Part shown: positions 1 through 64,000 of the stretch, piece after piece
How positions within the stretch are numbered: position 1 is the stretch's first letter
Layout: each line of letters starts with the position of its first letter
Assembly (NCBI GenBank): GCA_963704005.1
Contig: CAVPGJ010000001.1
Coordinates: 240,345-304,344, forward strand
DNA length: 64,000 nt
From: an uncultured Actinomycetes bacterium
GTDB taxonomy: Bacteria > Actinomycetota > Thermoleophilia > Gaiellales > Gaiellaceae
Direction: 5' to 3'
Made by a program: the position numbers and the translations under genes
Notes under the pieces: generated by a model
What the model was told of the DNA's origin: nothing
The model's input: only the letters and a program-made list of their open reading frames with translations
Database searches by the model: none

Positions 1-502
1 AGAGCTTCCATGCCGCGCGCGCGACCGGGGCGGGCGGGACGCCGAAGTCGAGCAGGGCGGCGGTCGCGCCCGGCCGCAGCACCCGCGCCAGCTCGCGCAG
101 GCCGGCGGGAAGGTCGTCGAGGTAGCGGAGCAGGTAGGCGGCGGTGAGCCCGTCGAAGGACGCGTCCTCGAACGGAAGCTGGTTCGCGCTCGCCTCGACC
201 AGCCGAACCCGCTTCGTCTCGGCCGCGAGCAGGAGCCGCCGCCTTGCCTCGTCGAGCATCTCCGCGCTCTGGTCGACGCCGACGACGGAGCAACCCTTCT
301 GGCGGACGAGCTCGAGCGCGACCGCCGCAGTGCCGGTGGCGACGTCGAGCACGACGTCCTCGGGGCCGACGGGCAGTCGCGAGACGAGGAATCGGCGCCA
401 GCGAGGGTCCTGGCCGAAGGAGAGCAGCCGCGCGTAGCGGTCGTAGGTCGGCCCGAGCGGTGCGAACAGCTCGCGCGCGCGCCCGGAGAGCGTCTCGACC
501 AC
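1..502 (-). CDS. class I SAM-dependent methyltransferase, UbiE/MenG-like (C-terminal end lies outside the window)
   Basis: Own minus-strand translation from GTG at 500-502: VVETLSGRARELFAPLGPTYDRYARLLSFGQDPRWRR...VLDVATGTAAVALEL...VVGVDQSAEMLDEARRR. It has SAM motif I and the YD..N..SFG.D..WRR N-terminal signature. It is absent from the ORF track because it is open at the window edge. Confidence 0.7.
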   Translation of the reverse strand, partial: MVETLSGRARELFAPLGPTYDRYARLLSFGQDPRWRRFLVSRLPVGPEDVVLDVATGTAAVALELVRQKGCSVVGVDQSAEMLDEARRRLLLAAETKRVRLVEASANQLPFEDASFDGLTAAYLLRYLDDLPAGLRELARVLRPGATAALLDFGVPPAPVARAAWKL

Positions 503-525
503 GGGCGTGAGTCTAAGCTCACTTC

Positions 526-939
526 GTGGAGGGGGAGCTGAGGCGGATCGCGGAGGCCGCGGTTGCGTACACAGGCGACGGCGAGGAGCTGGCGGGGATC
601 GTCCCGGCCGAGCCTTCGGAGGGTGTTCGCGTCTACCTCTGCGCCTACCGCCACGGCGAGGAGACGAGCTGGCTCGTGCTCGACGCCGACGGCGCGCCCG
701 TCGGGGACCGCTCGCTCGTGCGGGACGCGGTCTCCATCGCCGCGCTCTGGGAGCTCGCGAACGAGCTCCGCGGCGACGAGACGGACGGGACGCAGGCGGC
801 GAGCCCGGCCCTCCTCGACGAGGCAGGCGCATCCGCCGAGGACCCCGCTGCCTTCGCGCAGGCGATCGCGCAGGCGGCCGGAACCGTCGACGAGCTCGTC
901 CGCGACGTCGAGCGCGGCTACAAGCGTCCGCTGAGCTGA
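526..939 (+). CDS. hypothetical acidic protein
   Basis: 137-aa ORF with GTG start and GC3-rich codons. I see no recognisable motif. Confidence 0.5.
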   Translation: MEGELRRIAEAAVAYTGDGEELAGIVPAEPSEGVRVYLCAYRHGEETSWLVLDADGAPVGDRSLVRDAVSIAALWELANELRGDETDGTQAASPALLDEAGASAEDPAAFAQAIAQAAGTVDELVRDVERGYKRPLS

Positions 940-1002
940 AATCGCCGTGAGGCGTCCAACCTGGTGCCTCCCAGCAGGTGCGTCAGACGCTAACCTGCGG
1001 AG

Positions 1003-1299
1003 ATGGAAGGAAGCGGCTTCGGATTCCCGCTCGGGGGCGACCCCGAGGACCTGATGCGGAGCCTGCGCGAGTTCGCCGAGCAGCAGGCCGAGTCGGTGCA
1101 GGAGGCGCAGCGCGAGCAGTTCGCGACGCTGACGCTGAACACCGCGGTCGAGCTGACCGCCGCCGCGTTGCAGCAGGTGGCCGCCCCCGGCAGCGCCGAC
1201 GAGCAGGCGGTCGCTCTCCGCGACGCCATGCGCGTGCTCTTCCCAGAAGCGGTGGCGCTGGTCTCAGCAGCGCGGCAGGGCTTCATGCGCGAAGGCTGA
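1003..1299 (+). CDS. hypothetical protein
   Basis: 98-aa ORF with GC3-rich codons and helical A/E/Q-rich composition. No recognisable family. Confidence 0.45.
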   Translation: MEGSGFGFPLGGDPEDLMRSLREFAEQQAESVQEAQREQFATLTLNTAVELTAAALQQVAAPGSADEQAVALRDAMRVLFPEAVALVSAARQGFMREG

Positions 1300-1452
1300 C
1301 CCTCCGGCCGGCCGCGCCAGCCGCTCGCCCGCGCGGATCAGAAGCACACCGAGCGCCCGGCGGGCAGGGCGGGGGGACTTCGCGGGCCAGTCGAGCCTGA
1401 GCCGGTCGGCCTGCTCCCTGCTCAGCTGTGTGCGGATCTCGTGGTCGAACAT
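1264..1452 (-). CDS. small hypothetical protein, divergent from the MarR gene
   Basis: Internal ATG (1450-1452) of ORF 1264..1533 gives MFDHEIRTQLSREQADRL.... Most codons are GC3-ending. It overlaps the 3' end of 1003..1299 by 36 nt, so it is uncertain. Confidence 0.3.
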   Translation of the reverse strand: MFDHEIRTQLSREQADRLRLDWPAKSPRPARRALGVLLIRAGERLARPAGGSAFAHEALPRC

Positions 1453-1477
1453 CCGACCCTCCTCTCGAGCTAGAGTA

Positions 1478-1521
1478 TCTTGATGTCGAAGCTTATAGAT
1501 GGAGACTCTTGACGTCAAGAG
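1478..1521. promoter_or_regulatory. candidate MarR operator pair overlapping a leaderless-type promoter
   Basis: A perfect 16-bp palindrome CTCTTGACGTCAAGAG lies at 1506-1521. A related box TCTTGATGTCGAAG lies at 1478-1491. TTGACG (1509-1514) plus a 17-nt spacer plus AAGAAT (1532-1537) ends 6 nt before ATG 1544. Confidence 0.4.
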
Positions 1522-1543
1522 GTTTTTGACCAAGAATCACGAC

Positions 1544-2060
1544 ATGGCAAAGACCGAAGAACGAGACCACGTCGACCGCTTCCTGGAGGAGAACGAGCTT
1601 CCCGGGGATCGACCTCGAGGTCGAAGGGATCGTCGATCGCATCAACGGCCTCCGGCGCCGGTTCAACCGCATGCTGGACGAGACGCTCGTCGACTTCGGC
1701 CTCAGCGAAGGCGAGTGGAAGGCGCTGAATCAGCTGAGCCTGGCAGGGCCACCGCACCGGCGCTCGGCTGGGCAGCTCGCCAAGTGGGCCGAGCTCTCGA
1801 GCGGTGCCATGACCAACAGGATCGACCAGCTCGAGCGGGCTGGGCTCGTGCGACGGCTGCCGGACCCGGAGGACCGCCGCGGCGTGCTCGTCGAGCTGAC
1901 CGACGCGGGCCACAAGACGTGGAAGGACTCCGTCGCCACCCAGGCCGCCAAGGAGTCGCTGATCGCCGCTGCGCTGACCAAGGACGAGAAGCAGGAGCTG
2001 AACGCGCTGCTGCGTCGGCTGATGCGCGAGTTCGAGCGGCGCGAGCAAGACCGCTCGTAG
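1544..2060 (+). pseudogene. MarR family transcriptional regulator, interrupted by an apparent +1 frameshift at ~1604-1608 (alternatively a truncated 129-aa CDS from ATG 1671)
   Basis: The N-terminus MAKTEERDHVDRFLEENELPG is in phase 2. The continuation IDLEVEGIVDRINGLRRRFNRMLDETL...wHTH (SAGQLAKWAELSSGAMTNRIDQLERAGLVRR) is in phase 0. The junction lies in the cccgggg run. Confidence 0.75.
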
Positions 2061-2071
2061 AATCGGCGCCC

Positions 2072-2998
2072 GTGGCCCTGCTCGATCGCGCCCTCGTCCG
2101 GCTGCTCCCGGCCGTTCCGAAGCCCGTGGTGCGCCGGGTCTCGTCGCGCTACATCGCGGGCGAGGAGCTCTCCGATGCGGTTCGGGTCGTAAGGCAGGTG
2201 AACGGCGAGGGGAAGCTGGCCACCATCGACGTCCTCGGCGAGGAGATCGCGAACGCGGACGAGGCGCGTGCGATCGCCGACGCCTACCGGGAGTCGCTCG
2301 ACGCCTTCGAGCAGGAGCGGCTGGACTCCAACGTCAGCGTCAAGCTGACCGCGCTCGGGCTCAAGCTCGGCTACGACCTCTGCCGCGAGAACCTCGAGGC
2401 GGTCGTCGCCCACGCGGCCGAGCAGGGCAACTTCGTCCGGATCGACATGGAGGACTCGTCCACGACCGACGAGGCGCTCCGCCTCTACCGCGAGCTGCGC
2501 GCGGCGGGCCACGAGAACGTCGGGATCGTGCTGCAGGCGCGGCTGAAGCGGACGCTGGCCGACGTCGCCGCGCTGGCGGAGCTGCGGCCGAACGTGCGGC
2601 TCTGCAAGGGCATCTACCTCGAGCCGGCCGAGATCGCGTTCCGCGAGTTCGAGGCGATCCGCATCAGCTTCGTCCAGGCGCTGCACGCGCTCTGGGACGC
2701 GGGTTGCTATGTCGGCGTGGCGACGCACGACGAGTGGCTGCTGGAGGAGGCGAAGCGAGGGGTGGAGGCGCGCAGGCTCGGTCGCGAGGAGTACGAGCTC
2801 CAGATGCTGCTCGGCGTGCAGCCGGCGCTCGGCGACGAGCTCGTCCGCGAGGGGCGCCGGCTGCGGATCTATACGCCGTTCGGGCGGCACTGGTACGCCT
2901 ACTCGCTGCGGCGGCTGCAGGAGAACCCGAAGATCGCGGCCTACATCGCGGCCGACACGCTCAACCGGCTGCTCCCGGGCCGCAACGGCGCCGGCTAG
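2072..2998 (+). CDS. proline dehydrogenase (monofunctional PutA-like)
   Basis: GTG at 2072 within ORF 1499..2998. Motifs: ...IDVLGEE...VSVKLTALG...NFVRIDMEDS...GIVLQARLKR...LCKGIY...ATHD...ELQMLLGV...RIYTPFG..WYAYSLRRLQENP. Confidence 0.85.
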   Translation: MALLDRALVRLLPAVPKPVVRRVSSRYIAGEELSDAVRVVRQVNGEGKLATIDVLGEEIANADEARAIADAYRESLDAFEQERLDSNVSVKLTALGLKLGYDLCRENLEAVVAHAAEQGNFVRIDMEDSSTTDEALRLYRELRAAGHENVGIVLQARLKRTLADVAALAELRPNVRLCKGIYLEPAEIAFREFEAIRISFVQALHALWDAGCYVGVATHDEWLLEEAKRGVEARRLGREEYELQMLLGVQPALGDELVREGRRLRIYTPFGRHWYAYSLRRLQENPKIAAYIAADTLNRLLPGRNGAG

Positions 2999-3006
2999 CG
3001 CTTATG

Positions 3007-3633
3007 TCACGGCTTGCGGGCGATCACGACCAGGTCGCCGGGGACGCGCAGCTCGCGCCGGCCCCAGCGGTTCGGGTCGGGTAGCTCCTCGAGCCGCTCG
3101 ACCGCGAGCCCGGCTTCGGCAAGCGCCTCGACGAGCACTCCGACCGGCCAGGCGTCGAAGTAGCTGTCGTGCCAGTGGAGCATCTGGTCGAGGCAGGCCG
3201 CAACCGGGTGCTCGTCGTAAGCGATGAGCACGCCGCCGGGCCGCAGCGCCGCGGACACGCCTCCCGCCCAGCCCGCGAAGTCGGAGACGAGAGCCAGCGT
3301 CCCCCAGGACGAGTAGACGACGTCGAAGCGCCCGCGCCGCAGCTCGACCGGGAGCGCCTGGACGTCCGCCGTGACGAGCGCCGCGTCCGGGAGCCGCTTC
3401 CGCGCGGCGCGCACCGTCTCCTCCGAGGCGTCGACCCCTGTGACGAGCGCGCCGAGCCCGATCAGCGCAGCCGTCTCGCGGCCGGCGCCGCAGGAGAGGT
3501 GCAGCACGTGGCGGCCGTCGAGGTCCGGCAGCCGCTCGCGGACCGGCTTCGGCAGGCCCCGCTGCCCGCCGCGGCGGCGGAGGCTGCGGTGCGCGTCCTC
3601 CCAGGCGCGGAGGTTGCCCTCGGTCGGCTCCAT
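3007..3633 (-). CDS. class I SAM-dependent methyltransferase
   Basis: 208-aa ORF with motif I VLHLSCGAGRETAAL and post-I VTGVDASE. Confidence 0.75.
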   Translation of the reverse strand: MEPTEGNLRAWEDAHRSLRRRGGQRGLPKPVRERLPDLDGRHVLHLSCGAGRETAALIGLGALVTGVDASEETVRAARKRLPDAALVTADVQALPVELRRGRFDVVYSSWGTLALVSDFAGWAGGVSAALRPGGVLIAYDEHPVAACLDQMLHWHDSYFDAWPVGVLVEALAEAGLAVERLEELPDPNRWGRRELRVPGDLVVIARKP

Positions 3634-4370
3634 CAGGCGAGCAGCGAAAAGCCGCCGTCGACGACGAGGGTCTGGCCGCGGACCATCTTGGCCTCATCCG
3701 AGCAGAGGAAGCAGACCGCGTCGGCGACGTCGCGCGGCTCGACCAGCCGGCCGGCCGGGGTGCGCTTCAGGCCGGAGGCGATCATCTCCTCGCGGTTCGG
3801 GAAGTACTCGAGCGCGCCCGTCTCGACGACCCCGGCCGAGACGGCGTTGACCCGGATCCCGCGCGGGGCGAGCTCGACGGCGAGGTAGCGGACGACCGCC
3901 TCGAGCGCCGCCTTCGAGACGCCGACCAGCACGTAGTTCTCGAGCACACGCGTCGAGCCGAGGCTCGAGATACCGACGAACGACGAGCCTTCGCGCATGC
4001 CCGGCGCGAGCGCCCGCGCGAGCGACAGCAGCGCCCGCGCGTTCGCCGAGAGCGTCCAGTCCCAGTGCTTGTCCTGCACCTGCAGCGCCGGCTCGATCAC
4101 GCCGGTCGCCGCGTTATGGACGACGACGTCGAACGGGCCGAGCCCGGCGGCCTCCTCGACCACGCGCTCGGAGGCGACGTTGCCCCGCAGCAGCAGCGGC
4201 TCGGCACCGGCCGCGCGCAGCTCCTCGGCCGCCTCCTCGGCCGCGCGGTCGTTGCGCAGGTAGCCGATCGCGACGCGCTTCGCTCCCAGCTCCGCGAACC
4301 GGAGCGCGATCGCCTTCCCGATCCCCCGCGTGCCTCCGGTCACGAGGACCGAGGCGCCTTCGTAGCTCAT
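3633..4370 (-). CDS. SDR family oxidoreductase (FabG/FabL-like)
   Basis: TGGTRGIGKA cofactor motif, NAA, and the S...YxxxK catalytic pattern (YVLVGVSKAALE). Its stop overlaps the next gene's start. Confidence 0.85.
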   Translation of the reverse strand: MSYEGASVLVTGGTRGIGKAIALRFAELGAKRVAIGYLRNDRAAEEAAEELRAAGAEPLLLRGNVASERVVEEAAGLGPFDVVVHNAATGVIEPALQVQDKHWDWTLSANARALLSLARALAPGMREGSSFVGISSLGSTRVLENYVLVGVSKAALEAVVRYLAVELAPRGIRVNAVSAGVVETGALEYFPNREEMIASGLKRTPAGRLVEPRDVADAVCFLCSDEAKMVRGQTLVVDGGFSLLA

Positions 4371-4642
4371 CTCCGTGGAAGCGGCTCGTCCGCGGGCGCG
4401 GCGCTCGGGATCTCCTCCCAGCCGGGCACGTCGCGCCGCACGCGCGGGCCCTCGTCGGCCTTGGAGGAGGCGTGGCCGAGGCGATCGAGGAGCTCCATCT
4501 GCTCCTCGCCGTAGCGCCGCACCTCGTGGCCCTCGGGCAGGCCCTGGACGAGCTCACGTACGCGCGCGCGAAGCTGGTACGCGAAGTGCGGGGTCGCAGG
4601 CCCGACGAGCCTGTCGACGTCGTCCCTTGTCGGCTCGCGCAT
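4367..4642 (-). CDS. hypothetical protein
   Basis: Internal ATG 4640-4642 of ORF 4367..4747 (MREPTRDDVDRLVGPATPHFAYQLR...). It has a 4-nt overlap with the downstream SDR gene and GC3-rich codons. Confidence 0.5.
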   Translation of the reverse strand: MREPTRDDVDRLVGPATPHFAYQLRARVRELVQGLPEGHEVRRYGEEQMELLDRLGHASSKADEGPRVRRDVPGWEEIPSAAPADEPLPRR

Positions 4643-5582
4643 GGCCGAAAGCCTAATGGGTAGCGTCCGAGAGATGAGACGACCGGAGCTTGCCGACCTG
4701 ATGTTGTTCTCGACGGTCACGCTCTGGGCTCTCAACTTCACGGTCACGAAGTACGTGATCTCGCACGGGTTCCAGCCGATCGCCTACGGGAGCCTGCGCT
4801 TCGGAGCCGCCGCGCTCGTATTCTGCGCGCTCGCCTACGCGCGGGAGCGCTCGCTCGCGATCCAGCGGCGCGACCTCGTGATGCTCGCGGCCGCGGCCCT
4901 GATCGGGATCTTCCTGAACCAGCTCTCGTTCGTCTACGCGATCAAGCTGACGACGGCGACGACGGTCGCGTTGCTCTTCGGGACGCTGCCGGTGCTGACC
5001 GGGATCTTCGCCTTCCTGCTCGGGATCGAGCGGCTCGGGTCTCGCTTCTGGTTCGCGGCGGCGCTCGCGTTCGGCGGCGTCGCGCTCGTGGCGATCGGCT
5101 CCGCCGGCGGCGTCTCGGGCCAGCTCTGGGGCGACCTGCTCGGTCTCGCCGCGGCGGCGACCTGGGCCTGGTACACGGTCTCCGTCTCGCCCTTGCTGAA
5201 GCGCTACTCGACCGTGCGCCTCAGCGCGGTGGCGTTCACGATCGGGGCGGTGCCGCTGCTCGCCGCGGGCGCGCCGCAGCTCGCGTCCCAGGACTACAAC
5301 CTCGGCGCAACGATCTGGCTGCTCTACGCCTTCGCGATCGTCGGCCCGCTCGTGGTCGCGAACCTGCTCTGGTTCGGCGGGATCAGCCGCGTCGGGCCGT
5401 CGCGCGCGTCGGTGTTCGCGAACCTGCAGCCCTTCCTGGCCGCGATCTTCTCGCTGCTGATCCTCTCGGAGCCGATCACCCGTCTCCAGGTCGCGGGCGG
5501 CCTGACGATCGGCTCGGCGATCCTGCTTTCCCGCCGGTCGCAGCCGCTGCGAACTGCGCCTGCGATCGAAGGTGGTGCGTAG
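4641..5582 (+). CDS. DMT superfamily (EamA-like) transporter
   Basis: 313 aa with about 10 hydrophobic segments forming two EamA-type halves. The start could be the internal ATG (MRRPELADL). Confidence 0.85.
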   Translation: MAESLMGSVREMRRPELADLMLFSTVTLWALNFTVTKYVISHGFQPIAYGSLRFGAAALVFCALAYARERSLAIQRRDLVMLAAAALIGIFLNQLSFVYAIKLTTATTVALLFGTLPVLTGIFAFLLGIERLGSRFWFAAALAFGGVALVAIGSAGGVSGQLWGDLLGLAAAATWAWYTVSVSPLLKRYSTVRLSAVAFTIGAVPLLAAGAPQLASQDYNLGATIWLLYAFAIVGPLVVANLLWFGGISRVGPSRASVFANLQPFLAAIFSLLILSEPITRLQVAGGLTIGSAILLSRRSQPLRTAPAIEGGA

Positions 5583-7115
5583 GTGACCCTTCGCGAGCGT
5601 CTCGCGCGCACGCCGCCCGGATACACGTACTCGATCGGCCGCGTGCTCGCGATCTACTCGGGCCTGATGGTCACGCTGATGCTGGCGGCGCTCGACCAGA
5701 CGATCGTCGCGACGGCGCTGCCGAAGGTGGTCTCCGACCTGGGCGGCATCACGCAGTACACGTGGGTCTTCACCGCCTACATGCTCGGCTCGACGGTGAC
5801 CGTCCCGCTGTACGGGAAGCTCGGCGACGCGCACGGGCGCAAGCCGCTGTTCATCGTCGCGATCACGATCTTTCTCGTCGGCTCGGCGCTGTGCGGCCTG
5901 GCGCAGAACATGGTGCAGCTGGTCGTTTTCCGTGCGATCCAGGGCGTCGGCGCGGGCGGCCTCTTCCCGCTGACGCTGGCGATGGTCGGGATGATCGTGC
6001 CCCCTCGCGACCGCGGCCAGTACCAAGGGCTGATCGGCTCGGTGTTCGCCGCCGCGTCGATCATCGGGCCGCTCGTCGGCGGCTTCATCGTCGACAACTT
6101 CAGCTGGCGCTGGATCTTCTACGTCAACATTCCGGTGGGCGGGCTGGCCCTCGTGGTGATCCTCGCGACGATGCCGCGACGGGCCTACAAGCAGGAGCAC
6201 TCGATCGACTGGCTCGGAGCCGGAGTCCTCGCGGCGGGGACGACGGCGCTGCTGCTCGGGCTCGTGTGGGGCGGGCGCGACTACCCGTGGGCCTCGGCGG
6301 AAGTGCTCGGCGCGCTCGGCGTCGCGGTCGTGCTCCTGGCCGCGTTCGCGCTCGTCGAGCGGGAGGTGCGCGAGCCGATCCTGCCGTTCGACCTTCTGCG
6401 CAACCAGACGGTGGCCTCGAGCGTCGCCTGCATGGGGCTCGTCGGCGCGGCCATGTTCGGGACGATCAGCTTCGTGCCGCTCTTCGTGCAGGGCGTGATC
6501 GGCACCTCGGCGACCTCGTCCGGCGTCGTGCTGACGCCGTTCATGCTCGGCGCGGTGTGCACCAGCTTCATCTCGGGCCAGATCGTCTCGCGCACCGGGC
6601 GCTACCGGCCGAACACGCTGATCGGCCCGGTCGTGCTCGGAATCGGGCTGCTGCTCCTCTCGCGGATGGACGTGCACACGACCAACGCTGAGGCGTCGCG
6701 GAACATGCTCATCGCCGGGATCGGGCTCGGGATGATGATGCAGATCTTCGTCCTCTCGGTGCAGAACTCGGTGCCGCGGCGCTCGATGGGGACGGCGACG
6801 GCGCTGACGCAGTTCTCGCGCTCGATCGGCGCGACGTTCGGCGTGACGCTGATGGGCGTGATCGTCAACCAGCAGCTGCCGGCGAGCGTCCAGGGCGAGG
6901 GCACGGTCATCCACCGGCTGCCCGCGGCCGGGCGGATCGCACTCGCGAACGCGCTCCACCCGGCGTTCCTCGCCGCCGCCGGGCTCTGCGCGCTCGTCTT
7001 CGTGATCTCGTTGTTGTGGGTGCGCGAGGTGCCGCTGCGGCGCGGCGTCGAGGAGGAAGTTCCTCTCGGCGACGAGGCTTCCCCGCAACCGGCCGGAGTA
7101 AGATCACACGTGTGA
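5583..7115 (+). CDS. MFS transporter, DHA2 (EmrB/QacA, 14-TMS) family
   Basis: 510 aa. Motif LDQTIVATALP, motif A-like GKLGDAHGRKP, and a 14-TMS pattern. Confidence 0.9.
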   Translation: MTLRERLARTPPGYTYSIGRVLAIYSGLMVTLMLAALDQTIVATALPKVVSDLGGITQYTWVFTAYMLGSTVTVPLYGKLGDAHGRKPLFIVAITIFLVGSALCGLAQNMVQLVVFRAIQGVGAGGLFPLTLAMVGMIVPPRDRGQYQGLIGSVFAAASIIGPLVGGFIVDNFSWRWIFYVNIPVGGLALVVILATMPRRAYKQEHSIDWLGAGVLAAGTTALLLGLVWGGRDYPWASAEVLGALGVAVVLLAAFALVEREVREPILPFDLLRNQTVASSVACMGLVGAAMFGTISFVPLFVQGVIGTSATSSGVVLTPFMLGAVCTSFISGQIVSRTGRYRPNTLIGPVVLGIGLLLLSRMDVHTTNAEASRNMLIAGIGLGMMMQIFVLSVQNSVPRRSMGTATALTQFSRSIGATFGVTLMGVIVNQQLPASVQGEGTVIHRLPAAGRIALANALHPAFLAAAGLCALVFVISLLWVREVPLRRGVEEEVPLGDEASPQPAGVRSHV

Positions 7116-7129
7116 GCTCGACCGATTTC

Positions 7130-8213
7130 ATGCCGCTCGATGGCTGGGACCACGTCGAGCTCTGGGTCGGCAACGCGAAGCAGGCGGCCTACTTCTACGA
7201 GCACGCGTTCGGGTTCACGCCGGACCGCCTACGGCGGTCCCGAGACAGGCATGCGCGACCGCGCCTCCTACGTGCTCGAGCAGGGCGAGATCCGTCTCGT
7301 CGTGACGAGCGGGCTGCGCGCCGACAGCGAGGTCACGCAGTACGCAGGCCGGCACGGGGATGCCGCGAAGGTGATCGCGCTCCAGGTTCCGAGCGCGGAC
7401 GAGGCGTACCGCCAGGCCGTCCAGCGCGGCGCGCGCGGGATCACGGAGCCGCACTGGGCCGAGGACGAGTTCGGCCGCGTCGAGCTGGCGTCGATCGGGA
7501 CCTACGGCGACACGATCCACACCTTCGTCAACCGCCGCGACTACGCGGGCCCGTACCTGCCGGGCTATCGCGCCGCCGCCTCGAACGGCCAGCCGGCGGG
7601 CGGCGTCGGCCTGAAGGCGCTCGACCACGTCGTCGGCAACGTCGAGCTCGGCCGGATGAACCACTGGGTCGAGTTCTACGAGCGTGTCTTCGGGATGACG
7701 AACATCGTCCACTTCGGCGACGACCAGATCCAGACGGAGTACTCGGCGCTGATGTCGAAGGTGATGGCGGACGGGAGCGGCAAGATCAAGTTCCCGATCA
7801 ACGAGCCGGCCGAGGGCAAGCGCAAGAGCCAGATCGAGGAGTACCTCGAGTTCAACGACGGGCCCGGCGTGCAGCACATCGCGCTGCAGAGCGAGGACAT
7901 CGTGGGGACGGTCGAGGCGATGAAGGAGCGCGGCGTCCTCTTCCTCGACACGCCGGAGACCTACTACGACGACGTCGAGTCGCGGGTCGGCGAGATCGGC
8001 GAGGACTACGCCGACCTGCAGCGGCTGAGGATCCTGGCCGACCGCGACGAGGACGGCTACCTGCTGCAGATCTTCACGAAGACGGCGCAGGACCGGCCGA
8101 CGGTCTTCTTCGAGGTGATCGAGCGGCACGGCGCGACGACCTTCGGCGAGGGCAACTTCAAGGCCCTCTTCGAGTCGATCGAGCGCGAGCAGGCGCTCCG
8201 CGGCAACCTCTAG
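7130..8213 (+). pseudogene. hppD: 4-hydroxyphenylpyruvate dioxygenase, apparent +1 frameshift at ~7223-7227
   Basis: The N-terminus MPLDGWDHVELWVGNAKQAAYFYEHAFGFTPD is in phase 2 (ORF 7016). The rest, AYGGPETGMRDRASYVLEQGEIRLVV...GVQHIAL...GYLLQIFT...FFEVIERHG..FGEGNFKALFESIE, is in phase 0 (ORF 7140..8213). GTG 7112 is an alternative start. Confidence 0.85.
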
Positions 8214-8812
8214 GGCTTCACGGCGCCGGCATACCACCAGCCGATCGCGGGCAGCGCGCCGCCGTCGATCAGCCGCTGCTCTTCTCGCTGCAGGTCGTCC
8301 TTGTCGAGCATGCGCGCCAGGTACGGCCGCTCCGTGACGCCGAGCGGCTCGAAGACTGCCTCGAGCGCGGCGCGGACCCGTTCGCCCGGGTGGAGCTCGC
8401 GGTGCTCGTCTCGCCACTCCCCGACCGGGCGGGGCTCGCCGTGCTCGGCTACCCATCCGGCTGCGCGCACGTCGTAGGCCTCCCAGGAGAACTCGTCGAC
8501 GAACAGCCGGCCGCCCGGCCGGAGCAGGCGCTCGATCGCCGCGAGCGCCGGTTCGAGCTCGGCGTGGTGAAGCGCCATCACGGCGCAGACCGCGTCGAAG
8601 CGCCCGATCGAGCCAGCGTCCTCGACGCGTTCACGGATCAGGCGCGGCCGTGCAGGCGCGTTCGGGTCGACGCCGACGGCGTCGAGGCCCTGCGCCGCCA
8701 GCCGGTCGACGAGGCTGCCGTCGCCGCAACCCAGGTCGAGCACGCGCGAGCGGGGCGGCAGGGCGCGGAGGAGCACCTCGTCGAAGCCACGCCACCAGCG
8801 ATCCGCCGCCAC
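8210..8812 (-). CDS. class I SAM-dependent methyltransferase
   Basis: GTG at 8810-8812 inside ORF 8210..9652, with motif I VLDLGCGDGSLVDRL. The upstream part of that ORF belongs to the neighbouring genes' antisense or other frames. Confidence 0.75.
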   Translation of the reverse strand: MAADRWWRGFDEVLLRALPPRSRVLDLGCGDGSLVDRLAAQGLDAVGVDPNAPARPRLIRERVEDAGSIGRFDAVCAVMALHHAELEPALAAIERLLRPGGRLFVDEFSWEAYDVRAAGWVAEHGEPRPVGEWRDEHRELHPGERVRAALEAVFEPLGVTERPYLARMLDKDDLQREEQRLIDGGALPAIGWWYAGAVKP

Positions 8813-8814
8813 CG

Positions 8815-9300
8815 CTAGCTCTCGCGCTGCTTCCAGCGCCGCAAGCCGCCTTTGGGATCCCAGGCGAGGCCGTAGCGGCCCGGAGCGAACTCGACGAAGC
8901 CGGCCGAGTCGATGTCGACGGCGAACGCGTGGTAGTTCGGCTCCTCGGGCTCCCAGTCGATCCGCGCCTTGACCGCCGCGCGGTAGCGCGCCCGCCGCTC
9001 GCTCTGCTCGACGGACACCGCTCGGCCGTAGAGCTTGAAGTCGCCCTCGTCGCCTTCGCGGCGCGAGACGACGCTGTGGACGACGAGGCGCGGGTCGCGC
9101 AGCAGGTCGAGCGCCTTCGGCGAGCGCCACATCATCCCGAGCATCAGCTCGCCGTCGACGAAGTCCGGCTCGACCGGGCTGATGCGCGGCCAGCCGTTGG
9201 CGCGCAGGGTTCCGATCAGGCAGAGCTCGCGGGCGCGGAACCGCTCCTCGCCGAGCGCGGCGAGCTCCGGGCACACCGCGGCGAACTCGTCCCAGCGCAT
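8815..9300 (-). CDS. pyridoxamine 5'-phosphate oxidase (PPOX) family protein
   Basis: ATG 9298-9300 inside ORF 8815..9849. MRWDEFAAVCPELAALGEERF...LCLIGTLRANGWPRISPVEP...LYGRA resembles the split-barrel flavin/deazaflavin-binding family. Confidence 0.65.
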   Translation of the reverse strand: MRWDEFAAVCPELAALGEERFRARELCLIGTLRANGWPRISPVEPDFVDGELMLGMMWRSPKALDLLRDPRLVVHSVVSRREGDEGDFKLYGRAVSVEQSERRARYRAAVKARIDWEPEEPNYHAFAVDIDSAGFVEFAPGRYGLAWDPKGGLRRWKQRES

Positions 9301-9343
9301 CGACGTCCAGGCTATCGCCTGGTCGCGTGCGATCCTTCGCGCG

Positions 9344-10696
9344 ATGAACCCGCAGCGGCGAACGGCGCTCATCTCGGTGCTCGCGGCCTGCGTGCTGATC
9401 GCGCTCAAGCTCGGCACCGGGCTCGCGACGCACAGCCTCGGCCTGCTCTCGGAGTCGGTGCACTCCGGCACCGACCTCGTGGCGGCGCTGCTGACCTTCG
9501 TTGCGCTCGGGGTAGCGGTGCGCCCGGCCGATCCGGGGCACGCGTACGGCCACGGAAAGGCGGAGCACCTGGCCGCGCTCGCCGAGGCGGCGATCCTCGT
9601 CGTCGCGAGCCTGTGGATCGGGTGGCGCGCGATCCTGCGCTTGACCGACCACGCGCCCGGCCAGGTCGACCCGAAGTGGTACGCACTCGTGATCGTCGGG
9701 GCGGTGATGGTCATCGATGCGAGCAGGGCGATCGTCTCGTACCGCGCGGGCAGGCGCCTGGGAAGCCCGGCGCTACAGGCGAACGCGCTCCATTTCACAA
9801 GTGACTTCGCCGGCTCGACCGCGGTGCTGATCGGGCTCGCGGCCGCCACTGCGGGCTACTACTGGGCCGACTCGGTCGCGGCGCTGTTCGTGGCTGCGCT
9901 CGTCCTGCTGGCAGCCGGCCGGCTGATGCGCGTCAACGTCGACGTGCTCATGGACCGGGTCCCGAGCGAGGCCGAGGCGGCGGCGGTGGCGGCGATCGAG
10001 GCGGTCGATCCACCCGTGGAGCTGCGCCGGCTACGGATGCGCCAGGCAGCGGGGCGCCAGTTCGCGGACGTCGTGATCGGTGTTCCGCCCGGAGCTGCAG
10101 TCGGCCAGGGACACGCAGCGGCGGACGCGGTCGAGGAGGCCGTTCACGTCGCGCTGCCCGGGAGCGACGTGGTCGTCCACGTCGAGCCGCGCGTCGAAGA
10201 GACCGTGCTCCGCGAGCGCGCCCTGGCTGCCGCGCAGAGGGTTCCGCGCGTGCGCGAGATCCACAATCTGACCATCGTGCGCGTCGGTCCCCGCACGGAG
10301 GTGTCACTCCATCTGAAGCTCCCAGGCGAGCTGCCGCTCGAAGAGGCGCATGAGGTGGCGAGCGAGGTCGAGCGGGCGATCGTGGAGTCGGTCCCGGAGG
10401 TGAGGGCAGTGCGGACGCACCTCGAGCCGCTCAAGGAGGCGGGCGAAGGGCGTAGCGCCGACGACGCAGTCGCCGACCGGGCCGTGGTCGAGCGGATCGT
10501 GCGCGACGCGACCGGGGCCGCTCCGCGTGAGCTCCGCTTCCTCCGCACCGACGACGGACTGGTCGCCTATCTGACCGTCGGCCTCGACTCTCACGCCTCG
10601 CTGGCCGAAGCGCATGTGCGGGCGAGCGAGATCGAGGAGCGCATCCGGCGCGAGCTTCCGGATATCGCCGACGTGATAGTTCACACAGAACCATGA
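9344..10696 (+). CDS. cation diffusion facilitator (CDF) transporter with three tandem C-terminal cytoplasmic domains
   Basis: ATG 9344 inside ORF 9035..10696. The six-TMS core carries HSGTD and HFTSD metal-site motifs. Three ~78-aa repeats follow, ending HVEP, HLEP and HTEP. Confidence 0.85.
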   Translation: MNPQRRTALISVLAACVLIALKLGTGLATHSLGLLSESVHSGTDLVAALLTFVALGVAVRPADPGHAYGHGKAEHLAALAEAAILVVASLWIGWRAILRLTDHAPGQVDPKWYALVIVGAVMVIDASRAIVSYRAGRRLGSPALQANALHFTSDFAGSTAVLIGLAAATAGYYWADSVAALFVAALVLLAAGRLMRVNVDVLMDRVPSEAEAAAVAAIEAVDPPVELRRLRMRQAAGRQFADVVIGVPPGAAVGQGHAAADAVEEAVHVALPGSDVVVHVEPRVEETVLRERALAAAQRVPRVREIHNLTIVRVGPRTEVSLHLKLPGELPLEEAHEVASEVERAIVESVPEVRAVRTHLEPLKEAGEGRSADDAVADRAVVERIVRDATGAAPRELRFLRTDDGLVAYLTVGLDSHASLAEAHVRASEIEERIRRELPDIADVIVHTEP

Positions 10697-11517
10697 AGCT
10701 CTGCATGTTCACTCCCGTGGCGCACGAGATCCGTGGCTGGCCGGGGCGGATCGAGGGCGACCGCGTGATCCAGCTCGCGGCGCAGACGCTGGAGGCCTTC
10801 TTCACCGGCGGGGGGCAGGCGCGCGAGCATGCCGAGTACCCGCTCGCGGAGGTGCGGCTGCTCGCGCCGGTGCGGCGGCCGCCGTCCGTCCGCGACTTCT
10901 ACGCCTTCGAAGAGCACGTGCGGAACGCGCGCGCGGTCACCGGCCGCGGCGAGGTCGTGCCGGAGTGGTACGAGATCCCCGCCTTCTACTTCTCCAACCC
11001 GGCCGCGATCTTCGGGCCCGACGAGGAGATCCCCTACCCCGAGGGCTCCCAGGCTCTCGACTACGAGCTCGAGGTGGCGGCGGTAATGGCAGCGGACGGC
11101 GCGATCGGCGGGTTCACGATCATGAACGACTGGTCCGCGCGTGACCTGCAGCGGCTCGAGATGAAGATCGGGCTCGGCCCGGCGAAGGGCAAGGACTTCG
11201 CCACCTCGCTCGGGCCGCTGCTCGTCACACCCGACGAGCTCGGCGATCTGCGCCTTGAGATGGTCGCCCGCGTGAACGGCGAGGAGCGATCGCGCGGCAA
11301 CCTCGGTGACATGTACCACTCGTGGGAGGCGATCGTCGCGCACGCGGCGCGCAACACCGAGCTGCGGCCGGGCGACGTGCTCGGCTCGGGCACGGTTGGG
11401 ACCGGGTGCATCCTGGAGCACGGCGACGAAAGGTGGCTTCAGCCCGGCGACGTGGTCGAGCTCGAGGTCGAGGGAATCGGCGTCCTGCGGAACCGTGTCC
11501 GAACCGAACATGCTTAG
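10693..11517 (+). CDS. fumarylacetoacetate hydrolase (FAH) family protein
   Basis: 274 aa. FAH-fold motifs ...YELEVAAV...GFTIMNDWSARDLQ...GKDFATSLGP...GDVLGSGT. It has a 4-nt overlap with the upstream CDF gene. Confidence 0.85.
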   Translation: MKLCMFTPVAHEIRGWPGRIEGDRVIQLAAQTLEAFFTGGGQAREHAEYPLAEVRLLAPVRRPPSVRDFYAFEEHVRNARAVTGRGEVVPEWYEIPAFYFSNPAAIFGPDEEIPYPEGSQALDYELEVAAVMAADGAIGGFTIMNDWSARDLQRLEMKIGLGPAKGKDFATSLGPLLVTPDELGDLRLEMVARVNGEERSRGNLGDMYHSWEAIVAHAARNTELRPGDVLGSGTVGTGCILEHGDERWLQPGDVVELEVEGIGVLRNRVRTEHA

Positions 11518-11524
11518 AGCATGT
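11508..11524. promoter_or_regulatory. inverted repeat ACATGCT-TAG-AGCATGT (candidate VapB operator and/or stem-loop)
   Basis: 7-bp perfect arms flank the TAG stop of the FAH-family gene, 16 nt upstream of the vapB ATG. Confidence 0.3.
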
Positions 11525-11539
11525 GATAATGTTCTGCAC

Positions 11540-11767
11540 ATGGCGCACATCCAGATCCGCAACGTTCCGCCTGAGCTGCACCGAAAACTGAAGATCCGAG
11601 CCGCCGAAGCGGGGATGACGCTCTCCGACTACCTTCTGCGCGAGGCGGAGATCGCGGCCGACAAGCCGTCGCTCCAGGAGCAGATCCGCAAGATCCGGTC
11701 GGGCAAGCTCCACCGCTTCGACACGCGGAGCGCCGACCTGATCCGCGAGGACCGCGACAGCCGGTGA
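11540..11767 (+). CDS. vapB: type II antitoxin, ribbon-helix-helix (VapB/FitA-like)
   Basis: MAHIQIRNVPPELHRKLKIRAAEAGMTLSDYLL is a typical Arc/MetJ RHH N-terminus. It has a 4-nt overlap with the PIN gene. Confidence 0.75.
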   Translation: MAHIQIRNVPPELHRKLKIRAAEAGMTLSDYLLREAEIAADKPSLQEQIRKIRSGKLHRFDTRSADLIREDRDSR

Positions 11768-12159
11768 TCCTGGACGCCTCGGCCGCGCTCGACCTGCTGA
11801 CCGTCGAGACCGAGATCGGGGCGTGGGTCGGGAGGCAGCTCGAGGGGGAGCGCGTGCTCGACGCGCCTCAGGTGATCGACCTCGAGGTCCTCTCGGGCCT
11901 GCGGAAGCGGGTGCTGCGACGCGAGCTCGGTACCAGGTCGGCCCGCCTGGCCTTGACGGAGTTCCAGGAGCTGCGCATCCGGCGGTACCCGACGGTCGCG
12001 TTGCTCGACCGCATCTGGGCGCTGCGCGAGCGGCTCACGCCGTATGACGCCGCCTACGTGGCCCTGGCCGAGGCCCTCGGCGCGCCGCTTGTCACGACCG
12101 ACCGTCGGCTCGCGCGGGCCGGCGGTCACCGCGCTCTGATCGTCGCCTACGGCGTCTAA
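11764..12159 (+). CDS. vapC: type II toxin, PIN-domain ribonuclease VapC
   Basis: 131 aa. N-terminal ILDASA acidic residue, ...YDAAYVALAE..., and C-terminal LVTTDRRL, the PIN signature. Confidence 0.8.
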   Translation: MILDASAALDLLTVETEIGAWVGRQLEGERVLDAPQVIDLEVLSGLRKRVLRRELGTRSARLALTEFQELRIRRYPTVALLDRIWALRERLTPYDAAYVALAEALGAPLVTTDRRLARAGGHRALIVAYGV

Positions 12160-12175
12160 CCGGCACGATAGAGCC

Positions 12176-13150
12176 GTGAAGGTCGCGGTCATCGGCGCGG
12201 GCGTGATGGGTCTCGCCACCGGCTGGGCACTTCGGCGGCGCGGCGTGCAGGCGACCGTCTACGAGCAGTTCGAGGTCGGGAACCCACGCGGGTCGAGCCA
12301 CGGGCGCTCGCGGATCTTCCGGCTCGCCTACGCCGAGCCCGAATACGTGCGGCTGGCGCAGGAGTCGCTCGGGCTCTGGCGGGAGCTGGAGGCCGAGAGC
12401 GGCCAGACGGTGCTCGAGCTCTACGGCCTCGTCGAGATCGTGCAGAGGCTCGAGGAGAGCACGGCGGAGACGCTCGAGGCCTGCGGCGTCGCCTGGGAGC
12501 GGCTCGACCGCAAGGAGGCGGAGCGGCGCTTCCCGATTCGCGTGCCCGAGGGATCGTTCGCGGTGCTGCAGCCGGAGGCGGGGATCGCGCGCGCCGACAA
12601 GGCGCTCGAGGCGTTCCGCCGTGGGCTCGACGTCCGCGAGCACACGCATGCGCATCCGGACGAGGTCGACGCGGACGCCGTCGTCGTCACCGCCGGCTCG
12701 TGGGTCAACGACCTCCTGGACGAGCCGCTGCCGGTGAAGGTGACACGCGAGACCGTCTGCTACTTCCGGCCCGAGGAGGGCCGCCCGATTCCGTCGGTCG
12801 TCTCGTTCAAGCCCGGCCGGCACACGCACGAGATGTACTCGCTCCACGACCCGGTCTACGGCCTCAAGGTCGGCGCGCACCATGCGGGGCAGGAGGCCGA
12901 CCCCGACGTCCCGACCGAGCCCGAGCCGCAGCTCGTCGAGCGGATCGCCGCCTGGGCGAACGAGACCTACCGGCTCGCCGAGCCCGAGCCCGCCGGCCTC
13001 GATACCTGCATGTACACGACTACCGCGGACGAGTCGTTCATCCTCGAGCGGCGCGGCCGCGTCGTCCTCGGCTCGGCCTGCTCGGGCCATGGCTTCAAGT
13101 TCGCGCCGGCGATCGGCGAGCGGCTCGCCGCGCTGGCCGTCGACGGCTGA
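12176..13150 (+). CDS. FAD-dependent oxidoreductase, monomeric sarcosine oxidase / N-methyltryptophan oxidase-like
   Basis: VAVIGAGVMG dinucleotide fold, SSHGRSRIFR, and the C-terminal CSGHGFKFAPAIG (covalent-FAD Cys context). Confidence 0.8.
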   Translation: MKVAVIGAGVMGLATGWALRRRGVQATVYEQFEVGNPRGSSHGRSRIFRLAYAEPEYVRLAQESLGLWRELEAESGQTVLELYGLVEIVQRLEESTAETLEACGVAWERLDRKEAERRFPIRVPEGSFAVLQPEAGIARADKALEAFRRGLDVREHTHAHPDEVDADAVVVTAGSWVNDLLDEPLPVKVTRETVCYFRPEEGRPIPSVVSFKPGRHTHEMYSLHDPVYGLKVGAHHAGQEADPDVPTEPEPQLVERIAAWANETYRLAEPEPAGLDTCMYTTTADESFILERRGRVVLGSACSGHGFKFAPAIGERLAALAVDG

Positions 13151-13163
13151 CTATTCTTGCGCC

Positions 13164-14372
13164 GTGCCGACGTATCAGCTCCGTGGTGAGGTCCCGCGCA
13201 AGCGCCACATCCAGTTCCGCGACAACGGGCGGCTGCTCACGGAAGAGGTGATGGGCCTCGAGGGCTTCTCGGGCAACGAGTCGATCCTCTACCACCTGAC
13301 CTCTCCCTGCCGCGTCACGAAGGTCGCCGGCTTCGAGCCGATCGAGCGGGACGAGTGGGTTCCGGACGGTCACCAGCACCGGCATTTCGCGACGATGGGG
13401 ATCGAGCCCGAGGGCGACGCGATCAGCGGCCGGCGCCTGCTGATGTGGAACGACGACGTCGAGATCTCGCTCTGCCGGCCGGACGAGGAGATGGAGACGT
13501 TCTTCCGCAACGGCGAGGGCGACGAGGTCATCTTCGTCCACGAGGGCTCCGGGACGCTGGAGACGATCTTCGGCGACGTGCCGTACAAGGAGGGCGACTA
13601 CGTCGTCGTCCCGCGCGGCACGACCTACCGCTTCCGGCCCGAGGGCGACCAGCGCTACCTCGTCTTCGAGTCGCCCGGCCTGATCGAGATTCCGCGGCGC
13701 TACCGCAACGACTACGGCCAGCTGCTGGAGCACGCGCCGTTCTACCACCGGGACATCCACCCGCCGACCGAGCTGCATACGCATCGCGATCAGGGCGAGT
13801 TCCGCGTGAAGGTGCGGGTGCGCGACGGCTACCAGACCTACGTCCTCGACTACCACCCGTTCGACGTCGTCGGCTGGGACGGCTACGTCTACCCGTGGAC
13901 GTTCTCGATCCACGACTTCGAGCCGATCACCGGCCGGATCCACATGCCGCCGCCCTCGCACCAGACGTTCGAGGGGCGCAACTTCGTGATCTGCTCGTTC
14001 TGCCCGCGCAAGCTCGACTTCGACCCGCTGGCGATCCCGATCCCGTACCACCACTCGAACCTGAACTCGGAGGAGATGATCTATTACGTCTCCGGGAACT
14101 TCGGCTCGCGGCGCGGGATCGAGGTCGGCTCGGTGACGCTGCATCCCTCCGGGATCCCGCACGGGCCGCATCCGGGCCTCGCGGAGAAGTCGATCGGCCA
14201 GACGGAGACGCACGAGCTGGCGGTCATGTGCGACACGTTCCATCCGTTGCGGCTGACGAAGCTCGCGAAGGGCCTCGACGACGGCGAGTACGCCTACTCG
14301 TGGCTCGAGGAGCGCGTGCCGGCCGCGGGCGACGCGGACGAAGATCCCGCGGGCGTCACCTCCCACTTCTAG
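13164..14372 (+). CDS. hmgA: homogentisate 1,2-dioxygenase
   Basis: GTG 13164 inside ORF 12882..14372. Cupin core ...GDEVIFVHEGSG...YVVVPRGTTYRF...PIPYHHSNLNSEEMIYYV...LHPSGIPHGPHPG. Confidence 0.85.
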   Translation: MPTYQLRGEVPRKRHIQFRDNGRLLTEEVMGLEGFSGNESILYHLTSPCRVTKVAGFEPIERDEWVPDGHQHRHFATMGIEPEGDAISGRRLLMWNDDVEISLCRPDEEMETFFRNGEGDEVIFVHEGSGTLETIFGDVPYKEGDYVVVPRGTTYRFRPEGDQRYLVFESPGLIEIPRRYRNDYGQLLEHAPFYHRDIHPPTELHTHRDQGEFRVKVRVRDGYQTYVLDYHPFDVVGWDGYVYPWTFSIHDFEPITGRIHMPPPSHQTFEGRNFVICSFCPRKLDFDPLAIPIPYHHSNLNSEEMIYYVSGNFGSRRGIEVGSVTLHPSGIPHGPHPGLAEKSIGQTETHELAVMCDTFHPLRLTKLAKGLDDGEYAYSWLEERVPAAGDADEDPAGVTSHF

Positions 14373-14437
14373 CGGCGCCTTGAAAGCCCGCTGCCGCAGG
14401 CGTAGGTTCCCACGACGCAATCAGAGGAGGATTCGCA

Positions 14438-15016
14438 ATGGGGAATCGCCTGGCCATCGCCATCTCGTCAGCCGCGCTCGTCGTCGCCGTGCTGGGGGTC
14501 AGCCCGCTCGGAGGCGCGGCGATCCGCGCCGGGACGCAGGCCACCGGTCTGAGCGGGAAGACCAGCCAGGGCGCTCGCGGGCCTCGAGGCCCGCGCGGCC
14601 GGCGCGGCCCCCGCGGCGGCCCCGGCAGGCCGGGCGCGCGCGGGCCGACCGGCGCCAAGGGTGCGACCGGCGCCAAGGGCGCGGCCGGCGCCAAGGGCGC
14701 TACCGGATCCGCCGGCGCTCCGGCCTCGCAGCACTGGGCCGTGGTAGCCGGGGCCGGAACCCTGGTTCGGGGCAAGGGATTGGCCGCGAGCAACCCGGTC
14801 ACTCGCGGCGCCACCGGCTCGTACTCGGTCCTCTTCAACCAGTCGGCGGCCGCGTGTGCATGGGCGGCCTCGATCGCGAACTCGGGCACGAGCGTTCCGA
14901 CCGCGAGCTACCTGGAGCTCAGCCAGGGCGCGCAGACCAACGAGGTGGACGTGCACACGTACCACAGCGGCGCCATGGCGGAGGACCAGCCGTTCATGCT
15001 CTCGATCTTCTGCTGA
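14438..15016 (+). CDS. secreted collagen-like (G-X-Y) repeat protein with ~100-aa C-terminal globular domain
   Basis: RBS GAGGAGGA lies upstream. Signal/anchor MGNRLAIAISSAALVVAVLGVSPLGGAA. 16 uninterrupted G-X-Y triplets span ~14570-14713. Confidence 0.8.
   Translation: MGNRLAIAISSAALVVAVLGVSPLGGAAIRAGTQATGLSGKTSQGARGPRGPRGRRGPRGGPGRPGARGPTGAKGATGAKGAAGAKGATGSAGAPASQHWAVVAGAGTLVRGKGLAASNPVTRGATGSYSVLFNQSAAACAWAASIANSGTSVPTASYLELSQGAQTNEVDVHTYHSGAMAEDQPFMLSIFC
14648..14701 (+). repeat. 3 x 18-bp tandem repeat (ACCGGCGCCAAGGGYGCG) inside the collagen-like region
   Basis: Units at 14648-14665, 14666-14683 and 14684-14701 encode TGAKGA/TGAKGA/AGAKGA. Confidence 0.8.
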
Positions 15017-15609
15017 TCCTCGACTGGGACGGCACGGTCACCGAGCGGGACACGCTCGATCTCGTGCTGTCGCGGTTCGGCGACACGGAGGTCTACGAGC
15101 GGGCCGAGGCGGAGCTCGAGCGCGGGACGATGACCCTGAACGAGGTGATCGCGGCGGAGTTCGCGACGGTCACCGCGCCGCTCGACGAGGTCGTCGCGTA
15201 CGTCGTGGCCGAGGCACGCGTACGGCCCGGGTTCGCGGAGCTTGCGCGGTCGCGGCGTCCGCTGGTCGTCTCGTCCGGGTTCCACGAGCTGATCGAGCCC
15301 CTGCTCGAGCGGGAGCGCGTGCTCGGCGAGGTCGAGCTGCGGGCCAACCGCGTCGACGCGTGGCCCAACGGCTGGCGGGTTCTCTTCCGCGACGTCCCGA
15401 TCTGCGCGGTGTGCGGTGAGCCCTGCAAGCGCGCCGACCTCCCCGACGACGGCGAGGTCGTCTACGCGGGCGACGGCTACTCGGACTACTGCGCCGCCCT
15501 CGCCGCCGACCGGGTGTTCGCCACCGGCAGCCTCGCCCGCTACCTCGACGAGCGCCGCGTCCCCTACGAGCCGCTGACCGACTTCGTCGCGCTGGCGTCC
15601 GCGCTCTAG
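15010..15609 (+). CDS. HAD-IB family hydrolase, MtnX-like phosphatase (start codon uncertain)
   Basis: Motif I LDWDGT sits immediately after the collagen gene stop. A C-terminal CAVCGEPCKR plus GDGYSD matches the MtnX-type pattern. No ATG/GTG/TTG is in frame upstream, so a CTG at 15010/15013 is the best guess. The N-terminal 200 aa of ORF 14380..15609 are an artefact. Confidence 0.6.
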   Translation: MLILDWDGTVTERDTLDLVLSRFGDTEVYERAEAELERGTMTLNEVIAAEFATVTAPLDEVVAYVVAEARVRPGFAELARSRRPLVVSSGFHELIEPLLERERVLGEVELRANRVDAWPNGWRVLFRDVPICAVCGEPCKRADLPDDGEVVYAGDGYSDYCAALAADRVFATGSLARYLDERRVPYEPLTDFVALASAL

Positions 15610-16235
15610 TCGGAGGGCTTGCGGGGGCCGCCGTGCGTTAGCAGGAGCCGGCTGGGCCGCCTCGTGTTGAGCGCCCGTTCGACCGACCGCCTCAGCCTTT
15701 CGACCGACTCGCCCTCACGGAGCCACGATTCCGGACACAGCCTCATGTCATCCGGATAGCCGAGCAGCGAGTCGCCGAAGACCACTGCGCGGTGGCTCGG
15801 CAGCCAGAACGCAGCCTCGCTCATGTGGTGGAGCGCGATCGCCTCGACGCCGCCGGGCAGCGCGTCTCCCTCCGAGAACGTTTGCGTCACCGGAGCACGC
15901 TTCGCGACCTCGTCCTCGGACGGCGCGTGCGCCCACAGCGTCGCGCCCTCGTACCGCTCCAGGATCACGGGTGCGCTCCGAACGTGCCAGAAGACCGTGA
16001 TCAGGATCGCGGGCGGCCCGTGGTGCTCCACGTCGGCGTCGAGCGCGGCCCAGAACGCCTCCTCGTCGTCGCCCGGCACGAGGGGGTCGAAGAGCACGAG
16101 GTCGCCGCCCTCGACGAGCGCATAGCAGGAGACGTCGCGCTCCCAGCCCCGGTCGTCGACGAAATCCTCCGGGCCCCAGTCCGGGTGCGGCGCGGTCCAC
16201 CACCACAGGTGCGGTGCGATCTGCTGGATCTCCAC
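15606..16235 (-). CDS. MBL-fold-like protein with degenerate metal-binding motif
   Basis: 209 aa with GTG start. The layout resembles metallo-beta-lactamase fold proteins (..SCYALVEGGDLVLFDP...ILITVFWHVRS...), but the HxHxDH position reads FWHVRS. Confidence 0.45.
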   Translation of the reverse strand: MEIQQIAPHLWWWTAPHPDWGPEDFVDDRGWERDVSCYALVEGGDLVLFDPLVPGDDEEAFWAALDADVEHHGPPAILITVFWHVRSAPVILERYEGATLWAHAPSEDEVAKRAPVTQTFSEGDALPGGVEAIALHHMSEAAFWLPSHRAVVFGDSLLGYPDDMRLCPESWLREGESVERLRRSVERALNTRRPSRLLLTHGGPRKPSD

Positions 16236-16267
16236 GCCGGCGACCGTACCGCACGTACGGTTGCCCG

Positions 16268-17080
16268 ATGGGCGTCCTGCGCCTGCCCGAGCCGTTCGAT
16301 TTCGAGCTCTCGACCGAGCGCTTCCGCGCCTTCGGGCCCGACCTGGCCAACCTCTGGGCCGACGGCGCGCTGCGCCGGGTCGTCGGGCGGCGCGAGGTGC
16401 GAATCGAGCCGGCGCGCGGCGGCGTGCGCGTCGAGCCCCTCGACGCCGAGACGAGGCCGGTGGTCCGCAAGTTGCTCGGCGCCGAGTTCGACCTCGGCGC
16501 GTTCTACGTCTGGGCGCGGCGCGACCCGGTGCTGCGGCGGTTGACGAAGGCGCTCGCCGGCTTCCGCCCGCCGCTCGCCCCCGACCCGTTCGAGACGCTC
16601 GTCACCTCGATCACCGCGCAGCAGGTCTCGCTGCATGCGGCCTTCGCGATCCGCAACCGCCTGATCGAGCGCTTCGGCCGCCGCGCCGCGCAGGCGTACG
16701 CCTTCCCGGCCGCGCGCCGGCTCGCCCGCGTCGGCGAGGAGGAGCTCGTTGCGCTCGGCTTCTCGCGTCGCAAGGCCGAGTACGTCGTCGGGCTCGCCGA
16801 GGCTCCGCCCGGCTTCGACGAGCTGGCCGGGCTTCCGGACGACGAGGTCAAGGCTCGCCTGGTCGAGATCCGCGGCCTCGGCGAGTGGACGGCCGATTGG
16901 TACCTCGCGCGCCACCTCGCCCGGCCGCGCGCCTGGCCCGCGGGCGACCTCGCCCTTGCGAAGGCGGTGCGGGCCTTCTACCCGGAAGCCGGGGACATCC
17001 GCGCCTTCGGCGAGCATTTCGAGCCCTTCCAGAACCTCTCCGCCCACTACCTGTTGACGGGGGCTAGGCTCGGGGCGTGA
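16268..17080 (+). CDS. DNA-3-methyladenine glycosylase II (AlkA-like, HhH-GPD)
   Basis: ATG 16268 inside ORF 16214..17080. ...LVTSITAQQVSL...IRGLGEWTADWYL...PAGDLAL (HhH plus catalytic Asp). Confidence 0.8.
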   Translation: MGVLRLPEPFDFELSTERFRAFGPDLANLWADGALRRVVGRREVRIEPARGGVRVEPLDAETRPVVRKLLGAEFDLGAFYVWARRDPVLRRLTKALAGFRPPLAPDPFETLVTSITAQQVSLHAAFAIRNRLIERFGRRAAQAYAFPAARRLARVGEEELVALGFSRRKAEYVVGLAEAPPGFDELAGLPDDEVKARLVEIRGLGEWTADWYLARHLARPRAWPAGDLALAKAVRAFYPEAGDIRAFGEHFEPFQNLSAHYLLTGARLGA

Positions 17081-18000
17081 ACGTTCGCGAGGCGACCCGG
17101 CAGGACACGGACGCGGTGCTGGCGCTGTTCGAGGCGATGGACTGGGACCGCCCGTGGCCGCGGCCGCAGCTCGGGCCGAAGCACCTCGAGGGCAAGCTCG
17201 TCCTCGTCGCCGAGGAGGACGGCGAGATCGCCGGCTTCGCGTTCGGCGAGACCGAGCAGCATGGCCGGGCCCACCTGAACGTCGCCTGCGTGCGGCCCGA
17301 GAGCCGGCGCCGGGGCGTCATGAAGGCGCTCCTGGCCGAGTTCGCCGCCCGGGCGCGTGCCGCCGGCTCCGACCACATCACCCTCGACGTCGACACGAGC
17401 AACGAGGTCGGCCGCGTCGTCTGGCAGCGCCTCGGCTTCACGGACTTCTCGCAGCGCCTGGTCGCCTCGGTGGACGCGCTGGAGGCACGGCTCGCCGCTC
17501 CGGTTGGCGAGTCGCGTGCAACCGTCTACGTCCAGACCGACGACGTGGACACGGTCGGGGCGGCTGCGGCCAAGTACCTGCCGCGCCTCGGCGGGTCGGG
17601 CGAGCAGGTGACCGGCCCCGAGAACGGCTGGACCGCCGTGCGCGCGGAGCTGCTCGACCGCGACCGCCGCGCACGGGAGCGCTTCGCCTCCGAGCTCTCG
17701 AACGCGACGGCGGCCGTCGCCTGCACGCTGGCGCTCGAGGACGGGCGGCTCGTCCGCTACGTGCTCTACGAGCGCGGCAGCGTCGTCGACGAGTACCAGT
17801 CGGTGCCGGAGTACTACGGCCCGGTGCCGCCCGGCGACGTCGTCGCGCTCGGCGCGAACGCGACCGTCGTTGCGCGGCTGACCGGCGCCGAGGCCGCACG
17901 CGTGCGCGCCGTCGCCCGCACGGCGGCATCGCCCGAGGAGCTACCGCCTGCGCCGGAGCTACTGCAGCAGATCGCCGAGCTACTAGGTCTGTCGGGCTAG
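17077..18000 (+). CDS. GNAT family N-acetyltransferase with ~170-aa C-terminal extension
   Basis: Acetyl-CoA motif VRPESRRRGVMKALL. It has a 4-nt overlap with the upstream gene. The C-terminal half has no recognisable family. Confidence 0.7.
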   Translation: MNVREATRQDTDAVLALFEAMDWDRPWPRPQLGPKHLEGKLVLVAEEDGEIAGFAFGETEQHGRAHLNVACVRPESRRRGVMKALLAEFAARARAAGSDHITLDVDTSNEVGRVVWQRLGFTDFSQRLVASVDALEARLAAPVGESRATVYVQTDDVDTVGAAAAKYLPRLGGSGEQVTGPENGWTAVRAELLDRDRRARERFASELSNATAAVACTLALEDGRLVRYVLYERGSVVDEYQSVPEYYGPVPPGDVVALGANATVVARLTGAEAARVRAVARTAASPEELPPAPELLQQIAELLGLSG

Positions 18001-18009
18001 TCTGCAGCC

Positions 18010-18579
18010 GTGTCGACGCTCTACACCGCCGAGCGCTGTCCCTACGCCGCGCGGGCCCGGATCGCGCTCGCAGAGAAGGGCATCGCCTACGAGGCGGTCG
18101 AGATCGACCTCGACGACCGGCCGGCGTGGATCTACGAGAAGAATCCGCTCGGCCGCGTTCCCGTCTACGAGGAGGAAGGCGGGCTCGTCCTGCCGGAGTC
18201 GCGCGTGATCATGGAATACCTGGAGGAGCGCTACCCCGAGCCTGCGCTGCTTCCCGCGGACCCGGCGGAGCGGGCGCTCGCCCGCCTCTGGCTCGAGCGT
18301 TTCGACGACCGGCTCGGCGGTGCCTACTACGCGGCCCGGCGCGGCGACGGGCGGGAGCGGCTCGACGCGGCGCTCGCCGACCTCGACGGCGCGCTCGAGG
18401 CTCAGCCGTTTCTGAACGGCCGCGAGTACGGGCTGGCGGACATCGGCTACGTGCCCTGGATCCTGCGCGCGATCGACCGCTTCGGCGTCGAGCTCGGACC
18501 CGCGCTCGCGGACTGGCTCGAGCGGCTCCTCTCTCGCCCGGCCGTCGCCGCCGAGCGCGAAGTCGTCGCGGCGCTGTGA
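18010..18579 (+). CDS. glutathione S-transferase family protein
   Basis: Thioredoxin-like N-domain (CPYAARARIAL...NPLGRVPVYEEEG..LPESRVIMEYL) plus a helical C-domain. Confidence 0.8.
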   Translation: MSTLYTAERCPYAARARIALAEKGIAYEAVEIDLDDRPAWIYEKNPLGRVPVYEEEGGLVLPESRVIMEYLEERYPEPALLPADPAERALARLWLERFDDRLGGAYYAARRGDGRERLDAALADLDGALEAQPFLNGREYGLADIGYVPWILRAIDRFGVELGPALADWLERLLSRPAVAAEREVVAAL

Positions 18580-19397
18580 CCGAGTCTCCAAGTAACACGG
18601 TGTTACAAGGTTCGCTCCCGCCCCTCGTGGACGCCGCCTGGGTCGAGGCGCACCTCGGCGAGCCGGACCTGCTGCTCGGCGACTGTCGCGGGCCGAACGC
18701 GCACCAGCGCGGGCACCTGCCGGGCTCGATCCCGCTCGTGCTCGGCTCGCCGCCGCCGCTCGCCGATCGCGGAGACCGTGCGCGAGTTCGCGGTCGAGGT
18801 GCAGCGGCGGCTCGGCCGCCACGGCGTCACCGGCGAGGAGCGGCTCGTCCTCTACGACCGCGGCGACTGCGTCGGCGCCTCCGCGTCGGCCCAGGCCGCG
18901 GAGCTCGCGGGCCATCCGCAGGTGTCCGTGCTCGCCGCGAGGGCTCGCCGGCTGGCCGGGCGACCTCGAGACGGGCGCGGTCGAGCTGCGAGAAGACGAA
19001 GCCGAGCCTCGAGTCGCGGCCCGAGGCGGTGCCGACCTGGCGGGAGCTCCTCGAGCGGCTCGACGACCCCGCCCTGACGATCCTCGACGTGCGCACGCCG
19101 GAGGAGTACTCCGGCCGCGCCGGCTCGCCCTGCGACCCCCGCCAGGCGCACATCCCGGGCGCGCGCCTGCTCGAGGTCGAGCGGCTCTTCGCCGGGCCGG
19201 GCGAGCCGTTGCCGCCTGAGCAGGTTCGCGAGCTGGCCGGGCTGCCGGAGGGCGCGCAGATCGTGGCCTACTGCCACTCCGGTTCCCGTTCGGCGCTGGC
19301 CGCGCTGGCGCTCCGCGCCGCCGGCTACGACGCCCGCAACTACCCGGGCTCGTGGCACGAGTGGTCGCGGCACGAGGAGCTGCCGGCGGAGCGCTGA
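18576..19397 (+). pseudogene. thiosulfate/3-mercaptopyruvate sulfurtransferase (tandem rhodanese), three apparent +1 frameshifts
   Basis: Segments: LPPLVDAAWVEAHLGEPDLLLGDCRG...GHLPGSIPL (phase 0); ETVREFAVEVQRRLGRHGVTGEERLVLYD...QVSVLAA (phase 1); GLAGWPGDLETGAVEL (phase 2); ...WRELLERLDDPALTILDVRTPEEYSG...IVAYCHSGSRSA (active-site Cys loop, phase 0). Shifts are at ~18762-18772, ~18937-18941 and ~18986-18999. The start (18576, 18600 or 18627) is uncertain. Confidence 0.8.
18588..18610. repeat. 23-bp AT-rich palindromic box, copy 1 (CCAAGTAACACGGTGTTACAAGG)
   Basis: Core GTAACAC-G-GTGTTAC is a perfect inverted repeat. It lies 9 nt after the GST stop, at the 5' end of the rhodanese gene. See copies at 39046 and 42733. 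Confidence 0.6.
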
Positions 19398-19410
19398 ACG
19401 CCCCGCCGGC
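19382..19410. terminator. stem-loop between convergent genes (GCCGGCGG-N13-CCGCCGGC)
   Basis: 8-bp GC stem spanning the rhodanese stop codon, 13 nt before the stop of the convergent gene. No U-tract. Confidence 0.3.
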
Positions 19411-19422
19411 AGCCCGTTCGTC

Positions 19423-20574
19423 CTACTTGTGCTTCTTCTTGGGCGGTGCGACCGCGACCTGGGCGCCGGTGATCGGCGCGATCTCCTCGTGGAGACACGG
19501 GATCGGGAGGCCCGTCGGCGACGGCCCCTGGCAGCCGCCGGTCAGCTCCCAGCCGCCGAAGAACGCCTGGTAGAAGGTCTTCTTCTTCGGTCTCGTCCGC
19601 AGGGCCGTGTACGACCCCGAGGCCGGCAGCGCCTTCGTCCGCACCGCCTTGCCCTTGCCCGTGACACCGGTCGCCGAGGGCGTCAGCAGGTTCGGGGCGG
19701 GCTTCGACTTCGTCGAGTAGTAGAGGTCGACCTTGATCCCCTTCGGGTTGAGTCCGGCGACCTTCAGCTTCCCCTTGAACGCGGCCAGCTTGGCCTTCTT
19801 GCTCTTGCCCTTCAGGAAGGTCAAGGAAGCCGGCAGCCCGACGTACGTCTTGTACTCGACGGTGCCGGCCGGGTTCGGCATGGGGGGAGTGCCGGCGTAC
19901 GGCGTGAAATCGGTCGCCCAGCTGTACGCGTTGCTCGCGGGTGCGTTCTTGAAGACGCCGTTGATCGTGTAGTCGGCCAGCCAGAGCTGCGCCTGGAAGG
20001 GCGCCGCGGCGGGAGGCAGCAGGCAGATCTCCTGCACCAGGTACGGGCCGAGCTGGTTGACGAAGGCCGGAACCTGGAGGCTCTGGCCCTGGAGCTGCGT
20101 GTTCAGCACCCAGACCGCAGCCGGCGTCGCCGGGTCGGCCGCGCTCTTGCACTGCGCGTAGGCCGTCACCAGAGCCGGGTCGGCCGGGTTGCCGACGACA
20201 ACGTTGCCCGTCAGCGTCAGGTCGGCCCCGCCGAGCGCGCCGGCCCGGACGTAGGCGAACGCCTTGCCGATCGCCGTGCCGGGCGCCTGCGTGAGTGTGT
20301 TGGTGTAGCCGGCCGGCGAGAAGATCGTGAACTTCGCCGTCGCGTCCGCGGTCGGATCGGCGAAGAACAGAAAGCCGACGTTCGAGGCCGCGCCGACCTT
20401 GTAGCTCGACTGCTGCACCGTCAGCGACGGCGTGAACGCCTGCGGCGAGGGCGCGGCGCCGAGGTGCTGAACGGCGAGCGGCCGCGAGGACGACGCCGGG
20501 AGCGCCGTGGCGGCCAGCGCCAGCCCGGCGGCACCGACGACGGCGATCAGTGACAAGCGGAGTGGTTTCTTCAT
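19423..20574 (-). CDS. secreted hypothetical protein
   Basis: 383 aa. Signal peptide MKKPLRLSLIAVVGAAGLALAATA, Lys-rich C-terminal third with a Cys pair. No family recognised. Confidence 0.65.
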   Translation of the reverse strand: MKKPLRLSLIAVVGAAGLALAATALPASSSRPLAVQHLGAAPSPQAFTPSLTVQQSSYKVGAASNVGFLFFADPTADATAKFTIFSPAGYTNTLTQAPGTAIGKAFAYVRAGALGGADLTLTGNVVVGNPADPALVTAYAQCKSAADPATPAAVWVLNTQLQGQSLQVPAFVNQLGPYLVQEICLLPPAAAPFQAQLWLADYTINGVFKNAPASNAYSWATDFTPYAGTPPMPNPAGTVEYKTYVGLPASLTFLKGKSKKAKLAAFKGKLKVAGLNPKGIKVDLYYSTKSKPAPNLLTPSATGVTGKGKAVRTKALPASGSYTALRTRPKKKTFYQAFFGGWELTGGCQGPSPTGLPIPCLHEEIAPITGAQVAVAPPKKKHK

Positions 20575-20671
20575 TGCCCCTTCTTTCGAGTGGAATCCCC
20601 CTGGGTGAAAAACTGTCGGTGGCTGAGACGTCTGCTGATCCCGATAGTTAACACCCGCACGAGGCCCCTGA

Positions 20672-21880
20672 CTAGCGCGGATTTACGAGCGGGCCGAACA
20701 GCACCCAGAGGTTCTTTCGGTACCGGACCATCTTTGCCTTCGCGATCGGGAAGTAGTTCGTCGGGCTCGTGCGCACGAAGACGCCCGGGAGCAGGAACGG
20801 GTTGTTCCGCTCGTTCATGTGCGTGACCGCGTGCATCAGGCTCGCGCGGGTCGGGTTGCGGCCGGCGTGGCGGAGCGCGTCCACCATCGAGTACGCGACC
20901 GTCATCCCGTACCAGTTGTAGACGTCGGACGGCTTCCCGCCCGGGTCGTAGCGCTTGAGGATCTTCTTGTAGAGCTTGAGCCCCGGGTTCTTGGCCCAGC
21001 GCGGCGAGGTCGGGTCCTTGACGAAGGCGAAGCTGAGCGCGCCGTTCGTCTCCTTGCCGTGCGTGTTCGAGCGGGCGATCGACATGATCGTCGGCTCGAT
21101 CGAGACCGAGCTGACGAAGAAGCGCGGGTGCCAGCCGAGCTTGTACGCGTAGATGAACGACTGGATCGCGTAGTTCGGCAGGGCGAAGAGCATGAACGTG
21201 TCGGCGTGCGAGGCGCGGAGCTTCGCGATCTGCGAATTGACGTCGGTGTCGGTCACCTCGTAGGAGGCCTTGGCGACGATCTGCTTTGCGTGCACGCCGA
21301 GGCCACGCTGGAGGCCGTGCAGGAGGTCGTTGCCGTAGTCGCTGTTCTCGTAGAGGACGGCGATCCTCGCCTTCGGCCGGTGCGCGGCGACGTAACGGCC
21401 GTAGATCGCGCCCTCGCCCGCGAAGCTCGGCAGGTAGCCCATCGTCCAGGGGAACTGCTTGTAGCCGTGACCTACCTCGGCGGCGCCGGTGCCTGCGAAG
21501 ACCTCCGGCACCTTGAGCGCGTTCAGGTAGGCGCGGATCGCGATCGTGTGCTCGGTGCCGATCGTGTTGAAGACCGCGAAGACCTTGTCCTGCTCGACCA
21601 GGCGGCGGGTCTCGGTCAGCGTTCGCGTCGGGTCGTAGCCGTCGTCGCGGTAGACGTACTTGATCTTCCGTCCGAAGACACCGCCGTGGGCGTTGACGTA
21701 CCTGAAGTACGCGGTCGCCGATGGGCCGACGGCGCCGAAGGCCGACGCCTGGCCGCTGAGCGGGACGGTGCCGCCGATCAGGATCTGCGTCGCCGTGACC
21801 CCGGGCGTGCCGGTCGGCGCGCCGGCGGCCGTCACCGTCAGCGCCAGGGCGGCGAGGACAACCGGGCCGAGGGCCTTCAT
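20672..21880 (-). CDS. ABC transporter substrate-binding protein, branched-chain amino acid (LivJ / Peripla_BP_6)-like
   Basis: 402 aa. Signal peptide, then ...ILIGGTVPLSGQASAFG...YFRYVNAHGGVFGRKIKYVYRDDGYDP...VFAVFNTIGT. No permease or ATPase genes are adjacent. Confidence 0.8.
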   Translation of the reverse strand: MKALGPVVLAALALTVTAAGAPTGTPGVTATQILIGGTVPLSGQASAFGAVGPSATAYFRYVNAHGGVFGRKIKYVYRDDGYDPTRTLTETRRLVEQDKVFAVFNTIGTEHTIAIRAYLNALKVPEVFAGTGAAEVGHGYKQFPWTMGYLPSFAGEGAIYGRYVAAHRPKARIAVLYENSDYGNDLLHGLQRGLGVHAKQIVAKASYEVTDTDVNSQIAKLRASHADTFMLFALPNYAIQSFIYAYKLGWHPRFFVSSVSIEPTIMSIARSNTHGKETNGALSFAFVKDPTSPRWAKNPGLKLYKKILKRYDPGGKPSDVYNWYGMTVAYSMVDALRHAGRNPTRASLMHAVTHMNERNNPFLLPGVFVRTSPTNYFPIAKAKMVRYRKNLWVLFGPLVNPR

Positions 21881-23313
21881 CGCGAGATCGGCGTGCGCAG
21901 CACCGGCAGCGTCAGCCGTGCGGGGCCGAGCGTCACCTTCGCTGTCGACGGCATCGGCAGGTCGAGGTAGAGCAGGTTCCCCGAGTTCTGCGCGGTCGAG
22001 CTCGAGGCGAGCGTCAGCGTCAGCCTCGACCCGCGCGGGAGCAGCGTCGCGGTGTTGAGGAGCAGAATCGCGAACTGGTGCTTGCCCTGAAGCGAGGTTG
22101 TGTTGACGCCGCCCTCGCTGACGACGATCGTCTTGCCCTTCGGCGTCCGCGCGGTCACCACGGCGACGATGCGCGACCAGCCGCCGGCGACCTTCGCGGT
22201 GACGCGGACGCTGCCGGCGCCGAACGTCTCGAGCGGCGCGCGCAGCTTGCTGCTCGTGCGCGTGGACTTGCCGATCCCGGTCAGCGTGTTGGTGCCCCCG
22301 AAGACGTGCCGGTAGGGGCGGGTCGGCGGCAGGGCCTTGAAGACGCGCGCCTTGCCGCGCCAGGGATCGGGCGCGACCAGGATCGCGGGAGGCGGCTTGC
22401 CGGGTGTCGGCTGGAAGAGCCAGCGCGTGAACCAGGCCTGGCCGACCGCGAGCACCTCGTTCAGGTCGGGGCCCGGGAAGGTCGACGGCGAGTGGCCGAA
22501 GTCGCCGATGTAGAGCTCCTTCGGTCCGGCCACCCGGCGATAGCCCGCGGTCGCCTGCGAGATGTCGAAGGCGAAGTCGCGGCGGCCCTGGAAGAACAGC
22601 ACCGGCGTGTGCACCTTGGCGAGCGAGCCGCGGCTCGAGCGCTGGGCGGCGAAAGCTCTGAGCGCGGCCTGGTTCTTGCTCGCGAGCGCGTCGTCCTTGA
22701 TCGCCAGCACTGACGGGTCGAGGTGGTCCTGCGGCACCGAGGTGAGGAACTGGTAGATCGCGCCCGACTTGGACAGGTCCTGCGGCGCCAGGGCGCTGTA
22801 GAGGTCGGTCCAGGTCTCGACTGTCTCGACCGCTGCCCAGGGCACGCCGTCGACCAGCGAGCGCAGCACGGCGCCGCCGCCGAGGGAAATCCCCCAGGCG
22901 CCGATCTTCTGCGGGTCGACCCCCGGCTGGGCGGCGAGCCAGTTGAAGACCTCGTGCGTGTCCTGGATCTCACGTGGGCCGTCGATCGACGTGAGCCCCT
23001 CGGACTGGCCGTGGCCCCGCGCGTCGAAGGTGAGGACCTCGAAGGTGCTGGCGAAGTGCTGCGCGATCGCGTCCAGGTCCTGGCGCTTTCCGCCGAGGCC
23101 GTGGAAGAGCACGAGCGCCGGCCGGCCACCGGCGGGTGGGCTCCCGGCAGGCGTGTACAGCGTCGCCGCAAGGTGGACGTTGTCGTCCATCTTCAGCAAC
23201 CACTCCTGCGTCGTGAATGCCGGGGAGCTTGTTCGCGGCGCCGCTGCGCCCGCCACAGCGAGCGCGAGCACGGCGACGGCGACGACTGCGACAACCCGGC
23301 GACCCACGGGCAT
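21877..23313 (-). CDS. secreted alpha/beta hydrolase (CocE/NonD / S15-like) with C-terminal beta-sandwich domain
   Basis: Signal peptide, HGLGG, the nucleophile elbow GISLGG, and FDARGHGQSEG. It has a 4-nt overlap with the SBP gene. Confidence 0.7.
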   Translation of the reverse strand: MPVGRRVVAVVAVAVLALAVAGAAAPRTSSPAFTTQEWLLKMDDNVHLAATLYTPAGSPPAGGRPALVLFHGLGGKRQDLDAIAQHFASTFEVLTFDARGHGQSEGLTSIDGPREIQDTHEVFNWLAAQPGVDPQKIGAWGISLGGGAVLRSLVDGVPWAAVETVETWTDLYSALAPQDLSKSGAIYQFLTSVPQDHLDPSVLAIKDDALASKNQAALRAFAAQRSSRGSLAKVHTPVLFFQGRRDFAFDISQATAGYRRVAGPKELYIGDFGHSPSTFPGPDLNEVLAVGQAWFTRWLFQPTPGKPPPAILVAPDPWRGKARVFKALPPTRPYRHVFGGTNTLTGIGKSTRTSSKLRAPLETFGAGSVRVTAKVAGGWSRIVAVVTARTPKGKTIVVSEGGVNTTSLQGKHQFAILLLNTATLLPRGSRLTLTLASSSTAQNSGNLLYLDLPMPSTAKVTLGPARLTLPVLRTPISR

Positions 23314-23339
23314 CAGCGTAGCTCTCCTAGAATCGGCGT

Positions 23340-24158
23340 GTGGATTCCCGGCCGGTCGGTGTCTTCGACTCGGGCGTGGGCGGCCTGACCGTCCTGCACG
23401 AGTGCCTGGTGACGATGCCGCACGAGGACTTCGTCTACCTGGGCGACCACGCGCGGCTGCCGTACGGGCCGAGGCCGCTGGACGAGATCCGGCGCTTCGC
23501 CCGCGAGATCGCGGTCTACCTCGCGGCGCAGGACGTCAAGCTCGTCCTCGTCGCCTGCAACGCGGCCACCTCGGCGGCGCTGCCGCAGCTCCAGGAGGAG
23601 CTGACCGTGCCGGTCGTCGGCGTGATCACGCCCGAGGCGCACGCGGCGGTGCAGGCGACGCGCAACCGCCGCATCGGCCTGCTCGCGACGCAGGCGACCG
23701 TCGAGGCCGGCCGCTACGCCGAGCTGATCCGGGCGCTCGACGCCGGCGCGCAGCTCGTGCCGGTCGCCTGCCCGCGCCTGGTGCCGCTGATCGAGAGCGA
23801 CGACCCGTTCTCCGCGCAGACGACCGAGGCCGTGCGCGAGTACGCGGCGCCGCTCAAGGAAGCCGGCGTCGACACGGTCATTCTCGGCTGCACGCATTAC
23901 CCGCTGATCCGGCCGATCTTCCAGCGCGTCTTCGGCCGCGGCGTGACGCTCGTCTTCTCGGCCGAGGAGACGGCGCGCGAGGTGGCCGAGACGCTGGCCC
24001 GGAAGGGAATCGAGAACGGCGAGGGCCGCGAGGGCGCCTACCGCTTCCTGACGACGGGCGAGCCGTCGCTCTTCCGCGAGCTGGGCGAGCGCTTCCTCCA
24101 ATTGCCGCTCGGCGACATCGAGCAGGTCGCGGTCGCCGACCTCGAGGCCGTCGCGTGA
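23340..24158 (+). CDS. murI: glutamate racemase
   Basis: VGVFDSGVGGLTV, LVLVACNAATS and VILGCTHYP (the two catalytic Cys motifs). Confidence 0.9.
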   Translation: MDSRPVGVFDSGVGGLTVLHECLVTMPHEDFVYLGDHARLPYGPRPLDEIRRFAREIAVYLAAQDVKLVLVACNAATSAALPQLQEELTVPVVGVITPEAHAAVQATRNRRIGLLATQATVEAGRYAELIRALDAGAQLVPVACPRLVPLIESDDPFSAQTTEAVREYAAPLKEAGVDTVILGCTHYPLIRPIFQRVFGRGVTLVFSAEETAREVAETLARKGIENGEGREGAYRFLTTGEPSLFRELGERFLQLPLGDIEQVAVADLEAVA

Positions 24159-24862
24159 GAGAGGGCCGTAGATCAGACGAGCTTCGTCCGCTCGAGATCG
24201 AGGTCGACTATCTCGAGCAGCCGCTCGGCGCGGTGCTCTACGTGCAGGGCAAGACGCGTGTCCTCTGCACCGCCTCGCTGGAGGAGCGGACGCCGCGCTG
24301 GCTGAGCGACTCGGGCCGGGGCTGGCTGACCGCCGAGTACTCGCTGCTGCCGGCATCGACCGGCGAGCGCACGCAGCGCGAGGCGAGCGCGGGGCGGCAG
24401 AAGGGGCGGACGGTCGAGATCCAGCGGCTGATCGGACGCGCCTTGCGCTCGGTTGCCGACCTGGAGGCGCTGGGCGAGCGGACGCTCTGGCTGGACTGCG
24501 ACGTGCTCCAGGCCGACGGCGGCACCCGCTGCGCGGCGATCTCCGGGGCGTACGTCGCCGCGGCGCGGGCGCTCGACCGGGCCGGGCTCGGGCGCGTGCT
24601 GCGCGACTCGGTCGCGGCCGTCTCGCTCGGGATCGTCGGCGGCGAGCTGCTGCTCGACCTCGACTACGTGGAGGACTCGGGCGCCGAGGTCGACCTGAAC
24701 GTCGTCATGACCGGCGAGGGCCTGCTCGTCGAGGTGCAGGCGACCGCCGAGCGCGCGCCGTTCGCGCGGGAGCAGCTGGACGAGCTGCTCGACCTCGGCG
24801 CCGCCGGGATCGCGACGATCCGGGAGGCGCAGGAGCTGGCCCTCGACGCTGCTCGCGTCTAG
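24155..24862 (+). CDS. rph: ribonuclease PH
   Basis: GTG 24155 (GTGA overlap with murI). ...LRPLEIEVDYLEQPLGAVLYVQGKTRVLCTAS...LTAEYSLLPASTGER...GRTVEIQRLIGRALR...CDVLQADGGTR. Confidence 0.9.
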   Translation: MREGRRSDELRPLEIEVDYLEQPLGAVLYVQGKTRVLCTASLEERTPRWLSDSGRGWLTAEYSLLPASTGERTQREASAGRQKGRTVEIQRLIGRALRSVADLEALGERTLWLDCDVLQADGGTRCAAISGAYVAAARALDRAGLGRVLRDSVAAVSLGIVGGELLLDLDYVEDSGAEVDLNVVMTGEGLLVEVQATAERAPFAREQLDELLDLGAAGIATIREAQELALDAARV

Positions 24863-24872
24863 CCTCTCCTCT

Positions 24873-25448
24873 CTGATTCTCGCTTCGAGAAACGCGAACA
24901 AGCTGCGGGAGCTCTCGGCGCTGCTGGGCCGGCCGCTGGAGCCGCTCGACGCCGACGGGTATCCGGAGGAGGGGAGCGACAGCTATTACGAGAACGCGCG
25001 GGGCAAGGCGGGCTACGGCCACGAGGTCCGGCCGGACGCCTGGGTGCTCGGCGAGGACTCGGGGCTCGAGGTCGAGGCGCTCGGCGGCGCGCCCGGGATC
25101 CACTCGGCCCGCTACGGCGTGGAGGGCGGCGAGGCGATCGAGCGGCTGCTCGGGGAGCTCCGCGGCGTCGAGGACCGCGCCGCGCGCTACGTCTGCGAGC
25201 TCGTGCTGCTCGGGCCGGGCGGCGAGGAGCTGCGCGGCTCGGGCGTGCTCGAGGGCCGGATCGCCGAGGAGCCGCGCGGCTCGGAGGGGTTCGGCTACGA
25301 CCCGGTCTTCGTCCCGGCCGGCGAGGAGCGGACCGTCGCCGAGCTCGGGAACGACTGGAAGTCGCGCAACTCGCACCGGGCCTGCGCGGCCGGAGCTCTG
25401 CTACGCCAGGCCCGCGGCCTCCTCCGCCGGTCGGCGGCGGGCGGCTAG
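24873..25448 (+). CDS. rdgB: dITP/XTP pyrophosphatase (RdgB/HAM1); non-canonical or unresolved start
   Basis: LILASRNANKLRELSALL...EDSGLEVEALGGAPGIHSARY...GFGYDPVF...SHR. The conserved N-terminus begins 11 nt after the rph stop, where only CTG (24873) or ATT (24876) is available in frame. The track ORF (25044) is N-terminally truncated. Confidence 0.8.
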   Translation: MILASRNANKLRELSALLGRPLEPLDADGYPEEGSDSYYENARGKAGYGHEVRPDAWVLGEDSGLEVEALGGAPGIHSARYGVEGGEAIERLLGELRGVEDRAARYVCELVLLGPGGEELRGSGVLEGRIAEEPRGSEGFGYDPVFVPAGEERTVAELGNDWKSRNSHRACAAGALLRQARGLLRRSAAGG

Positions 25449-26219
25449 CCACCAGTTGACCTCGGCGCCGAAGACGATCACGTTCGCCATCACGTAGAGC
25501 CAGACGAGCAGCAGCACCGGCCCGCCGAACGCCTTCAGCGCGAGCACGTTGTCCGAGTAGCGCACGTAGAGCGGCAGCACCTGGAAGCTCGCCTCCAGCG
25601 CGACCGCTGCGAAGACGGCTCCGGGGAGGACGTCGGCGAACGAGTGCTCGACGTTCGTCAGGAAGTAGTAGATAGAGACGAGAAAGACGAAGACGCCGAT
25701 CAGCGAGACCGCGATCGAGAGTCCGTAGGCGACGTACGAGTTGCCGGCGAACCCGGCCGCGTAGCGCTGGAGCAGGTCGAAGCCGAACGATCCGGCGAGC
25801 AGCCCGACGAACAGCGTCACGAGCGAGAGCAGCATCAGCCCGACCGCCAAAAGCTTCCCGCGCAGGAAGGAGCGGTTCGGCTGCCCGTAGACGATGTTCA
25901 TCGCCGACTCGAGCACGCTGAAGAGCGAGAGCGACGCCCAGAGCAGCGCGGCGCCGCCGACGATCCCGAGCGCGGTCGCGTGCTTCCGGACCGCGTCGAC
26001 CGTGTGCACGATGCTCGCGACCGAGCTGTTCGGGAACGCGCGCTTCAGCTCCGTGACCAGGTAGCTCGACTCGTCGGGCCGGCCGGCGAGGCCGAGGAGC
26101 GACACCGTCAGGAAGAGGAGCGGCACGAAGGAGAGCAGCGCGAAGTAGGCGATCATCGCGGCCAGGTGCGGACCGCGGTCGGCGTAGAACTTCCGCACCG
26201 GCTGGGGCAGCGCCCGCAT
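25401..26219 (-). CDS. YihY/BrkB (ribonuclease BN-like) family membrane protein
   Basis: ATG 26217-26219 inside ORF 25401..26510. ...AAMIAYFALLSFVPLL...ALLWASLSLFSVLESAMNIVYG... It has six TMS. Its 3' end overlaps convergent rdgB by 48 nt. Confidence 0.85.
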   Translation of the reverse strand: MRALPQPVRKFYADRGPHLAAMIAYFALLSFVPLLFLTVSLLGLAGRPDESSYLVTELKRAFPNSSVASIVHTVDAVRKHATALGIVGGAALLWASLSLFSVLESAMNIVYGQPNRSFLRGKLLAVGLMLLSLVTLFVGLLAGSFGFDLLQRYAAGFAGNSYVAYGLSIAVSLIGVFVFLVSIYYFLTNVEHSFADVLPGAVFAAVALEASFQVLPLYVRYSDNVLALKAFGGPVLLLVWLYVMANVIVFGAEVNWWLAARRRPAEEAAGLA

Positions 26220-26232
26220 GGCCGGAGTATCA

Positions 26233-26243
26233 CTTGCTAGCGT
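26233..26243 (+). promoter_or_regulatory. candidate -10 region (CTTGCTAGCGT; TAGCGT = TAnnnT) for a leaderless roadblock-gene transcript
   Basis: The TAGCGT hexamer ends 7 nt before ATG 26251. The identical 11-mer recurs at 49254-49264, 6 nt before GTG 49271. Confidence 0.35.
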
Positions 26244-26250
26244 CAGGTAG

Positions 26251-26691
26251 ATGGCCCAGACGCCGGACGCGCTCAGGGAGCTCACCGAGATCTCGACCCA
26301 GATCGAGGCCGCCGTCGTCCTCGACCGCGAGGGGGCGGTGGTCGCCTCGACCCTCGACGACGAGCGGGCCGGAAGGCTGGCCGGCCCCGCGCTCGAGCTG
26401 CTCAGGGCGGCCGAGGAGACCAGGCCTGAAGGCGAGTCGCTGGTCCAGCTCGACGTCGCGCTTCGAGACGGCGTCGTCTTCCTCGTCGCGGACGGCGACC
26501 GCGTGATCACGGCGACGACCGGGCCGGAGCCGACCGCAGGTCTCGTCTTTTACGACCTGAAGAGCTGCCTGCGCGCGCTCGGCGGCGAGGAGAAGCCCAA
26601 GCCCGACGCCAAGCCGAGGGCGAAACGGGCGCCGGCCAAGAAGGCCCCGGCGGCCCGCACGCGCAAGAAGGCGGACGATGCGGGGACGTAG
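26251..26691 (+). CDS. roadblock/LC7 (MglB-like) domain protein with Lys/Pro/Ala-rich basic tail
   Basis: 146 aa. L.EL..I...IEAAVVLDREGAVVAS...VFLVADGDRVITATT, then the tail KPKPDAKPRAKRAPAKKAPAARTRKK. Confidence 0.65.
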   Translation: MAQTPDALRELTEISTQIEAAVVLDREGAVVASTLDDERAGRLAGPALELLRAAEETRPEGESLVQLDVALRDGVVFLVADGDRVITATTGPEPTAGLVFYDLKSCLRALGGEEKPKPDAKPRAKRAPAKKAPAARTRKKADDAGT

Positions 26692-26887
26692 CTTCGTCAC
26701 GGGCCTGGTGGTGGCGGCGGGCTCGGCCGCGGGCGCGATTGCCATCGGCCGCCGCGCCGCGCGGCGGCGGGAGCGCGTCGAGCTCTACTTCGGCGACGGC
26801 TCGCTGGTGACGCTCTCCGCAGGCTCCCCCGGAGCCGACCGCCTGCTCGCCTCGGCCCGCCGGCTGCTCGCGACCGCCCGCGCGTGA
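26678..26887 (+). CDS. small hypothetical membrane protein
   Basis: 69 aa with one N-terminal TMS. It overlaps the roadblock gene by 14 nt and pyrE by 4 nt, and has GC3-rich codons. Confidence 0.4.
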   Translation: MRGRSFVTGLVVAAGSAAGAIAIGRRAARRRERVELYFGDGSLVTLSAGSPGADRLLASARRLLATARA

Positions 26888-27432
26888 ACCTCGCCGTCAC
26901 GTTGCGGGAGCACGCCTACCTCGAGGGCGACTTCGTCCTCCGCTCCGGGCGTCGCTCGAGCTACTACCTCGACAAGTTCCGCTTCGAGACCCAACCGGAC
27001 GTCCTGCGCGCGTTGGGAGACGAGCTAGCAAGCGCGGCGCGTGAGCTCGAGCCCGGGGCGGCCCGGCTCGCGTGCCCCGTCCTCGGCGCAGTCGTGCTCG
27101 CCGCCGCGGCGTCGCTGGCCTCCGGTCTCCCCTTCGTGATCATCAGGGACGAGGCGAAGGAGTACGGCACCGCCAAACGCATCGAAGGCTTCTTCGAGCC
27201 CGGCGAGCTGGTCTGTCTGATCGAGGACGTCGTCACCTCCGGCGGCGCCGCGCTCGCGGCCGTGGAGGCTCTGCGCGAGGCGGGCCTCGAGGTGCGGAAC
27301 GCCGTCTGCGTGGTCGACCGGGAGGAGGGCGGGGCGGAGGCGCTCGCCGCCGTCGGAGTGCGCCTGCGGCCGCTGTTCCTCGCCTCCGACCTCGCCGGCG
27401 CCGGTAAAAGCGCCGCAAAGCCGCATGGTTGA
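26884..27432 (+). CDS. pyrE: orotate phosphoribosyltransferase
   Basis: GDFVLRSGRRSSYYLD and the PRPP loop VCLIEDVVTSGGA. Confidence 0.9.
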   Translation: MNLAVTLREHAYLEGDFVLRSGRRSSYYLDKFRFETQPDVLRALGDELASAARELEPGAARLACPVLGAVVLAAAASLASGLPFVIIRDEAKEYGTAKRIEGFFEPGELVCLIEDVVTSGGAALAAVEALREAGLEVRNAVCVVDREEGGAEALAAVGVRLRPLFLASDLAGAGKSAAKPHG

Positions 27433-27498
27433 GCCGAAAGCGCACACCTGTTAGGGTCTTTCGCTGGTGGAACGACAACTGGGAAGAGAGGAGCGAAC

Positions 27499-27813
27499 GT
27501 GACGAAGCAAGAGTTCGTTGACCGCGTGGCGTCGAAGACCGGAGGCTCGAGAAAGGACGCGGCCGAGGCGGTCGACGCCGTGCTCGACTCGATCCAAGAG
27601 ATTCTGACTCAGGGTGGAGAGATCAACTTCACAGGCTTCGGGAAGTTCTCGACTCAGCACCGGAAGGAGCGCCAGGGCGTCAACCCGCGCAACCCGTCCC
27701 AGAAGGTGACGATCCCGGCGGCCACCGTGCCGAAGTTCTCCGCCGGCAGCACGCTCAAGTCGGCCGTCAAGGCCGGCGGCGGTATGGGCGGCGGCATGGG
27801 CGGCGGCTACTAG
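27499..27813 (+). CDS. hup: HU family DNA-binding protein with C-terminal GGGMGGGMGGGY tail
   Basis: MTKQEFVDRVA...INFTGFGKFSTQHRKERQGVNPRNPSQKVTIPAATVPKFSAG. RBS GAGAGGAG lies upstream of the GTG. Confidence 0.9.
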   Translation: MTKQEFVDRVASKTGGSRKDAAEAVDAVLDSIQEILTQGGEINFTGFGKFSTQHRKERQGVNPRNPSQKVTIPAATVPKFSAGSTLKSAVKAGGGMGGGMGGGY

Positions 27814-27842
27814 CCCGCCCGGCAACCGACGAGTTTCGAGCC

Positions 27843-27864
27843 GAGGGCCGCGCAAGCGGCCCTC
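27843..27864 (+). terminator. stem-loop after hup (GAGGGCCGC-GCAA-GCGGCCCTC)
   Basis: Perfect 9-bp stem with a GCAA tetraloop 30 nt after the hup stop. No clear U-tract. A second hairpin follows at ~27877-27903. Confidence 0.5.
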
Positions 27865-27962
27865 GCGTTGGACCGGCCGCACGGGCAAAGCCCGCACGGC
27901 CTCCATGTCGGCGCCGCCAAGTCGGCGCCTGGGCGGCCGCACCGATCGCTAGCCTCTGTCGT

Positions 27963-28880
27963 GTGAGCGCCGAGCCGGCCCTGGCCACCTCGCTGTTCGC
28001 CGACCGGCTGGCCGAGGCGGTCGAGCGGAAGCGCTCCCAGCTGCTCGTCGGGCTCGACCCGCGTCCCGACCTGCTGCCCGTCGAGCTCGTCGGCGATGCG
28101 CAGGTCGACCGGGCTTCCGCCGCCGACGGCTGCGCGCGCTTCTGCCGGGGGATCATCGACTCGGTCGCGCCGCACGTCGTCGGGGTCAAGCCTCAGCTCG
28201 CCTTCTTCGAGGCGCTCGGCTCCGACGGGATCCGCGCGCTGGAGGACGTCTGCGCTTACGCCCGGGCGGCCGGGCTGATCGTGCTCGCGGACGCGAAGCG
28301 CGGGGACATCGGCTCGACCGCGCGCGCCTACGCGGCCGCGTTCCTCGAGCCGCGACCGGGCGCGGCGCCGCTGGCCGACGCGATGACGGTCAACCCGTAC
28401 TTCGGCCGCGACTCGCTCGAGCCGTTTCTCGCGGCCTGCCGGCGCGAGGGCGCGGGGCTCTTCTGCGTGGTCAAGAGCTCGAACGAGGGCGGGGCGGACG
28501 TACAGGACCTGTCGCTCTCGGACGGCCGGCCGCTCTGGCAGAACGTCGCCCGCCTGGTGCACGAGCTCGGCCAGGAGCTGACCGGGACGCGCGGCCTCTC
28601 GAGCGTCGGTGCGGTCGTCGGCGCGACGCATCCGCGGGCGGTCGGGGAGGCGCGCCGGCTGATGCCGCAGGCGGTCCTGCTGCTACCCGGCGTCGGCGCG
28701 CAGGGCGCGACGCCTGCCGATCTCGCCCGCGCCTTCACGAGCGGCCCGGCGAGCGCGCTCGTCAGCGCCTCGCGGAGCGTGCTCTACGCCTTCCGCGCGA
28801 GCGGCGAGGACTGGCGCACGGCCGCCGCCGCCGAGGCGGCCAGGCTGCGGCGCGAGGTCTGGGCCGTCTCCGGCTGGTAA
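27963..28880 (+). CDS. pyrF: orotidine 5'-phosphate decarboxylase (type 2, long form)
   Basis: LLVGLDPRPDLLP...VKPQLAFFEALG...VLADAKRGDIGSTA...LLPGVGAQG. Confidence 0.9.
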   Translation: MSAEPALATSLFADRLAEAVERKRSQLLVGLDPRPDLLPVELVGDAQVDRASAADGCARFCRGIIDSVAPHVVGVKPQLAFFEALGSDGIRALEDVCAYARAAGLIVLADAKRGDIGSTARAYAAAFLEPRPGAAPLADAMTVNPYFGRDSLEPFLAACRREGAGLFCVVKSSNEGGADVQDLSLSDGRPLWQNVARLVHELGQELTGTRGLSSVGAVVGATHPRAVGEARRLMPQAVLLLPGVGAQGATPADLARAFTSGPASALVSASRSVLYAFRASGEDWRTAAAAEAARLRREVWAVSGW

Positions 28881-29195
28881 GTGGAGCGAGGTTGGCGGGC
28901 CGAGGTCAAGCGCTACGGCGCGCCTGCCGCCTTCCTGCTCGCGGTCACGATCGCCGTCCTGCTCGTCCGGTCGGGTTTGCGCCAGGACTCGGCGACCACG
29001 CCTGTCACGACCAGCGTGCGGACGACGACCACGACACCGGCCGCCCGCCGCCCGCGCTACTACAAGCTCCGCGCCGGCGAGACGCTCAGCGACGTCGCCG
29101 TCCGCTTCGACACGACTGTCGACCGGCTGCTCGCGCTCAACCCGCATGTCAAGCCGACCGCCCTGATCGTCGGCCAGCGCATTCGCGTCCACTGA
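28881..29195 (+). CDS. LysM domain membrane-anchored protein
   Basis: One TMS, a Thr-rich linker, and a LysM motif YYKLRAGETLSDVAVRFDTTVDRLLALNP...GQRIRV. Confidence 0.8.
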   Translation: MERGWRAEVKRYGAPAAFLLAVTIAVLLVRSGLRQDSATTPVTTSVRTTTTTPAARRPRYYKLRAGETLSDVAVRFDTTVDRLLALNPHVKPTALIVGQRIRVH

Positions 29196-29243
29196 GCTGC
29201 CGGGGACGGTCACAAGGGACGGTCCCCGGTAGATTGCTCCTTC

Positions 29244-30365
29244 GTGAAGTGCCGCCTCTTGGCGCCGGTGATCGTGGCGCTGGCGCTCGTCCCTCCGGTG
29301 CTCGGTGCGCCGCCGCAGGTGGCCGGCCGGGCCTGGCTGGTCGAGAACGGCGCCACCGGCCAGGTGCTGCTCGCTCACAACGCGTACCGGCCGGTCCCGA
29401 TCGCGAGCCTGACGAAGCTGATGACCATCCTGCTGACGCTCGAGCACACGCACCTTGACGACGTCGTCACCGTCAGCCGTGACGCCGCGGAGGCCCAGGA
29501 CTCGACGGTCACGCTCCGGGCGGGCGAGCGGCTGACCGTGCGCGAGCTGCTCGAGGCCGCGCTGATCGCCAGCGCCAACGACGCCGCCGACGCGCTCGCG
29601 TCCTACGTCGGCCACGGGAGCGAGGCGAGCTTCGTGGCGATGATGAACGCGCGGGCAAAGCAGCTCGGCCTGCGCGAGTCGCACTTCGTCAGGCCCGACG
29701 GCCTCGACGCGCCCGGCCATCTCTCGAGCGCGCACGACGTCACCTTCCTGGCGCGACTGCTGATGCATCACGCGATCGTCCGCCGGATCGTCCGGATGCG
29801 GGTCGCGACAATCTCGGACGGCCACGTCCTGCACACCTGGAACGACCTGCTCTACAGCTATCCGGGGATCTTCGGGGTCAAGACGGGCCACACCTCGGGA
29901 GCCGGCTGGAACGAGGTCGCGGCTGCGCACCGGCGCGGCGTCTCGATCTACGCCACCCTCCTCGGGAGCCCCGACCGCTCGACGAGGAACGCCGACCTGG
30001 TCAAGCTGCTCGACTGGGGCTTCTCCCGCTTCGTCGCCGTCCAGCCGGTGGTGAAGGGCCACGCCTACGCGAGCGCCCTGCTCGGCTACGGCCACCGGCC
30101 GCTCGAGCTCGTCGCCGCCGCGACGCCGAGGCTGGTCGTGCCCATCAGCCGCCCGCTCGTCCGGCGAGTGGTCTTTCCGGACGTGGTCTCGCTGCCCGTG
30201 GCCCAGGGACAGTCCCTGGGCCAGGTCCGCGTCTACCAGGGCGGGCGCCTGCTCGCCGCCGTGCCGCTCATCGCCTCGCGCTCGTCCTCGCGCCCGGGAG
30301 TGGCCGGCCGCGTGGGCTGGTACGCGACACGTACCCTGCACCACATGGCCGGGTGGTTCTCCTGA
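29244..30365 (+). CDS. D-alanyl-D-alanine carboxypeptidase (S11, PBP5-like)
   Basis: Signal peptide, SxxK (ASLTKLMT), SAN (IASAND) and KTGHT motifs. Confidence 0.85.
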   Translation: MKCRLLAPVIVALALVPPVLGAPPQVAGRAWLVENGATGQVLLAHNAYRPVPIASLTKLMTILLTLEHTHLDDVVTVSRDAAEAQDSTVTLRAGERLTVRELLEAALIASANDAADALASYVGHGSEASFVAMMNARAKQLGLRESHFVRPDGLDAPGHLSSAHDVTFLARLLMHHAIVRRIVRMRVATISDGHVLHTWNDLLYSYPGIFGVKTGHTSGAGWNEVAAAHRRGVSIYATLLGSPDRSTRNADLVKLLDWGFSRFVAVQPVVKGHAYASALLGYGHRPLELVAAATPRLVVPISRPLVRRVVFPDVVSLPVAQGQSLGQVRVYQGGRLLAAVPLIASRSSSRPGVAGRVGWYATRTLHHMAGWFS

Positions 30366-31315
30366 TCGTCACGGTCACCATGAACGCGGCGATCGACCGG
30401 ACGCTGACGGTTCCGAACTTCCAGCGCGGCCAGCGCCACCGCGCCAGCCAGGGCCTGACCCTCGCGGGCGGCAAGGGGATCAACATCGCCCGCGCGCTGA
30501 AGCGGCTCGGCGCGCCGGTTGTCGCGACGGGGCTCGCGGGCGGGAAGACCGGCACGCGCATCGTCGAGGAGCTGACCGCGGAGGCGATCCTGAACGACTT
30601 CGTCCGCATCGAGGACGAGTCGCGCACATCGACGGCGATCGTCGACCCGACCGGCGGCAGCTTCACCGAGGTCAACGAGTGGGGACCGCACGTCGAGCCC
30701 GAGGAGCTGGAGATCCTGTTCGAGAAGCTCGTCTACCTCTCGCGCGGCGCCCAGTACGTCGTCTTCGCAGGCTCGCTCCCGCGCGGCGTCGACGACGGCT
30801 TCTATGCCGACGCGATCCGCGACCTGAATCGGCGCGGCGTCCTGACCGTCCTCGACTGCGACGGCGAGCCGCTGCGCCTCGGCACCCAGGCGGAACCGTT
30901 CCTGGTCTCGCCGAACGAGCGCGAGGCGGAGAGCCTCGTCGGCCAGGAGTTCCACGACGACGAGGACTTCCTCGACGGACTGGAGGCGATCGCCGAGCTC
31001 GGCGCGCGCAACGTGCTGATCACCGGCGAGTCGGGCTGCTGGGGGCTTCTGCGCTCCGAACGCTCGCCGCGGCGCTATCGCGCTGTCGCGCCCCGGCTCG
31101 ACCCGGTCTCGGCGGTCGGCTCCGGCGACGTTCTGCTCGCGGCCTTCGTCGCAGCGCGGCTCGAGCAGCGCTCGGACGAGGAGGCGCTGCGGGCTGCGGT
31201 CGCCACCGGCGCCGCGGCGACGCTCGAGCTCGGCGCTGGCCGCTTTGACCCACGGGAAGCCGGGCGCCTGGTCGCGAGCATCGAGGTCGCGCAGCTCGAG
31301 CCCGCGCGACGCTAA
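30353..31315 (+). CDS. 1-phosphofructokinase family hexose kinase (PfkB)
   Basis: [23 protein letters not shown] and C-terminal [10 protein letters not shown].. motifs. Confidence 0.85.
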
Positions 31316-31350
31316 AGACCGGCTGCCGCCCGGCCGATAACCGGGAGGCG

Positions 31351-32844
31351 ATGATTCGCCGGGCCCTGCCCATGGCCCTTTCTGCGGCCGCGCTCCTCGT
31401 TGCCATCCTCGGCGTGACGCCGCTCGGCGGCGCAGCCGTGCAGAACGTCACCAAGGTCGCGCTCTACGCGAAGAACGCCGGCAAGGTCGGAAAGATCGCG
31501 GCCTCGAAGAAGCCGAAGGCCGGCAAGCTCTTCCCGCTCGGCAAGGGCGGGAAGTTCCCGAAGTCCGTGTTGCCGAACGGTGGCGCCGGCCCGCCCGGCG
31601 CGGAGGGGCCGCAGGGACCCGCCGGCCCCGCCGGCCCGCAGGGAGCCCCGGGCCTGCGCGGCTACACCGGCCTGCGCGGCTCGACCGGCCCCGCCGGCGC
31701 CCAGGGCCCGACCGGCCCGCAGGGGCCTGTCGGCGCGCCCGGCGGCTTCGGGCTGCTCAACCTCGGCCGCAGCACGCTCGTCCGCAAGACGCTCGCGGTC
31801 GGAGGCGACTACTCGTCGGCCGTGTCCGGCGCTGACGGCCTCCCGCTCGTCGTGCTCGACGACTCGACCAACGTCGTCCTCGACGCCGTCCACTGCGCCG
31901 ACTCCGCCTGCGCCTCGAAGACGACCACGCCGCTCGACTCCGGCCACGCCTATTACTTCCCGTCGGTCACGGTCGGCGCCGACGGCCTCGGCCTCGCCGT
32001 CTTCGTCGACCATTCGACTCACGGGCTCAGGGCGGTCCACTGCACCAACGTCGCCTGCACGTCGTTCACGCCCGCGACGACGCTCGACTCGAGCGGCAAC
32101 GTCGGCGACGGTCAGACCTCGGTCACGGTCGGCGCCGACGGGCTCCCGCTGATCAGCTACTACGACTCGGCGAACGGCAACCTGGAAGTCGCCCACTGCG
32201 CGAACACAGCCTGCTCGTCGGCGAGCCAGACGGCGGTGGACAGCGCGGGCGACGTCGGCTCGGGCTCCTCGATCGCGATCGGCGCGGACGGCTTCGGGCT
32301 CGTCTCCTATCGCGACGCGACGAACGGCCACCTGAAGGTGGCGCACTGCACGAACCTCGCCTGCACGTCGGCCACCGCGACGACGGTCGACAGCGGGACC
32401 TCGGTTGGCGGGGACACCTCCCTGACGATCGGCGCCGACGGGCTCGGACTGGTCGGCTACTTCGACAACGGCAACGCCGACCTGAAGGTCGCCCACTGCT
32501 CCAACGCCGACTGCTCGAGCGCGACGGTGACCACCCTCGACTCGACGGGCCTCGTCGGCGAGTACTCCTCGGCGACGGTCGGGGCGGACAACCTCGCCGT
32601 GATCAGCTACTACGACCACACCGGCGCCAACCTCGACCTCAAGGTCGCCCACTGCGCGAACGTCACGTGCACGGCGGCGACGACCACGACCGTGGACAGC
32701 GTTGGCGACGTCGGCTGGGGCTCGTCGATCACGGTCGGCTCGGACGGCCTGCCCTTCGTCACCTACCGCGACATCACCAACAGCGCGGTCGTCTCGACGC
32801 ACTGCCCGAACGCGTTCTGCGTGCCCTACTTCCGCCGAAGGTAG
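31351..32844 (+). CDS. secreted collagen-like repeat protein fused to 7 tandem ~49-aa Cys-pair repeats (putative beta-propeller)
   Basis: RBS GGGAGG. The leader [29 protein letters not shown] is paralogous to that of 14438. About 19 G-X-Y triplets span ~31579-31749. Seven units of the form TxDSxGxVGxxSSxxxGADGLxLVSYxDxxNxxLKVAHCxNxxCxS follow (~31798-32841). Confidence 0.8.
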
Positions 32845-32901
32845 GACCCGTCCAGGGGCGGTGCTACGATCGCCGTCCACCTTGAGACACCTCGGCAGCT
32901 A

Positions 32902-34059
32902 GTGGAAATAGAGATCGGGCTCGGGAAAAAGGCGCGCCAGGCCTACGGGTTCGACGACGTCGCCATCGTGCCCTCGCGGCGGACGCGGGACCCGCAGGAC
33001 GTCGACATCGGCTGGAAGCTCGGGCCGCACCTGCTGGAGCTGCCGCTGCTGGCCTCGGCGATGGACGGCGTCGTCTCGCCGCAGACCGCGATCGCGCTCG
33101 GCAAGCTCGGCGGCCTTGGCGTGCTCAACCTCGAGGGGATCTTCACGCGCTACCAGAACGCCGACCGCGAGCTCGACAAGATCGCGAAGCTGCCGAAGGA
33201 GCGCGCGACGGCCGGCATGCAGAAGATCTACGAGGCGCCGGTCGACCCGAAGCTGATCGCGGCGCGGATCCGCGAGATCAAGAAGGCGGGGGTTCTGGCG
33301 GCCGGCTCGCTGACCCCGCAGCGCGTGCGCGACCACTACGAGGCGGCCATCGGCGCGGGCCTCGACATCCTGGTCATCCAGGGCACCGTCGTCTCGGCCG
33401 AGCACGTGTCGTCGAACGGCCAGGCGCTCAACCTGAAGGAGTTCATCGCATCGCTGCCGGTCCCGGTGCTCGTCGGCGGCTGCGCCTCGTACCAGACGGC
33501 CCTGCACCTGATGCGGACCGGGGCGGAGGGCGTGCTCGTCGGCGTCGGGCCCGGTCAGGCGTGCACGACGCGCGGGGTGCTCGGCGTCGGCGTGCCGCAG
33601 GCGACCGCCATTGCCGACGCGACGGCTGCGCGGGTGCAGCATCTGCTCGAGACCGGCAAGTACGTGAACGTGATCGCCGACGGCGGCATGCGCACCGGCG
33701 GGGACATCGCCAAGGCGATCGCCTGCGGCGCGGACGCGGTGATGGTCGGCTCGCCGCTGGCCCGGGCGAAGGAGGCGCCGGGCCGCGGTTTCCACTGGGG
33801 CATGGCGACCTTCCACCCGACCCTGCCGCGCGGCGCGCGGGTGGCGGTCGAGCAGAACGCGACGCTGGAGCAGATCGTGATCGGCCCGGCGACGGAGAAC
33901 GACGGGACGTTGAACCTGATGGGCGCGCTGCGCACCTCGATGGCGACCTGCGGCTACGAGTCGATCCACGACTTCCAGAAGGCCGAGGTGATGCTCGCGC
34001 CGGCGATCAAGACCGAGGGCAAGTCGCTGCAGCAGGCCCAACGGGTCGGGATGGGGTAG
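32902..34059 (+). CDS. guaB3: GuaB3 family IMP dehydrogenase-related protein (no CBS pair)
   Basis: [30 protein letters not shown]...; IMPDH TIM-barrel motifs are present, but there is no CBS insertion. Confidence 0.85.
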
Positions 34060-35636
34060 TGGGCGAGGTCGTCCCTCTTCCGGTCGCGGAGGCAGGCCCG
34101 GAAGAGCGGCCGGTGCTGGTGCTGGACCTCGGTGGGCAGTACGCCCAGCTGATCGCGCGGCGGGTGCGGGAGGCACGGGTCTACTCGGAGCTCGTGCCCT
34201 TCGGGATCACCGCGGCCGAGGCGCGGGCGCGGCGGCCGCGGGCGCTGGTGCTGTCGGGCGGGCCGGCGTCCGTCTACGCGGAGGGCGCGCCGCGGGTCGA
34301 TCCCGAGCTCTTCTCCCTGGGCGTGCCGACGCTCGGCATCTGCTACGGCATGCAGCTGATGGCGCAGGAGCTCGGCGGCGCGGTCGATCGGACCGGCGTC
34401 TCGGAGTTCGGAAAGACCGAGGTGCGCGCCGAGCCCGACAGCGAGCTCTTCGCCGGGCTGCCCGAGGAGCAGACCGGCTGGATGAGCCACCGGGACTCGG
34501 TCACGGCCGCGCCGGCCGGAGCGCGCGTGACGGCCGGCTCGCCGTCGGCGCCGATCGCGGCCTTCGAGGACCCGGAGCGGCGGCTCTACGGCGTGCAGTT
34601 CCACCCGGAGGTCGTGCACACCCCGCACGGGCAGGAGCTCCTGAAGAACTTCCTCTACGCCGTCGCCGACGCGCCGCCGACGTGGACGGCGGCCGCCGTG
34701 ATCGAGGAGCAGGTCGAGCGGATCCGCGCGCAGGTCGGCTCGGATCGGGTGCTGTGCGCGCTGTCGGGCGGGGTGGACTCCGCGGTCGCGGCGCTGCTCG
34801 TGCACAAAGCCGTCGGCGACCAGCTCGTCTGCGTCTTCGTCGACCACGGGTTCCTCCGGAAGGACGAGGCGGCGGAGGTCGTCGAGACCTTCGAGGGTCA
34901 CTTCCACGTGCCGTTGGTGCACGTCTCGGCCGAGGAGCGGTTTCTCGCGCGCCTGGAAGGCGTGTCGGATCCCGAGGAGAAGCGCAAGGCGATCGGCGAG
35001 GAGTTCATCCGCGTCTTCGAGCAGGAGTCGGACCGGCTCGGGAAGATCAGGCACCTCGTCCAGGGGACGCTCTACTCGGACGTGATCGAGTCGGGCGGCG
35101 ACGCCTCGGTCGCGGCCACGATCAAGTCGCACCACAACGTCGGCGGCCTGCCCGAGGAGATGGACATGGAGCTGGTCGAGCCGCTGCGCCTGCTGTTCAA
35201 GGACGAGGTGCGGCGGGTCGGCGAGGAGCTCGGCCTGCCGGAGCGGATGGTCTGGCGGCAGCCGTTTCCCGGGCCGGGCCTCGCGATCCGGATCATCGGC
35301 GAGGTCACGCGGGAGCGGCTCGAGATCCTGCGGGAGGCCGACTCGATCCTGCTGGAGGAGGTGCGGCGGGCCGGGCTCTACCGCGAGCTATGGCAGTCGT
35401 TCGCGGTGCTGCCGGCGATCCGGTCGGTCGGCGTCCAGGGCGACGAGCGGACGTACGGCTACCCGGTTGTGGTCCGGGCGGTCACGAGCGACGACGCGAT
35501 GACCGCCGACTGGGCGCGGCTGCCCTACGACCTGCTGGAGACGATCTCGTCGCGGATCGTCAACGAGGTCCCGGCGGTCAACCGGGTCGTGCTCGACATC
35601 ACGTCGAAGCCACCTTCGACGATCGAATGGGAATAG
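34059..35636 (+). CDS. guaA: GMP synthase (glutamine-hydrolysing)
   Basis: GTG 34059 overlaps the guaB3 stop. GATase [11 protein letters not shown], the ATP-PPase loop SGGVDSAV, and C-terminal KPPSTIEWE. Confidence 0.92.
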
Positions 35637-35637
35637 C

Positions 35638-35973
35638 TCAGCGGCGCCTGGCGGCCGCGACCAGCCCCGCGGCGAGGCCGAACGCCGCCGCGACCACGAC
35701 TGGCCGCAGGTCGATGATCGGGTGGAAGCGCGTCTGCGAGCCGCGCAGCTCGATGTAGCCGACCGGCCAGGCCGATCCGCCGCCTCCGCCGCCCTCGCCT
35801 CCGGCATCCGCCGGGCCCGAGCCCGAGCCGCCGCCGAAGCCCCAGGCCGCGCGCGAGACCGGAATCACCGTCACCTCGCCCCGCTCGACCGGCTCGCCGA
35901 ACAGCGTCGCCGCCCCAAAGCTCTCACCGACTCGCTGCGCCAGCCGCTCCACAAACGTCTGCTCCGCCTCCAT
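35638..35973 (-). CDS. GerW/YtfJ family protein
   Basis: ATG 35971-35973 is preceded by GAGGAGG. ...FGEPVERGEVTVIPVSRAAWGFGGGSG...PVGYIEL. Confidence 0.65.
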   Translation of the reverse strand: MEAEQTFVERLAQRVGESFGAATLFGEPVERGEVTVIPVSRAAWGFGGGSGSGPADAGGEGGGGGGSAWPVGYIELRGSQTRFHPIIDLRPVVVAAAFGLAAGLVAAARRR

Positions 35974-36005
35974 CGTGCACCTCCTCGTCACCGTTTCGTG
36001 CCAGC

Positions 36006-37055
36006 CTAGTCGGCGTGGGCGCTGTAGGCGGGGTACCGCCGACGCACCTCGTCCACGTACGCGCTCAAACGCCCCGCGAGCTCGGCGTCCGGGATCTCGA
36101 GCACGTTCTCCGCGTTCTGCTCGCCCGAGTGCGAGAGGTTGAACGACCCGACGAAGACCACGTCATCGGCCACCACGAGCTTCGCGTGCATGAAGTCGTG
36201 CAGGCTGCCCGGCGCCCACGGCGTCGAGTTCTTACCGGAGAACTCGCCCGCCATTACCTGCTCGAGCAGCGGCAGCTTCCATGACACGGCCCCCTCCACC
36301 TGCCACTGGCGGATCACCTCGTCGACCTGCGTCGCGTCCACGCAGCCCGCGATGTCGCCGTGCCCGTCCGCGATCCGCTGCGCGAGCGTCGCGAGCACCG
36401 GGGCCGAGGTGATCACCGGCGAGCAGATCCGCACCCGCTGCGCGTGCCCGATCTTCTTCGCGAGCCGGTGCGTCAGCGCGTCCGCGAACCCCGGCGTGAA
36501 CCACGGCCGCACGCGCAGCCCGTCCACCTCGACCGGCCGCGGCTCGACGAAGCCGCTGTGCTCGACGTCGCCGTCCTTCCACAGCTGCTCGAAGTCGAGC
36601 GCGAACGCGTGCGCGAGCTCCTCCGACGCGACGGTGACGAGCACGTTCTCCTGACGCGACCAGGAGTCGTCGGTCCAGTTCGTCGAGCCGCTGAGCACCG
36701 CCTCGCCGTCGCGGACGACGAACTTGTGGTGCATCAGGTCCGGGACCCCCGCGATCGCCTTCGCCGGCACGCCCAGCGACGAGATCAGGGCCACGTCGGG
36801 CTCGGGCGGCGGCGGCACCGGGATCGGCCGCGCCGAGTCGACGTTGTAGAGGATCCGCACGGCCACGCCGCGCGCATGGGCGTCCTTGAGCGCGCCGGCC
36901 ACGAGGGCCGCCGTCTCCGGCTTGAGGTTGAAGTCGTACTGCGCCAGGTCGAGCGAGCGCCGCGCCTCGCCGAGGAACCCGGCCACGAGCTGCGCGACCT
37001 CCAGCGCCGGCTGGCCGCCGTCAGTCAGAGTGCGGATGCTGATGGAAGAGCTCAT
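36006..37055 (-). CDS. phospholipase D-like (two HKD motifs) protein
   Basis: [20 protein letters not shown] and [20 protein letters not shown]. Start is ATG 37055 or TTG 37094. Confidence 0.8.
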
Positions 37056-37569
37056 CGAGCGGCTCGCGCGCGCCGAGATCGGCGCCACCTTCAACTTCTA
37101 TCGTGACGGGGACGGCGCGTCAGCGCGCAGGGAGCGGCTGCGCGCCTACCTCGAGGCACGGCAGGACGCGCCGCTGCTGCTCGTCGGCGAGGCGGCCGGC
37201 TACCGCGGCGCCCGCGTCTCCGGGATCCCGTTCACGTCCGAGCGCCAGCTCACCGGCCGCGGCCCCGCCGAGGCGAGCGCGACGATCGTGCACCGCGTCC
37301 TCGCCGAGCTCGGGCTCGAGGAGAGCGTGCTGCTCTGGAACGTTGTCCCCACCCACCCAGGCAGTTCGACCTCGAACCGGCCGCCGCGGGCCGTCGAGAT
37401 CGAGGCCGGGCTTCCCTTTGCGCTGGAGCTGGCGCGGGGCCGCCTCGTCCTCGCCGTCGGGCGCTGCGCGGAGGCAGCGCTCGGCGCCCCGTACGTGCGC
37501 CACCCGAGCCACGGCGGCGCGGCGGAATTCCGGGCCGGGCTGCTACGATTCCGCCCCGGCGGACGGTGA
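37036..37569 (+). CDS. uracil-DNA glycosylase superfamily protein
   Basis: ATG 37036 inside ORF 36886..37569. ...[23 protein letters not shown]...[10 protein letters not shown]...HPSHGG. Its 5' end overlaps the divergent PLD gene. Confidence 0.7.
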
Positions 37570-37583
37570 GTTCGCCGCTTTTT

Positions 37584-38021
37584 ATGCAAAAGACCTGGAA
37601 CGCAAAGCCTGGCGAGGTCGAGCGCCGCTGGTACCTCGTCGACGCCGAAGGAAAGACGCTCGGGCGTCTCGCTACGCAGATCGCGGACACGCTCCGCGGC
37701 AAGCACAAGGCCGAGTACACCCCGCACGTCGACACGGGCGACTTCGTCGTCGTCGTCAACGCCGAGAAGATCGCGGTCACGGGCAAGAAGCTGGACGACA
37801 AGATGTACCACCGCCACTCCGGCTATCCCGGCGGCCTCCGCAGCCGGCCGCTCCGCGACCAGCTCGAGCGCCGGCCGACCGAGGTGCTGCGCAAGGCGGT
37901 CAAGGGCATGCTCCCGCGCAACCGCCTCTCGCGCGCCCAGATCAAGAAGCTGAAGATCTATGCCGGCCCCGAGCACCCGCACGAGGCGCAGGCGCCGTCC
38001 GAGCTGGAGCTGCATTCGTGA
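37584..38021 (+). CDS. rplM: 50S ribosomal protein L13
   Basis: [30 protein letters not shown].... Confidence 0.92.
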
Positions 38022-38416
38022 GCGATCTCGCGCAGTACCGCGGCACCGGCAAGCGTAAGACGTCGGTCGCGCGCGTGATCCTCAAGCCCGGCGACGGCGC
38101 GACCTGGTTCAACGACGGCCGCACGATCGAGGAGTACTTCCCGCGCGCTGCGCACCGCGAGCTGGCGCTGGCGCCGCTGAAGGTCGCCGGTGTCGAGGGC
38201 ACGTTCGACCTTCGCGTGCGCGTGCAGGGTGGCGGCCCGAGCGGCCAGGCCGGCGCCGTCCGCCACGGGATCGCCCGCGCGCTGGTCGATGCCGATCCCG
38301 AGCTGCGCGTCCCGCTCAAGCGCGCCGGCTACCTGACGCGCGACGCGCGGATCGTCGAGCGCAAGAAGGCCGGCCTGCACAAGGCGCGCAAGGCGCCCCA
38401 GTTCTCCAAGCGCTAG
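38018..38416 (+). CDS. rpsI: 30S ribosomal protein S9
   Basis: GTG 38018 (GTGA overlap with rplM). ...[14 protein letters not shown]...[19 protein letters not shown]...[19 protein letters not shown]. Confidence 0.92.
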
Positions 38417-38420
38417 CTCG

Positions 38421-39686
38421 TTGGCCCGCCGCTACTTCGGGACCGACGGGGTCCGGGGCGTCGTCGGCGAGGACCTGACCCCGCAGCTCGTCGAGCGGCT
38501 CGGCCGCGCCGCCACCTACTGGTCTGACGGCGGCCGCGTCTTCGTCGGCCGCGACACGCGCGAGTCGGGCCTGGAGCTGGAGGAGGCCTTCGCCCGCGGC
38601 GTCGTCTCGGCCGGCGGCAACGCCGTCCTGGCCGGCATCCTGCCGACCCCTGCGGTCGCCCTGCTCGCGCTCGACCTCGGCGTCGTCATCTCGGCCTCGC
38701 ACAACCCGCCCGAGTACAACGGCGTCAAGCTCTTCGACGCCGAGGGCCAGAAGCTGACCGACGCGGCCGAGGAGGCGGTCGAGGCGCTGCTGGACGAGCC
38801 GCCGGCCGCCGATCCAGGCAGGGCCGACCACGTCGGCGTCGCGACCGAGAGCTACCTCGAGCACATCGTCGAGCGCTTCGGCTCCAACCTCGCCGGCCTG
38901 CGGGTCGTGGTCGACTGCGCGAACGGCGCCTACTCCGGGATCGCCCCGAGGGCCTTCGAGGAGCTCGGGGCCGAGGTGACCGCGATCGGCTCCGACCCGG
39001 ACGGCTCCAACATCAACGTCGGCTGCGGGGCCACCGACCTCCGGGCCTTGCAACACTGTGTTACTAAGTCCCGCGCCGACCTCGGGATCGCGTTCGACGG
39101 CGACGGCGACCGGATGCTGGCGGTCGACGCCCGCGGACAGGCCGTGGACGGCGACCAGATCCTCGCGATCCTGATGCTGCACCTCGGCGTCGACCTGGTC
39201 GCGGTCACGGTGATGACGAACCTCGGGCTCCACCGGCTCGCAGCCGAGCGCGGCATCCGCGTCGTCACGACCGACGTCGGCGACCGCTACGTGCTCGAGG
39301 CGCTGCGCCGGGAGGGCGGCGTCCTCGGCGGCGAGCAGTCGGGCCACCTGATCTACCTGAACGGCCACGTGACCGGGGACGGCCTCGTCGCCGGGCTCTT
39401 GCTCTGCCGGGCTCTCGAGGGCGGCACGCTCGAGACGGCGGCGGCCGTGATGCCGCGCTTCCCGCAGGCGACGGCCAACATCCGCGCCGCCGAGAAGATC
39501 CTGCCGGAGAGCGTCGTCGAGGAGGTCGAGCGCCTCAACGCCGAGCTCGACGGCCACGGCCGCGTGCTGGTCAGGCCCTCCGGCACCGAACCCCTCATTC
39601 GAGTGCTTGCAGAGGCCGAGACGCGGCCGGAAGCCGAAACAGCCTGTGCTACCATTTCCGCTCTCGTAACACGAGAGCTCGGCTGA
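38421..39686 (+). CDS. glmM: phosphoglucosamine mutase
   Basis: TTG start. YFGTDGVRG, the active-site ISASHNPPEYNG, FDGDGDR, GGEQSGH and RPSGTEP. Confidence 0.92.
   Translation: MARRYFGTDGVRGVVGEDLTPQLVERLGRAATYWSDGGRVFVGRDTRESGLELEEAFARGVVSAGGNAVLAGILPTPAVALLALDLGVVISASHNPPEYNGVKLFDAEGQKLTDAAEEAVEALLDEPPAADPGRADHVGVATESYLEHIVERFGSNLAGLRVVVDCANGAYSGIAPRAFEELGAEVTAIGSDPDGSNINVGCGATDLRALQHCVTKSRADLGIAFDGDGDRMLAVDARGQAVDGDQILAILMLHLGVDLVAVTVMTNLGLHRLAAERGIRVVTTDVGDRYVLEALRREGGVLGGEQSGHLIYLNGHVTGDGLVAGLLLCRALEGGTLETAAAVMPRFPQATANIRAAEKILPESVVEEVERLNAELDGHGRVLVRPSGTEPLIRVLAEAETRPEAETACATISALVTRELG
39046..39068. repeat. 23-bp AT-rich palindromic box, copy 3 (CCTTGCAACACTGTGTTACTAAG), inside glmM
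   Basis: Its reverse complement CTTAGTAACACAGTGTTGCAAGG matches copy 1 at 19/23 positions. It is encoded by rare A/T-ending codons (ttg caa cac tgt gtt act aag). Confidence 0.55.
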
Positions 39687-39751
39687 CCCGCCTCGACGAA
39701 GGGACGGGGTAGCAGCCGGGCCTTTTGCGTTTTCAAGGGAGGTTTTCTGGC

Positions 39752-41581
39752 GTGTGCGGAATCATCGGCTACGTCGGGCGCAGGCCCTGTAAGGATCTTC
39801 TCCTCCAAGGCCTGGAGCGCCTGGAGTACCGGGGCTACGACTCCGCCGGGCTCGCCCTCCGCGAGGACGAGCGCCTCGACTACATGCGCGCCGTCGGCAA
39901 CCTCCAGGTCCTGAAGCAGGCCGCCGGCCCGAACGGCTCGCAGGCGACGACCGGGCTCGGCCACACGCGCTGGGCGACCCACGGCGCCGTCACCATGCAG
40001 AACGCACACCCGCTCAGCGGCTGCGACGAAGGCAAGCTGGCGATCGTCCTGAACGGAATCGTCGAGAACTTCCGCGAGCTGAAAGAGTCGCTCGAGGCCG
40101 AGGGCCATACGTTCAAGACCGAGACCGACGCCGAGGTGGTCGTGCACCTGATCGAGCGCCACTACGACGGCGATCTGGCCGAGGCCGTCCGCGCCGCCTA
40201 CCGGGAGCTCGAGGGCCACTTCGCCTTCGTCGCCGTCCACCACGAACATCCGGGCGAGCTGGTCGGCGCGCGGCTGCAGTGCCCGCTGCTCGTCGGCGTC
40301 GGCCAGGGCGAGATGTTCCTCGCCTCGATGGCCGCCGCGTTCATCTCCGAGACGCGCAGGATCCAGCTGATCGAGGACGGCGAGGTCGTCTCGATCACCG
40401 AGGCCGGCGCGCGCTTCCTCGACGTCGAGAACGGCGAGGTCGAGCGCGAGACGGTCGAGGTCGACTGGGACCTCGAGGCGGCCGAGAAGAGCGGCTTCGA
40501 GACGTTCATGCTCAAGGAGATCTACGACCAGCCCGAGGCCGTCGCCGAGACGCTCGGCGACCGCGTGCGGCACGGGAAGCTCGTCCTCGAGAGCCTGGGC
40601 ATGACCGAGACCGAGCTGTGCAACCTGCGCCGGATCGTCATCGTGGCCGCGGGCACCTCGTACCACGCAGGCGTCGTCGGCCGCTACATGATCGAGGAGT
40701 GGGCGCGCCTGCCCGTCGAGCCAGACATCGCCAGCGAATGGATCTACCGCAACCCGGTGCTCTCGAAGGACACGCTCGTGATCGGGATCTCGCAGTCCGG
40801 CGAGTCGCGCGACACGATCAACGCGATCAAGCTCGCGGGCGAGCTCGGCGCGCGCACGCTCGCGATCACGAACCTGATGGGCTCGCAGATAACGCGCGAG
40901 GCCGGGGCCGTGCTCTACACCCGCTGCGGCCTCGAGGTCGGCGTCGCCGCCTCGAAGACCTTCACCGCCCAGGTCGCCCTGCTGGCGCTGATCGGGCTGA
41001 AGCTGGCGCAGGTGCGCAAGACGCTGGAGCCGAACGAGATCGAGTTCATCCTCGACCGCCTCTACGAGCTCCCCGACAAGATCCTCCAGTTCCTGGACGG
41101 CGACCACCCGATCGACGAGATCGCCCAGCGCTTCTACGACAAGCCGTTCTTCCTCTACCTCGGCCGCCACATCGGCCTGCCGGTCGCGCTCGAGGGCGCG
41201 CTGAAGCTGAAGGAGATCTCGTACATCCCGACCGACGCCTACTCGGCCGGTGAGATGAAGCACGGCCCGATCGCGCTGCTCGAGGAGGGCACACCGGTCG
41301 TCTGCGTCGCGACCGACCAGAAGGTGATCTACGACAAGGTCGTCTCGAACATCCAGGAGACGAGGGCGCGCGGCGCGCACGTGATCGCGATCGCGACCGA
41401 CGGGAACGAGGACATCCAGCACCACGCCGACGACGTGATCTACGTGCCGAGGACGCCGGCCTTCCTGCAGTCGGTGCTCGCGGTCGTGCCCCTCCAGCTG
41501 CTCGCGTACCGGATCGCCCGCCTGCGGGGCCTGAACGTCGACCAGCCGCGCAACCTGGCGAAGACCGTCACCGTCGAGTAG
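39752..41581 (+). CDS. glmS: glutamine--fructose-6-phosphate aminotransferase
   Basis: GTG 39752 is preceded by AAGGGAGG. (M)CGIIGY N-terminal nucleophile, two SIS domains, and C-terminal NLAKTVTVE. Confidence 0.93.
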   Translation: MCGIIGYVGRRPCKDLLLQGLERLEYRGYDSAGLALREDERLDYMRAVGNLQVLKQAAGPNGSQATTGLGHTRWATHGAVTMQNAHPLSGCDEGKLAIVLNGIVENFRELKESLEAEGHTFKTETDAEVVVHLIERHYDGDLAEAVRAAYRELEGHFAFVAVHHEHPGELVGARLQCPLLVGVGQGEMFLASMAAAFISETRRIQLIEDGEVVSITEAGARFLDVENGEVERETVEVDWDLEAAEKSGFETFMLKEIYDQPEAVAETLGDRVRHGKLVLESLGMTETELCNLRRIVIVAAGTSYHAGVVGRYMIEEWARLPVEPDIASEWIYRNPVLSKDTLVIGISQSGESRDTINAIKLAGELGARTLAITNLMGSQITREAGAVLYTRCGLEVGVAASKTFTAQVALLALIGLKLAQVRKTLEPNEIEFILDRLYELPDKILQFLDGDHPIDEIAQRFYDKPFFLYLGRHIGLPVALEGALKLKEISYIPTDAYSAGEMKHGPIALLEEGTPVVCVATDQKVIYDKVVSNIQETRARGAHVIAIATDGNEDIQHHADDVIYVPRTPAFLQSVLAVVPLQLLAYRIARLRGLNVDQPRNLAKTVTVE

Positions 41582-41600
41582 CCGCGACTACGCTCGGCGG

Positions 41601-42740
41601 GTGGACGTGCTCGGCCAGATCGGGCAGGGGCTCTGGAACGCCTTCCAGATGGCGTGGGCGGTCTGGTGGGCGCTCGTGCTCGGCTTCCTGCTCTCGGGGA
41701 TCGTGCAGGCCTGGGCGCCGCGGCACGGGATGGAGCGCGCGCTGGGAGGGCGCGGGCTGCGGTCGGCCGCGCTCGCGACGGGCTTCGGCGCCGCGTCGTC
41801 CTCCTGCAGCTACGCAGCGGTCGCGATCGCCAAGTCGGCCTTCCAGAAGGGCGCGAGCCTGCCGGCGGCGATGGCCTTCCAGTTCGCCTCGACGAACCTC
41901 GTCTTCGAGATCGGGATCGTGATCTGGGTGTTCATCGGCTGGCAGTTCACGCTGGCCGAGTTCGTGGGCGGGCTGATCCTGATCTGCCTGATGTGGCTCG
42001 TCCTGCGGCTGCTCGTCTCGCGGCGCACGGAGGAGCGCGCCCGCGAGCACGCGCTCGCCGCGGACGCAGGCCACGTGCACCACAGCGCCGGTGGCTCGCC
42101 CTGGCGCTCGCTCGACGCCTGGCGGGACGTCGCCCGCAACTTCAGGCACGACTGGAAGATGCTCTGGAAGGAGATCGTGGCCGGCTTCCTGATCGCCGGC
42201 TTCGTCTCGCTGTTGCCGCTGCACGTCTTCAACTCGCTCTTCCTGACGCACACGGGCGGGGCGGGGCAGCTGTTCGAGAACGTGCTCATCGGGCCGGTCG
42301 TCGCCGTGCTCTCGTTCGTCTGCTCGGTCGGGAACATTCCGCTGGCGGCGGTGCTCTGGGCGGGCGGGATCTCCTTCGCCGGCGTGATCGCGTTCATCTA
42401 CGCCGACCTGATCATCCTGCCGCTGATCGTGATCTACGCGCGCTACTACGGGCGCCGCTTGGCCGCGCTGCTGGTCGCGGTGATGTTCGGCTCGATGGTG
42501 CTCGCGGCGCTGGCCGTCGACGGAATCTTCAGCTGGGCCGGTCTGATCCCGGAGCACCGGCCCTCGATCGACTCGATCGCCGACCGCGGGATTTCCTGGA
42601 ACTACACGACGGCGCTGAACATCGTGTTCACGGCAGTCGCGCTTGCCCTCGTCGTGCTCAGCAGGCGGCCTGGGCCAGGCCCAGGCCCGGCGCACGCCCA
42701 CGTCCACGGCTCAGGGCAGGCCGCCGAGGCGACCAAGTAA
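41601..42740 (+). CDS. permease, ArsP_1/DUF318 family
   Basis: 379 aa, polytopic. Paired Cys-containing motifs ASSSCSYAAV and FVCSVGNIPLAAVLW. Confidence 0.7.
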   Translation: MDVLGQIGQGLWNAFQMAWAVWWALVLGFLLSGIVQAWAPRHGMERALGGRGLRSAALATGFGAASSSCSYAAVAIAKSAFQKGASLPAAMAFQFASTNLVFEIGIVIWVFIGWQFTLAEFVGGLILICLMWLVLRLLVSRRTEERAREHALAADAGHVHHSAGGSPWRSLDAWRDVARNFRHDWKMLWKEIVAGFLIAGFVSLLPLHVFNSLFLTHTGGAGQLFENVLIGPVVAVLSFVCSVGNIPLAAVLWAGGISFAGVIAFIYADLIILPLIVIYARYYGRRLAALLVAVMFGSMVLAALAVDGIFSWAGLIPEHRPSIDSIADRGISWNYTTALNIVFTAVALALVVLSRRPGPGPGPAHAHVHGSGQAAEATK

Positions 42741-42755
42741 CAGTCTGTTGCAAGG
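42733..42755. repeat. 23-bp AT-rich palindromic box, copy 2 (CCAAGTAACAGTCTGTTGCAAGG)
   Basis: Matches copy 1 at 19/23 positions. It overlaps the TAA stop of the permease, within the 25-nt gap to convergent mreB. Confidence 0.6.
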
Positions 42756-42765
42756 GTCCGCCCCG

Positions 42766-43809
42766 CTAGCGACGCGCGCGGCGCTGGGCCTTCGCGGCCC
42801 GCTCGAGCGTCTCCAGCTCGTCGAGGCTGCGGCCCGCGCCCTCGACGACGCAGGTCAGAGGCGACTCGACCAGCTGCACCGGCAGCCCGACCTCGTGGCG
42901 CAGCCGCTCGCCGAGCCCGCGCAGGAGCGAGCCGCCACCGGCGAGGACGATCCCGCGCTCGCCTAGGTCGGCCGCGAGCTCGGGCGGCGTCCGCTCGAGC
43001 GTGTCCTTGACGGCGCTGACGATCCGCGCGACCGGCTGCTCCAGGGCCCGGCGTACGTCGTCTGCGCCCACGCTCACGCGGCGCAGCAGGCCGGTGACGA
43101 GATCGCGCCCGGCGACCTGCGTGTCGGCCGGCTCCTCCTCGACCGGCCACGCAGAGCCGACGGCGATCTTGGCCGCCTCGGCGGTCTCCTGCCCGATCAG
43201 CAGCTTGTGGGCGTTCTTGACGGAGTCGACGATCGCGTCGTCCATCTCGTAGCCGCCGACGCGGATCGACTCCCAGACGACCATCCCCCCGAGCGCGATG
43301 ACCGCGACCTCGGTCGTGCCGCCGCCGATGTCGATCACCATGCTCGCCACCGCGTCCCCGACCGGCAGGTTCGCTCCGATCGCCGCGGCCATCGGCTCTT
43401 CGATCAGGTAGACGGAGCGTGCGCCGGCCGAGCGCGTAGCCTCGTCGACCGCCCGCCGCTCGACATCGGTGATCCCGCTCGGCACGCAGAGCACCACCCG
43501 CGCGAACGAGAAGCGGCCCCCGCCGGCCCTGCGGATGAAGTGGCGCAGCATCTGCTCGGTGATCTCGAAGTCGGCGATCACGCCGTGCCGCAGCGGCCGG
43601 ATCGCGCGGATCGTCGCCGGCGTCCGGCCGATCATCCTCCGCGCCTCCGAGCCGACGGCCTGCACCTCGCCCGTCTCCTCGGAGAAGGCGACCACCGACG
43701 GCTCGAAGAGCACGATCCCCTGTCCGCGGATGAACACCAGCGTGTTGGCCGTGCCGAGGTCGACCGCAAGGTCGCGGCCGCCGCCGAAGGACCCGCGAAG
43801 TAGCCGCAT
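42766..43809 (-). CDS. mreB: rod shape-determining protein MreB
   Basis: DLAVDLGTANTLVF, VIDIGGGTTEVAV and GIVLAGGGSLLRGL. Confidence 0.92.
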   Translation of the reverse strand: MRLLRGSFGGGRDLAVDLGTANTLVFIRGQGIVLFEPSVVAFSEETGEVQAVGSEARRMIGRTPATIRAIRPLRHGVIADFEITEQMLRHFIRRAGGGRFSFARVVLCVPSGITDVERRAVDEATRSAGARSVYLIEEPMAAAIGANLPVGDAVASMVIDIGGGTTEVAVIALGGMVVWESIRVGGYEMDDAIVDSVKNAHKLLIGQETAEAAKIAVGSAWPVEEEPADTQVAGRDLVTGLLRRVSVGADDVRRALEQPVARIVSAVKDTLERTPPELAADLGERGIVLAGGGSLLRGLGERLRHEVGLPVQLVESPLTCVVEGAGRSLDELETLERAAKAQRRARR

Positions 43810-43828
43810 GTCCGGACCCTAGCTATGC

Positions 43829-43854
43829 GAGAGGCCGCCAAACGGCGGCCTCTC
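43829..43854 (-). terminator. stem-loop GAGAGGCCGCC-(4 nt)-GGCGGCCTCTC downstream of 43879..44604
   Basis: Perfect 11-bp stem 25 nt after the stop of the upstream minus-strand gene, 20 nt before the mreB start. Confidence 0.55.
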
Positions 43855-43878
43855 GCGGGGCGGGGGAGGGCGCCCTAC

Positions 43879-44604
43879 CTACATGCCGGGCTCGTGGTCG
43901 CCGACGTGGTTCGCCGGCACCTGCTCGACCTGGCCGAGCGAGGCGGCGGCCCGTGCGCGGATCCGCACCGAGATCCGGTCGCCGACGACGAGCTGGCTGG
44001 GCGAGATCAGCGTCGGGACGCCGCCCTGCCAGAGCACGAAGATGGTGTGCGAGTCGTAGCTGAAGGTCTGGTCGAGCGGCTGCCCCAGCATCCTCTGCAG
44101 CGCTCGCTGGTTCCCGTTCACGATGTGCAGCGTCAGCTGGCCGCCCGAGGCGGGCCCGTCGAGCTTGCCGACGAACAGCCAGAGCGGTTTGTGCGCGAAG
44201 CTCGGGTTCGGCCCGCGGTCGGCCACGCGTCCTGCTGCAGTCGCCTCGATCTGCGCCAGCGACGACCTTCGCGGCGACCGGACGCGGACGCTGACGCGGT
44301 CGCCGGCCACGAGGTTCGACTCCGGCACGACCGTGGGCACGCCGTTCGTCCAGCGGATGTACTGCGTGTTCTGCCCGACCGCGAACTGCTGGCTCTTGCC
44401 CTGGCCGACGAGCTTCTTGAGCGCGATGCGGTTGCCGCCGGAGATGTCGACGTAGAGCGTCGGCGAGCTGCCGGCGTCGGCCATGAGGTGGCCGTTGAAG
44501 ATGAAGAGCGCGCCGCCGCCGTTCCCAGCGGCGAAGGTGCTCGAGGCGCCCGCTGCGAGGACGGCGAGAGCAACGAGCGCGAGGGGGAGAAGTTGCCGTC
44601 TCAT
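43879..44604 (-). CDS. secreted protein with an internally duplicated ~95-aa domain
   Basis: ATG 44602-44604 is preceded by AGGAGG, followed by a signal peptide. The two halves align (..LYVDISGGNRIALKKLVGQ..VVPESNLVAGDRVSVRVRSP.. versus ..LTLHIVNGNQRALQRMLGQ..LISPSQLVVGDRISVRIRAR..). Confidence 0.65.
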   Translation of the reverse strand: MRRQLLPLALVALAVLAAGASSTFAAGNGGGALFIFNGHLMADAGSSPTLYVDISGGNRIALKKLVGQGKSQQFAVGQNTQYIRWTNGVPTVVPESNLVAGDRVSVRVRSPRRSSLAQIEATAAGRVADRGPNPSFAHKPLWLFVGKLDGPASGGQLTLHIVNGNQRALQRMLGQPLDQTFSYDSHTIFVLWQGGVPTLISPSQLVVGDRISVRIRARAAASLGQVEQVPANHVGDHEPGM

Positions 44605-44723
44605 CGTGATCCTCCTGATCGATGGTGATTCCGCGCTCATGGTCGCTTCGAGGTGTCAGGGGCCGATGTGCGGGCTGTAAGGCCTCGGTAAGCGGACGTA
44701 AGAAGTTGTGGGAAGATCCCGGC

Positions 44724-45633
44724 GTGGCCGTCGCCGACCGCGTCCAGGAAGGCTTCGTCCCGTTCCGCGGCGGCCGCACCTGGTACCGGTCGGTCGCGGC
44801 CGGGAGCGAGGACCCGGCGCGCCTGCCGCTCCTCTGCCTGCACGGCGGCCCGGGCGCGAACTGGCTGCACATGAAGCCCTACGAGGCGCTCGCGGACGAG
44901 CGGCGCGTCGTCTTCTACGACCAGCTCGGGTCGGGGAGCTCGGCGCTGGAGGAGCCGCACGACCCGTCGCTCTGGACGCCGGAGCTCTATGTCGAGGAGG
45001 TCGGCGTCGTGCGCGAGGCGCTCGGCCTCGAGCGCGTCCACGTCCTCGGCCACTCCTGGGGCGGGATGCTCGGGATGCAGTACGCACTCGGGTCAGCCCG
45101 ACGGGCTCGTCTCGCTGATCGTCGAGAGCTCGCCGCCGAGCGTGCCGGAGTGGATGCCGGAGGTCGCGCGCCTGCGCTCGGAGCTGCCGCCGGAGGTCGA
45201 CGCGACCCTGCGCCGGCACGAGGAGGCCGGCACGACCGACTCGCCCGAGTACGAGGAGGCGACGATGGTCTTCTACAAGCGCCACCTCTGCCGCGTCGAC
45301 CCGTGGCCCGACTGGCTGGTCGAGTGCTTCGAGCTCCTCGAGGCGAATCCGGAGGTCTACCACTCGATGAACGGCCCCAGCGAGTTCCACGTGATCGGCA
45401 CGATCAGGGACTGGGACATCACGCCGCGGCTCGGCCGGATCCAGGCGCCGACGCTCGTCTTCTCGGGCCGCTACGACGAGGTGACGCCGGCCTGCACCGA
45501 GGCGGCGCACCGCGCGATCCCCGGCTCCGAGTACGTCGTGCTCGAGGAGAGCTCGCACATGGCGCAGGCCGAGCAGCCGGACGAGACGCTCGCGCTCGTC
45601 CGAGACTTCATCGCGCGAGCCGAGTCGGACTAG
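44724..45633 (+). pseudogene. proline iminopeptidase-family alpha/beta hydrolase, apparent +1 frameshift at ~45090-45094
   Basis: GTG 44724. ...LHGGPGA...YDQLGSGSS...VLGHSWGGMLGMQYALG is in phase 0. QPDGLVSLIVESSPPS...SGRYDEVTP...VVLEESSHMAQ is in phase 1 (ORF 44989..45633). Confidence 0.8.
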
Positions 45634-45675
45634 CCCGCGGGACCTCTCTCGCGGCCACCGTCGTAGTGAGCGCAG

Positions 45676-46155
45676 ATGCGCAAATTCGCCGTGACCGGGT
45701 TGCTCGTCGCTCTCCTCTTCGTGCCCGCCGCCGCGGCGAGAGCTCCGACCCGGATCGACGTAGGCCACGGGATCAGCGCTGTGCTGCCGGCCGGCTGGCG
45801 GCTAGTCCACCGGCAGGTCACCGAGTGCAGCGACCCTGCGCAGCGGGTCGTCGCGACCGATGCGGGCGGGACGTTGCGGCCGGGGGCGCACGCCCCTACG
45901 CGCGCGGCGGTCGTACTCGTCATGGAGACGAGCCTCGGCGGCCGCTTTCCGGCACGCCCTGCACGTTTTCACCTACCGCATCTCGCGTCGAATATCGGAG
46001 GTTGCTGTGAGATGCCCTACGGTCCGGGCGCCGAGCTGCTCTTCCGCGACCACGGCCGCGAGTTCTACGCCTTCGTCTACCTCGGCCGTCGCTCGAAAGA
46101 CCGCTCCGCCGTGCTCGAGCTGCTGAACAGCCTGCGAATCTCGCCGAGCAGCTGA
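45676..46155 (+). CDS. secreted hypothetical protein
   Basis: 159 aa with signal peptide MRKFAVTGLLVALLFVPAAAA. No family recognised. Confidence 0.5.
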   Translation: MRKFAVTGLLVALLFVPAAAARAPTRIDVGHGISAVLPAGWRLVHRQVTECSDPAQRVVATDAGGTLRPGAHAPTRAAVVLVMETSLGGRFPARPARFHLPHLASNIGGCCEMPYGPGAELLFRDHGREFYAFVYLGRRSKDRSAVLELLNSLRISPSS

Positions 46156-46158
46156 CTG

Positions 46159-46317
46159 CTACTCCGGGTCCTGTTGCTTCGCCCGGAGCTCGGCGTCCTC
46201 GCGCTTCTTCGCCTTCCAGAAGATCCAGCAGATCACGCCGAGGACGACGAACGAGGTCGCCATCATCCCGACGATGACCGCGTCCAGCGCCGCCGCTCCG
46301 TGGTCGAGCAACAGCAT
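46159..46317 (-). CDS. small single-TMS protein, translationally coupled to arfB (TGATG)
   Basis: Internal ATG 46315-46317 of ORF 46159..46734. It has a hydrophobic core ...VIVGMMATSFVVLGVICWIFW followed by a charged tail. Confidence 0.4.
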   Translation of the reverse strand: MLLLDHGAAALDAVIVGMMATSFVVLGVICWIFWKAKKREDAELRAKQQDPE

Positions 46318-46725
46318 CAGTCGAGCTCCCGGCGCCGGCGCTTGAGCTCGCTGCGGCGTCGCTTCTGCTCGAGCCGGCGCTCGACCGCCGCCCGGCTCGG
46401 CTTCGTCGGCCGCCGCCGCCGTGGCACGAACAACGCCTCGCGCAGCGCCTCGACCAGGCGCTCGGTGGCGAGCTCGCGGTTGCGCCACTGGCTGCGCTCG
46501 TCCTGGGCGACCGCGCGGATGACTGGTCCCGCGCGCGCGAGGACCCTTCGCTTCTGCGCCTCCGTCAGCGACGGGGAGGCCTCGACGTCGAAGCTCGCCT
46601 CGACCCGCGTGTCGCTCTTCTGCGCGTGCTGGCCGCCCGGCCCGCTCGAGCGCGAGAAGCGCAGCTCGATCTCGCGAGCGCGGGATAGTGACCGAACGGG
46701 TTACCTGAATAGACTCGCGCTCCAT
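46317..46725 (-). pseudogene. arfB: alternative ribosome-rescue factor ArfB (peptidyl-tRNA hydrolase, GGQ), apparent +1 frameshift at ~46672-46677
   Basis: MERESIQVTRSVTIPRS is in one frame. EIELRFSRSSGPGGQHAQKSDTRVEASFDV...RSQWRNRELATERL...basic tail lies in the next frame, which has no start codon of its own and a TAA just upstream (46701-46703). Confidence 0.8.
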
Positions 46726-47499
46726 GGCCGCCATTCTCCTGGACGTGGACGGGGTGCTGCACGTGTCCGGCGCACCCGATCCTCGGCGGCGCCAAGGCGA
46801 TCGCCAAGCTGCGCGAGGCCGGCCACCGGCTGCGGTTCGTCACCAACAACACCACCGCACTCGCGGCAGGCGCTGGCCGACGAGATCCGCTCGTTCGGGG
46901 TCGAGCTCGACAACGAGGAGCTGCAGACGACGCCGATCGCCGCCGCACACGCGCTGGCCGGCAAGCGCGTCCTTGCGCTGACGATGCCCGCGATCGTCGA
47001 TGACCTCGAGGGCATCGAGCTGGTCGGCGAGGGCGCGGACGCCGTGCTGCTCGGCGGCGCCGACGAGGGCTTCGAGACCAACCGCGTCTTCAGCTACTAC
47101 AACCTCGCGCGCGCCTTCGCCGAGCTGCAGGAGGGCGCCGAGCTCTACTGCCTGCACAAGAACCGCTGGTGGCAGACCTCGCGCGGCGCCATGCTCGACG
47201 CGGGCGTGTACGTCGCGGGGCTCGAGTACGCGGCCGAGACAGAGGCGACGGTGCTCGGCAAGCCGAGCGCCGCCTACTTCGCCGCTGCGCTGGAGGTTCT
47301 CGACTACGACCCCGGGCAGACCTGGATGGTCGGCGACGACGTCGAGGCCGACATCGGCGGCGCCACTGCGTTCGGCCTGCGTAGCGTCCTCGTCCGCACC
47401 GGCAAGTACCGCGAGGAGGCGCTCGACGAGGCGACGGTCAAGCCCGACGGCGTGATCGACTCGATCGCCGCCCTTCCCGCTTGGCTGGAGGAACACTGA
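46724..47499 (+). pseudogene. HAD-IIA family hydrolase (NagD-like), two apparent +1 frameshifts
   Basis: MAAILLDVDGVLHVSGAP is in phase 2. ILGGAKAIAKLREAGHRLRFVTNNTT is in phase 0. HSRQALADEIRSFGV...GKPS...WMVGDD...GLRSVLVRTGK is in phase 1. Shifts are at ~46775-46779 and ~46854-46858. Confidence 0.8.
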
Positions 47500-47855
47500 G
47501 AGTCGGAGTGGACTTGATCGAGATCGAGCGGATCGCCCGCGCGCTCGAGCGCTACCCGGGCTTCCGCGAGCGCTGCTTCACCGAGAGGGAGCGCGCCTAC
47601 TGCGACTCGAAGCCGAACCCGCCGCAGCACTACGCCGCGCGCTTCGCCGGCAAGGAGGCGGTCGGCAAGGCACTCGGCTCGGGCATGAACTTCAACTGGC
47701 GAGAGGTCGAGATCGCCGGCCGGCCGAAGCCGGGCGTGACGCTGAGCGGGAAGACGAAGGCGTGGGCCGAGCGCGTGGGCGCCGGGGAGATCGACCTCTC
47801 GATGACCCACTCGCGCGAGCTCGCCCAGGCGGTCGCTCTCGTCGCCGATGCTTGA
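47481..47855 (+). CDS. acpS: holo-[acyl-carrier-protein] synthase
   Basis: VGVDLIEIERI...ERAYC......AARFAGKEAVGKALG.... Confidence 0.85.
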   Translation: MAGGTLRVGVDLIEIERIARALERYPGFRERCFTERERAYCDSKPNPPQHYAARFAGKEAVGKALGSGMNFNWREVEIAGRPKPGVTLSGKTKAWAERVGAGEIDLSMTHSRELAQAVALVADA

Positions 47856-49206
47856 ACCGCTCTACACCGCCGAGGAGATGAAGCAGGCCGAGGCGGGCCA
47901 CGACGTCGACGAGCTGATGGCCCGCGCGGGCCGGGTCGTGGCCGAGGAGGCGATGCGGCGCTTCCCGGAGGCGCGGCGCTTCGTCGCCATCTGCGGCGGT
48001 GGCGCGAACGGGGGCGACGGGCGGATCGCGGTCGACGTGATCGCCGCGGCGGGCCGCGAGGCGGTCGTGAGCGACGACGTCGAGGGCGCCGACGTGATCC
48101 TCGACGCGCTCTTCGGCACGGGCTTCCACGGCGAGCCGCGTGAGGACGCCGCGCGCAAGATCGACGCGATCAACGCGGCCCGGGCGCCGGTGGTCTCGGT
48201 CGACCTGCCCTCCGGCGTGGACGCCTCGACCGGCGAGGTCGCCGGAGCCTGCGTCGACGCGACCGTCACGGTGACGATGCACGGGCGCAAGGTCGGGCTC
48301 GAGGTCGCGCCGGGCCGCTTCCATGCGGGCGAGGTGGTCGTGGCCGACATCGGGCTCGAGCCCGCCGCAACCGAGCACCGGCTGGTCACGGCCGAGATCC
48401 TCGCGCAGGTGCCGCGCAAGCGCGCCGACCAGAACAAGTACTCGGCCGGGACGGTGCTGGTCGTCGGCGGCTCGCGCGGGCTGACCGGCGCGCCGAGCCT
48501 CGCCGCCGAGGCGGCCTTCCGCGCCGACGCGGGCTACGTCGCGGTCGCAGTGCCGGCCTCGACCCTGCCCGTGCTCGAGCAGCGCCTGCTCGAGGCGGTC
48601 AAGCTGGCCTGCCCCGAGGACGAGGGCCGCATCTCGCCGCGCGCGGTCGAGCCGATCGCCGAGTTCGCTCAGAAGGCCGGCGCGGTCGCGCTCGGGCCGG
48701 GGCTCGGGCGGGGCGAAGGCCCGCACGAGGTGGTCGCGCGGCTCCTTCACGAGCTCGACGTGCCGGCGGTCGTCGACGCCGACGGGCTCTTCGGCCTCGA
48801 GGTGTTCGAGCGCTCCGGCGAAACGGTGCTGACACCGCACGAGGGCGAGCTCGCGCGCCTGCTCGGCGAGGAGTCGAGCTGGGTCGCGGCGCACCGGCTC
48901 GAGGCCGCTCGCCGAGCGACGGAGCGCTTCGGGTGCGTCTGCCTGCTGAAGGGCGCCGACACGCTGGTCGCCGCGCCCGGCGAGGGCGTCTGGGTCTGCT
49001 CGCTCGGCACGCCGGCGCTCGCTACTGCGGGGAGCGGCGACGTCCTGACCGGGATCGTGGCCGCCTTCCTGGCGAAGGGGCTCGAGGCCCGCCTCGCGGC
49101 CGCGGCGGCAGCCATCGCCCACCAGCTCGCCTCGCGAGAGGTCCCGCAGGCCGGCGCCGTCGCGAGCGACCTGATCGGCGCGCTCCCGCTCGTGCTCGAC
49201 CGCTGA
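47848..49206 (+). CDS. nnr: bifunctional NAD(P)H-hydrate repair enzyme Nnr (epimerase/dehydratase)
   Basis: The YjeF_N part has ICGGGANGGDG. The C-terminal carbohydrate-kinase part has KYSAGTVLVVGGS..GAP...TPHEGE...LKGADT...GSGDVLTG. Confidence 0.88.
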   Translation: MLEPLYTAEEMKQAEAGHDVDELMARAGRVVAEEAMRRFPEARRFVAICGGGANGGDGRIAVDVIAAAGREAVVSDDVEGADVILDALFGTGFHGEPREDAARKIDAINAARAPVVSVDLPSGVDASTGEVAGACVDATVTVTMHGRKVGLEVAPGRFHAGEVVVADIGLEPAATEHRLVTAEILAQVPRKRADQNKYSAGTVLVVGGSRGLTGAPSLAAEAAFRADAGYVAVAVPASTLPVLEQRLLEAVKLACPEDEGRISPRAVEPIAEFAQKAGAVALGPGLGRGEGPHEVVARLLHELDVPAVVDADGLFGLEVFERSGETVLTPHEGELARLLGEESSWVAAHRLEAARRATERFGCVCLLKGADTLVAAPGEGVWVCSLGTPALATAGSGDVLTGIVAAFLAKGLEARLAAAAAAIAHQLASREVPQAGAVASDLIGALPLVLDR

Positions 49207-49209
49207 GCC

Positions 49210-49251
49210 GGTTCAGTCCATTCGAACCGATTGGTTCAGTTCCGTCGAACC
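49210..49251. promoter_or_regulatory. two tandem GGTTC-N9-GAACC palindromic boxes upstream of the ATPase gene
   Basis: GGTTCAGTCCATTCGAACC (49210-49228) and GGTTCAGTTCCGTCGAACC (49233-49251), 23 bp centre to centre, abutting the -10 element. Confidence 0.35.
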
Positions 49252-49253
49252 AG

Positions 49254-49264
49254 CTTGCTAGCGT
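49254..49264 (+). promoter_or_regulatory. candidate -10 region (CTTGCTAGCGT) for a leaderless ATPase-gene transcript
   Basis: Same 11-mer as 26233-26243. TAGCGT ends 6 nt before GTG 49271. Confidence 0.35.
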
Positions 49265-49270
49265 GAGGAC

Positions 49271-50413
49271 GTGGCCGACGTCAATCCCTTCGTCTACTCG
49301 CGACCGGTGGCGCCCGAGGACGTGCTCGACCGCGAGCCGGAGATCCGCCAGCTGCTCTCGCTGGCCGGCGGCGGGCACTACGTCCGCCTCTACGCGCCCC
49401 GGCGCTTCGGCAAGACGAGCCTCCTGCGCAAGGCGCTCGCCGAGGCCGCGCGCGGCGGCGAGCTCGTGCCCGTGCTCGTCGACCTCTACGGCGTGCTCAG
49501 CTTCGCCGACGTCACCATCCGGATCGAGCGGGCCTACGCGCACCTGCACGGCCCGATCCGCAAGACGATCGAGAGCATCCTGCGCACGACCGGGCTCGGG
49601 CTCTCGCTGGGCGCGCCGGGGATCTCGGTCAGGCTCCAGCTCGAGCCGCGGACCGACCCGCTGCCCGCGCTCCACGCGCTGCTCGACCTGCCGGAGCGCG
49701 TCGCCGAGCGCAGCGGCTCGCGTGTTCTCGTCGCGCTCGACGAGTTCCAGGACATCGTCAAGGTCGGCGACTTCGACAAGCTCCTCCGCAGCCACATCCA
49801 GCACCAGGGCGAGGTCGCCTCGTACATCTTCTGCGGCTCCGAGCCGGGGATGATGCGCGAGCTGTTCGACGTGAAGGGACGACCGCTCTACGGCCAGGCC
49901 GAGCCACTGCGGCTCGGCCGCCTTCCCGACGACGAGATCGCGGCCTACATCGCCGAGCGCTTCGCGCGCACCAGGCGCGGGGCCGACCGCGTCCTCGACG
50001 CGCTGCTCGCGACCGCAAGGGGGCATCCTCAGCGGGCGATGCTGCTGGCGCACCGGCTCTGGGACGAGGTCGCCCGCGGCAAGGCCGCGGACGAGGACGA
50101 CTGGCAGGCGGCGCTCGCGCGGACGCAGAACCAGGTCGCCGCCGAGTTCGACGCTCTCTGGCGCGGGCTGGAGGCCAACGAGCAGCGGGCCCTGCGGGCG
50201 GTCGCGCTCTTCCCCGACGCGCCCTACGGCGCCCGCGCTCTCGGCGCCGTCGACCTGAAGAAGTCGGGAGCGCACTACGCCGTGCGCTCGCTGCTGGCGA
50301 AGGGCGAGCTCGAGGAGGAGAACGGACGCACGGTCTTCGTCGACCCGCTCTTCGAGCTCTGGCTCCGCGACGTCCAGCAGGGCGGCGCGGGAGGCGAGGA
50401 TGCACCGGTCTGA
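49271..50413 (+). CDS. AAA-type ATP-binding protein (archaeal-ATPase / DUF234-like)
   Basis: Walker A APRRFGKTSLL and Walker B VLVALDEFQDI, with a C-terminal wHTH-like region. It is inserted between nnr and alr. Confidence 0.65.
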   Translation: MADVNPFVYSRPVAPEDVLDREPEIRQLLSLAGGGHYVRLYAPRRFGKTSLLRKALAEAARGGELVPVLVDLYGVLSFADVTIRIERAYAHLHGPIRKTIESILRTTGLGLSLGAPGISVRLQLEPRTDPLPALHALLDLPERVAERSGSRVLVALDEFQDIVKVGDFDKLLRSHIQHQGEVASYIFCGSEPGMMRELFDVKGRPLYGQAEPLRLGRLPDDEIAAYIAERFARTRRGADRVLDALLATARGHPQRAMLLAHRLWDEVARGKAADEDDWQAALARTQNQVAAEFDALWRGLEANEQRALRAVALFPDAPYGARALGAVDLKKSGAHYAVRSLLAKGELEEENGRTVFVDPLFELWLRDVQQGGAGGEDAPV

Positions 50414-51422
50414 GCTGACCGTCGACCTCGGCGCGATCCGGCGCAACGCGCGGACGCTGCTGCGCGTGCTCGACGGCTCGCAGCTCTGGGCGGTCGTCAA
50501 GGCGAACGCCTACGGCCACGGCGCGGTCGACGTCGCCGGCGCGGTCGTCGACGAGGGCGCCGGTGCGCTCTGCGTGGCCACCGTCGCCGAGGGGCTCGAG
50601 CTGCGCCTCGAGTTCCCGCTCGTCCGGATCCTCGTGATGGGGCCGACCGGCTCGAGCCGCGAGGTCGCCGAGGCACGGGAGGCCAAGCTCGAGCTCGCGG
50701 TGTGGGACGAGGAGCTTCCGGAGGGCGTTCGCGTCCACCTGAAGCTCGACACCGGTATGGGCCGCTGGGGGCTTTCCGAGCTGCCGACGCTCTCGGCCGA
50801 GGTCGTCGGCCTGATGACGCACCTGGCGACCGCCGACAGCGACCCGGCCTTCGCCGAGCAGCAGGTCGAGCGCTTCCGCGAGGCGACCGCGCCCTACTCC
50901 GACCTGATGCGCCACGCGGCCAACAGCGCCGCCGCGCTGCGGCTCCCCTCGTCGCACTTCGATGCCGCCCGCTGCGGGGTCGCGCTCTACGGCCTCTCGC
51001 CCTTCGGCGAGGATCCGGCCGTGGACGGGCTCGAGCCGGCGCTCTCCTGGCACAGCTACCTCGCGCAGGTGAAGCTGCTGCAGCCGGGCGAGAGCACGGG
51101 CTACGGGCGCCGCTTCGTCGCCGAGCGGCCGACCTGGATCGGGCTCGTGCCGGTCGGCTACGGCGACGGCTTCCGGCGCGACCTGACCGGGACGGAGGTG
51201 CGCGTCGGCGGCGAGCTTCGCCCGGTCGTCGGGACGGTCTCGATGGACGCCTTCGCGGTCGAGCTCGAGCACGAGGAGCCGGTCGGCGCGCCCGTGACGA
51301 TCCTCGGGCAGGGCGTCCTCGCCGAGTCGCACGCCGCCGTCGCGGGGACGATCAACTACGAGCTGCTGACCGGCGTCGTCTCCGACCCGCGGCGCGCGCG
51401 GCGGATGGTCGTCGATGCTTGA
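50400..51422 (+). CDS. alr: alanine racemase
   Basis: The PLP-Lys motif AVVKANAYGHG, ...HLKLDTGMGRWG..., and VGYGDG. Confidence 0.9.
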   Translation: MHRSELTVDLGAIRRNARTLLRVLDGSQLWAVVKANAYGHGAVDVAGAVVDEGAGALCVATVAEGLELRLEFPLVRILVMGPTGSSREVAEAREAKLELAVWDEELPEGVRVHLKLDTGMGRWGLSELPTLSAEVVGLMTHLATADSDPAFAEQQVERFREATAPYSDLMRHAANSAAALRLPSSHFDAARCGVALYGLSPFGEDPAVDGLEPALSWHSYLAQVKLLQPGESTGYGRRFVAERPTWIGLVPVGYGDGFRRDLTGTEVRVGGELRPVVGTVSMDAFAVELEHEEPVGAPVTILGQGVLAESHAAVAGTINYELLTGVVSDPRRARRMVVDA

Positions 51423-52452
51423 GACGCGCGCGGGAGGTGCTGGCGGGCGAGGAGGCGTGGGTCGTCGGCGGCGCCGTCCGCGACGAGCTGCTCGGCCGCG
51501 AGCTGGTCGACCTCGACATCGCCGTGCGCGACCCGGCCGGCGCGGCGCGGGCCTACGCGAAGCGCTCGGGCGGCGCGCCCTTCCCGCTCTCGGAGCGCTT
51601 CGGCGCCTGGCGGGTCGCGCTCGAGGACGGCCGCACCGTCGACTTCACGCCGCTCACAGAGCCGGTCGAGGACGACCTGGCCACGCGCGACTTCACGATC
51701 AACGCGATCGCCGCGCCCGCTGGCCGGCGGCGACGCCGTCGATCCGTTCGGCGGCGAGGAGGATCTCGCGCGCCGGCCGCCTGCGCGCCGTGCGCGAGTC
51801 GGTCTTCGACGACGACCCGCTGCGGCTGCTGCGCGCGGTCCGGCTCGAGGACGAGCTCGACTTCCGGCTCGACGAAGAGACCGAGCGCCTGGTGCGCGAG
51901 CATGCCGCCCTCGTCACGCGGCCGGCGGGCGAGCGGATCCTCGCCGAGCTGCGCCGGCTCTCGGCCGGCGGCTACCGGCGGCTCGACGAGCTCGGGCTGC
52001 TGGAGCCGCTCGGCGGGTCGATCGACCGACCGGCTCGACCGCGTCGACTCGCCCGACTACCGGCTCGTCGCCGTCGTTCGGCGACAACCTGCGCCGGCTG
52101 CCGGTCTCGAACGAGCTGCGCCGCTACGCGCGGGTGCTGCTGCGCGCCGAGCGCGCCGGAAGGCGACGCGCGCTCGATCCACCGCTTCCGCCGCGCGACC
52201 GAGCCGTGGGCGCTCGACGCGCTCGCCTTCCTCGGCGCCGGCGAGCTGGCTGGAGCGGTCGAGGAGGCGCGCCGCGCCGACCCGGCAGAGCCGCTCGTCC
52301 GCGGCGACGAGCTCGGCCTGCCGCCCGGCCCGGAGATCGGCCGCCTGCTGGACGAGATCGCCGAAGAGCGGGCGGCGGGTACGATCGCCACCAAAGAGGA
52401 GGCGCTCGACTATGCACGACGCAACGCGCGAGCGGTTCGGCAGGACGGCTGA
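51419..52452 (+). pseudogene. cca: CCA tRNA nucleotidyltransferase / poly(A) polymerase family, five apparent +1 frameshifts
   Basis: TTG 51419 (TTGA overlap with alr). Segments: ..AWVVGGAVRDELLGRELVDLDIAV..RDFTINAIAAP (phase 2); LAGGDAVDPFGGEEDLAR (0); GRLRAVRESVFDDDPLRLLRAVRLE...LGLLEPLGGS (1); DRLDRVDSPDYRLVAV (2); FGDNLRRLPVSNELRRYARVLLRAER (0); PEGDARSIHRFRRATEPW...GPEIGRLLDEI (1). Shifts are at ~51719, ~51772, ~52026, ~52076 and ~52155. Confidence 0.8.
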
Positions 52453-53115
52453 GCGGATAGCAGAGCATCAGGACGCACAGGCGGCCGAGCTCGAACCCCG
52501 GATCGTCCGCTTCGTGGCCCCCACGGGCGACGAGCGCGCGCTCGACTCCGGCACCGGCACGGGCGCGCTCGCCTTCGCGCTCGCGCCGCACGTTCGCGAG
52601 GTGGTCGGCGTCGACCTCGTCCCCGAGCTGCTGGAGCAGGCGCGGAAGCGGGTCGGGCAGGTCCCGAACGTCACGCTTCGCCGAGGGCGATGCGACCGCG
52701 CTTCCGTTCGGCTACGGCGAGTTCGACCTGGCCGGAACGCTGCGCACGCTTCCACCACCTCGCGCGGCCGGAGCTGGCGATGGCCGAGCTGGTGCGCGTC
52801 ACCCGCGCGGGCGGGCGGCTGCTCGTGATCGACCAGATCGCGCCGGTCGACCCGGCCGCCGCCGCCGAGCTGAACCGCTTCGAGCAGGCCCGCGACCCCA
52901 CGCACACGAGGACGCTCGCCGACGTCGACCTGCGCGGCCTGTTCGAGTCGAACGGTCTCGTCCTCCTGCGCGCCGAGTACGAGCGCGAGCCGCGCGAGCT
53001 CGACCCGTACCTCGACCTCGCCGGCTGCGAGGGCGAGGCCCGCGAGCGCGCGAAGACGCTCGCCCCGCGCGGCTACACCGCCGACATCGGCTGGTACCTG
53101 CTCGAGAAGCGCTAG
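52412..53115 (+). pseudogene. class I SAM-dependent methyltransferase, two apparent +1 frameshifts
   Basis: MHDATRERFG...ALDSGTGTGALAFAL..VVGVDLVPELLEQAR..NVTL is in phase 2. AEGDATALPFGYGEFDLAGTLRT is in phase 0. FHHLARPELAMAELVRVTRAGGRLLVID... is in phase 1 (ORF 52690..53115). Shifts are at ~52676-52680 and ~52746-52750. Confidence 0.75.
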
Positions 53116-53330
53116 CCGGCGAGAGCGGCGCGCACTTCGCCGTCCTCAGGGAAGCGCCCGGTCTCCGCCTTCGAGAAGACGAGCCTACCGTCGGCGAGCA
53201 CGTCGTACTGGCCCTTGCTGCCCGGGATCGCCTCGGCGTCGTGCCCCTCGTTCCCCAGCTCGGCCGCGAGACTCGCGGCCCGTGTGTCGTAGCCGCTTCA
53301 GGTGGGGCAGTAGAAGATCTCGACGCGCAT
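53112..53330 (-). CDS. Rdx (SelW/SelT/SelH-like) family redox protein with in-frame TGA in a CxxU motif; candidate selenoprotein
   Basis: Own translation: MRVEIFYCPT-[TGA 53298-53300]-SGYDTRAASLAAELGNEGHDAEAIPGSKGQYDVLADGRLVFSKAETGRFPEDGEVRAALAG*. Family-typical blocks lie on both sides of the TGA. About 90% of codons after the TGA are GC3-ending. It is not in the ORF track. Confidence 0.65.
53262..53280 (-). other. SECIS-like stem-loop (GGCCGCGA-GUC-UCGCGGCC) downstream of the in-frame UGA
   Basis: The 8-bp GC stem starts 18 nt after the UGA. The apical loop begins with G. The position is within the range described for bacterial SECIS elements. Confidence 0.4.
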
Positions 53331-53336
53331 CGGCAC

Positions 53337-53753
53337 TCAGACCTCGAGGGGCGTGCCTCGGAGAGACGAGAACGCATCGAGCAGCGCCTGGCGCTCGGCC
53401 TCGTTGGTGGTGAACGACCGCTCCAGCCGCCGCTCGCCCTCGGGCGTCAGGCGCAGGAACGCGACCCGCCCGTCGTCGGGAGAGCGCTCGCGCTGGAGGA
53501 GGCCGACCTCCTCGGCCCGGCGGACGAGCTCCGTGACCGTCGACTGCGCGAGCTGCAGGCGCTCGGCGAGCTCCGTCACCGTCGACTTGCCGCTCTTGTC
53601 CTCGGCGCCCTTGATCATCAGGAGCAGCACGTAGCGCTGCGGCGTCAGGCCGGCGGCGCGGGCATTGCGCTCGGTGGTGCGCAGGAAGCGCCGCAGCGCG
53701 GCCCGGAACTCGGCGACGCGGGCGACCTCCTCGGTGCTGAGCCGGTCGGCCAT
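53337..53753 (-). CDS. MarR family transcriptional regulator
   Basis: ATG 53751-53753 inside the chimeric ORF 53337..58085. ...TVTELAERLQLAQSTVTELVRRAEEVGLLQRERSPDDGRVAFLRLTPEG (wHTH). Confidence 0.85.
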   Translation of the reverse strand: MADRLSTEEVARVAEFRAALRRFLRTTERNARAAGLTPQRYVLLLMIKGAEDKSGKSTVTELAERLQLAQSTVTELVRRAEEVGLLQRERSPDDGRVAFLRLTPEGERRLERSFTTNEAERQALLDAFSSLRGTPLEV

Positions 53754-53763
53754 GGCTCGATTG

Positions 53764-53929
53764 TAGTGCCCAGTCCAGCAATACATGCCGGCCTCTGGCC
53801 CGCGATCACGCGGCGCCAGAGCCCACCCTTGCCCTTGGCAAGGCAGACCAGCCTTGCTGCGGGCAAGTGCGAACTCTGGCTTGGAGCTCGCGACCCAGAG
53901 ACTCGGCGGCATTACTGGACTGGGCACTA
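53764..53929. repeat. 166-bp nested palindromic element (terminal 19-bp inverted repeats enclosing four hairpins)
   Basis: Terminal repeats are TAGTGCCCAGTCCAGCAAT (53764-53782) and ATTACTGGACTGGGCACTA (53911-53929), matching 18/19. Internal hairpins lie at 53793-53821, 53827-53843, 53851-53870 and 53874-53900. The left and right halves are imperfect inverted copies. Confidence 0.45.
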
Positions 53930-54689
53930 GTCCCCCGAGGGACGGACTCCTCGCGCGCCGGCCCAGGCGACCAGCCCGGGGACGATCGCCTGCGCCAGCG
54001 GAGCGATCCGGTAGAAGCGCGGGACGACCACCTCGCGGCGGTCGTGCTCGACCGCGGCGACGATCCGCTCGGCGATCAGCTCGGGCTCGGCGATCAGCGT
54101 GCGGAGGAAGCGGTTCGAGAAGCGCGAGCGCTGCGGGAACCCCGGCGTCTCCACGAATCCCGGGCAGGACGGTGTGCACGCGGATCCCGAGCGGCTGCAG
54201 CTCGGCCCGGGTCGCGCGCGAGAACGCGAGCTGCGCGTGCTTCGAGGCGGTGTACGGCCCGGCCGAGCCCGAGGCGACGGTGCCGGCGACCGAGACGACG
54301 TTGACGACGTCCGATGGCGCCGCCGCCCGGAGCAGCGGCAGGAAGGCACGCAGGCACCAGACAGAGCCGAGGTAGTTCGTCCGCGTCACCTGCTCGATCG
54401 TCTCGGGTGATGCGCGCAGGAAGCCGCCGCGGCCGGGGATCCCAGCGTTGTTGACGAGCAGGGCGAGCTTCGGGTGGCGCTCCGCGATCGCGGCGGCCGC
54501 CCGCTCGACCGCCTCGCGGTCGCCGACGTCGCAGCGCTCCCACTCCGCGCCGAGCGGCTCCGCGGCCGAGCGCAGGCGCTCCTCGTCGCGGCCGACGAGC
54601 ACGCAGCTCCAGCCCCGTTCGACGAGCTTCCGGGCGGTGGCGGCCCCGATCCCGCTCGAGCCGCCCGTAATGACCGCTATCTGTGACAC
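53927..54689 (-). pseudogene. SDR family oxidoreductase, apparent +1 frameshift at ~54155-54161
   Basis: GTG 54687-54689. VITGGSSGIGAATA...NNAG...YTASKHAQLAFS...IRVHTVLPG is in one frame. FVETPGFPQRSRF...RIVAAVEHDRREVVVP is in the next (ORF 53927..54349). Confidence 0.8.
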
Positions 54690-57600
54690 ACGCGGACGAC
54701 CTGCCGCGCCTGCGAATGCGCGCCCTTGCGGTCGGTCACGACCGCGCGCAGCACGTGCCGCCCGTGGGCCGCCTTGCCTGCGTGCCAGACGGCGGAGTAG
54801 AGCCCGAAGAAGCCGGCCCGCTGGGTCGAGATCCTGTGGCGGCCGACGTAGAAGGCGACCTTCCGGACCTGCTTCGGCGAGCCGGCGCTCACGATCAGCG
54901 ACTCCGTCTTGGCGACGCAGGCGTTGCGGCTCGGCAGCAGCCAGTTCACGACCGGCCTGGCGACGGCGCGCAGCCGCACCTGCTTGAAGGCGGTGTTCGG
55001 AAGGATGTTCGCGCCCGCCTGGTCGACGTTCTTCGACTCCTGGTAGTCGGAGCCGACCGCGATCGCAGCGGTCTTGCCGACCGGGATCTTCGGCGCGCCG
55101 TCCAGCAGCCAGACCGCGAGGCCGGAGCCCGGGTCGTAGAAGGCCGCGAGCAGGAGGATGCCCCGGTAGCCGACGACGAGCGAGAGTGGGTCGACCCCGG
55201 CGCCGTTGTCCTTGACGATCGCCGCCAGCGCGGGCCGGCCGGAGCTGACGCGCGCCGTCAGGAAGCGCATCCGCGGCGGCGTGACGTCGTTCTGCCAGAA
55301 GTGGAGCCGGTACGGCCCGGCCAGGCTCTGGTCGGTGAACGGGTCCGCGCGCGAGTCGACCGCGACGAAGTAGCGGCCCTCGTGCGGGAACTCGAGCCCG
55401 GCGGCCTGGTTGTCGAACTGGTACTCGAAGGTCAGCCCGTTCACGTTCACCGGTGTGCCCGGGTAGCCCTGGACGTCGTCCTCGTTCAGCGAGCCGAGGA
55501 ACCACGGTTCGGGCAGCGCGTTGAGCCCCTCGGCCGTGATGGCGGCGCCGGCGTTCGCGATGTGCGTGTTCACGTGGACGGCGTAGACGTGCTCGGCGCC
55601 CGACTCGTGCATCCCGGGACCGGTGTAGCTCGGCGGCGGGCCGAACGGGAAGGACGGGAAGCGGTACACGTCGACGAAGTCGGTGCCCTTGCTCGTGTCG
55701 CCGAGCTGGCTGCGCTTGATCACGACCTGCGGCGCATGGCCGATCTGCGGCAGGACGACCGAGAAGTAGTACGGGCACGCGGATCCGGTCGGCGCCCCGC
55801 GTGAAGACGACGAAGCCGGTGTTGTCGCCGCGCGGCGAGAGCTTCGGCGCGGCCGCGACGATCGGCACGTCGACCGTCCCGCCGGGCGGCACGGTCACGA
55901 TCGCGGCCTCCGGCGTGACCGACGCGCCCGAGCTCGCGGACTGCGCGTCGATCGAGACCGTCCAGGCGCCCGCGCCGCCGCCGGCGTCGCTGAGCGAGAC
56001 GAACAGCGGCTTGCGCGCACCCGCGTTGGCGGTGTTCAGGAAGCCGAACGAGAGCGAGCTCGGATTGGCGAAGAGCTTCGGGCTGTTCGCCGTGGCCACG
56101 TTGACGAGGCCGGCTCCTTCCAGCAGCACCGAGGCCTCCTGCGTGCGGGCCGTGTTGCCCCAGGCCGGGCCGGCGGTCGTCATCAGGGCCGACTTGACCT
56201 GCTGCGGCGTCCAGGCCGGATGCTGCTGGAGCAGCAGCGCCGCCGAGCCGGAGACGTGCGGGGCCGACATGCTCGTCCCGTCGAAGACCGCGAAGTTCGA
56301 GCCGGCGAACTCGGTGAGCGTCGAGGAGAGGATCTGCCCGCCGGGCGCGGCCAGGTCGGGCTTGAGCGCGTGGGTGAAGTTGGTCGGGCCCGCGGACGAG
56401 AAGCTGGTGACGATCCCGCTGCGGCCGGTCTGGATCTCGAGCGGGTTGTTCTGGCCGGTCGCGCGGAAGGTCGTGCGGCCGGCGTGCGCGTCAATGAACG
56501 CCCGCAGGTTGGCGCCGTCGAGGTCGGAGATCATCCCGCCGGGGATGGCGAGCAACTCGGGGATGAAGTTCGCCTCGCCGAAGCGGTTGTCGACGAAGAT
56601 GACCCCGGTGCCGCCGGCGTGCTGGATCCGTTCGACCTTCGAGTCGAAGGTGCAGCCCCCGCGCGAGACGAGCGCGACCAGGCCGCCGAGCGAGCCGGGC
56701 GGAAGCGTCGACTTCGTGCCGTCGTTCGGGTCGAAGCCCGCGGGTGCGCACAGCTGCCGGTCGACCGGGTGCCCGTCGGTGCCGGTGATCGTGCCGACGT
56801 CCTGCAGCAGCTGGTCGAACTGCTGCCAGCCCGGCGGGACCTGGAGGTTGTACGAGAACGGGATGTGCTGGGCGTTCGCGGGCGCCCCGGCGGCGGTGTC
56901 GGTGATCTCCGGGCCGAAGACGTGCAGGTTCGAGACGGCCGCGACCGAGATCGCGTCAGGTGCGTTGCTGGGCGAGCCGACCGAGCCGAGGCCGAAGTCG
57001 TCGCGGTCGTTCCCGGCCGAGATCACCGGCACGACGCCCGCGGCGGCGACGTTGTCGGCCGCCTCGATCAGCGCGTCGTTGGCCGGATCGACCTCGGGCC
57101 CGCCGCCGGAGAAGTTGAGCACGTTCATGCCGTCGCTCACGACCGTCTCGTAGGCCTCGACGATCTGCGGTGTGAAGGCGTCGTAGCCGCCGGTCAGCAC
57201 CGGCGCGTTGAAGACGCGGTAGTTCCCCAGCCAGGCGCGCGGCGCGATCCCGGAGAGCCCGGTCACGAGCGGGTGGTCGGGCCCGGGCCCGGCGATCGTC
57301 CCCTGGACGCCGGCCGCGATCCCCGACACGTGCGTGCCGTGGAACGACTGGGTGCGGACGAGCGGGAGCTTGCCGAGCTTCCCCGACCCCGGCCCCGGGA
57401 AGGATCTGGCGACGATCACCTTCGGCGTCGTGAACTTCGTGTTCCCCTTCGGGAAGCCGGCCGGGTACGAGAAGCCGTTCGGGTTGAAGAACGGGTTCGT
57501 CTGGTCGATCCCGTCGTCGACGACGCCGATCTTGATCCCCTGCCCGAAGCCGCCGGTGTTCGCCCAGAACTGGTCGGCGTGGATCACCGAGGGGCTCTTG

Positions 57601-58085
57601 TTCGTGTCGAGGTGGTAGCCGAGGCTCGGGTAGACCTTCTTGACGGCCTGCAGGCGCGCGAGCGTCGGCAGGGCGCGGTAGGGGAGGCGGAGCGCGAAGC
57701 CGTCGAGGACGATCCGGTAGCGGAGGCCGATGCGCGCCTGCGGGATCGCGTGCCGGATCTGCGCGACCGCCTGGGCCTGCAGGCGGGCGAGGTGGGCGAG
57801 GTAGGCGCGCGAGGTCGCGCTGTGGACGTTCAGCGGGTGGCGCTGCCCGGCGGCTTCGAGCCCGTGCCCGTAGGCGACCGCGAGCGGCGGCGCCTGCAGG
57901 TCGACGATCACCGTCACCCGGCCGGACGCGTGGCCGGCGGGGATGCGGATCACACCGTGCCGGATCCGCGGCAGCACGTGATCGCCGGCGCGCGGGAGCC
58001 GAATGCGCTCCAGCTTCGCGGAGGCTGAGGCGGCTGTGAGGAAGAGCGCCGCGGGAAGGACGAGAAAGACGAGTGCGCGGCGCAA
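54677..58085 (-). pseudogene. secreted S8 (subtilisin-like) serine peptidase with PA-domain insert and long C-terminal region, apparent +1 frameshift at ~55769-55775
   Basis: TTG start plus signal peptide. Catalytic triad contexts are VGVVDDGID, HGTHVSG and GTSMSAPHVSG. ...RGADRIRVP is in one frame and YYFSVVLPQIGHAPQVVIKRS... (ORF 54677..55723) is in the next. Confidence 0.85.
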
Positions 58086-58128
58086 GGCCGCTCAGAGTAG
58101 CGGAGAATCGCCGTAGACTCGACTCGTC

Positions 58129-58909
58129 GTGGACGGTGCATTCGCAGGCAAACGCGGTCTCGTGCTCGGCGTCGCCAACCGCCGCTCGATCGCGTGGGCG
58201 ATCGCGAGCAGGCTCGCCGCCGGCGGCGCCGAGCTGGCCTTCACCTTCCAGGGCGAGCGGATCGAGAAGAACGTCCGCGAGCTGGCCGAGTCGGTCGGCT
58301 CGCCGCTCGTCACGGCCTGCGACGTGCGCTCCGACGAGGACCTCGAGCGCGTCTTCGGCGAGGTCGGCGAGGCCTTCGACGGCGGGCTCGACCTGCTCGT
58401 CCACTCGGTCGCCTACGCGGCGGCCGAGGATCTCGAGGGCCGCTTCACCGACACGCCGCGCGACCGCTTCTGGATGGCGCTCGACGTCTCGGCCTACTCG
58501 CTGGTCGCCTGCGCGCGCCTGGCCGAGCCGCTGCTGGAGGCGCGCGGCGGGGGCTCGATCCTGACCATGACCTACCTCGGCGGCGAGCGGGCGGTGCCGC
58601 ACTACAACGTGATGGGCGTGGCCAAGTCGACGCTGGACTCGTCGCGTGCAGTACCTCGCCTGGGACCTCGGCCAGAAGAACATCCGCGTCAACGCGATCT
58701 CGGCCGGGCCGGTGCGCACGCTGGCCGCGCGCTCGATCGCCGGCTTCCCGACGATGGAGGCGATCGTCGAGGAGCGCTCGCCCCTGCACCGCCCGATCGA
58801 CGCCGACGACGTCGGCGCAGCCGCCGCGTACCTGCTCTCGGACGACGCGAAGAACGTGACCGGGACGACGCTCTACGTCGACTCGGGGTACCACGCGATG
58901 GGTATGTAG
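58129..58909 (+). pseudogene. fabI: enoyl-[acyl-carrier-protein] reductase (NADH) FabI, apparent +1 frameshift at ~58642-58646
   Basis: GLVLGVANRRSIAW...HSVAYA...MGVAKSTLDSS is in phase 1. VQYLAWDLGQKNIRVNAISAGPVRTLAA...LYVDSGYH is in phase 2 (ORF 58646..58909). Confidence 0.88.
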
Positions 58910-59109
58910 GGACCGCCCAACGGGGCGAGCGCGACCCATCGAAGTGGCTTGTTCAAGCGCTTCCTGATGCCCGCAGAGCCGCTTCGGTTGCACATTCTTC
59001 CTGCGTGGTCAGCTTGACCCTCGGCACGCCGAGAAAGGGTCGGTTAGACGTGCGCGTGTTGTCATGGTGATGGCACGGCAAGACCAGGGCAGCGGGTGCG
59101 TACTCACCT

Positions 59110-59442
59110 CTACGCGGATGGGCCATTGAAACCTTGGCCGCCGAATCCTCCTTGCGGTCGCGACGGCAGGTACTGACTGCAAGCGCGGAAGGCCTTCTGC
59201 GTCTTGGCATCGAAGGTCGGCCGCTGCCCGGGTTGGCCACCCTGCGGGCGCCCGCGCGGAAGGGTCACGCCGTGATCTTGAAGGCACTGCTGAAAGCGCT
59301 CGAAGGCCTGCTGGTTGATCCGAGGCGGCTGTCCGCCCTGGCCGGCCGCGAACGTCGCAGAGGCGCTCTTCTTGCTCGAGCCGCAGCTCGCAGCGAGGAG
59401 GGCGAGGGCTGCCAGAAGGCTCGCGAGAACGAGCGCCTTCAC
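59110..59442 (-). CDS. small lipoprotein (Gly/Gln/Pro-rich)
   Basis: Lipobox LLAASC after the signal peptide. It has a 4-nt overlap with the upstream ABC ATPase gene. Confidence 0.6.
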   Translation of the reverse strand: MKALVLASLLAALALLAASCGSSKKSASATFAAGQGGQPPRINQQAFERFQQCLQDHGVTLPRGRPQGGQPGQRPTFDAKTQKAFRACSQYLPSRPQGGFGGQGFNGPSA

Positions 59443-60185
59443 AGTCGTGCCTCCTGTTCGGTTGCGCTCGTGGTGGCGGAAAGCAGCCGGCCGTCCTGCA
59501 TTCGAATGACTCGCGGGGCCTCTGCCGCGATCTCGGCGTCATGCGTGATCAGGACGACCGTGTGGCCGCTGCGGGTCGAGAGATCCTTGAGCAGCGCCAT
59601 GATCTCCTCGCCGGTTGCGGTGTCGAGGTTTCCGGTCGGCTCGTCGGCGAGCAGGACGTGCGGGTTGTTGGCGAGGGCTCGGGCGATCGCGACGCGCTGC
59701 TGCTCGCCGCCGGAGAGCTGCGACGGCAGGTGGTGGGCTCTTCCGCCGAGTCCGACCGACTCGAGGAGCTCATGGCTGCGGGCCCGGCGCGCATCGCCGC
59801 CCAGTCCACTCGGCGCGAGCGCGACCTCGACGTTCTGCGCGGCGGTAAGTGTCGGGATCAGGTTGAACTGCTGGAAGATGAAGCCGATCGTCCTCAGCCT
59901 GAGCTCGGTCAGCTCGGCGTCGCCGAGTCGTGCGAGGTCACGCCCCTCGAAATCGATCTGGCCGTCCGTGGGCCGGTCGAGGGCGCCGAGGAGCTGGAGC
60001 AGCGTCGTCTTGCCGGACCCGCTCGGGCCGACGACCACGAGGAACTCGCCGCGGTCGATCTCGAGGTCGACGTCGCGGACGGCGTGCACCTGGTTCGTGC
60101 TCTGGCTATAGACGCGACCGACGCCGTGGAGCGAGTAGATCGGCTGAGTGTCGATGCTGGTAACGCTCATGTCGTTCTCCTTCAT
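59439..60185 (-). CDS. ABC transporter ATP-binding protein (MacB/LolD-like)
   Basis: Walker A GPSGSGKTT, Q-loop, signature LSGGEQQR and Walker B LLADEPT. Confidence 0.9.
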   Translation of the reverse strand: MKENDMSVTSIDTQPIYSLHGVGRVYSQSTNQVHAVRDVDLEIDRGEFLVVVGPSGSGKTTLLQLLGALDRPTDGQIDFEGRDLARLGDAELTELRLRTIGFIFQQFNLIPTLTAAQNVEVALAPSGLGGDARRARSHELLESVGLGGRAHHLPSQLSGGEQQRVAIARALANNPHVLLADEPTGNLDTATGEEIMALLKDLSTRSGHTVVLITHDAEIAAEAPRVIRMQDGRLLSATTSATEQEARL

Positions 60186-61648
60186 TCGATGGTGCGGAGG
60201 GCCTCAGCGGGTCGCAACCGGGCGGCGCGCAGGCCGCCGACCGCTCCGGCGACGATCCCGCCGACCATCGCGAGAACGACGGCGGCAACGATCAGGCCGA
60301 TGCTGAGCGGGGCGTCGAGCTTGACGAGAGTCGAGCCGGCCGTGTCGACGGCGCCCTGGCCGAATGGCCCGAAGCCGGGCCCGGCGGCGCCGGACGCCGA
60401 GGGGACACTCGCCTTGAGGTTGATGCCGATGGCGTCGATGGCGAGGGCGCCTGCGATCCCGATGAGCACGCCGAGCGCGCCGCCGAGCAGGCCCTGCAGC
60501 AAGGATTCGCCCGTCACCTGTCGGACGACGAGCCTCTGCGACCAGCCCACGGCCTTCAGCGTGCCGAGCTCGCGGACCCGCTTCGCGACCGAGGATAGCG
60601 TCAACAGGCAGGCGATCAGGATGGCCGCCAGCAGCCCGACCAGCTCGAGCGCGGTGCCGAGCTTCTTGGTCAGGTTCTTGGCGTCGACCAGCGAGCCGGA
60701 GACGCGCTTGGCGAGATCCTTGGCGGTCGTCACCGACGAGCCTGCGAAGTTCCCCTTGATCGCCTTCGCCACCGAATCCACCGCACCGGCGCTGGTCGCG
60801 CGGACGTAGACGGCGTTGACGCGGCCAGCGCGGCCGGACAGCTTCTGGAGCTGCGCGAGCTTGAGGTAGACGTCGGAGGACTGGCCGCCGATCGGCGTGC
60901 TGGCGAGGCCGACAACGGTGAACTTCTTGCCGCCGAGCGTGATCTTGTCGCCAAGCCCGAGGCCCTTCCGGCGTGCGTAGCTGATGTTCAGGATCGCCTC
61001 GCGCTTCGAGCCCGCCGAGAAGTAGCGTCCGCTCGTCACCTGGCTCGACGTGATCGCGCCCAGGTCCGGGTGCGCCTGGTCGACGCCGGCGACGTTGATC
61101 GCGTTGAAGTTGATCGCCCTCGGTCCGTCGAATCCTCCGCCGCCGCCACCGCCGCCGCCCGGAGGCCCGAAGCCCTGCGTCGGCGACTGCTTGGGGACGG
61201 TCCCCGAGATGTGCGCCGAGCTGAGGGTCAAGCCGCCGACCGCGCCTTGGACATCGGAGAGCGTGCGGATCGTCGAGACCTTCGACACCGGGAAGCTGAG
61301 CTGTGAGGTCGAGTTGAAGATGTCGCGTGAGAAGTGAGTGCCGGGCTTCAGCGACCTGAAGTCGAAGCGCGCGCCTCCATTCTCCCTGCGGAGCTGTTCC
61401 CGCTCGCTCGGCGAGAGGCTGCGGAAGCCGCCCGAGCTGTTCGAGATCTGCAGCGGGCGGGTGACCGACATGTCGGTTCCGACCCCGGTCAGCGGCTTCA
61501 GTACCTTCGCCTGGGCGTGATCGAGTCCGGTCGAGAGCGCGGTGACGGTCACGACGAGACCGACGCCGACGCCAAGGCCGAGCGCAGTGAGCAGCGTACG
61601 TCCCTTCCGACGCCGCAACTCGGAGAACATGTACGAGAGGTAGAACAC
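60182..61648 (-). CDS. ABC transporter permease, FtsX/MacB-type with large extracytoplasmic domain
   Basis: 488 aa: N-terminal TMS, a ~300-aa external domain, and a C-terminal FtsX 3-TMS bundle. Confidence 0.88.
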   Translation of the reverse strand: MFYLSYMFSELRRRKGRTLLTALGLGVGVGLVVTVTALSTGLDHAQAKVLKPLTGVGTDMSVTRPLQISNSSGGFRSLSPSEREQLRRENGGARFDFRSLKPGTHFSRDIFNSTSQLSFPVSKVSTIRTLSDVQGAVGGLTLSSAHISGTVPKQSPTQGFGPPGGGGGGGGGFDGPRAINFNAINVAGVDQAHPDLGAITSSQVTSGRYFSAGSKREAILNISYARRKGLGLGDKITLGGKKFTVVGLASTPIGGQSSDVYLKLAQLQKLSGRAGRVNAVYVRATSAGAVDSVAKAIKGNFAGSSVTTAKDLAKRVSGSLVDAKNLTKKLGTALELVGLLAAILIACLLTLSSVAKRVRELGTLKAVGWSQRLVVRQVTGESLLQGLLGGALGVLIGIAGALAIDAIGINLKASVPSASGAAGPGFGPFGQGAVDTAGSTLVKLDAPLSIGLIVAAVVLAMVGGIVAGAVGGLRAARLRPAEALRTIE

Positions 61649-61844
61649 GATCGAGGCTCCTTGTCGGGTTTGCGCTTGTTCCGCTTAGGAGTAGTGCCCG
61701 CGGTTAAGAGCGCCATGAGCCGAACCTGAAGAGATGCTGAAGACGCGTTCTACGCGTGCGAAAATCTCTTAGGAAATTCTCAGCTTCATTTCAGGTCGCC
61801 CTCAGGGGCACGCGCCAGAGTTAGTTGCGTCGGGTGGCTCGTAG

Positions 61845-62564
61845 ATGCGAATAGAGACAGACAGCCCGAGCGAAGGACGCTCGCCGGCTCGAATTCTCGT
61901 CGTCGACGACGACCGGGCGTTGCGTCGTGCGATCAGTCGCACACTCGAGCTCGAGGGCTATGACGTCGAGCTGGCCGAGGACGGCGTCCAGGCGCTGACG
62001 CTCCTCGATGGGGACGGCGAGACGTGGCCGGACCTCATCGTCCTCGACATCCTGATGCCCAATCTCGACGGCCTGACCGCCTGCCGCTCGATTCGTGCCA
62101 AGAGCCGGGTCCCGATTCTGATGCTCACCGCCCGCCAGGCGGTCGACGACCGTGTCGAAGGGCTGGAGGCGGGCGCCGACGACTACCTGGCGAAGCCGTT
62201 CGCGGTCGTCGAGCTGATCGCCCGCGTCCGTGCGCTGCTGCGGCGCTCAACCTTCGACGAGGACGTCCTCCGCTACGCCGGCCTCGAGCTCGATCGGGAG
62301 GGGCGTCGCGCGCGCCGCGGCGAGCGGCAGCTCGACCTGACCCGCATCGAGTTCTCGCTCCTCGAGCTGCTCATGTCGCACCCGCGCAGGGTGCTCTCGC
62401 GCGAGACGATCTTTTCTGCGGTCTGGGGCTACGACCTTGCGTACGCCTCGAACTCGCTCGAGGTCTACATCGGCTCACTGCGGCGAAAGACGGAAGCGGA
62501 GGGCGAACCGCGGCTCGTCCAGACCGTCCGCGGTATCGGCTACGTGCTTCGCGAGGAGCGGTGA
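61845..62564 (+). CDS. OmpR/PhoB-family response regulator
   Basis: The receiver has DDD...D(ILMP)...T..K. The C-terminal winged helix reads ...LTRIEFSLLELLMSHPRRVLSRETI...VYIGSLRRK. Confidence 0.9.
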   Translation: MRIETDSPSEGRSPARILVVDDDRALRRAISRTLELEGYDVELAEDGVQALTLLDGDGETWPDLIVLDILMPNLDGLTACRSIRAKSRVPILMLTARQAVDDRVEGLEAGADDYLAKPFAVVELIARVRALLRRSTFDEDVLRYAGLELDREGRRARRGERQLDLTRIEFSLLELLMSHPRRVLSRETIFSAVWGYDLAYASNSLEVYIGSLRRKTEAEGEPRLVQTVRGIGYVLREER

Positions 62565-64000
62565 GCGGTGCGTTTCCGTTGAGCCTGCGCGCACGGCTTA
62601 CGATCGGAACGGCCTTCACTCTCGCGCTTGCGGTCTCCGCCGGCTTTGTCGTCGCCTACTTCGTCGTCCGCGGGCAGCTTCGGGGCGAGATCGACCGCGC
62701 GCTCGAGGAGCGAGCGACCTCGCTCGCCACACTTGCACGCCAGGCCCCGAGGCTGTCGCCGCTGCGGCCGCCGCTCGGCAGGATCCGGATCGCCCCGCCC
62801 CGGCTCGGCGGCGCCGCCGGCTACGTCCAGTTCGTCGAACGGGGAGGCAAGGTCTCGTTGCCGGCGGGAGAGCGCACCCGCCTGCCGACCGCCGGCGCCC
62901 GCGCCGTTGCCGCCGGGCGGCGGCCGGCGTTCTTCGGAGACGCGACGGTCGCCGGCACCCACCTCCGTATCTACACGGCGCGTCTCGACAAGAACACCGC
63001 CGTCGAGATCGCCCGGCCGCTAGGCGAGGTCGATCACTCGCTCGCGCGGATCCGGCTCCTGTTTCTGATCGTCGCTCTCGCGGCCGTGGCTGGAGCGGCC
63101 GCCGTCGGCCTGGCCGTCGCCCGAGCGACCTTGCGCCCGGTCCAGCGTCTCACCGACGACGCCGAATGGATCGCTGCCACCGGGAATGTGCGCCAGCGGA
63201 CGGACGAACAGCGCTCTGACGAGCTAGGACGGCTCGCCGGCGCCTTCAACACGATGCTCGACGCGCTCACACGGTCGGTCAGCGCGCAGCGTCAGCTGGT
63301 CGCCGACGCGTCGCACGAGCTACGCACACCGCTTGCCTCGGCGCGGGCAAACCTCGAGCTCGTCGAGTTGCACGAGTCGCTGCCCGCGGAGGAGCGCCGC
63401 GCTCTCGTCGCCGAGGCGGTCCGAGAGCTGCGCGAGATGACATATCTGATCGAGGAGCTCGTGGAGCTGGCGCGCGGCGATGTCCAGGTGCCCGTCAAAG
63501 AAGTTGTCCGCCTCGATCATCTGGTCGAGGACGCGGTCGCGGCCGCCTCGCGACGCTCGGCGGCGGTCTTCCGGACCAATCTCAAGCCGGCCCTCGTCGA
63601 CGGAGCGCCGTCCGCCCTGAACACTGCAATCGCGAACCTGCTCGACAATGCCGTCAAGTGGAGCCCCGAGGGGGCGCCGGTCGAGGTCTCGGTCAGAGAC
63701 GGAGCAGTGACGGTGCGCGATCATGGACCTGGAATCGACGCAGCCGACCTTCCGCACATCTTCGACCGCTTCTACCGCGCGCCGGGCGCGCGAACCCTTC
63801 CGGGCTCCGGCCTCGGACTGGCGATCGTGCGGCAGGTCGCCGAGGCGCACGGGGGATCCGCCACCGCCGAGCCGGCTCCGGGTGGGGGCTCCCTTTTCAA
63901 GCTCCGCCTGCCCGTCGGCACGTCGGCGAGGTCTGACGAAGACGCGATCGGGACGCTGCTGCCAAACGGCCAGTCGGCGCAGCCGACGAAGCGCGTCGTA
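62561..64000 (+). CDS. sensor histidine kinase (HAMP + HisKA + HATPase_c), open at the window end
   Basis: Own translation from GTG 62561 (GTGA overlap with the regulator). Two TMS, HAMP, H-box ADASHELRTPL, N-box LLDNAVKW, G1 DHGPGI and G2 GSGLGLAIV. There is no stop before 64000, so it is absent from the ORF track. Confidence 0.85.
   Translation, partial: MSGAFPLSLRARLTIGTAFTLALAVSAGFVVAYFVVRGQLRGEIDRALEERATSLATLARQAPRLSPLRPPLGRIRIAPPRLGGAAGYVQFVERGGKVSLPAGERTRLPTAGARAVAAGRRPAFFGDATVAGTHLRIYTARLDKNTAVEIARPLGEVDHSLARIRLLFLIVALAAVAGAAAVGLAVARATLRPVQRLTDDAEWIAATGNVRQRTDEQRSDELGRLAGAFNTMLDALTRSVSAQRQLVADASHELRTPLASARANLELVELHESLPAEERRALVAEAVRELREMTYLIEELVELARGDVQVPVKEVVRLDHLVEDAVAAASRRSAAVFRTNLKPALVDGAPSALNTAIANLLDNAVKWSPEGAPVEVSVRDGAVTVRDHGPGIDAADLPHIFDRFYRAPGARTLPGSGLGLAIVRQVAEAHGGSATAEPAPGGGSLFKLRLPVGTSARSDEDAIGTLLPNGQSAQPTKRVV

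Follow-up and report, generated by a model that had tools for sequence, protein, structure and literature searches.

Nineteen frame breaks in eleven genes of a 64-kb genome stretch are probably single-base insertion errors of the assembly consensus

Interrupted genes and their alignment to relatives

The window, by which we mean the whole 64-kb stretch of genome G000 that was analysed, carries eleven genes whose reading frames are broken by one to five extra bases (Table 1). Gene families were assigned by Pfam searches with the intact orthologues, and all 11 families were confirmed; the open reading frames of the relatives were delimited with HMM-guided frames and not as the longest frame, because the DNA is high-GC. 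A first-pass annotation had described 19 frame breaks in these genes. All of them are present in the deposited sequence, and each was confirmed by the alignments of relatives. The gene called cca in that annotation, with five shifts, is a PolyA_pol-family nucleotidyltransferase gene, a second copy of which, with a full head-domain match, is located elsewhere in the genome (C1:905453-905836).

Table 1. Interrupted genes of the window and an extra base in a spacer, with the support for each site (first-pass names in brackets; X1-X4, soil metagenome contigs)
Feature	Coordinates	Strand	Extra bases	HMM frame switch	Relatives one base shorter	Pfam match of orthologue	One base left out in soil contigs
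MarR-family regulator gene	1511..2051	+	one, 1597-1608	1597/8 (+1>+2)	G001, G004, G005, G012	PF01047 (L009:2394-2924)	
4-hydroxyphenylpyruvate dioxygenase-like gene (hppD)	7127..8210	+	G, 7222/7223	7223/4	5/5	PF00903 + PF14696	
Rhodanese-domain gene	18615..19389	+	three: 18767-72, 18935/6, 18990	18763, 18939, 18988	G005, G004, G001 (every site)	PF00581	
Alpha/beta hydrolase (proline iminopeptidase-like) gene	44721..45613	+	T, 45093	45091/2	G012, G005, G004, G003	PF00561	45086/7 (X1, X3, X4)
arfB-like (RF-1 domain) gene	46320..46740	-	one, 46674-46678, ~21 codons from start		G012, G001, G004, G003	PF00472	46674 (X2, X4)
HAD-family hydrolase gene (HAD-IIA)	46724..47470	+	46772, 46855/6	46769, 46864	4/4 (46772); 3/3 scored (46855/6; G003 left out)	PF13242 + PF13344	46767, 46855 (X3, X4)
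Spacer preceding PolyA_pol gene (20th extra base)	51424-51426	.			5/5		51427 (X3, X4)
PolyA_pol-family nucleotidyltransferase gene (cca)	51434..52452	+	five: 51713, 51768, 52024, 52074-6, 52153/4	51715, 51760, 52024, 52075, 52156	4-5 at each site	PF01743	51768
Class I SAM-dependent methyltransferase gene	52412..53112	+	52675/6, 52749-53	52675, 52747	4/4	PF08241	52675, 52749 (X3, X4)
Short-chain dehydrogenase gene (SDR)	53954..54687	-	one, 54158-54161	54155	4/4	PF00106	54159 (X2, X3, X4)
S8 subtilase gene with PA domain	54688..58071	-	one, 55772-55776	55774	4/4	PF00082 + PF02225	
Enoyl-ACP reductase (fabI-like) gene	58123..58898	+	one, 58644/5	58641	4/4	PF13561	58645 (X3, X4)

The window DNA was aligned by blastn with the syntenic loci of five same-genus genomes, the identity being about 90-93% for G005, about 89% for G012 and about 80% for G001, G003 and G004, and isolated indels with a length that is not a multiple of three were scored. 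Against G005, 34 such indel groups were found (19 net +1 and 5 net -1), and against G012 there were 35 (28 net +1 and 2 net -1). The comparison with orthologous loci, which the first-pass annotation had proposed, gave the same result at all 19 sites: the window has one base more than every relative that covers the site (three to five genomes per site). The MarR site alone varies: there the G003 locus exceeds the window by two bases, which amounts to the same phase change. Codon-model segmentation places the other events of this kind between genes or no more than about 40 bases from a gene end, so that 19 insertions and 0 deletions remain for the gene bodies; no further frame-breaking indels were detected in gene bodies of the window by the alignments and the segmentation. 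The extra base in the spacer is located within a non-coding HMM segment (51412-51433). Coding frame breaks are absent between 19.4 and 45 kb, as the first-pass annotation had claimed in calling them clustered.

At the protein level, tblastn with the G005 subtilase moved from frame -3 to frame -1 at the insertion, and the fabI-like protein matched in frame 1 over query positions 1-172 and in frame 2 over 173-259, with 96% identity. For the rhodanese, PolyA_pol and arfB-like genes one gapped tblastn match bridges the short out-of-frame pieces, and the phase steps are visible in the nucleotide alignments. The three insertions in the rhodanese gene jointly bring back the original frame.

A codon-usage HMM trained on G000 itself was used to call frame switches independently of the relatives. 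It recovered 18 of the 19 sites, all with +1 phase and all 18 verified by alignment; no further frameshift-like switches were called in the window. It did not call the arfB-like site, where the N-terminal piece, at about 50 bases, is too short. The earlier statement that all breaks run in one direction thus holds for all 19 by alignment and for 18/18 HMM calls. The inserted base is mostly G or C, although all four bases occur, and the contexts are varied. None of the sites is a homopolymer run; no run that they touch exceeds 4 bases, and in the window as a whole A or T runs reach 5 at most. Neither Rfam nor tRNA scanning yielded a match in the window.

Frame switches across the genome and in other assemblies

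The G000 assembly consists of 2.87 Mb in 6 contigs, with a marker completeness of 83.29%. Across it the HMM called about 645 frame switches, or about one per 4.5 kb, and the count of +1 versus -1 disruptions suggested in the first-pass annotation was dominated by insertions (533 insertion-phase, 112 deletion-phase). The density in the window, at 18 per 64 kb, is near the average of the genome, at about 14 per 64 kb. The one-direction bias had been taken as systematic, and it is indeed strong, but it is not absolute genome-wide: one-base deletions were verified elsewhere, at 2 of the 23 calls in C1:900-920 kb. From the genome-wide share of insertions, 19 out of 19 the same way would be expected with a probability of only about 0.03 (0.83^19).

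The switches are over-dispersed, with variance/mean ratios of 4.1, 5.3 and 7.1 at 5, 10 and 20 kb. Distances shorter than 300 bases make up 27% of the gaps between them, versus 5.5% expected. Their density is about three times higher within 20 kb of contig ends than in the interior (58.5 versus 19.8 per 100 kb). The densest region, C1:1-20000, has 49 calls; it was matched by one of five genomes over 3 kb only, and some of these calls may be spurious ones that the HMM made in accessory DNA. The HMM was applied to the relatives at syntenic loci only, and to G000 itself also in 20-kb samples. Since 47-72 kb of the other relatives yield a background of 0-6 calls, which include rearrangement junctions, the genome-wide figure of 645 is an estimate.

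The genes for RNA polymerase are also affected. Together, rpoB and rpoC (C4:54.3-59.5 kb), both of them indispensable, contain eight single extra bases relative to G005, G009 and G003, and to G012 where it covers them, and no one-base deletions were found in their coding part against the same relatives. No frameshift-like calls were obtained in rpoB and rpoC of the relatives except for one deletion-phase call in G012 (L045:1148), at a junction where two separate G012 matches abut.

At the syntenic loci, the closest relative, G005 (150 contigs), had 0 calls in 47 kb; G012 had 4 in 57 kb, G003 5 in 72 kb and G004 6 in 61 kb. G001, which is assembled in 10 contigs and is 86% complete, had 22 calls in 70 kb, of which 20 were +1. 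For 16 of these 20, a single extra base was verified that only G001 has, G000 being normal at the same positions.

Further evidence comes from soil metagenomes, in the form of assembled contigs of four runs from other samples (X1-X4); the best share of the window's words in any sequencing run was 0.22, and none contained half or more. For 10 of the first-pass sites, these contigs are short of one base, either at the site or no more than 7 bases away. Among the matches listed, the window base was left out in 12 of 12 cases and put in in none. In one X1 match (record 5, 51863-52260) there are three gaps, where three sites of the PolyA_pol gene lie. X1 also has pieces identical to the window at other places and, among the matches listed, X1 contigs spanning 51768, 52675, 58645, 46767 and 54159 are without the one-base omission there; these contigs may carry the extra base, or have the gap among 39 further rows outside that list. 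X1-X4 are other samples and their contigs are mostly 90-99% alike, so this evidence largely repeats the comparison with the relatives.

Selection, pseudogenisation and recoding

Values of dN/dS were computed for the 11 genes with the frame followed through the shifts. They were 0.189 against G005 and 0.206 against G012, versus 0.191 and 0.166 for the window's intact genes, and no stop was found in the 3,413 (G005) and 3,346 (G012) codons read. The extra bases are without trace of relaxed selection. Substitution divergence is equal in affected and intact genes (pS of 0.207 and 0.206), and the low-quality stretches proposed in the first-pass annotation are therefore of low quality for indels and not for substitutions.

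It could be argued that the insertions are real and very recent mutations, that is, a multi-gene pseudogenisation caused, for example, by an insertion-biased mutator. The extra bases do stand in the deposited sequence; dN/dS on a branch with a dS of about 0.24 is blind to events in its last small fraction, and the existence of a second PolyA_pol gene means that the first could be dispensable. The interruption of many conserved genes also resembles genome decay in reductive evolution. Unlike in genome decay, however, selection is not relaxed and stops are absent: about 645 breaks have accumulated in 2.87 Mb, yet about 3,400 codons of affected window genes contain none. Mixed lesions (stops, deletions and larger indels) accompanied by relaxed selection were not found in the 11 genes. 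Pseudogenisation would further mean that rpoB and rpoC had been broken eight times. The density of breaks follows contig ends, and contig ends come from the assembly, not from the chromosome. The syntenic loci of the closest relative are free of breaks, while those of a more distantly related assembly with few contigs are broken at places of their own. We consider pseudogenisation very unlikely.

Decoding across the insertions, by programmed +1 frameshifting, by quadruplet-decoding suppressor tRNAs or by correction at the transcript level, has next to no probability in our view. Every event in the window moves the frame in the same way, and among the ARAGORN calls for the genome are three tRNA-like ones whose anticodon has four bases. 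These three were rejected as false positives, being located inside coding segments and having poor stems; no Rfam match was obtained for them even at E values up to 1. A recurrent four-base word was not found at the insertion sites. In programmed +1 frameshifting of the prfB (RF2) type, one conserved site is kept across orthologues. The +1 advance inside a conserved gene is shared with this system, but here there are 19 unrelated contexts in the window and none in the relatives, although known programmed frameshifts are conserved. Any of the four bases can be the extra one, in varied contexts, and verified one-base deletions are present elsewhere in the genome. Transcriptional slippage does not apply, since the sites are not homopolymer tracts; the long A/T tracts of an endosymbiont-type slippage rescue were not found at the sites, which are rich in G/C and have no run beyond 4 bases.

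A methylation or slippery motif behind the insertions was likewise rejected. At the 28 alignment-verified sites, no k-mer (k = 4-6) showed an enrichment that survived multiple testing: the best 6-mer reached p = 7e-4 over 232 tests, and GATC was present at 7 of 28 sites versus 13% expected (p = 0.06). At the 533 genome-wide HMM sites enrichment did not go beyond 1.7-fold for any k-mer of the same lengths with an appreciable count; 4-6 fold was reached by a few 6-mers that are rare (6-7 sites each). In this respect G000 is unlike assemblies with Nanopore consensus errors linked to methylation motifs, with which it shares systematic, gene-breaking insertions of one base. A scenario, in which the extra bases are real and hundreds of +1-shifted genes including rpoB and rpoC are corrected independently of a motif at the RNA or ribosome, or in which the population is in an insertion-biased mutational burst, is exceedingly unlikely.

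Consensus error and its consequences

The extra bases are found in this record alone, and they occur genome-wide, with indispensable genes included. From these sequence comparisons, we consider it highly probable (about 95%) that the 19 breaks and the spacer base are erroneous insertions of one base each, made in the consensus of a metagenome-type assembly that is error-prone and probably built from long reads. This is the insertion-type consensus error favoured by the first-pass annotation, and it is now strongly supported by the 533:112 ratio, rpoB and rpoC, the density at contig ends and the unchanged dN/dS, as well as by relatives that lack the extra bases and by G001, where insertions of the same kind stand at different places. 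It had been held that error could not be separated from pseudogenes or recoding within the window; evidence from outside the window does separate them. The insertions would have arisen in the consensus and not in the DNA of the organism, in stretches that may be poorly supported because few reads cover them, because they lie at contig ends or because strain variants were collapsed there. That the errors are insertion-dominated and clustered fits such stretches, and poor consensus support is the technical cause that we infer.

The literature on long-read assembly describes indels as the commonest long-read error, causing frameshifts, and the collapse of nearby variants as leading to indel errors (PMC8445201). 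In the same literature, residual indel errors of long-read (metagenome) assemblies fragment ORFs, for which tests of interrupted ORFs such as IDEEL are used (PMC8445201, PMC9426551). G000 resembles the errors so described in having single-base indels that break genes genome-wide with none in relatives, and in combining few contigs with low marker completeness. It differs from commonly described long-read errors in being strongly insertion-biased, mostly outside homopolymers. Deletions in homopolymers are the pattern described more often, and textbook accounts do not ascribe a bias towards insertions outside homopolymers to every long-read chemistry. Errors of protein prediction from long-read assemblies have reportedly been the subject of an original report.

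The frame breaks are almost certainly not a real feature of the organism, and almost certainly no new biology is involved. Most likely all 11 genes are intact in the living cell. If the breaks are assembly errors, the genes should therefore be treated as intact, and we recommend that they be annotated so, by reading through the extra bases. For the genome as a whole the result is a warning on data quality, as about one frame-breaking indel per 4.5 kb skews gene calls, pseudogene counts, completeness and pathway inferences. At least one more assembly with few contigs from this genus, that of G001, is distorted in the same way. Knowledge that errors can be insertion-dominated, non-homopolymer and clustered is useful when such assemblies are screened for pseudogenes or recoding.

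Frame breaks in the window and their direction

The first-pass annotation had listed 19 apparent frameshifts in 11 conserved genes, all in the +1 direction. Twelve genomes of the same genus are syntenic with the window (loci L009-L037); the nearest are G005 (~90-93% nucleotide identity, 150 contigs) and G012 (~89%, 230 contigs), and G001, G003 and G004 stand at ~80%. The window was compared with these loci by blastn, and isolated indel groups with a net length not a multiple of three were scored. Thirty-four such groups were found against G005 (net +1, n = 19; net -1, n = 5) and 35 against G012 (net +1, n = 28; net -1, n = 2). All 19 listed sites are among the +1 events, the window being one base longer than every covering relative (three to five per site). 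The exception is the MarR site, where G003 is two bases longer than the window, an equal phase change. The remaining events that are not multiples of three fall in spacers or less than ~40 bases from gene ends, as delimited by a codon-usage segmentation model (HMM); within gene bodies, the window thus shows 19 insertions of one base each and not a single deletion. Most of the inserted bases are G or C, with an occasional A or T, and none of the 19 sites falls in a homopolymer tract. A twentieth extra base, absent from the annotation, was detected in a spacer (Table).

The HMM (seven states, with codon log-odds learned from 778 long ORFs of G000, the genome carrying the window) located the breaks independently of the alignments. 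Eighteen of the listed sites coincide with its switches, each in the +1 phase; the arfB site alone was missed, because only ~50 bases lie upstream of it. No other frameshift-like switch (a same-strand frame change far from the stop of the old frame) was found in the 64 kb scanned. The assigned gene families were borne out by Pfam on intact orthologues: MarR, HPPD-type glyoxalase, rhodanese, alpha/beta hydrolase, RF-1 domain (arfB-like), HAD, PolyA_pol, methyltransferase, SDR, S8 with PA domain and enoyl-ACP reductase. When proteins of the relatives were searched by tblastn, frame steps were visible where the pieces were long enough; in fabI, query residues 1-172 match in frame 1 and 173-259 in frame 2, at 96% identity. 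The frame breaks as originally described are therefore confirmed, at every site by alignment and at all but one by the HMM.

A second PolyA_pol gene was identified in G000, and the "cca" of the window may be a paralogue, not the essential CCA-adding enzyme. The window also carries a palindromic intergenic repeat. G000 has 13 copies of it at 76-93% identity, each in a non-coding segment, and same-genus genomes contain many more. The repeat has no match in Rfam and resembles a MITE or REP element.

Coordinates of features in the window and elsewhere in G000 (C1 and C4, contigs)
Feature	Position	Observation
Twentieth extra base	window 51424-51426	Spacer between the stop of the upstream gene and the PolyA_pol gene; in 0/5 relatives
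Omissions in contigs of other runs, at or <=7 bases from annotated sites (ten)	window 45086/7, 46674, 46767, 46855, 51768, 52675, 52749, 54159, 58645	One base left out
Other omissions in contigs of other runs	window 51427; 53250	Spacer site; X4 only
Palindromic repeat	window 53764-53930	~165 bases, terminal inverted ends; single long hairpin fold, -102.5 kcal/mol
Second PolyA_pol gene	C1:905453-905836	Full head domain matched, E 2.4e-30
Contig end (L048)	C1:1-20000	Densest switches in genome, 49 HMM calls
Second dense region	C1:900001-920000	23 HMM calls
rpoB/rpoC region (L041)	C4:53230-60900	3-4 relatives compared; G005 95% identical
rpoB	C4:53206-56519	Five pieces in three successive frames (profile search)
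rpoB extra bases	C4, near 54371, 55032, 55052, 55092, 55943	Single; vs G005, G009, G003, G012
rpoC extra bases	C4, near 57196, 59192, 59416	Single; same alignment

Recoding, selection and contigs of other runs

Recoding at the breaks might be expected to leave a shared motif. The top k-mers within 8 bases of 28 alignment-verified sites were CCGG (11/28 vs 18% expected, p = 0.006, 88 tests) and CCGGGC (p = 7e-4, 232 tests), and GATC occurred at seven (13% expected, p = 0.06); no k-mer of 4-6 bases was enriched beyond multiple testing. Around 533 genome-wide sites (+/-20 bases), no k-mer present at at least 19 sites was enriched more than ~2-fold. Recoding is regarded as extremely improbable. 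ARAGORN reported 51 tRNA genes in G000, three with four-base anticodons; these three lie within coding segments, pair poorly and match nothing in Rfam with E values as high as 1 allowed. tRNA prediction is unreliable for this record: tRNA-Cys and tRNA-Trp are not listed, and some calls are over-long (e.g., Gly-gcc, 91 nt; Thr-cgt, 88 nt; Ala-cgc, 80 nt), these three overlapping coding segments.

Broken frames are also what pseudogenes would present. Selection was measured on ungapped aligned triplets, following the reading frame of the relative. With the frame followed across the shifts, dN/dS of the 11 affected genes was 0.189 against G005 (3,413 codons) and 0.206 against G012 (3,346 codons), with no stop codon in either comparison; intact window genes gave 0.191 (10,384 codons) and 0.166 (13,006 codons). 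Values of pS against G005 were equal (affected 0.207, intact 0.206), so that the affected genes carry no excess substitutions. Every out-of-frame piece thus still evolves like a protein-coding stretch once its frame is corrected, which leaves pseudogenes a very unlikely explanation, though less so than recoding.

No public run containing the window was found; the best share of sampled words was 0.22, in a soil metagenome. Contigs of four soil-metagenome runs (X1-X4) were aligned to window 44500-59500. The 12 indels listed (39 further entries fall outside the listing) are all omissions of one base, with no insertion among them. The X1 piece over 51863-52260, an interval that includes three annotated sites, has seven other letters and three gaps; elsewhere, pieces of X1 match the window exactly over 243-337 bases. 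Among the indels listed, X1 spans several annotated sites without the omission. The contigs derive from related strains or from different samples, so for the most part they restate what the relatives already show.

Distribution across the genome and the genus

G000 comprises 2,873,033 bases in six contigs (G+C 70.5%, no N; completeness 83.29%, contamination 0.56%), and the window occupies C1:240345-304344. The HMM detected 645 frameshift-like switches, 533 in the one-extra-base and 112 in the one-missing-base phase. The window is not special within the genome (18 switches vs ~14 per 64 kb). The switches cluster strongly, with variance-to-mean ratios of 4.1, 5.3 and 7.1 for bins of 5, 10 and 20 kb; of the 285 bins of 10 kb, 117 contain none (44 expected), and 27% of neighbour distances are below 300 bases (5.5% expected). 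Their density within 20 kb of contig ends is threefold that of the interior, at 58.5 per 100 kb (117 switches over 200 kb) vs 19.8. Aligned to five relatives, calls in the second dense region comprised 11 single extra bases, two single missing bases, one two-base excess, three two-base deficits and six unclear cases; the process is thus insertion-dominated, not insertion-only. The densest contig end matches one of five relatives, over 3 kb, suggesting accessory DNA, poor assembly, or both.

Frameshift-like calls in syntenic loci numbered none in G005 (47 kb), four in G012 (57 kb), five in G003 (72 kb) and six in G004 (61 kb). G001 (10 contigs, 86% complete) had 22 over 70 kb (L030-L033; 20 in +1, two in -1), and 16 of its 20 +1 calls are private single extra bases relative to all covering genomes, G000 being normal there. 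Like lesions thus occur at different places in two few-contig, low-completeness assemblies, and the closest relative of G000 has none: lesions go with assembly type, not lineage.

Both RNA polymerase core genes are affected in G000. No single-base deficit was found in their coding parts (alignment of C4:53000-61600). Three of the rpoB extra bases (55032, 55052, 55092) fall within 70 bases. Copies in relatives showed no frameshift-like call except one in the deletion phase (L045:1148, G012), where two separate matches abut. Eight breaks across rpoB and rpoC are incompatible with cell life.

Sections of one article describe indels as the most frequent long-read error, leading to frameshifts in gene annotation, and the merging of nearby variants in one consensus as a source of indel errors (PMC8445201); portions of another use interrupted ORFs as an indicator of indel errors surviving polishing in long-read MAGs (PMC9426551). 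The interpretation favored in the first-pass annotation is supported by the genome-wide switches, rpoB/rpoC, selection and the comparison of assemblies. Judged from sequence comparison, the frame breaks of the window are most probably insertion-type consensus errors (probability about 0.95).

Follow-up and report, generated by a model that had tools for sequence, protein, structure and literature searches.

The locus of interest lies in the window (the whole 64-kb stretch of DNA analysed here) and consists of a small gene with an in-frame TGA codon, flanked by a regulator gene on the same strand and by a convergent methyltransferase gene:

53112..53330, minus strand: complete coding sequence of a candidate Rdx/SelW-like selenoprotein (translation of 72 codons, plus stop)
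53328..53330, minus strand: start codon ATG (at the aligned position, 58 of 81 orthologues have GTG and 17 have ATG)
53298..53309, minus strand: redox motif C8-P-T-U11 (TGC CCC ACC TGA)
53298..53300, minus strand: in-frame UGA, predicted selenocysteine codon 11
53262..53280, minus strand: predicted bacterial SECIS hairpin inside codons R17-A23, with an 8-bp stem GGCCGCGA/UCGCGGCC and the apical loop GUC (53272..53270)
53112..53114, minus strand: stop codon TAG, sharing 2 nt with the TAG stop of the methyltransferase gene that converges on it (CTAG, 53112-53115)
53337..53753, minus strand: gene for a cysteine-free MarR-family regulator of 138 aa (PF12802 and PF01047)
52412..53115, plus strand: convergent class-I SAM methyltransferase gene (Methyltransf_11, UbiE-like), here broken into three reading frames

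An earlier note on this DNA had described the small gene as a candidate selenoprotein gene, and we recovered the same frame (ATG at 53330..53328, TGA at 53300..53298, TAG at 53114..53112) and an identical read-through peptide, MRVEIFYCPT-U-SGYDTRAASLAAEL...GRFPEDGEVRAALAG (translation of 53112..53330, minus strand). The codon bias reported in that note was likewise reproduced on recounting, as 55 of the 61 codons after the TGA end in G or C.

For comparison we kept 80 orthologous loci (65-90% identity) from GTDB species representatives of Gaiellales/Thermoleophilia, giving 81 sequences with the window; the closest of them (L001) is 90% identical, and the window's own genome lies outside the 80 loci. 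Two of the loci, L009 and L016, lie on the complete chromosomes OY970250.1 and OY970337.1. All 80 carry TGA at codon 11 (81/81 with the window), which answers the question raised earlier of whether orthologues have TGA or TGC/TGT at this position, as no replacement was found among them, and the TGC codon of Cys8 is equally invariant (81/81). Coding conservation extends to both sides of the TGA: across the various species of these loci the codon is preceded by VEIxYCP[TV] and followed by GYDxRAASLAAEL, so that the post-TGA peptide, on whose conservation in related genomes the earlier proposal depended, is indeed retained in the 80 orthologues. The 10-codon N-terminus ahead of the UGA is conserved as well, because a GTG or ATG start stands at the aligned position. 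In all, at least 533 species representatives carry the Rdx gene. The UGA codon is not generally reassigned in this genome, since the MarR gene stops with TGA, as do 20 of the 48 long coding-like ORFs of the window and 22 of the 81 orthologous Rdx genes themselves.

When U is read as C, the product matches the Pfam family PF10262 (Rdx) with 49.3 bits (cut-off 22.6, E = 5.8e-13) and the NCBIfam model TIGR02174 (SelT/SelW/SelH) with 43.8 bits (cut-off 34.2), so that the alignment to these two families that had been suggested as a check passes both curated cut-offs. The 61 residues that follow the TGA match Pfam Rdx by themselves (35.2 bits against 22.6, E = 1.5e-8). Against the equivalog NF041051 (SelTWH_Campy) the score of 65.3 bits is under the cut-off of 88, which places the protein near this equivalog group but outside it. 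Sequence matches in the PDB are exclusively to Rdx proteins, the best being MIEN1 (2ljk, E = 3.7e-5). The fold was read from an AF2 model of a natural Cys homologue that is 62% identical (P0013), not from the window protein itself. This model (pLDDT 93.4; E2-8, H13-28, E32-38, E44-48, E51-55, H65-72) has the thioredoxin-like b-a-b-b-b-a fold of the Rdx family, with the redox motif following strand b1 (residues 2-8) and preceding helix a1 (residues 13-28), and its best Foldseek matches in the PDB are the SelW-related structures 2p0g, 2obk and 2fa8 (TM 0.81-0.87). Family scores, PDB sequence matches and the fold of the Cys homologue all bear out the family assignment made in the earlier note, and 53112..53330 in all likelihood encodes an Rdx (SelW/SelT/SelH) thioredoxin-fold protein with a Cys8-Pro-Thr-Sec11 motif.

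The hairpin that had been proposed downstream of the UGA, GGCCGCGA-GUC-UCGCGGCC, was found at 53280..53262, its stem beginning with the 18th nucleotide past the UGA. Folded alone it has a free energy of -14.7 kcal/mol. When the 66 nt that follow the UGA are folded, the MFE structure includes it, with a pair probability of just 0.5-0.66, while folding 71 nt after the UGA gives another MFE structure that lacks the hairpin (z = -0.1); taken alone, single-sequence folds would be no convincing argument. The published bSECIS model describes a loop of 3-9 nt with G in one of the first two loop positions, a stem of 4-16 bp, a UGA-to-loop distance of 16-37 nt and an MFE of at most -7.5 kcal/mol (PMC13188914 Fig. 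2A), and the hairpin lies within every one of these ranges, with a 3-nt loop that has G then U at positions 1-2, 8 bp, 25 nt and -14.7 kcal/mol. The core GCGAGUCUCGC of the hairpin does not vary among the 81 sequences (81/81), even at synonymous positions and at a serine codon, AGT, that is rare. A19 (GCG), S20 (AGT) and L21 (CTC) each have a synonymous entropy of 0 bits, compared with 1.1-1.8 bits elsewhere in the gene at codons for Ala, Ser and Leu. In the alignment 98.1% of cells are paired, a figure that drops to 24-51% on sliding the 3' partners, and RNAalifold returns the hairpin as the sole consensus structure of the orthologues. Compensatory changes occur at pairs involving third codon positions, GC to AU (9), GC to CG (1) and CG to UA (2), as seen in pairs 21:39 (GC69/AU9/CG1/GU1) and 24:36 (CG70/UG4/UA2/GU1); this covariation rests on two pairs in related sequences, most of the stem being invariant. 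The suggestion that the element resembles a bacterial SECIS in position and shape is thus upheld by its agreement with the published model, by the freezing of synonymous sites and by the compensatory changes, and the alignment indicates that the hairpin is under selection at the RNA level. No Rfam family matched the window at gathering thresholds, and only chance-level matches were seen around the gene at E <= 10; this result is uninformative because the Rfam models of bacterial SECIS elements are family-specific. The invariant peptide RAASLAAE would be fixed partly by the RNA hairpin that encodes it, an example of an in-ORF SECIS constraining a protein sequence.

We scanned the loci for further candidates, combining a TGA, coding bias on both of its sides and a bSECIS-like hairpin. 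Besides Rdx, an AhpC/TSA peroxiredoxin emerged, in which TGA occupies the position of the peroxidatic Cys in 15/15 loci from 15 of the same genomes and is followed 21 nt downstream by a hairpin of its own. Other recurrent candidates of the scan were off-frame artefacts of GC-rich DNA.

Three other explanations of the TGA have to be weighed against selenocysteine insertion. In a lineage that lacks functional Sec machinery, UGA-11 might be read through without Sec, the conserved hairpin promoting near-cognate or Cys/Trp insertion so that an Rdx protein of CxxC or CxxW type results. The searches for this machinery would be in keeping with such a scheme, as ARAGORN detected no tRNA-Sec in the 64-kb window or the 80 orthologous loci, and tblastn with E. 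coli SelA, SelB and SelD (NC_000913) gave no match for selA, selB or selD in the window or the orthologous flanks (80 flanks of up to 20 kb each, 1.4 Mb in all). A 91-nt "tRNA-Pro" call in one locus (L080) lies inside coding sequence and looks like a false call. Two metagenome singletons that have TGT (Cys) or TCA (Ser) at codon 11 and an intact hairpin also indicate that non-Sec versions arise. Against this stand the GU loop, stem length and spacing of the hairpin, all of which agree with the SelB-type bSECIS model, and the peroxiredoxin, an unrelated redox family in the same genomes with TGA exactly at the catalytic Cys, which is the classic Sec signature. Moreover, insertion of Cys predicts frequent TGC or TGT codons among the 80 species, whereas none occurs in the 80 loci, and we consider read-through without Sec quite improbable.

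It is harder still to see the TGA as a true stop, arising from a nonsense mutation (a pseudogene) or a sequencing error and leaving a 10-residue peptide or nothing. The base-level quality of the window is doubtful because neighbouring genes have many frame breaks, including those at 51718-51769, 52677-52751, about 54150 and about 55770; the CCA-adding enzyme, SDR and S8 peptidase genes each lie in two frames here and are intact in relatives. The methyltransferase gene is a further case: the rebuilt protein matches the full profile of PF08241 (E = 2.4e-21), and in 37 of the 38 orthologous loci (out of 80) in which this gene adjoins Rdx it forms a single intact HSP. The TGA at codon 11 is nevertheless backed by 80 other, independent genomes, and this 81/81 conservation effectively refutes a stop; the Rdx frame is also unbroken on either side of the TGA, the G/C-ending codon bias continues beyond it and the downstream part exceeds the Pfam cut-off unaided, which together make a true stop next to untenable. 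A functional product might instead begin at an internal start past the TGA, with the first 10 codons as a leader peptide and the hairpin as an attenuator or translational-coupling element. This is how some 50 database entries of Rdx homologues are called, public gene calls giving either products of 47-56 aa begun after the TGA or translations with TGA as W or G, which also run through genuine stops of the homologues. The internal starts called are inconsistent among homologues, however, being L, V or M at differing positions, and a product begun there would lose strand b1 and the CxxU motif and leave the Rdx fold incomplete; since the N-terminal VEIxYCP is conserved like the rest and the position of the GTG/ATG start is fixed, an internal start is very improbable. 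Selenocysteine insertion remains the best explanation: the sequence comparisons make it highly probable that the gene is a genuine SelW-like CxxU selenoprotein gene, and we infer Sec insertion together with selA, selB, selC and selD.

The MarR gene was found directly upstream as described previously (53753..53337), its TGA stop lying 6 nt ahead of the Rdx ATG, and the two genes are probably co-transcribed. Beyond this arrangement, the earlier note had suggested a redox-sensing regulator/effector pair. On such a model, oxidation sensed by MarR would relieve repression of the selenoprotein. The tight spacing on one strand would suit such a pair, as would the adjacency of MarR to Rdx in 31 of the 80 loci, co-directional (MarR>Rdx) in 17 of them, and the presence of OhrR among the weak best NCBIfam matches of MarR (37.9 bits, far under the cut-off of 200). 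In the other 14 of these 31 loci, though, the genes are convergent, with Rdx behind the methyltransferase gene and pointing toward MarR, and 49 loci have no MarR neighbour. None of the 31 MarR proteins inspected (window and 30 orthologues) contains a cysteine, so that thiol sensing of the OhrR/MgrA type is impossible, and a consensus scan of 52300-54100 revealed no promoter, terminator or operator, the promoter/terminator result being uninformative because this is an actinobacterium of 71.5% GC. With a cysteine-free regulator and a variable gene orientation the suggestion is not supported, and we regard redox sensing by this pair as unlikely. NCBIfam offered no equivalog-level name for either MarR or the methyltransferase.

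SelW-like CxxU proteins are an established and abundant family of bacterial selenoproteins that has been described since 2005 and for which catalogues exist from the Sargasso Sea and from completed genomes (PMC1088965, PMC1794560). The gene reported here shares with them the small size and thioredoxin-like fold, the CxxU right after strand b1, the in-frame UGA near the N-terminus with a SECIS hairpin (here a candidate) directly downstream within the coding region, and the scarcity of Cys homologues in close relatives. It differs from the catalogued members in its host, an uncultured soil bacterium of the Gaiellales/Thermoleophilia (Actinomycetota), for which we found no selenoprotein report, in its CP[TV]U motif, in being among the shortest proteins of the family, in the clade-specific, invariant hairpin core, and in being linked to genes for a UbiE-like methyltransferase and a MarR devoid of cysteine. 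Our literature search yielded nothing relevant tying Gaiellales, Thermoleophilia or Conexibacter to selenoproteins. Solved Cys-type Rdx proteins (2p0g from Vibrio cholerae, 2obk from Pseudomonas fluorescens, 2fa8, Atu0228, from Agrobacterium, and 3dex, SAV_2001, from Streptomyces) share the fold, with TM 0.81-0.87 and rmsd 1.6-2.3 A to the Cys-homologue model, and the position of the redox motif, but they have CxxC instead of CxxU, are about 100-108 residues long as deposited and are 20-32% identical. Mouse SelW (2npb) and MIEN1 (2ljk) also have the homologous fold and the CxxU/CxxC position. Eukaryotic SelW depends on a 3'-UTR SECIS with SBP2/eEFSec, unlike the in-ORF candidate hairpin and the presumed use of SelB for the gene in the window. 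In the E. coli fdhF SECIS an A-U pair closes the apical sequence GGUC, similar to the A-GUC-U of the hairpin in the window. Shared with fdhF-type elements and the bSECIS model are also the placement inside the ORF, directly 3' of the UGA, the small loop with G then U, the spacing within 16-37 nt and a stability well below -7.5 kcal/mol (PMC13188914). Unlike fdhF-type elements, the candidate hairpin has a minimal loop of 3 nt, which would widen to 5 nt on opening of the A-U pair, as well as no evident bulged U, a UGA-to-loop distance of 25 nt and no match to an Rfam SECIS model.

These comparisons suggest a mechanism in which the Rdx gene would share its mRNA with the upstream MarR gene and translation would start at the ATG at 53330. 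Once the ribosome arrives at UGA-11, the GUC-loop hairpin of 8 bp that lies 17 nt downstream, in codons 17-23, would act as a bacterial SECIS that recruits SelB.GTP.Sec-tRNA(Sec), leading to selenocysteine insertion instead of termination. The protein could then cycle between the selenolate/thiol state and a Cys8-Sec11 selenenylsulfide, presumably serving as a small thiol-selenol oxidoreductase. As such it is a known kind of protein and an ordinary example, with no change to the current understanding of selenoproteins.

A broader and rather unlikely possibility combines two propositions, namely that the Gaiellales keep the whole Sec-decoding trait mainly for a minimal selenoproteome (Rdx, in at least 533 species representatives, and the Sec-peroxiredoxin), and that Rdx belongs to a conserved three-gene module with the Cys-free MarR and the UbiE-like methyltransferase, within which the tiny gene is flipped. 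Were this module real, it would point to a shared function, such as dealing with a small molecule, be it a quinone, selenium or something else, that MarR senses as a ligand. The Gaiellales are an abundant, largely uncultured, aerobic soil lineage of Actinomycetota. Misannotation of the Rdx gene, which according to the earlier note is uncalled in the window too, in line with the public calls of homologues, touches at least 533 species representatives of this major soil lineage. If the Sec machinery is confirmed, Gaiellales/Thermoleophilia would count among the bacteria that use Sec, with two or more selenoprotein families, which would bear on the ecology of selenium in soil.

The earlier note had read an uncalled Rdx (SelW/SelT/SelH-like) gene on the minus strand, with an in-frame TGA as the predicted selenocysteine (Sec) codon of a CxxU motif and a SECIS-like hairpin behind it. 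The features concerned are:

53330..53328, minus strand: ATG opening the Rdx frame, by translation
53300..53298, minus strand: in-frame TGA, codon 11, by translation
53280..53262, minus strand: hairpin GGCCGCGA-GUC-UCGCGGCC, its stem beginning at the 18th nt after the UGA
53114..53112, minus strand: TAG stop of the Rdx gene, with no other stop between it and the TGA
53753..53337, minus strand: MarR gene (PF12802/PF01047)
52412-53115, plus strand: class-I SAM methyltransferase (MTase) gene, convergent with the Rdx gene

We found the translated frame to be identical to the 72-residue read-through peptide described before, and counted G or C at the third position in 55 of the 61 post-TGA codons, where about that number had been claimed. 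The TGA stop of the MarR gene lies 6 nt ahead of the Rdx ATG. As frame, codon count, MarR distance and hairpin are all where they had been placed, the description was accurate, and the uncalled gene is a real feature, correctly read. The convergent Rdx and MTase TAG stops overlap in the palindrome CTAG (53112-53115); neither a spacer nor a terminator separates the two genes, and a consensus scan around the Rdx gene found nothing promoter-like or terminator-like.

Assignment to the Rdx family was borne out by profile and structure searches. When U was written as C, the full sequence matched Pfam Rdx (PF10262; 49.3 bits, cut-off 22.6, E = 5.8e-13), as did the 61 post-TGA residues by themselves (35.2 bits, same cut-off), and it passed NCBIfam TIGR02174 (SelT/SelW/SelH; 43.8 against 34.2) while staying below the cut-off of the Campylobacter equivalog NF041051 (65.3 against 88). 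The real matches in a PDB sequence search were all Rdx proteins: MIEN1 (2ljk), Atu0228 (2fa8) and a SelW-related protein (2p0g). The fold was modelled not on the window protein itself but on P0013, its closest natural Cys-containing homologue (62% identical); this AlphaFold model (pLDDT 93.4) has β1 (2-8), α1 (13-28), three further strands and a C-terminal helix, and Foldseek placed bacterial SelW-related structures at the top (TM 0.81-0.87), with mouse SelW and thioredoxins ranking next. The redox motif of thioredoxin-fold proteins lies between β1 and α1, which is where the CxxU motif falls in the model.

To follow the TGA across relatives, we scanned GTDB with one genome per species, which returned at least 533 relatives, and analysed the best 80 loci; these come from Gaiellales, Gaiellaceae or Thermoleophilia MAGs at 65-90% protein identity, the nearest match being 90% identical and the window's own genome lying outside the set. 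All 80 carry TGA, and neither TGC nor TGT, at the position of codon 11, with VEIxYCP[TV] before it and a conserved GYDxRAASLAAEL after it. At the aligned start position, 58 of the 81 sequences (the 80 loci plus the window) have GTG and 17 have ATG. Two complete chromosomes, OY970250.1 and OY970337.1, are among the genomes that hold an orthologue. The sole two exceptions are on single short metagenome contigs, namely TGT (Cys) at L083:607-828, where two neighbouring codons are also changed, and TCA (Ser) at L084:454-669; the hairpin sequence is intact in both, and they are either recent Sec-to-Cys/Ser conversions or sequencing errors. TGA is not reassigned to a sense codon across the window's genome, since it is the stop of the MarR gene, ends 20 of 48 long coding-like window ORFs and is itself the terminal stop of 22 of the 81 Rdx genes. 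Public annotation is in keeping with a Sec codon: in full-length homologues (P0001-P0012) the Sec is rendered as W or G, the gene caller having picked for the contig a genetic code in which TGA is a sense codon, and in P0001 (L085:476-697), where this W is a TGA, the true TGA stop was likewise read as W. Such calls are an annotation artefact that arises systematically where a selenoprotein gene lies on a short contig. About 50 other public calls are fragments of 47-56 aa that begin downstream of the TGA, at internal codons that differ between calls, and IMG labels truncated homologues "selT/selW/selH-like putative selenoprotein".

Sequence errors are a possible source of an in-frame stop, and the window is rich in frame breaks. 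Its MTase gene runs through three reading frames, which join near 52677-52696 and near 52750, although the gene is one intact HSP in 37 of 38 loci and the rebuilt window version matches its Pfam profile end to end; the window copy is either a pseudogene or carries indel errors. The CCA-adding enzyme, an SDR, an S8 peptidase and others are also split compared with intact ORFs in L001, L002, L004 and L008, and the 1582-aa ORF at 53337..58085 is an artefact fusing three genes. Between about 44600 and 58900, at roughly one break per 1-2 kb, further breaks lie at:

45061-45095
46709-46858
51718-51769
about 54135-54166
about 55764-55777
58644-58646

The split genes therefore point to many indels, as assembly errors or real decay, which suggests either an assembly with numerous indels (from unpolished long reads?) or gene decay on a wide scale. 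Neither undermines the selenoprotein reading, since the Rdx frame is unbroken and its TGA is confirmed by 80 other genomes.

We then compared the hairpin with the published consensus for the bacterial SECIS (bSECIS), the RNA hairpin 3' of the UGA that directs Sec insertion, which has an apical loop of 3-9 nt with G among its first two positions, usually followed by G or U, a stem of 4-16 bp, a UGA-to-loop distance of 16-37 nt and an MFE of -7.5 kcal/mol or lower (PMC13188914, Fig. 2A). With its GUC loop, 8 bp stem, 25 nt spacing and -14.7 kcal/mol, the Rdx hairpin agrees with this model on all four counts, and the core GCGAGUCUCGC is nucleotide-invariant in the 81-sequence alignment. The comparison of orthologues carries more weight than the predicted fold. 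The hairpin was not recovered in a first 71-nt single-sequence fold, and no Rfam model matched it. The main argument is the freezing of synonymous sites: Ala19 GCG, Ser20 AGT and Leu21 CTC show zero synonymous variation in the 81 sequences, codons for Ala, Ser and Leu elsewhere in the gene have a synonymous entropy of 1.1-1.8 bits, and AGT is never used at Ser53. Moreover, the two varying stem pairs at third codon positions change in a compensatory way (pair 21:39, GC 69, AU 9, CG 1, GU 1, unpaired 1; pair 24:36, CG 70, UG 4, UA 2, GU 1, unpaired 4), stem cells of the alignment are paired in 98.1% of cases versus 24-51% when the 3' partners are slid, and the hairpin is the only structure in the RNAalifold consensus. 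This covariation is modest, as the sequences are related and most pairs invariant. We regard it as highly probable that the Rdx gene of the window encodes a true SelW-like selenoprotein and that its hairpin works as a bacterial SECIS.

The Rdx gene adjoins a MarR gene in 31 of the 80 loci and a class-I SAM methyltransferase gene (Methyltransf_11, UbiE-like) in 38, in two layouts: MarR>Rdx><MTase in the window and 17 loci, and MTase>Rdx><MarR in 14 loci.

Window-type orientation: window, L001-L005, L007-L009, L012, L013, L015-L019, L022
MTase>Rdx orientation: L014, L026-L028, L031, L033, L037, L042-L044, L049, L054, L056, L058

The Rdx gene, of about 220 bp, has therefore been inverted in place between convergent MarR and MTase genes during Gaiellales evolution. 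The redox-sensing role proposed for MarR is not supported, because neither the window protein nor any of 30 orthologues contains a cysteine, which excludes thiol-based sensing, and it matched no NCBIfam equivalog (OhrR, 37.9 against 200). Ligand-dependent regulation of a putative MarR-Rdx operon is possible in the window layout.

When the window and the 80 loci were scanned for additional TGAs that lie in frame, have coding bias before and after them and are accompanied by a bSECIS-like hairpin, one further real family emerged, an AhpC/TSA peroxiredoxin of about 155 residues (PF00578, E = 8e-26); other recurrent candidates were rejected as off-frame artefacts. It reads FYLFDWS[SA]T-TGA-TxE[ML]ELLRDR, with TGA in the place of the peroxidatic Cys, and its hairpin, GCUCCUG-CGUGA-CAGGAGC, lies 21 nt downstream and uses the rare Arg codons CGT and AGG. 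The family is absent from the 64 kb of the window and occurs in 15 loci, with TGA in 15 of 15:

L003:851-1306, L004:2200-2655, L007:2339-2794, L019:597-1025, plus strand, from the TGA scan
L026, L027, L033, L042, L043, L044, minus strand, 6-9 kb from the Rdx gene
L049, L056, L057, L076, L079, minus strand, 6-9 kb from the Rdx gene

The peroxiredoxin is thus a candidate second selenoprotein family of the lineage. That two unrelated thiol-oxidoreductase families of the same genomes both have TGA where the catalytic residue belongs is the classic comparative signature of Sec decoding. Within the window and 1.4 Mb of flanks, ARAGORN found no tRNA-Sec, and tblastn with the true E. coli proteins found no SelA, SelB or SelD homologue. 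ARAGORN also called a 91-nt tRNA-Pro(cgg) at L080:6568-6658 (minus strand). This sequence looks like GC-rich coding DNA and differs from the usual 76-nt tRNA-Pro(cgg) that several loci have close to the Rdx gene; the call is probably spurious, and it is not a tRNA-Sec.

With 48 genes, the SelW-like CxxU proteins formed the largest family of selenoproteins in the Sargasso Sea data; they are one of the 25 such families listed for bacteria, and Sec-using organisms have very few Cys homologues of them (PMC1088965, PMC1794560). The gene, the motif, the SECIS within the ORF and the failure of gene callers to detect it are all typical of this family. Our literature search found no paper connecting Gaiellales or Thermoleophilia with selenoproteins, and the novelty, which is modest, lies in the host lineage, the clade-specific invariant SECIS core, the linkage to MarR and methyltransferase genes and the companion candidate Sec-peroxiredoxin.
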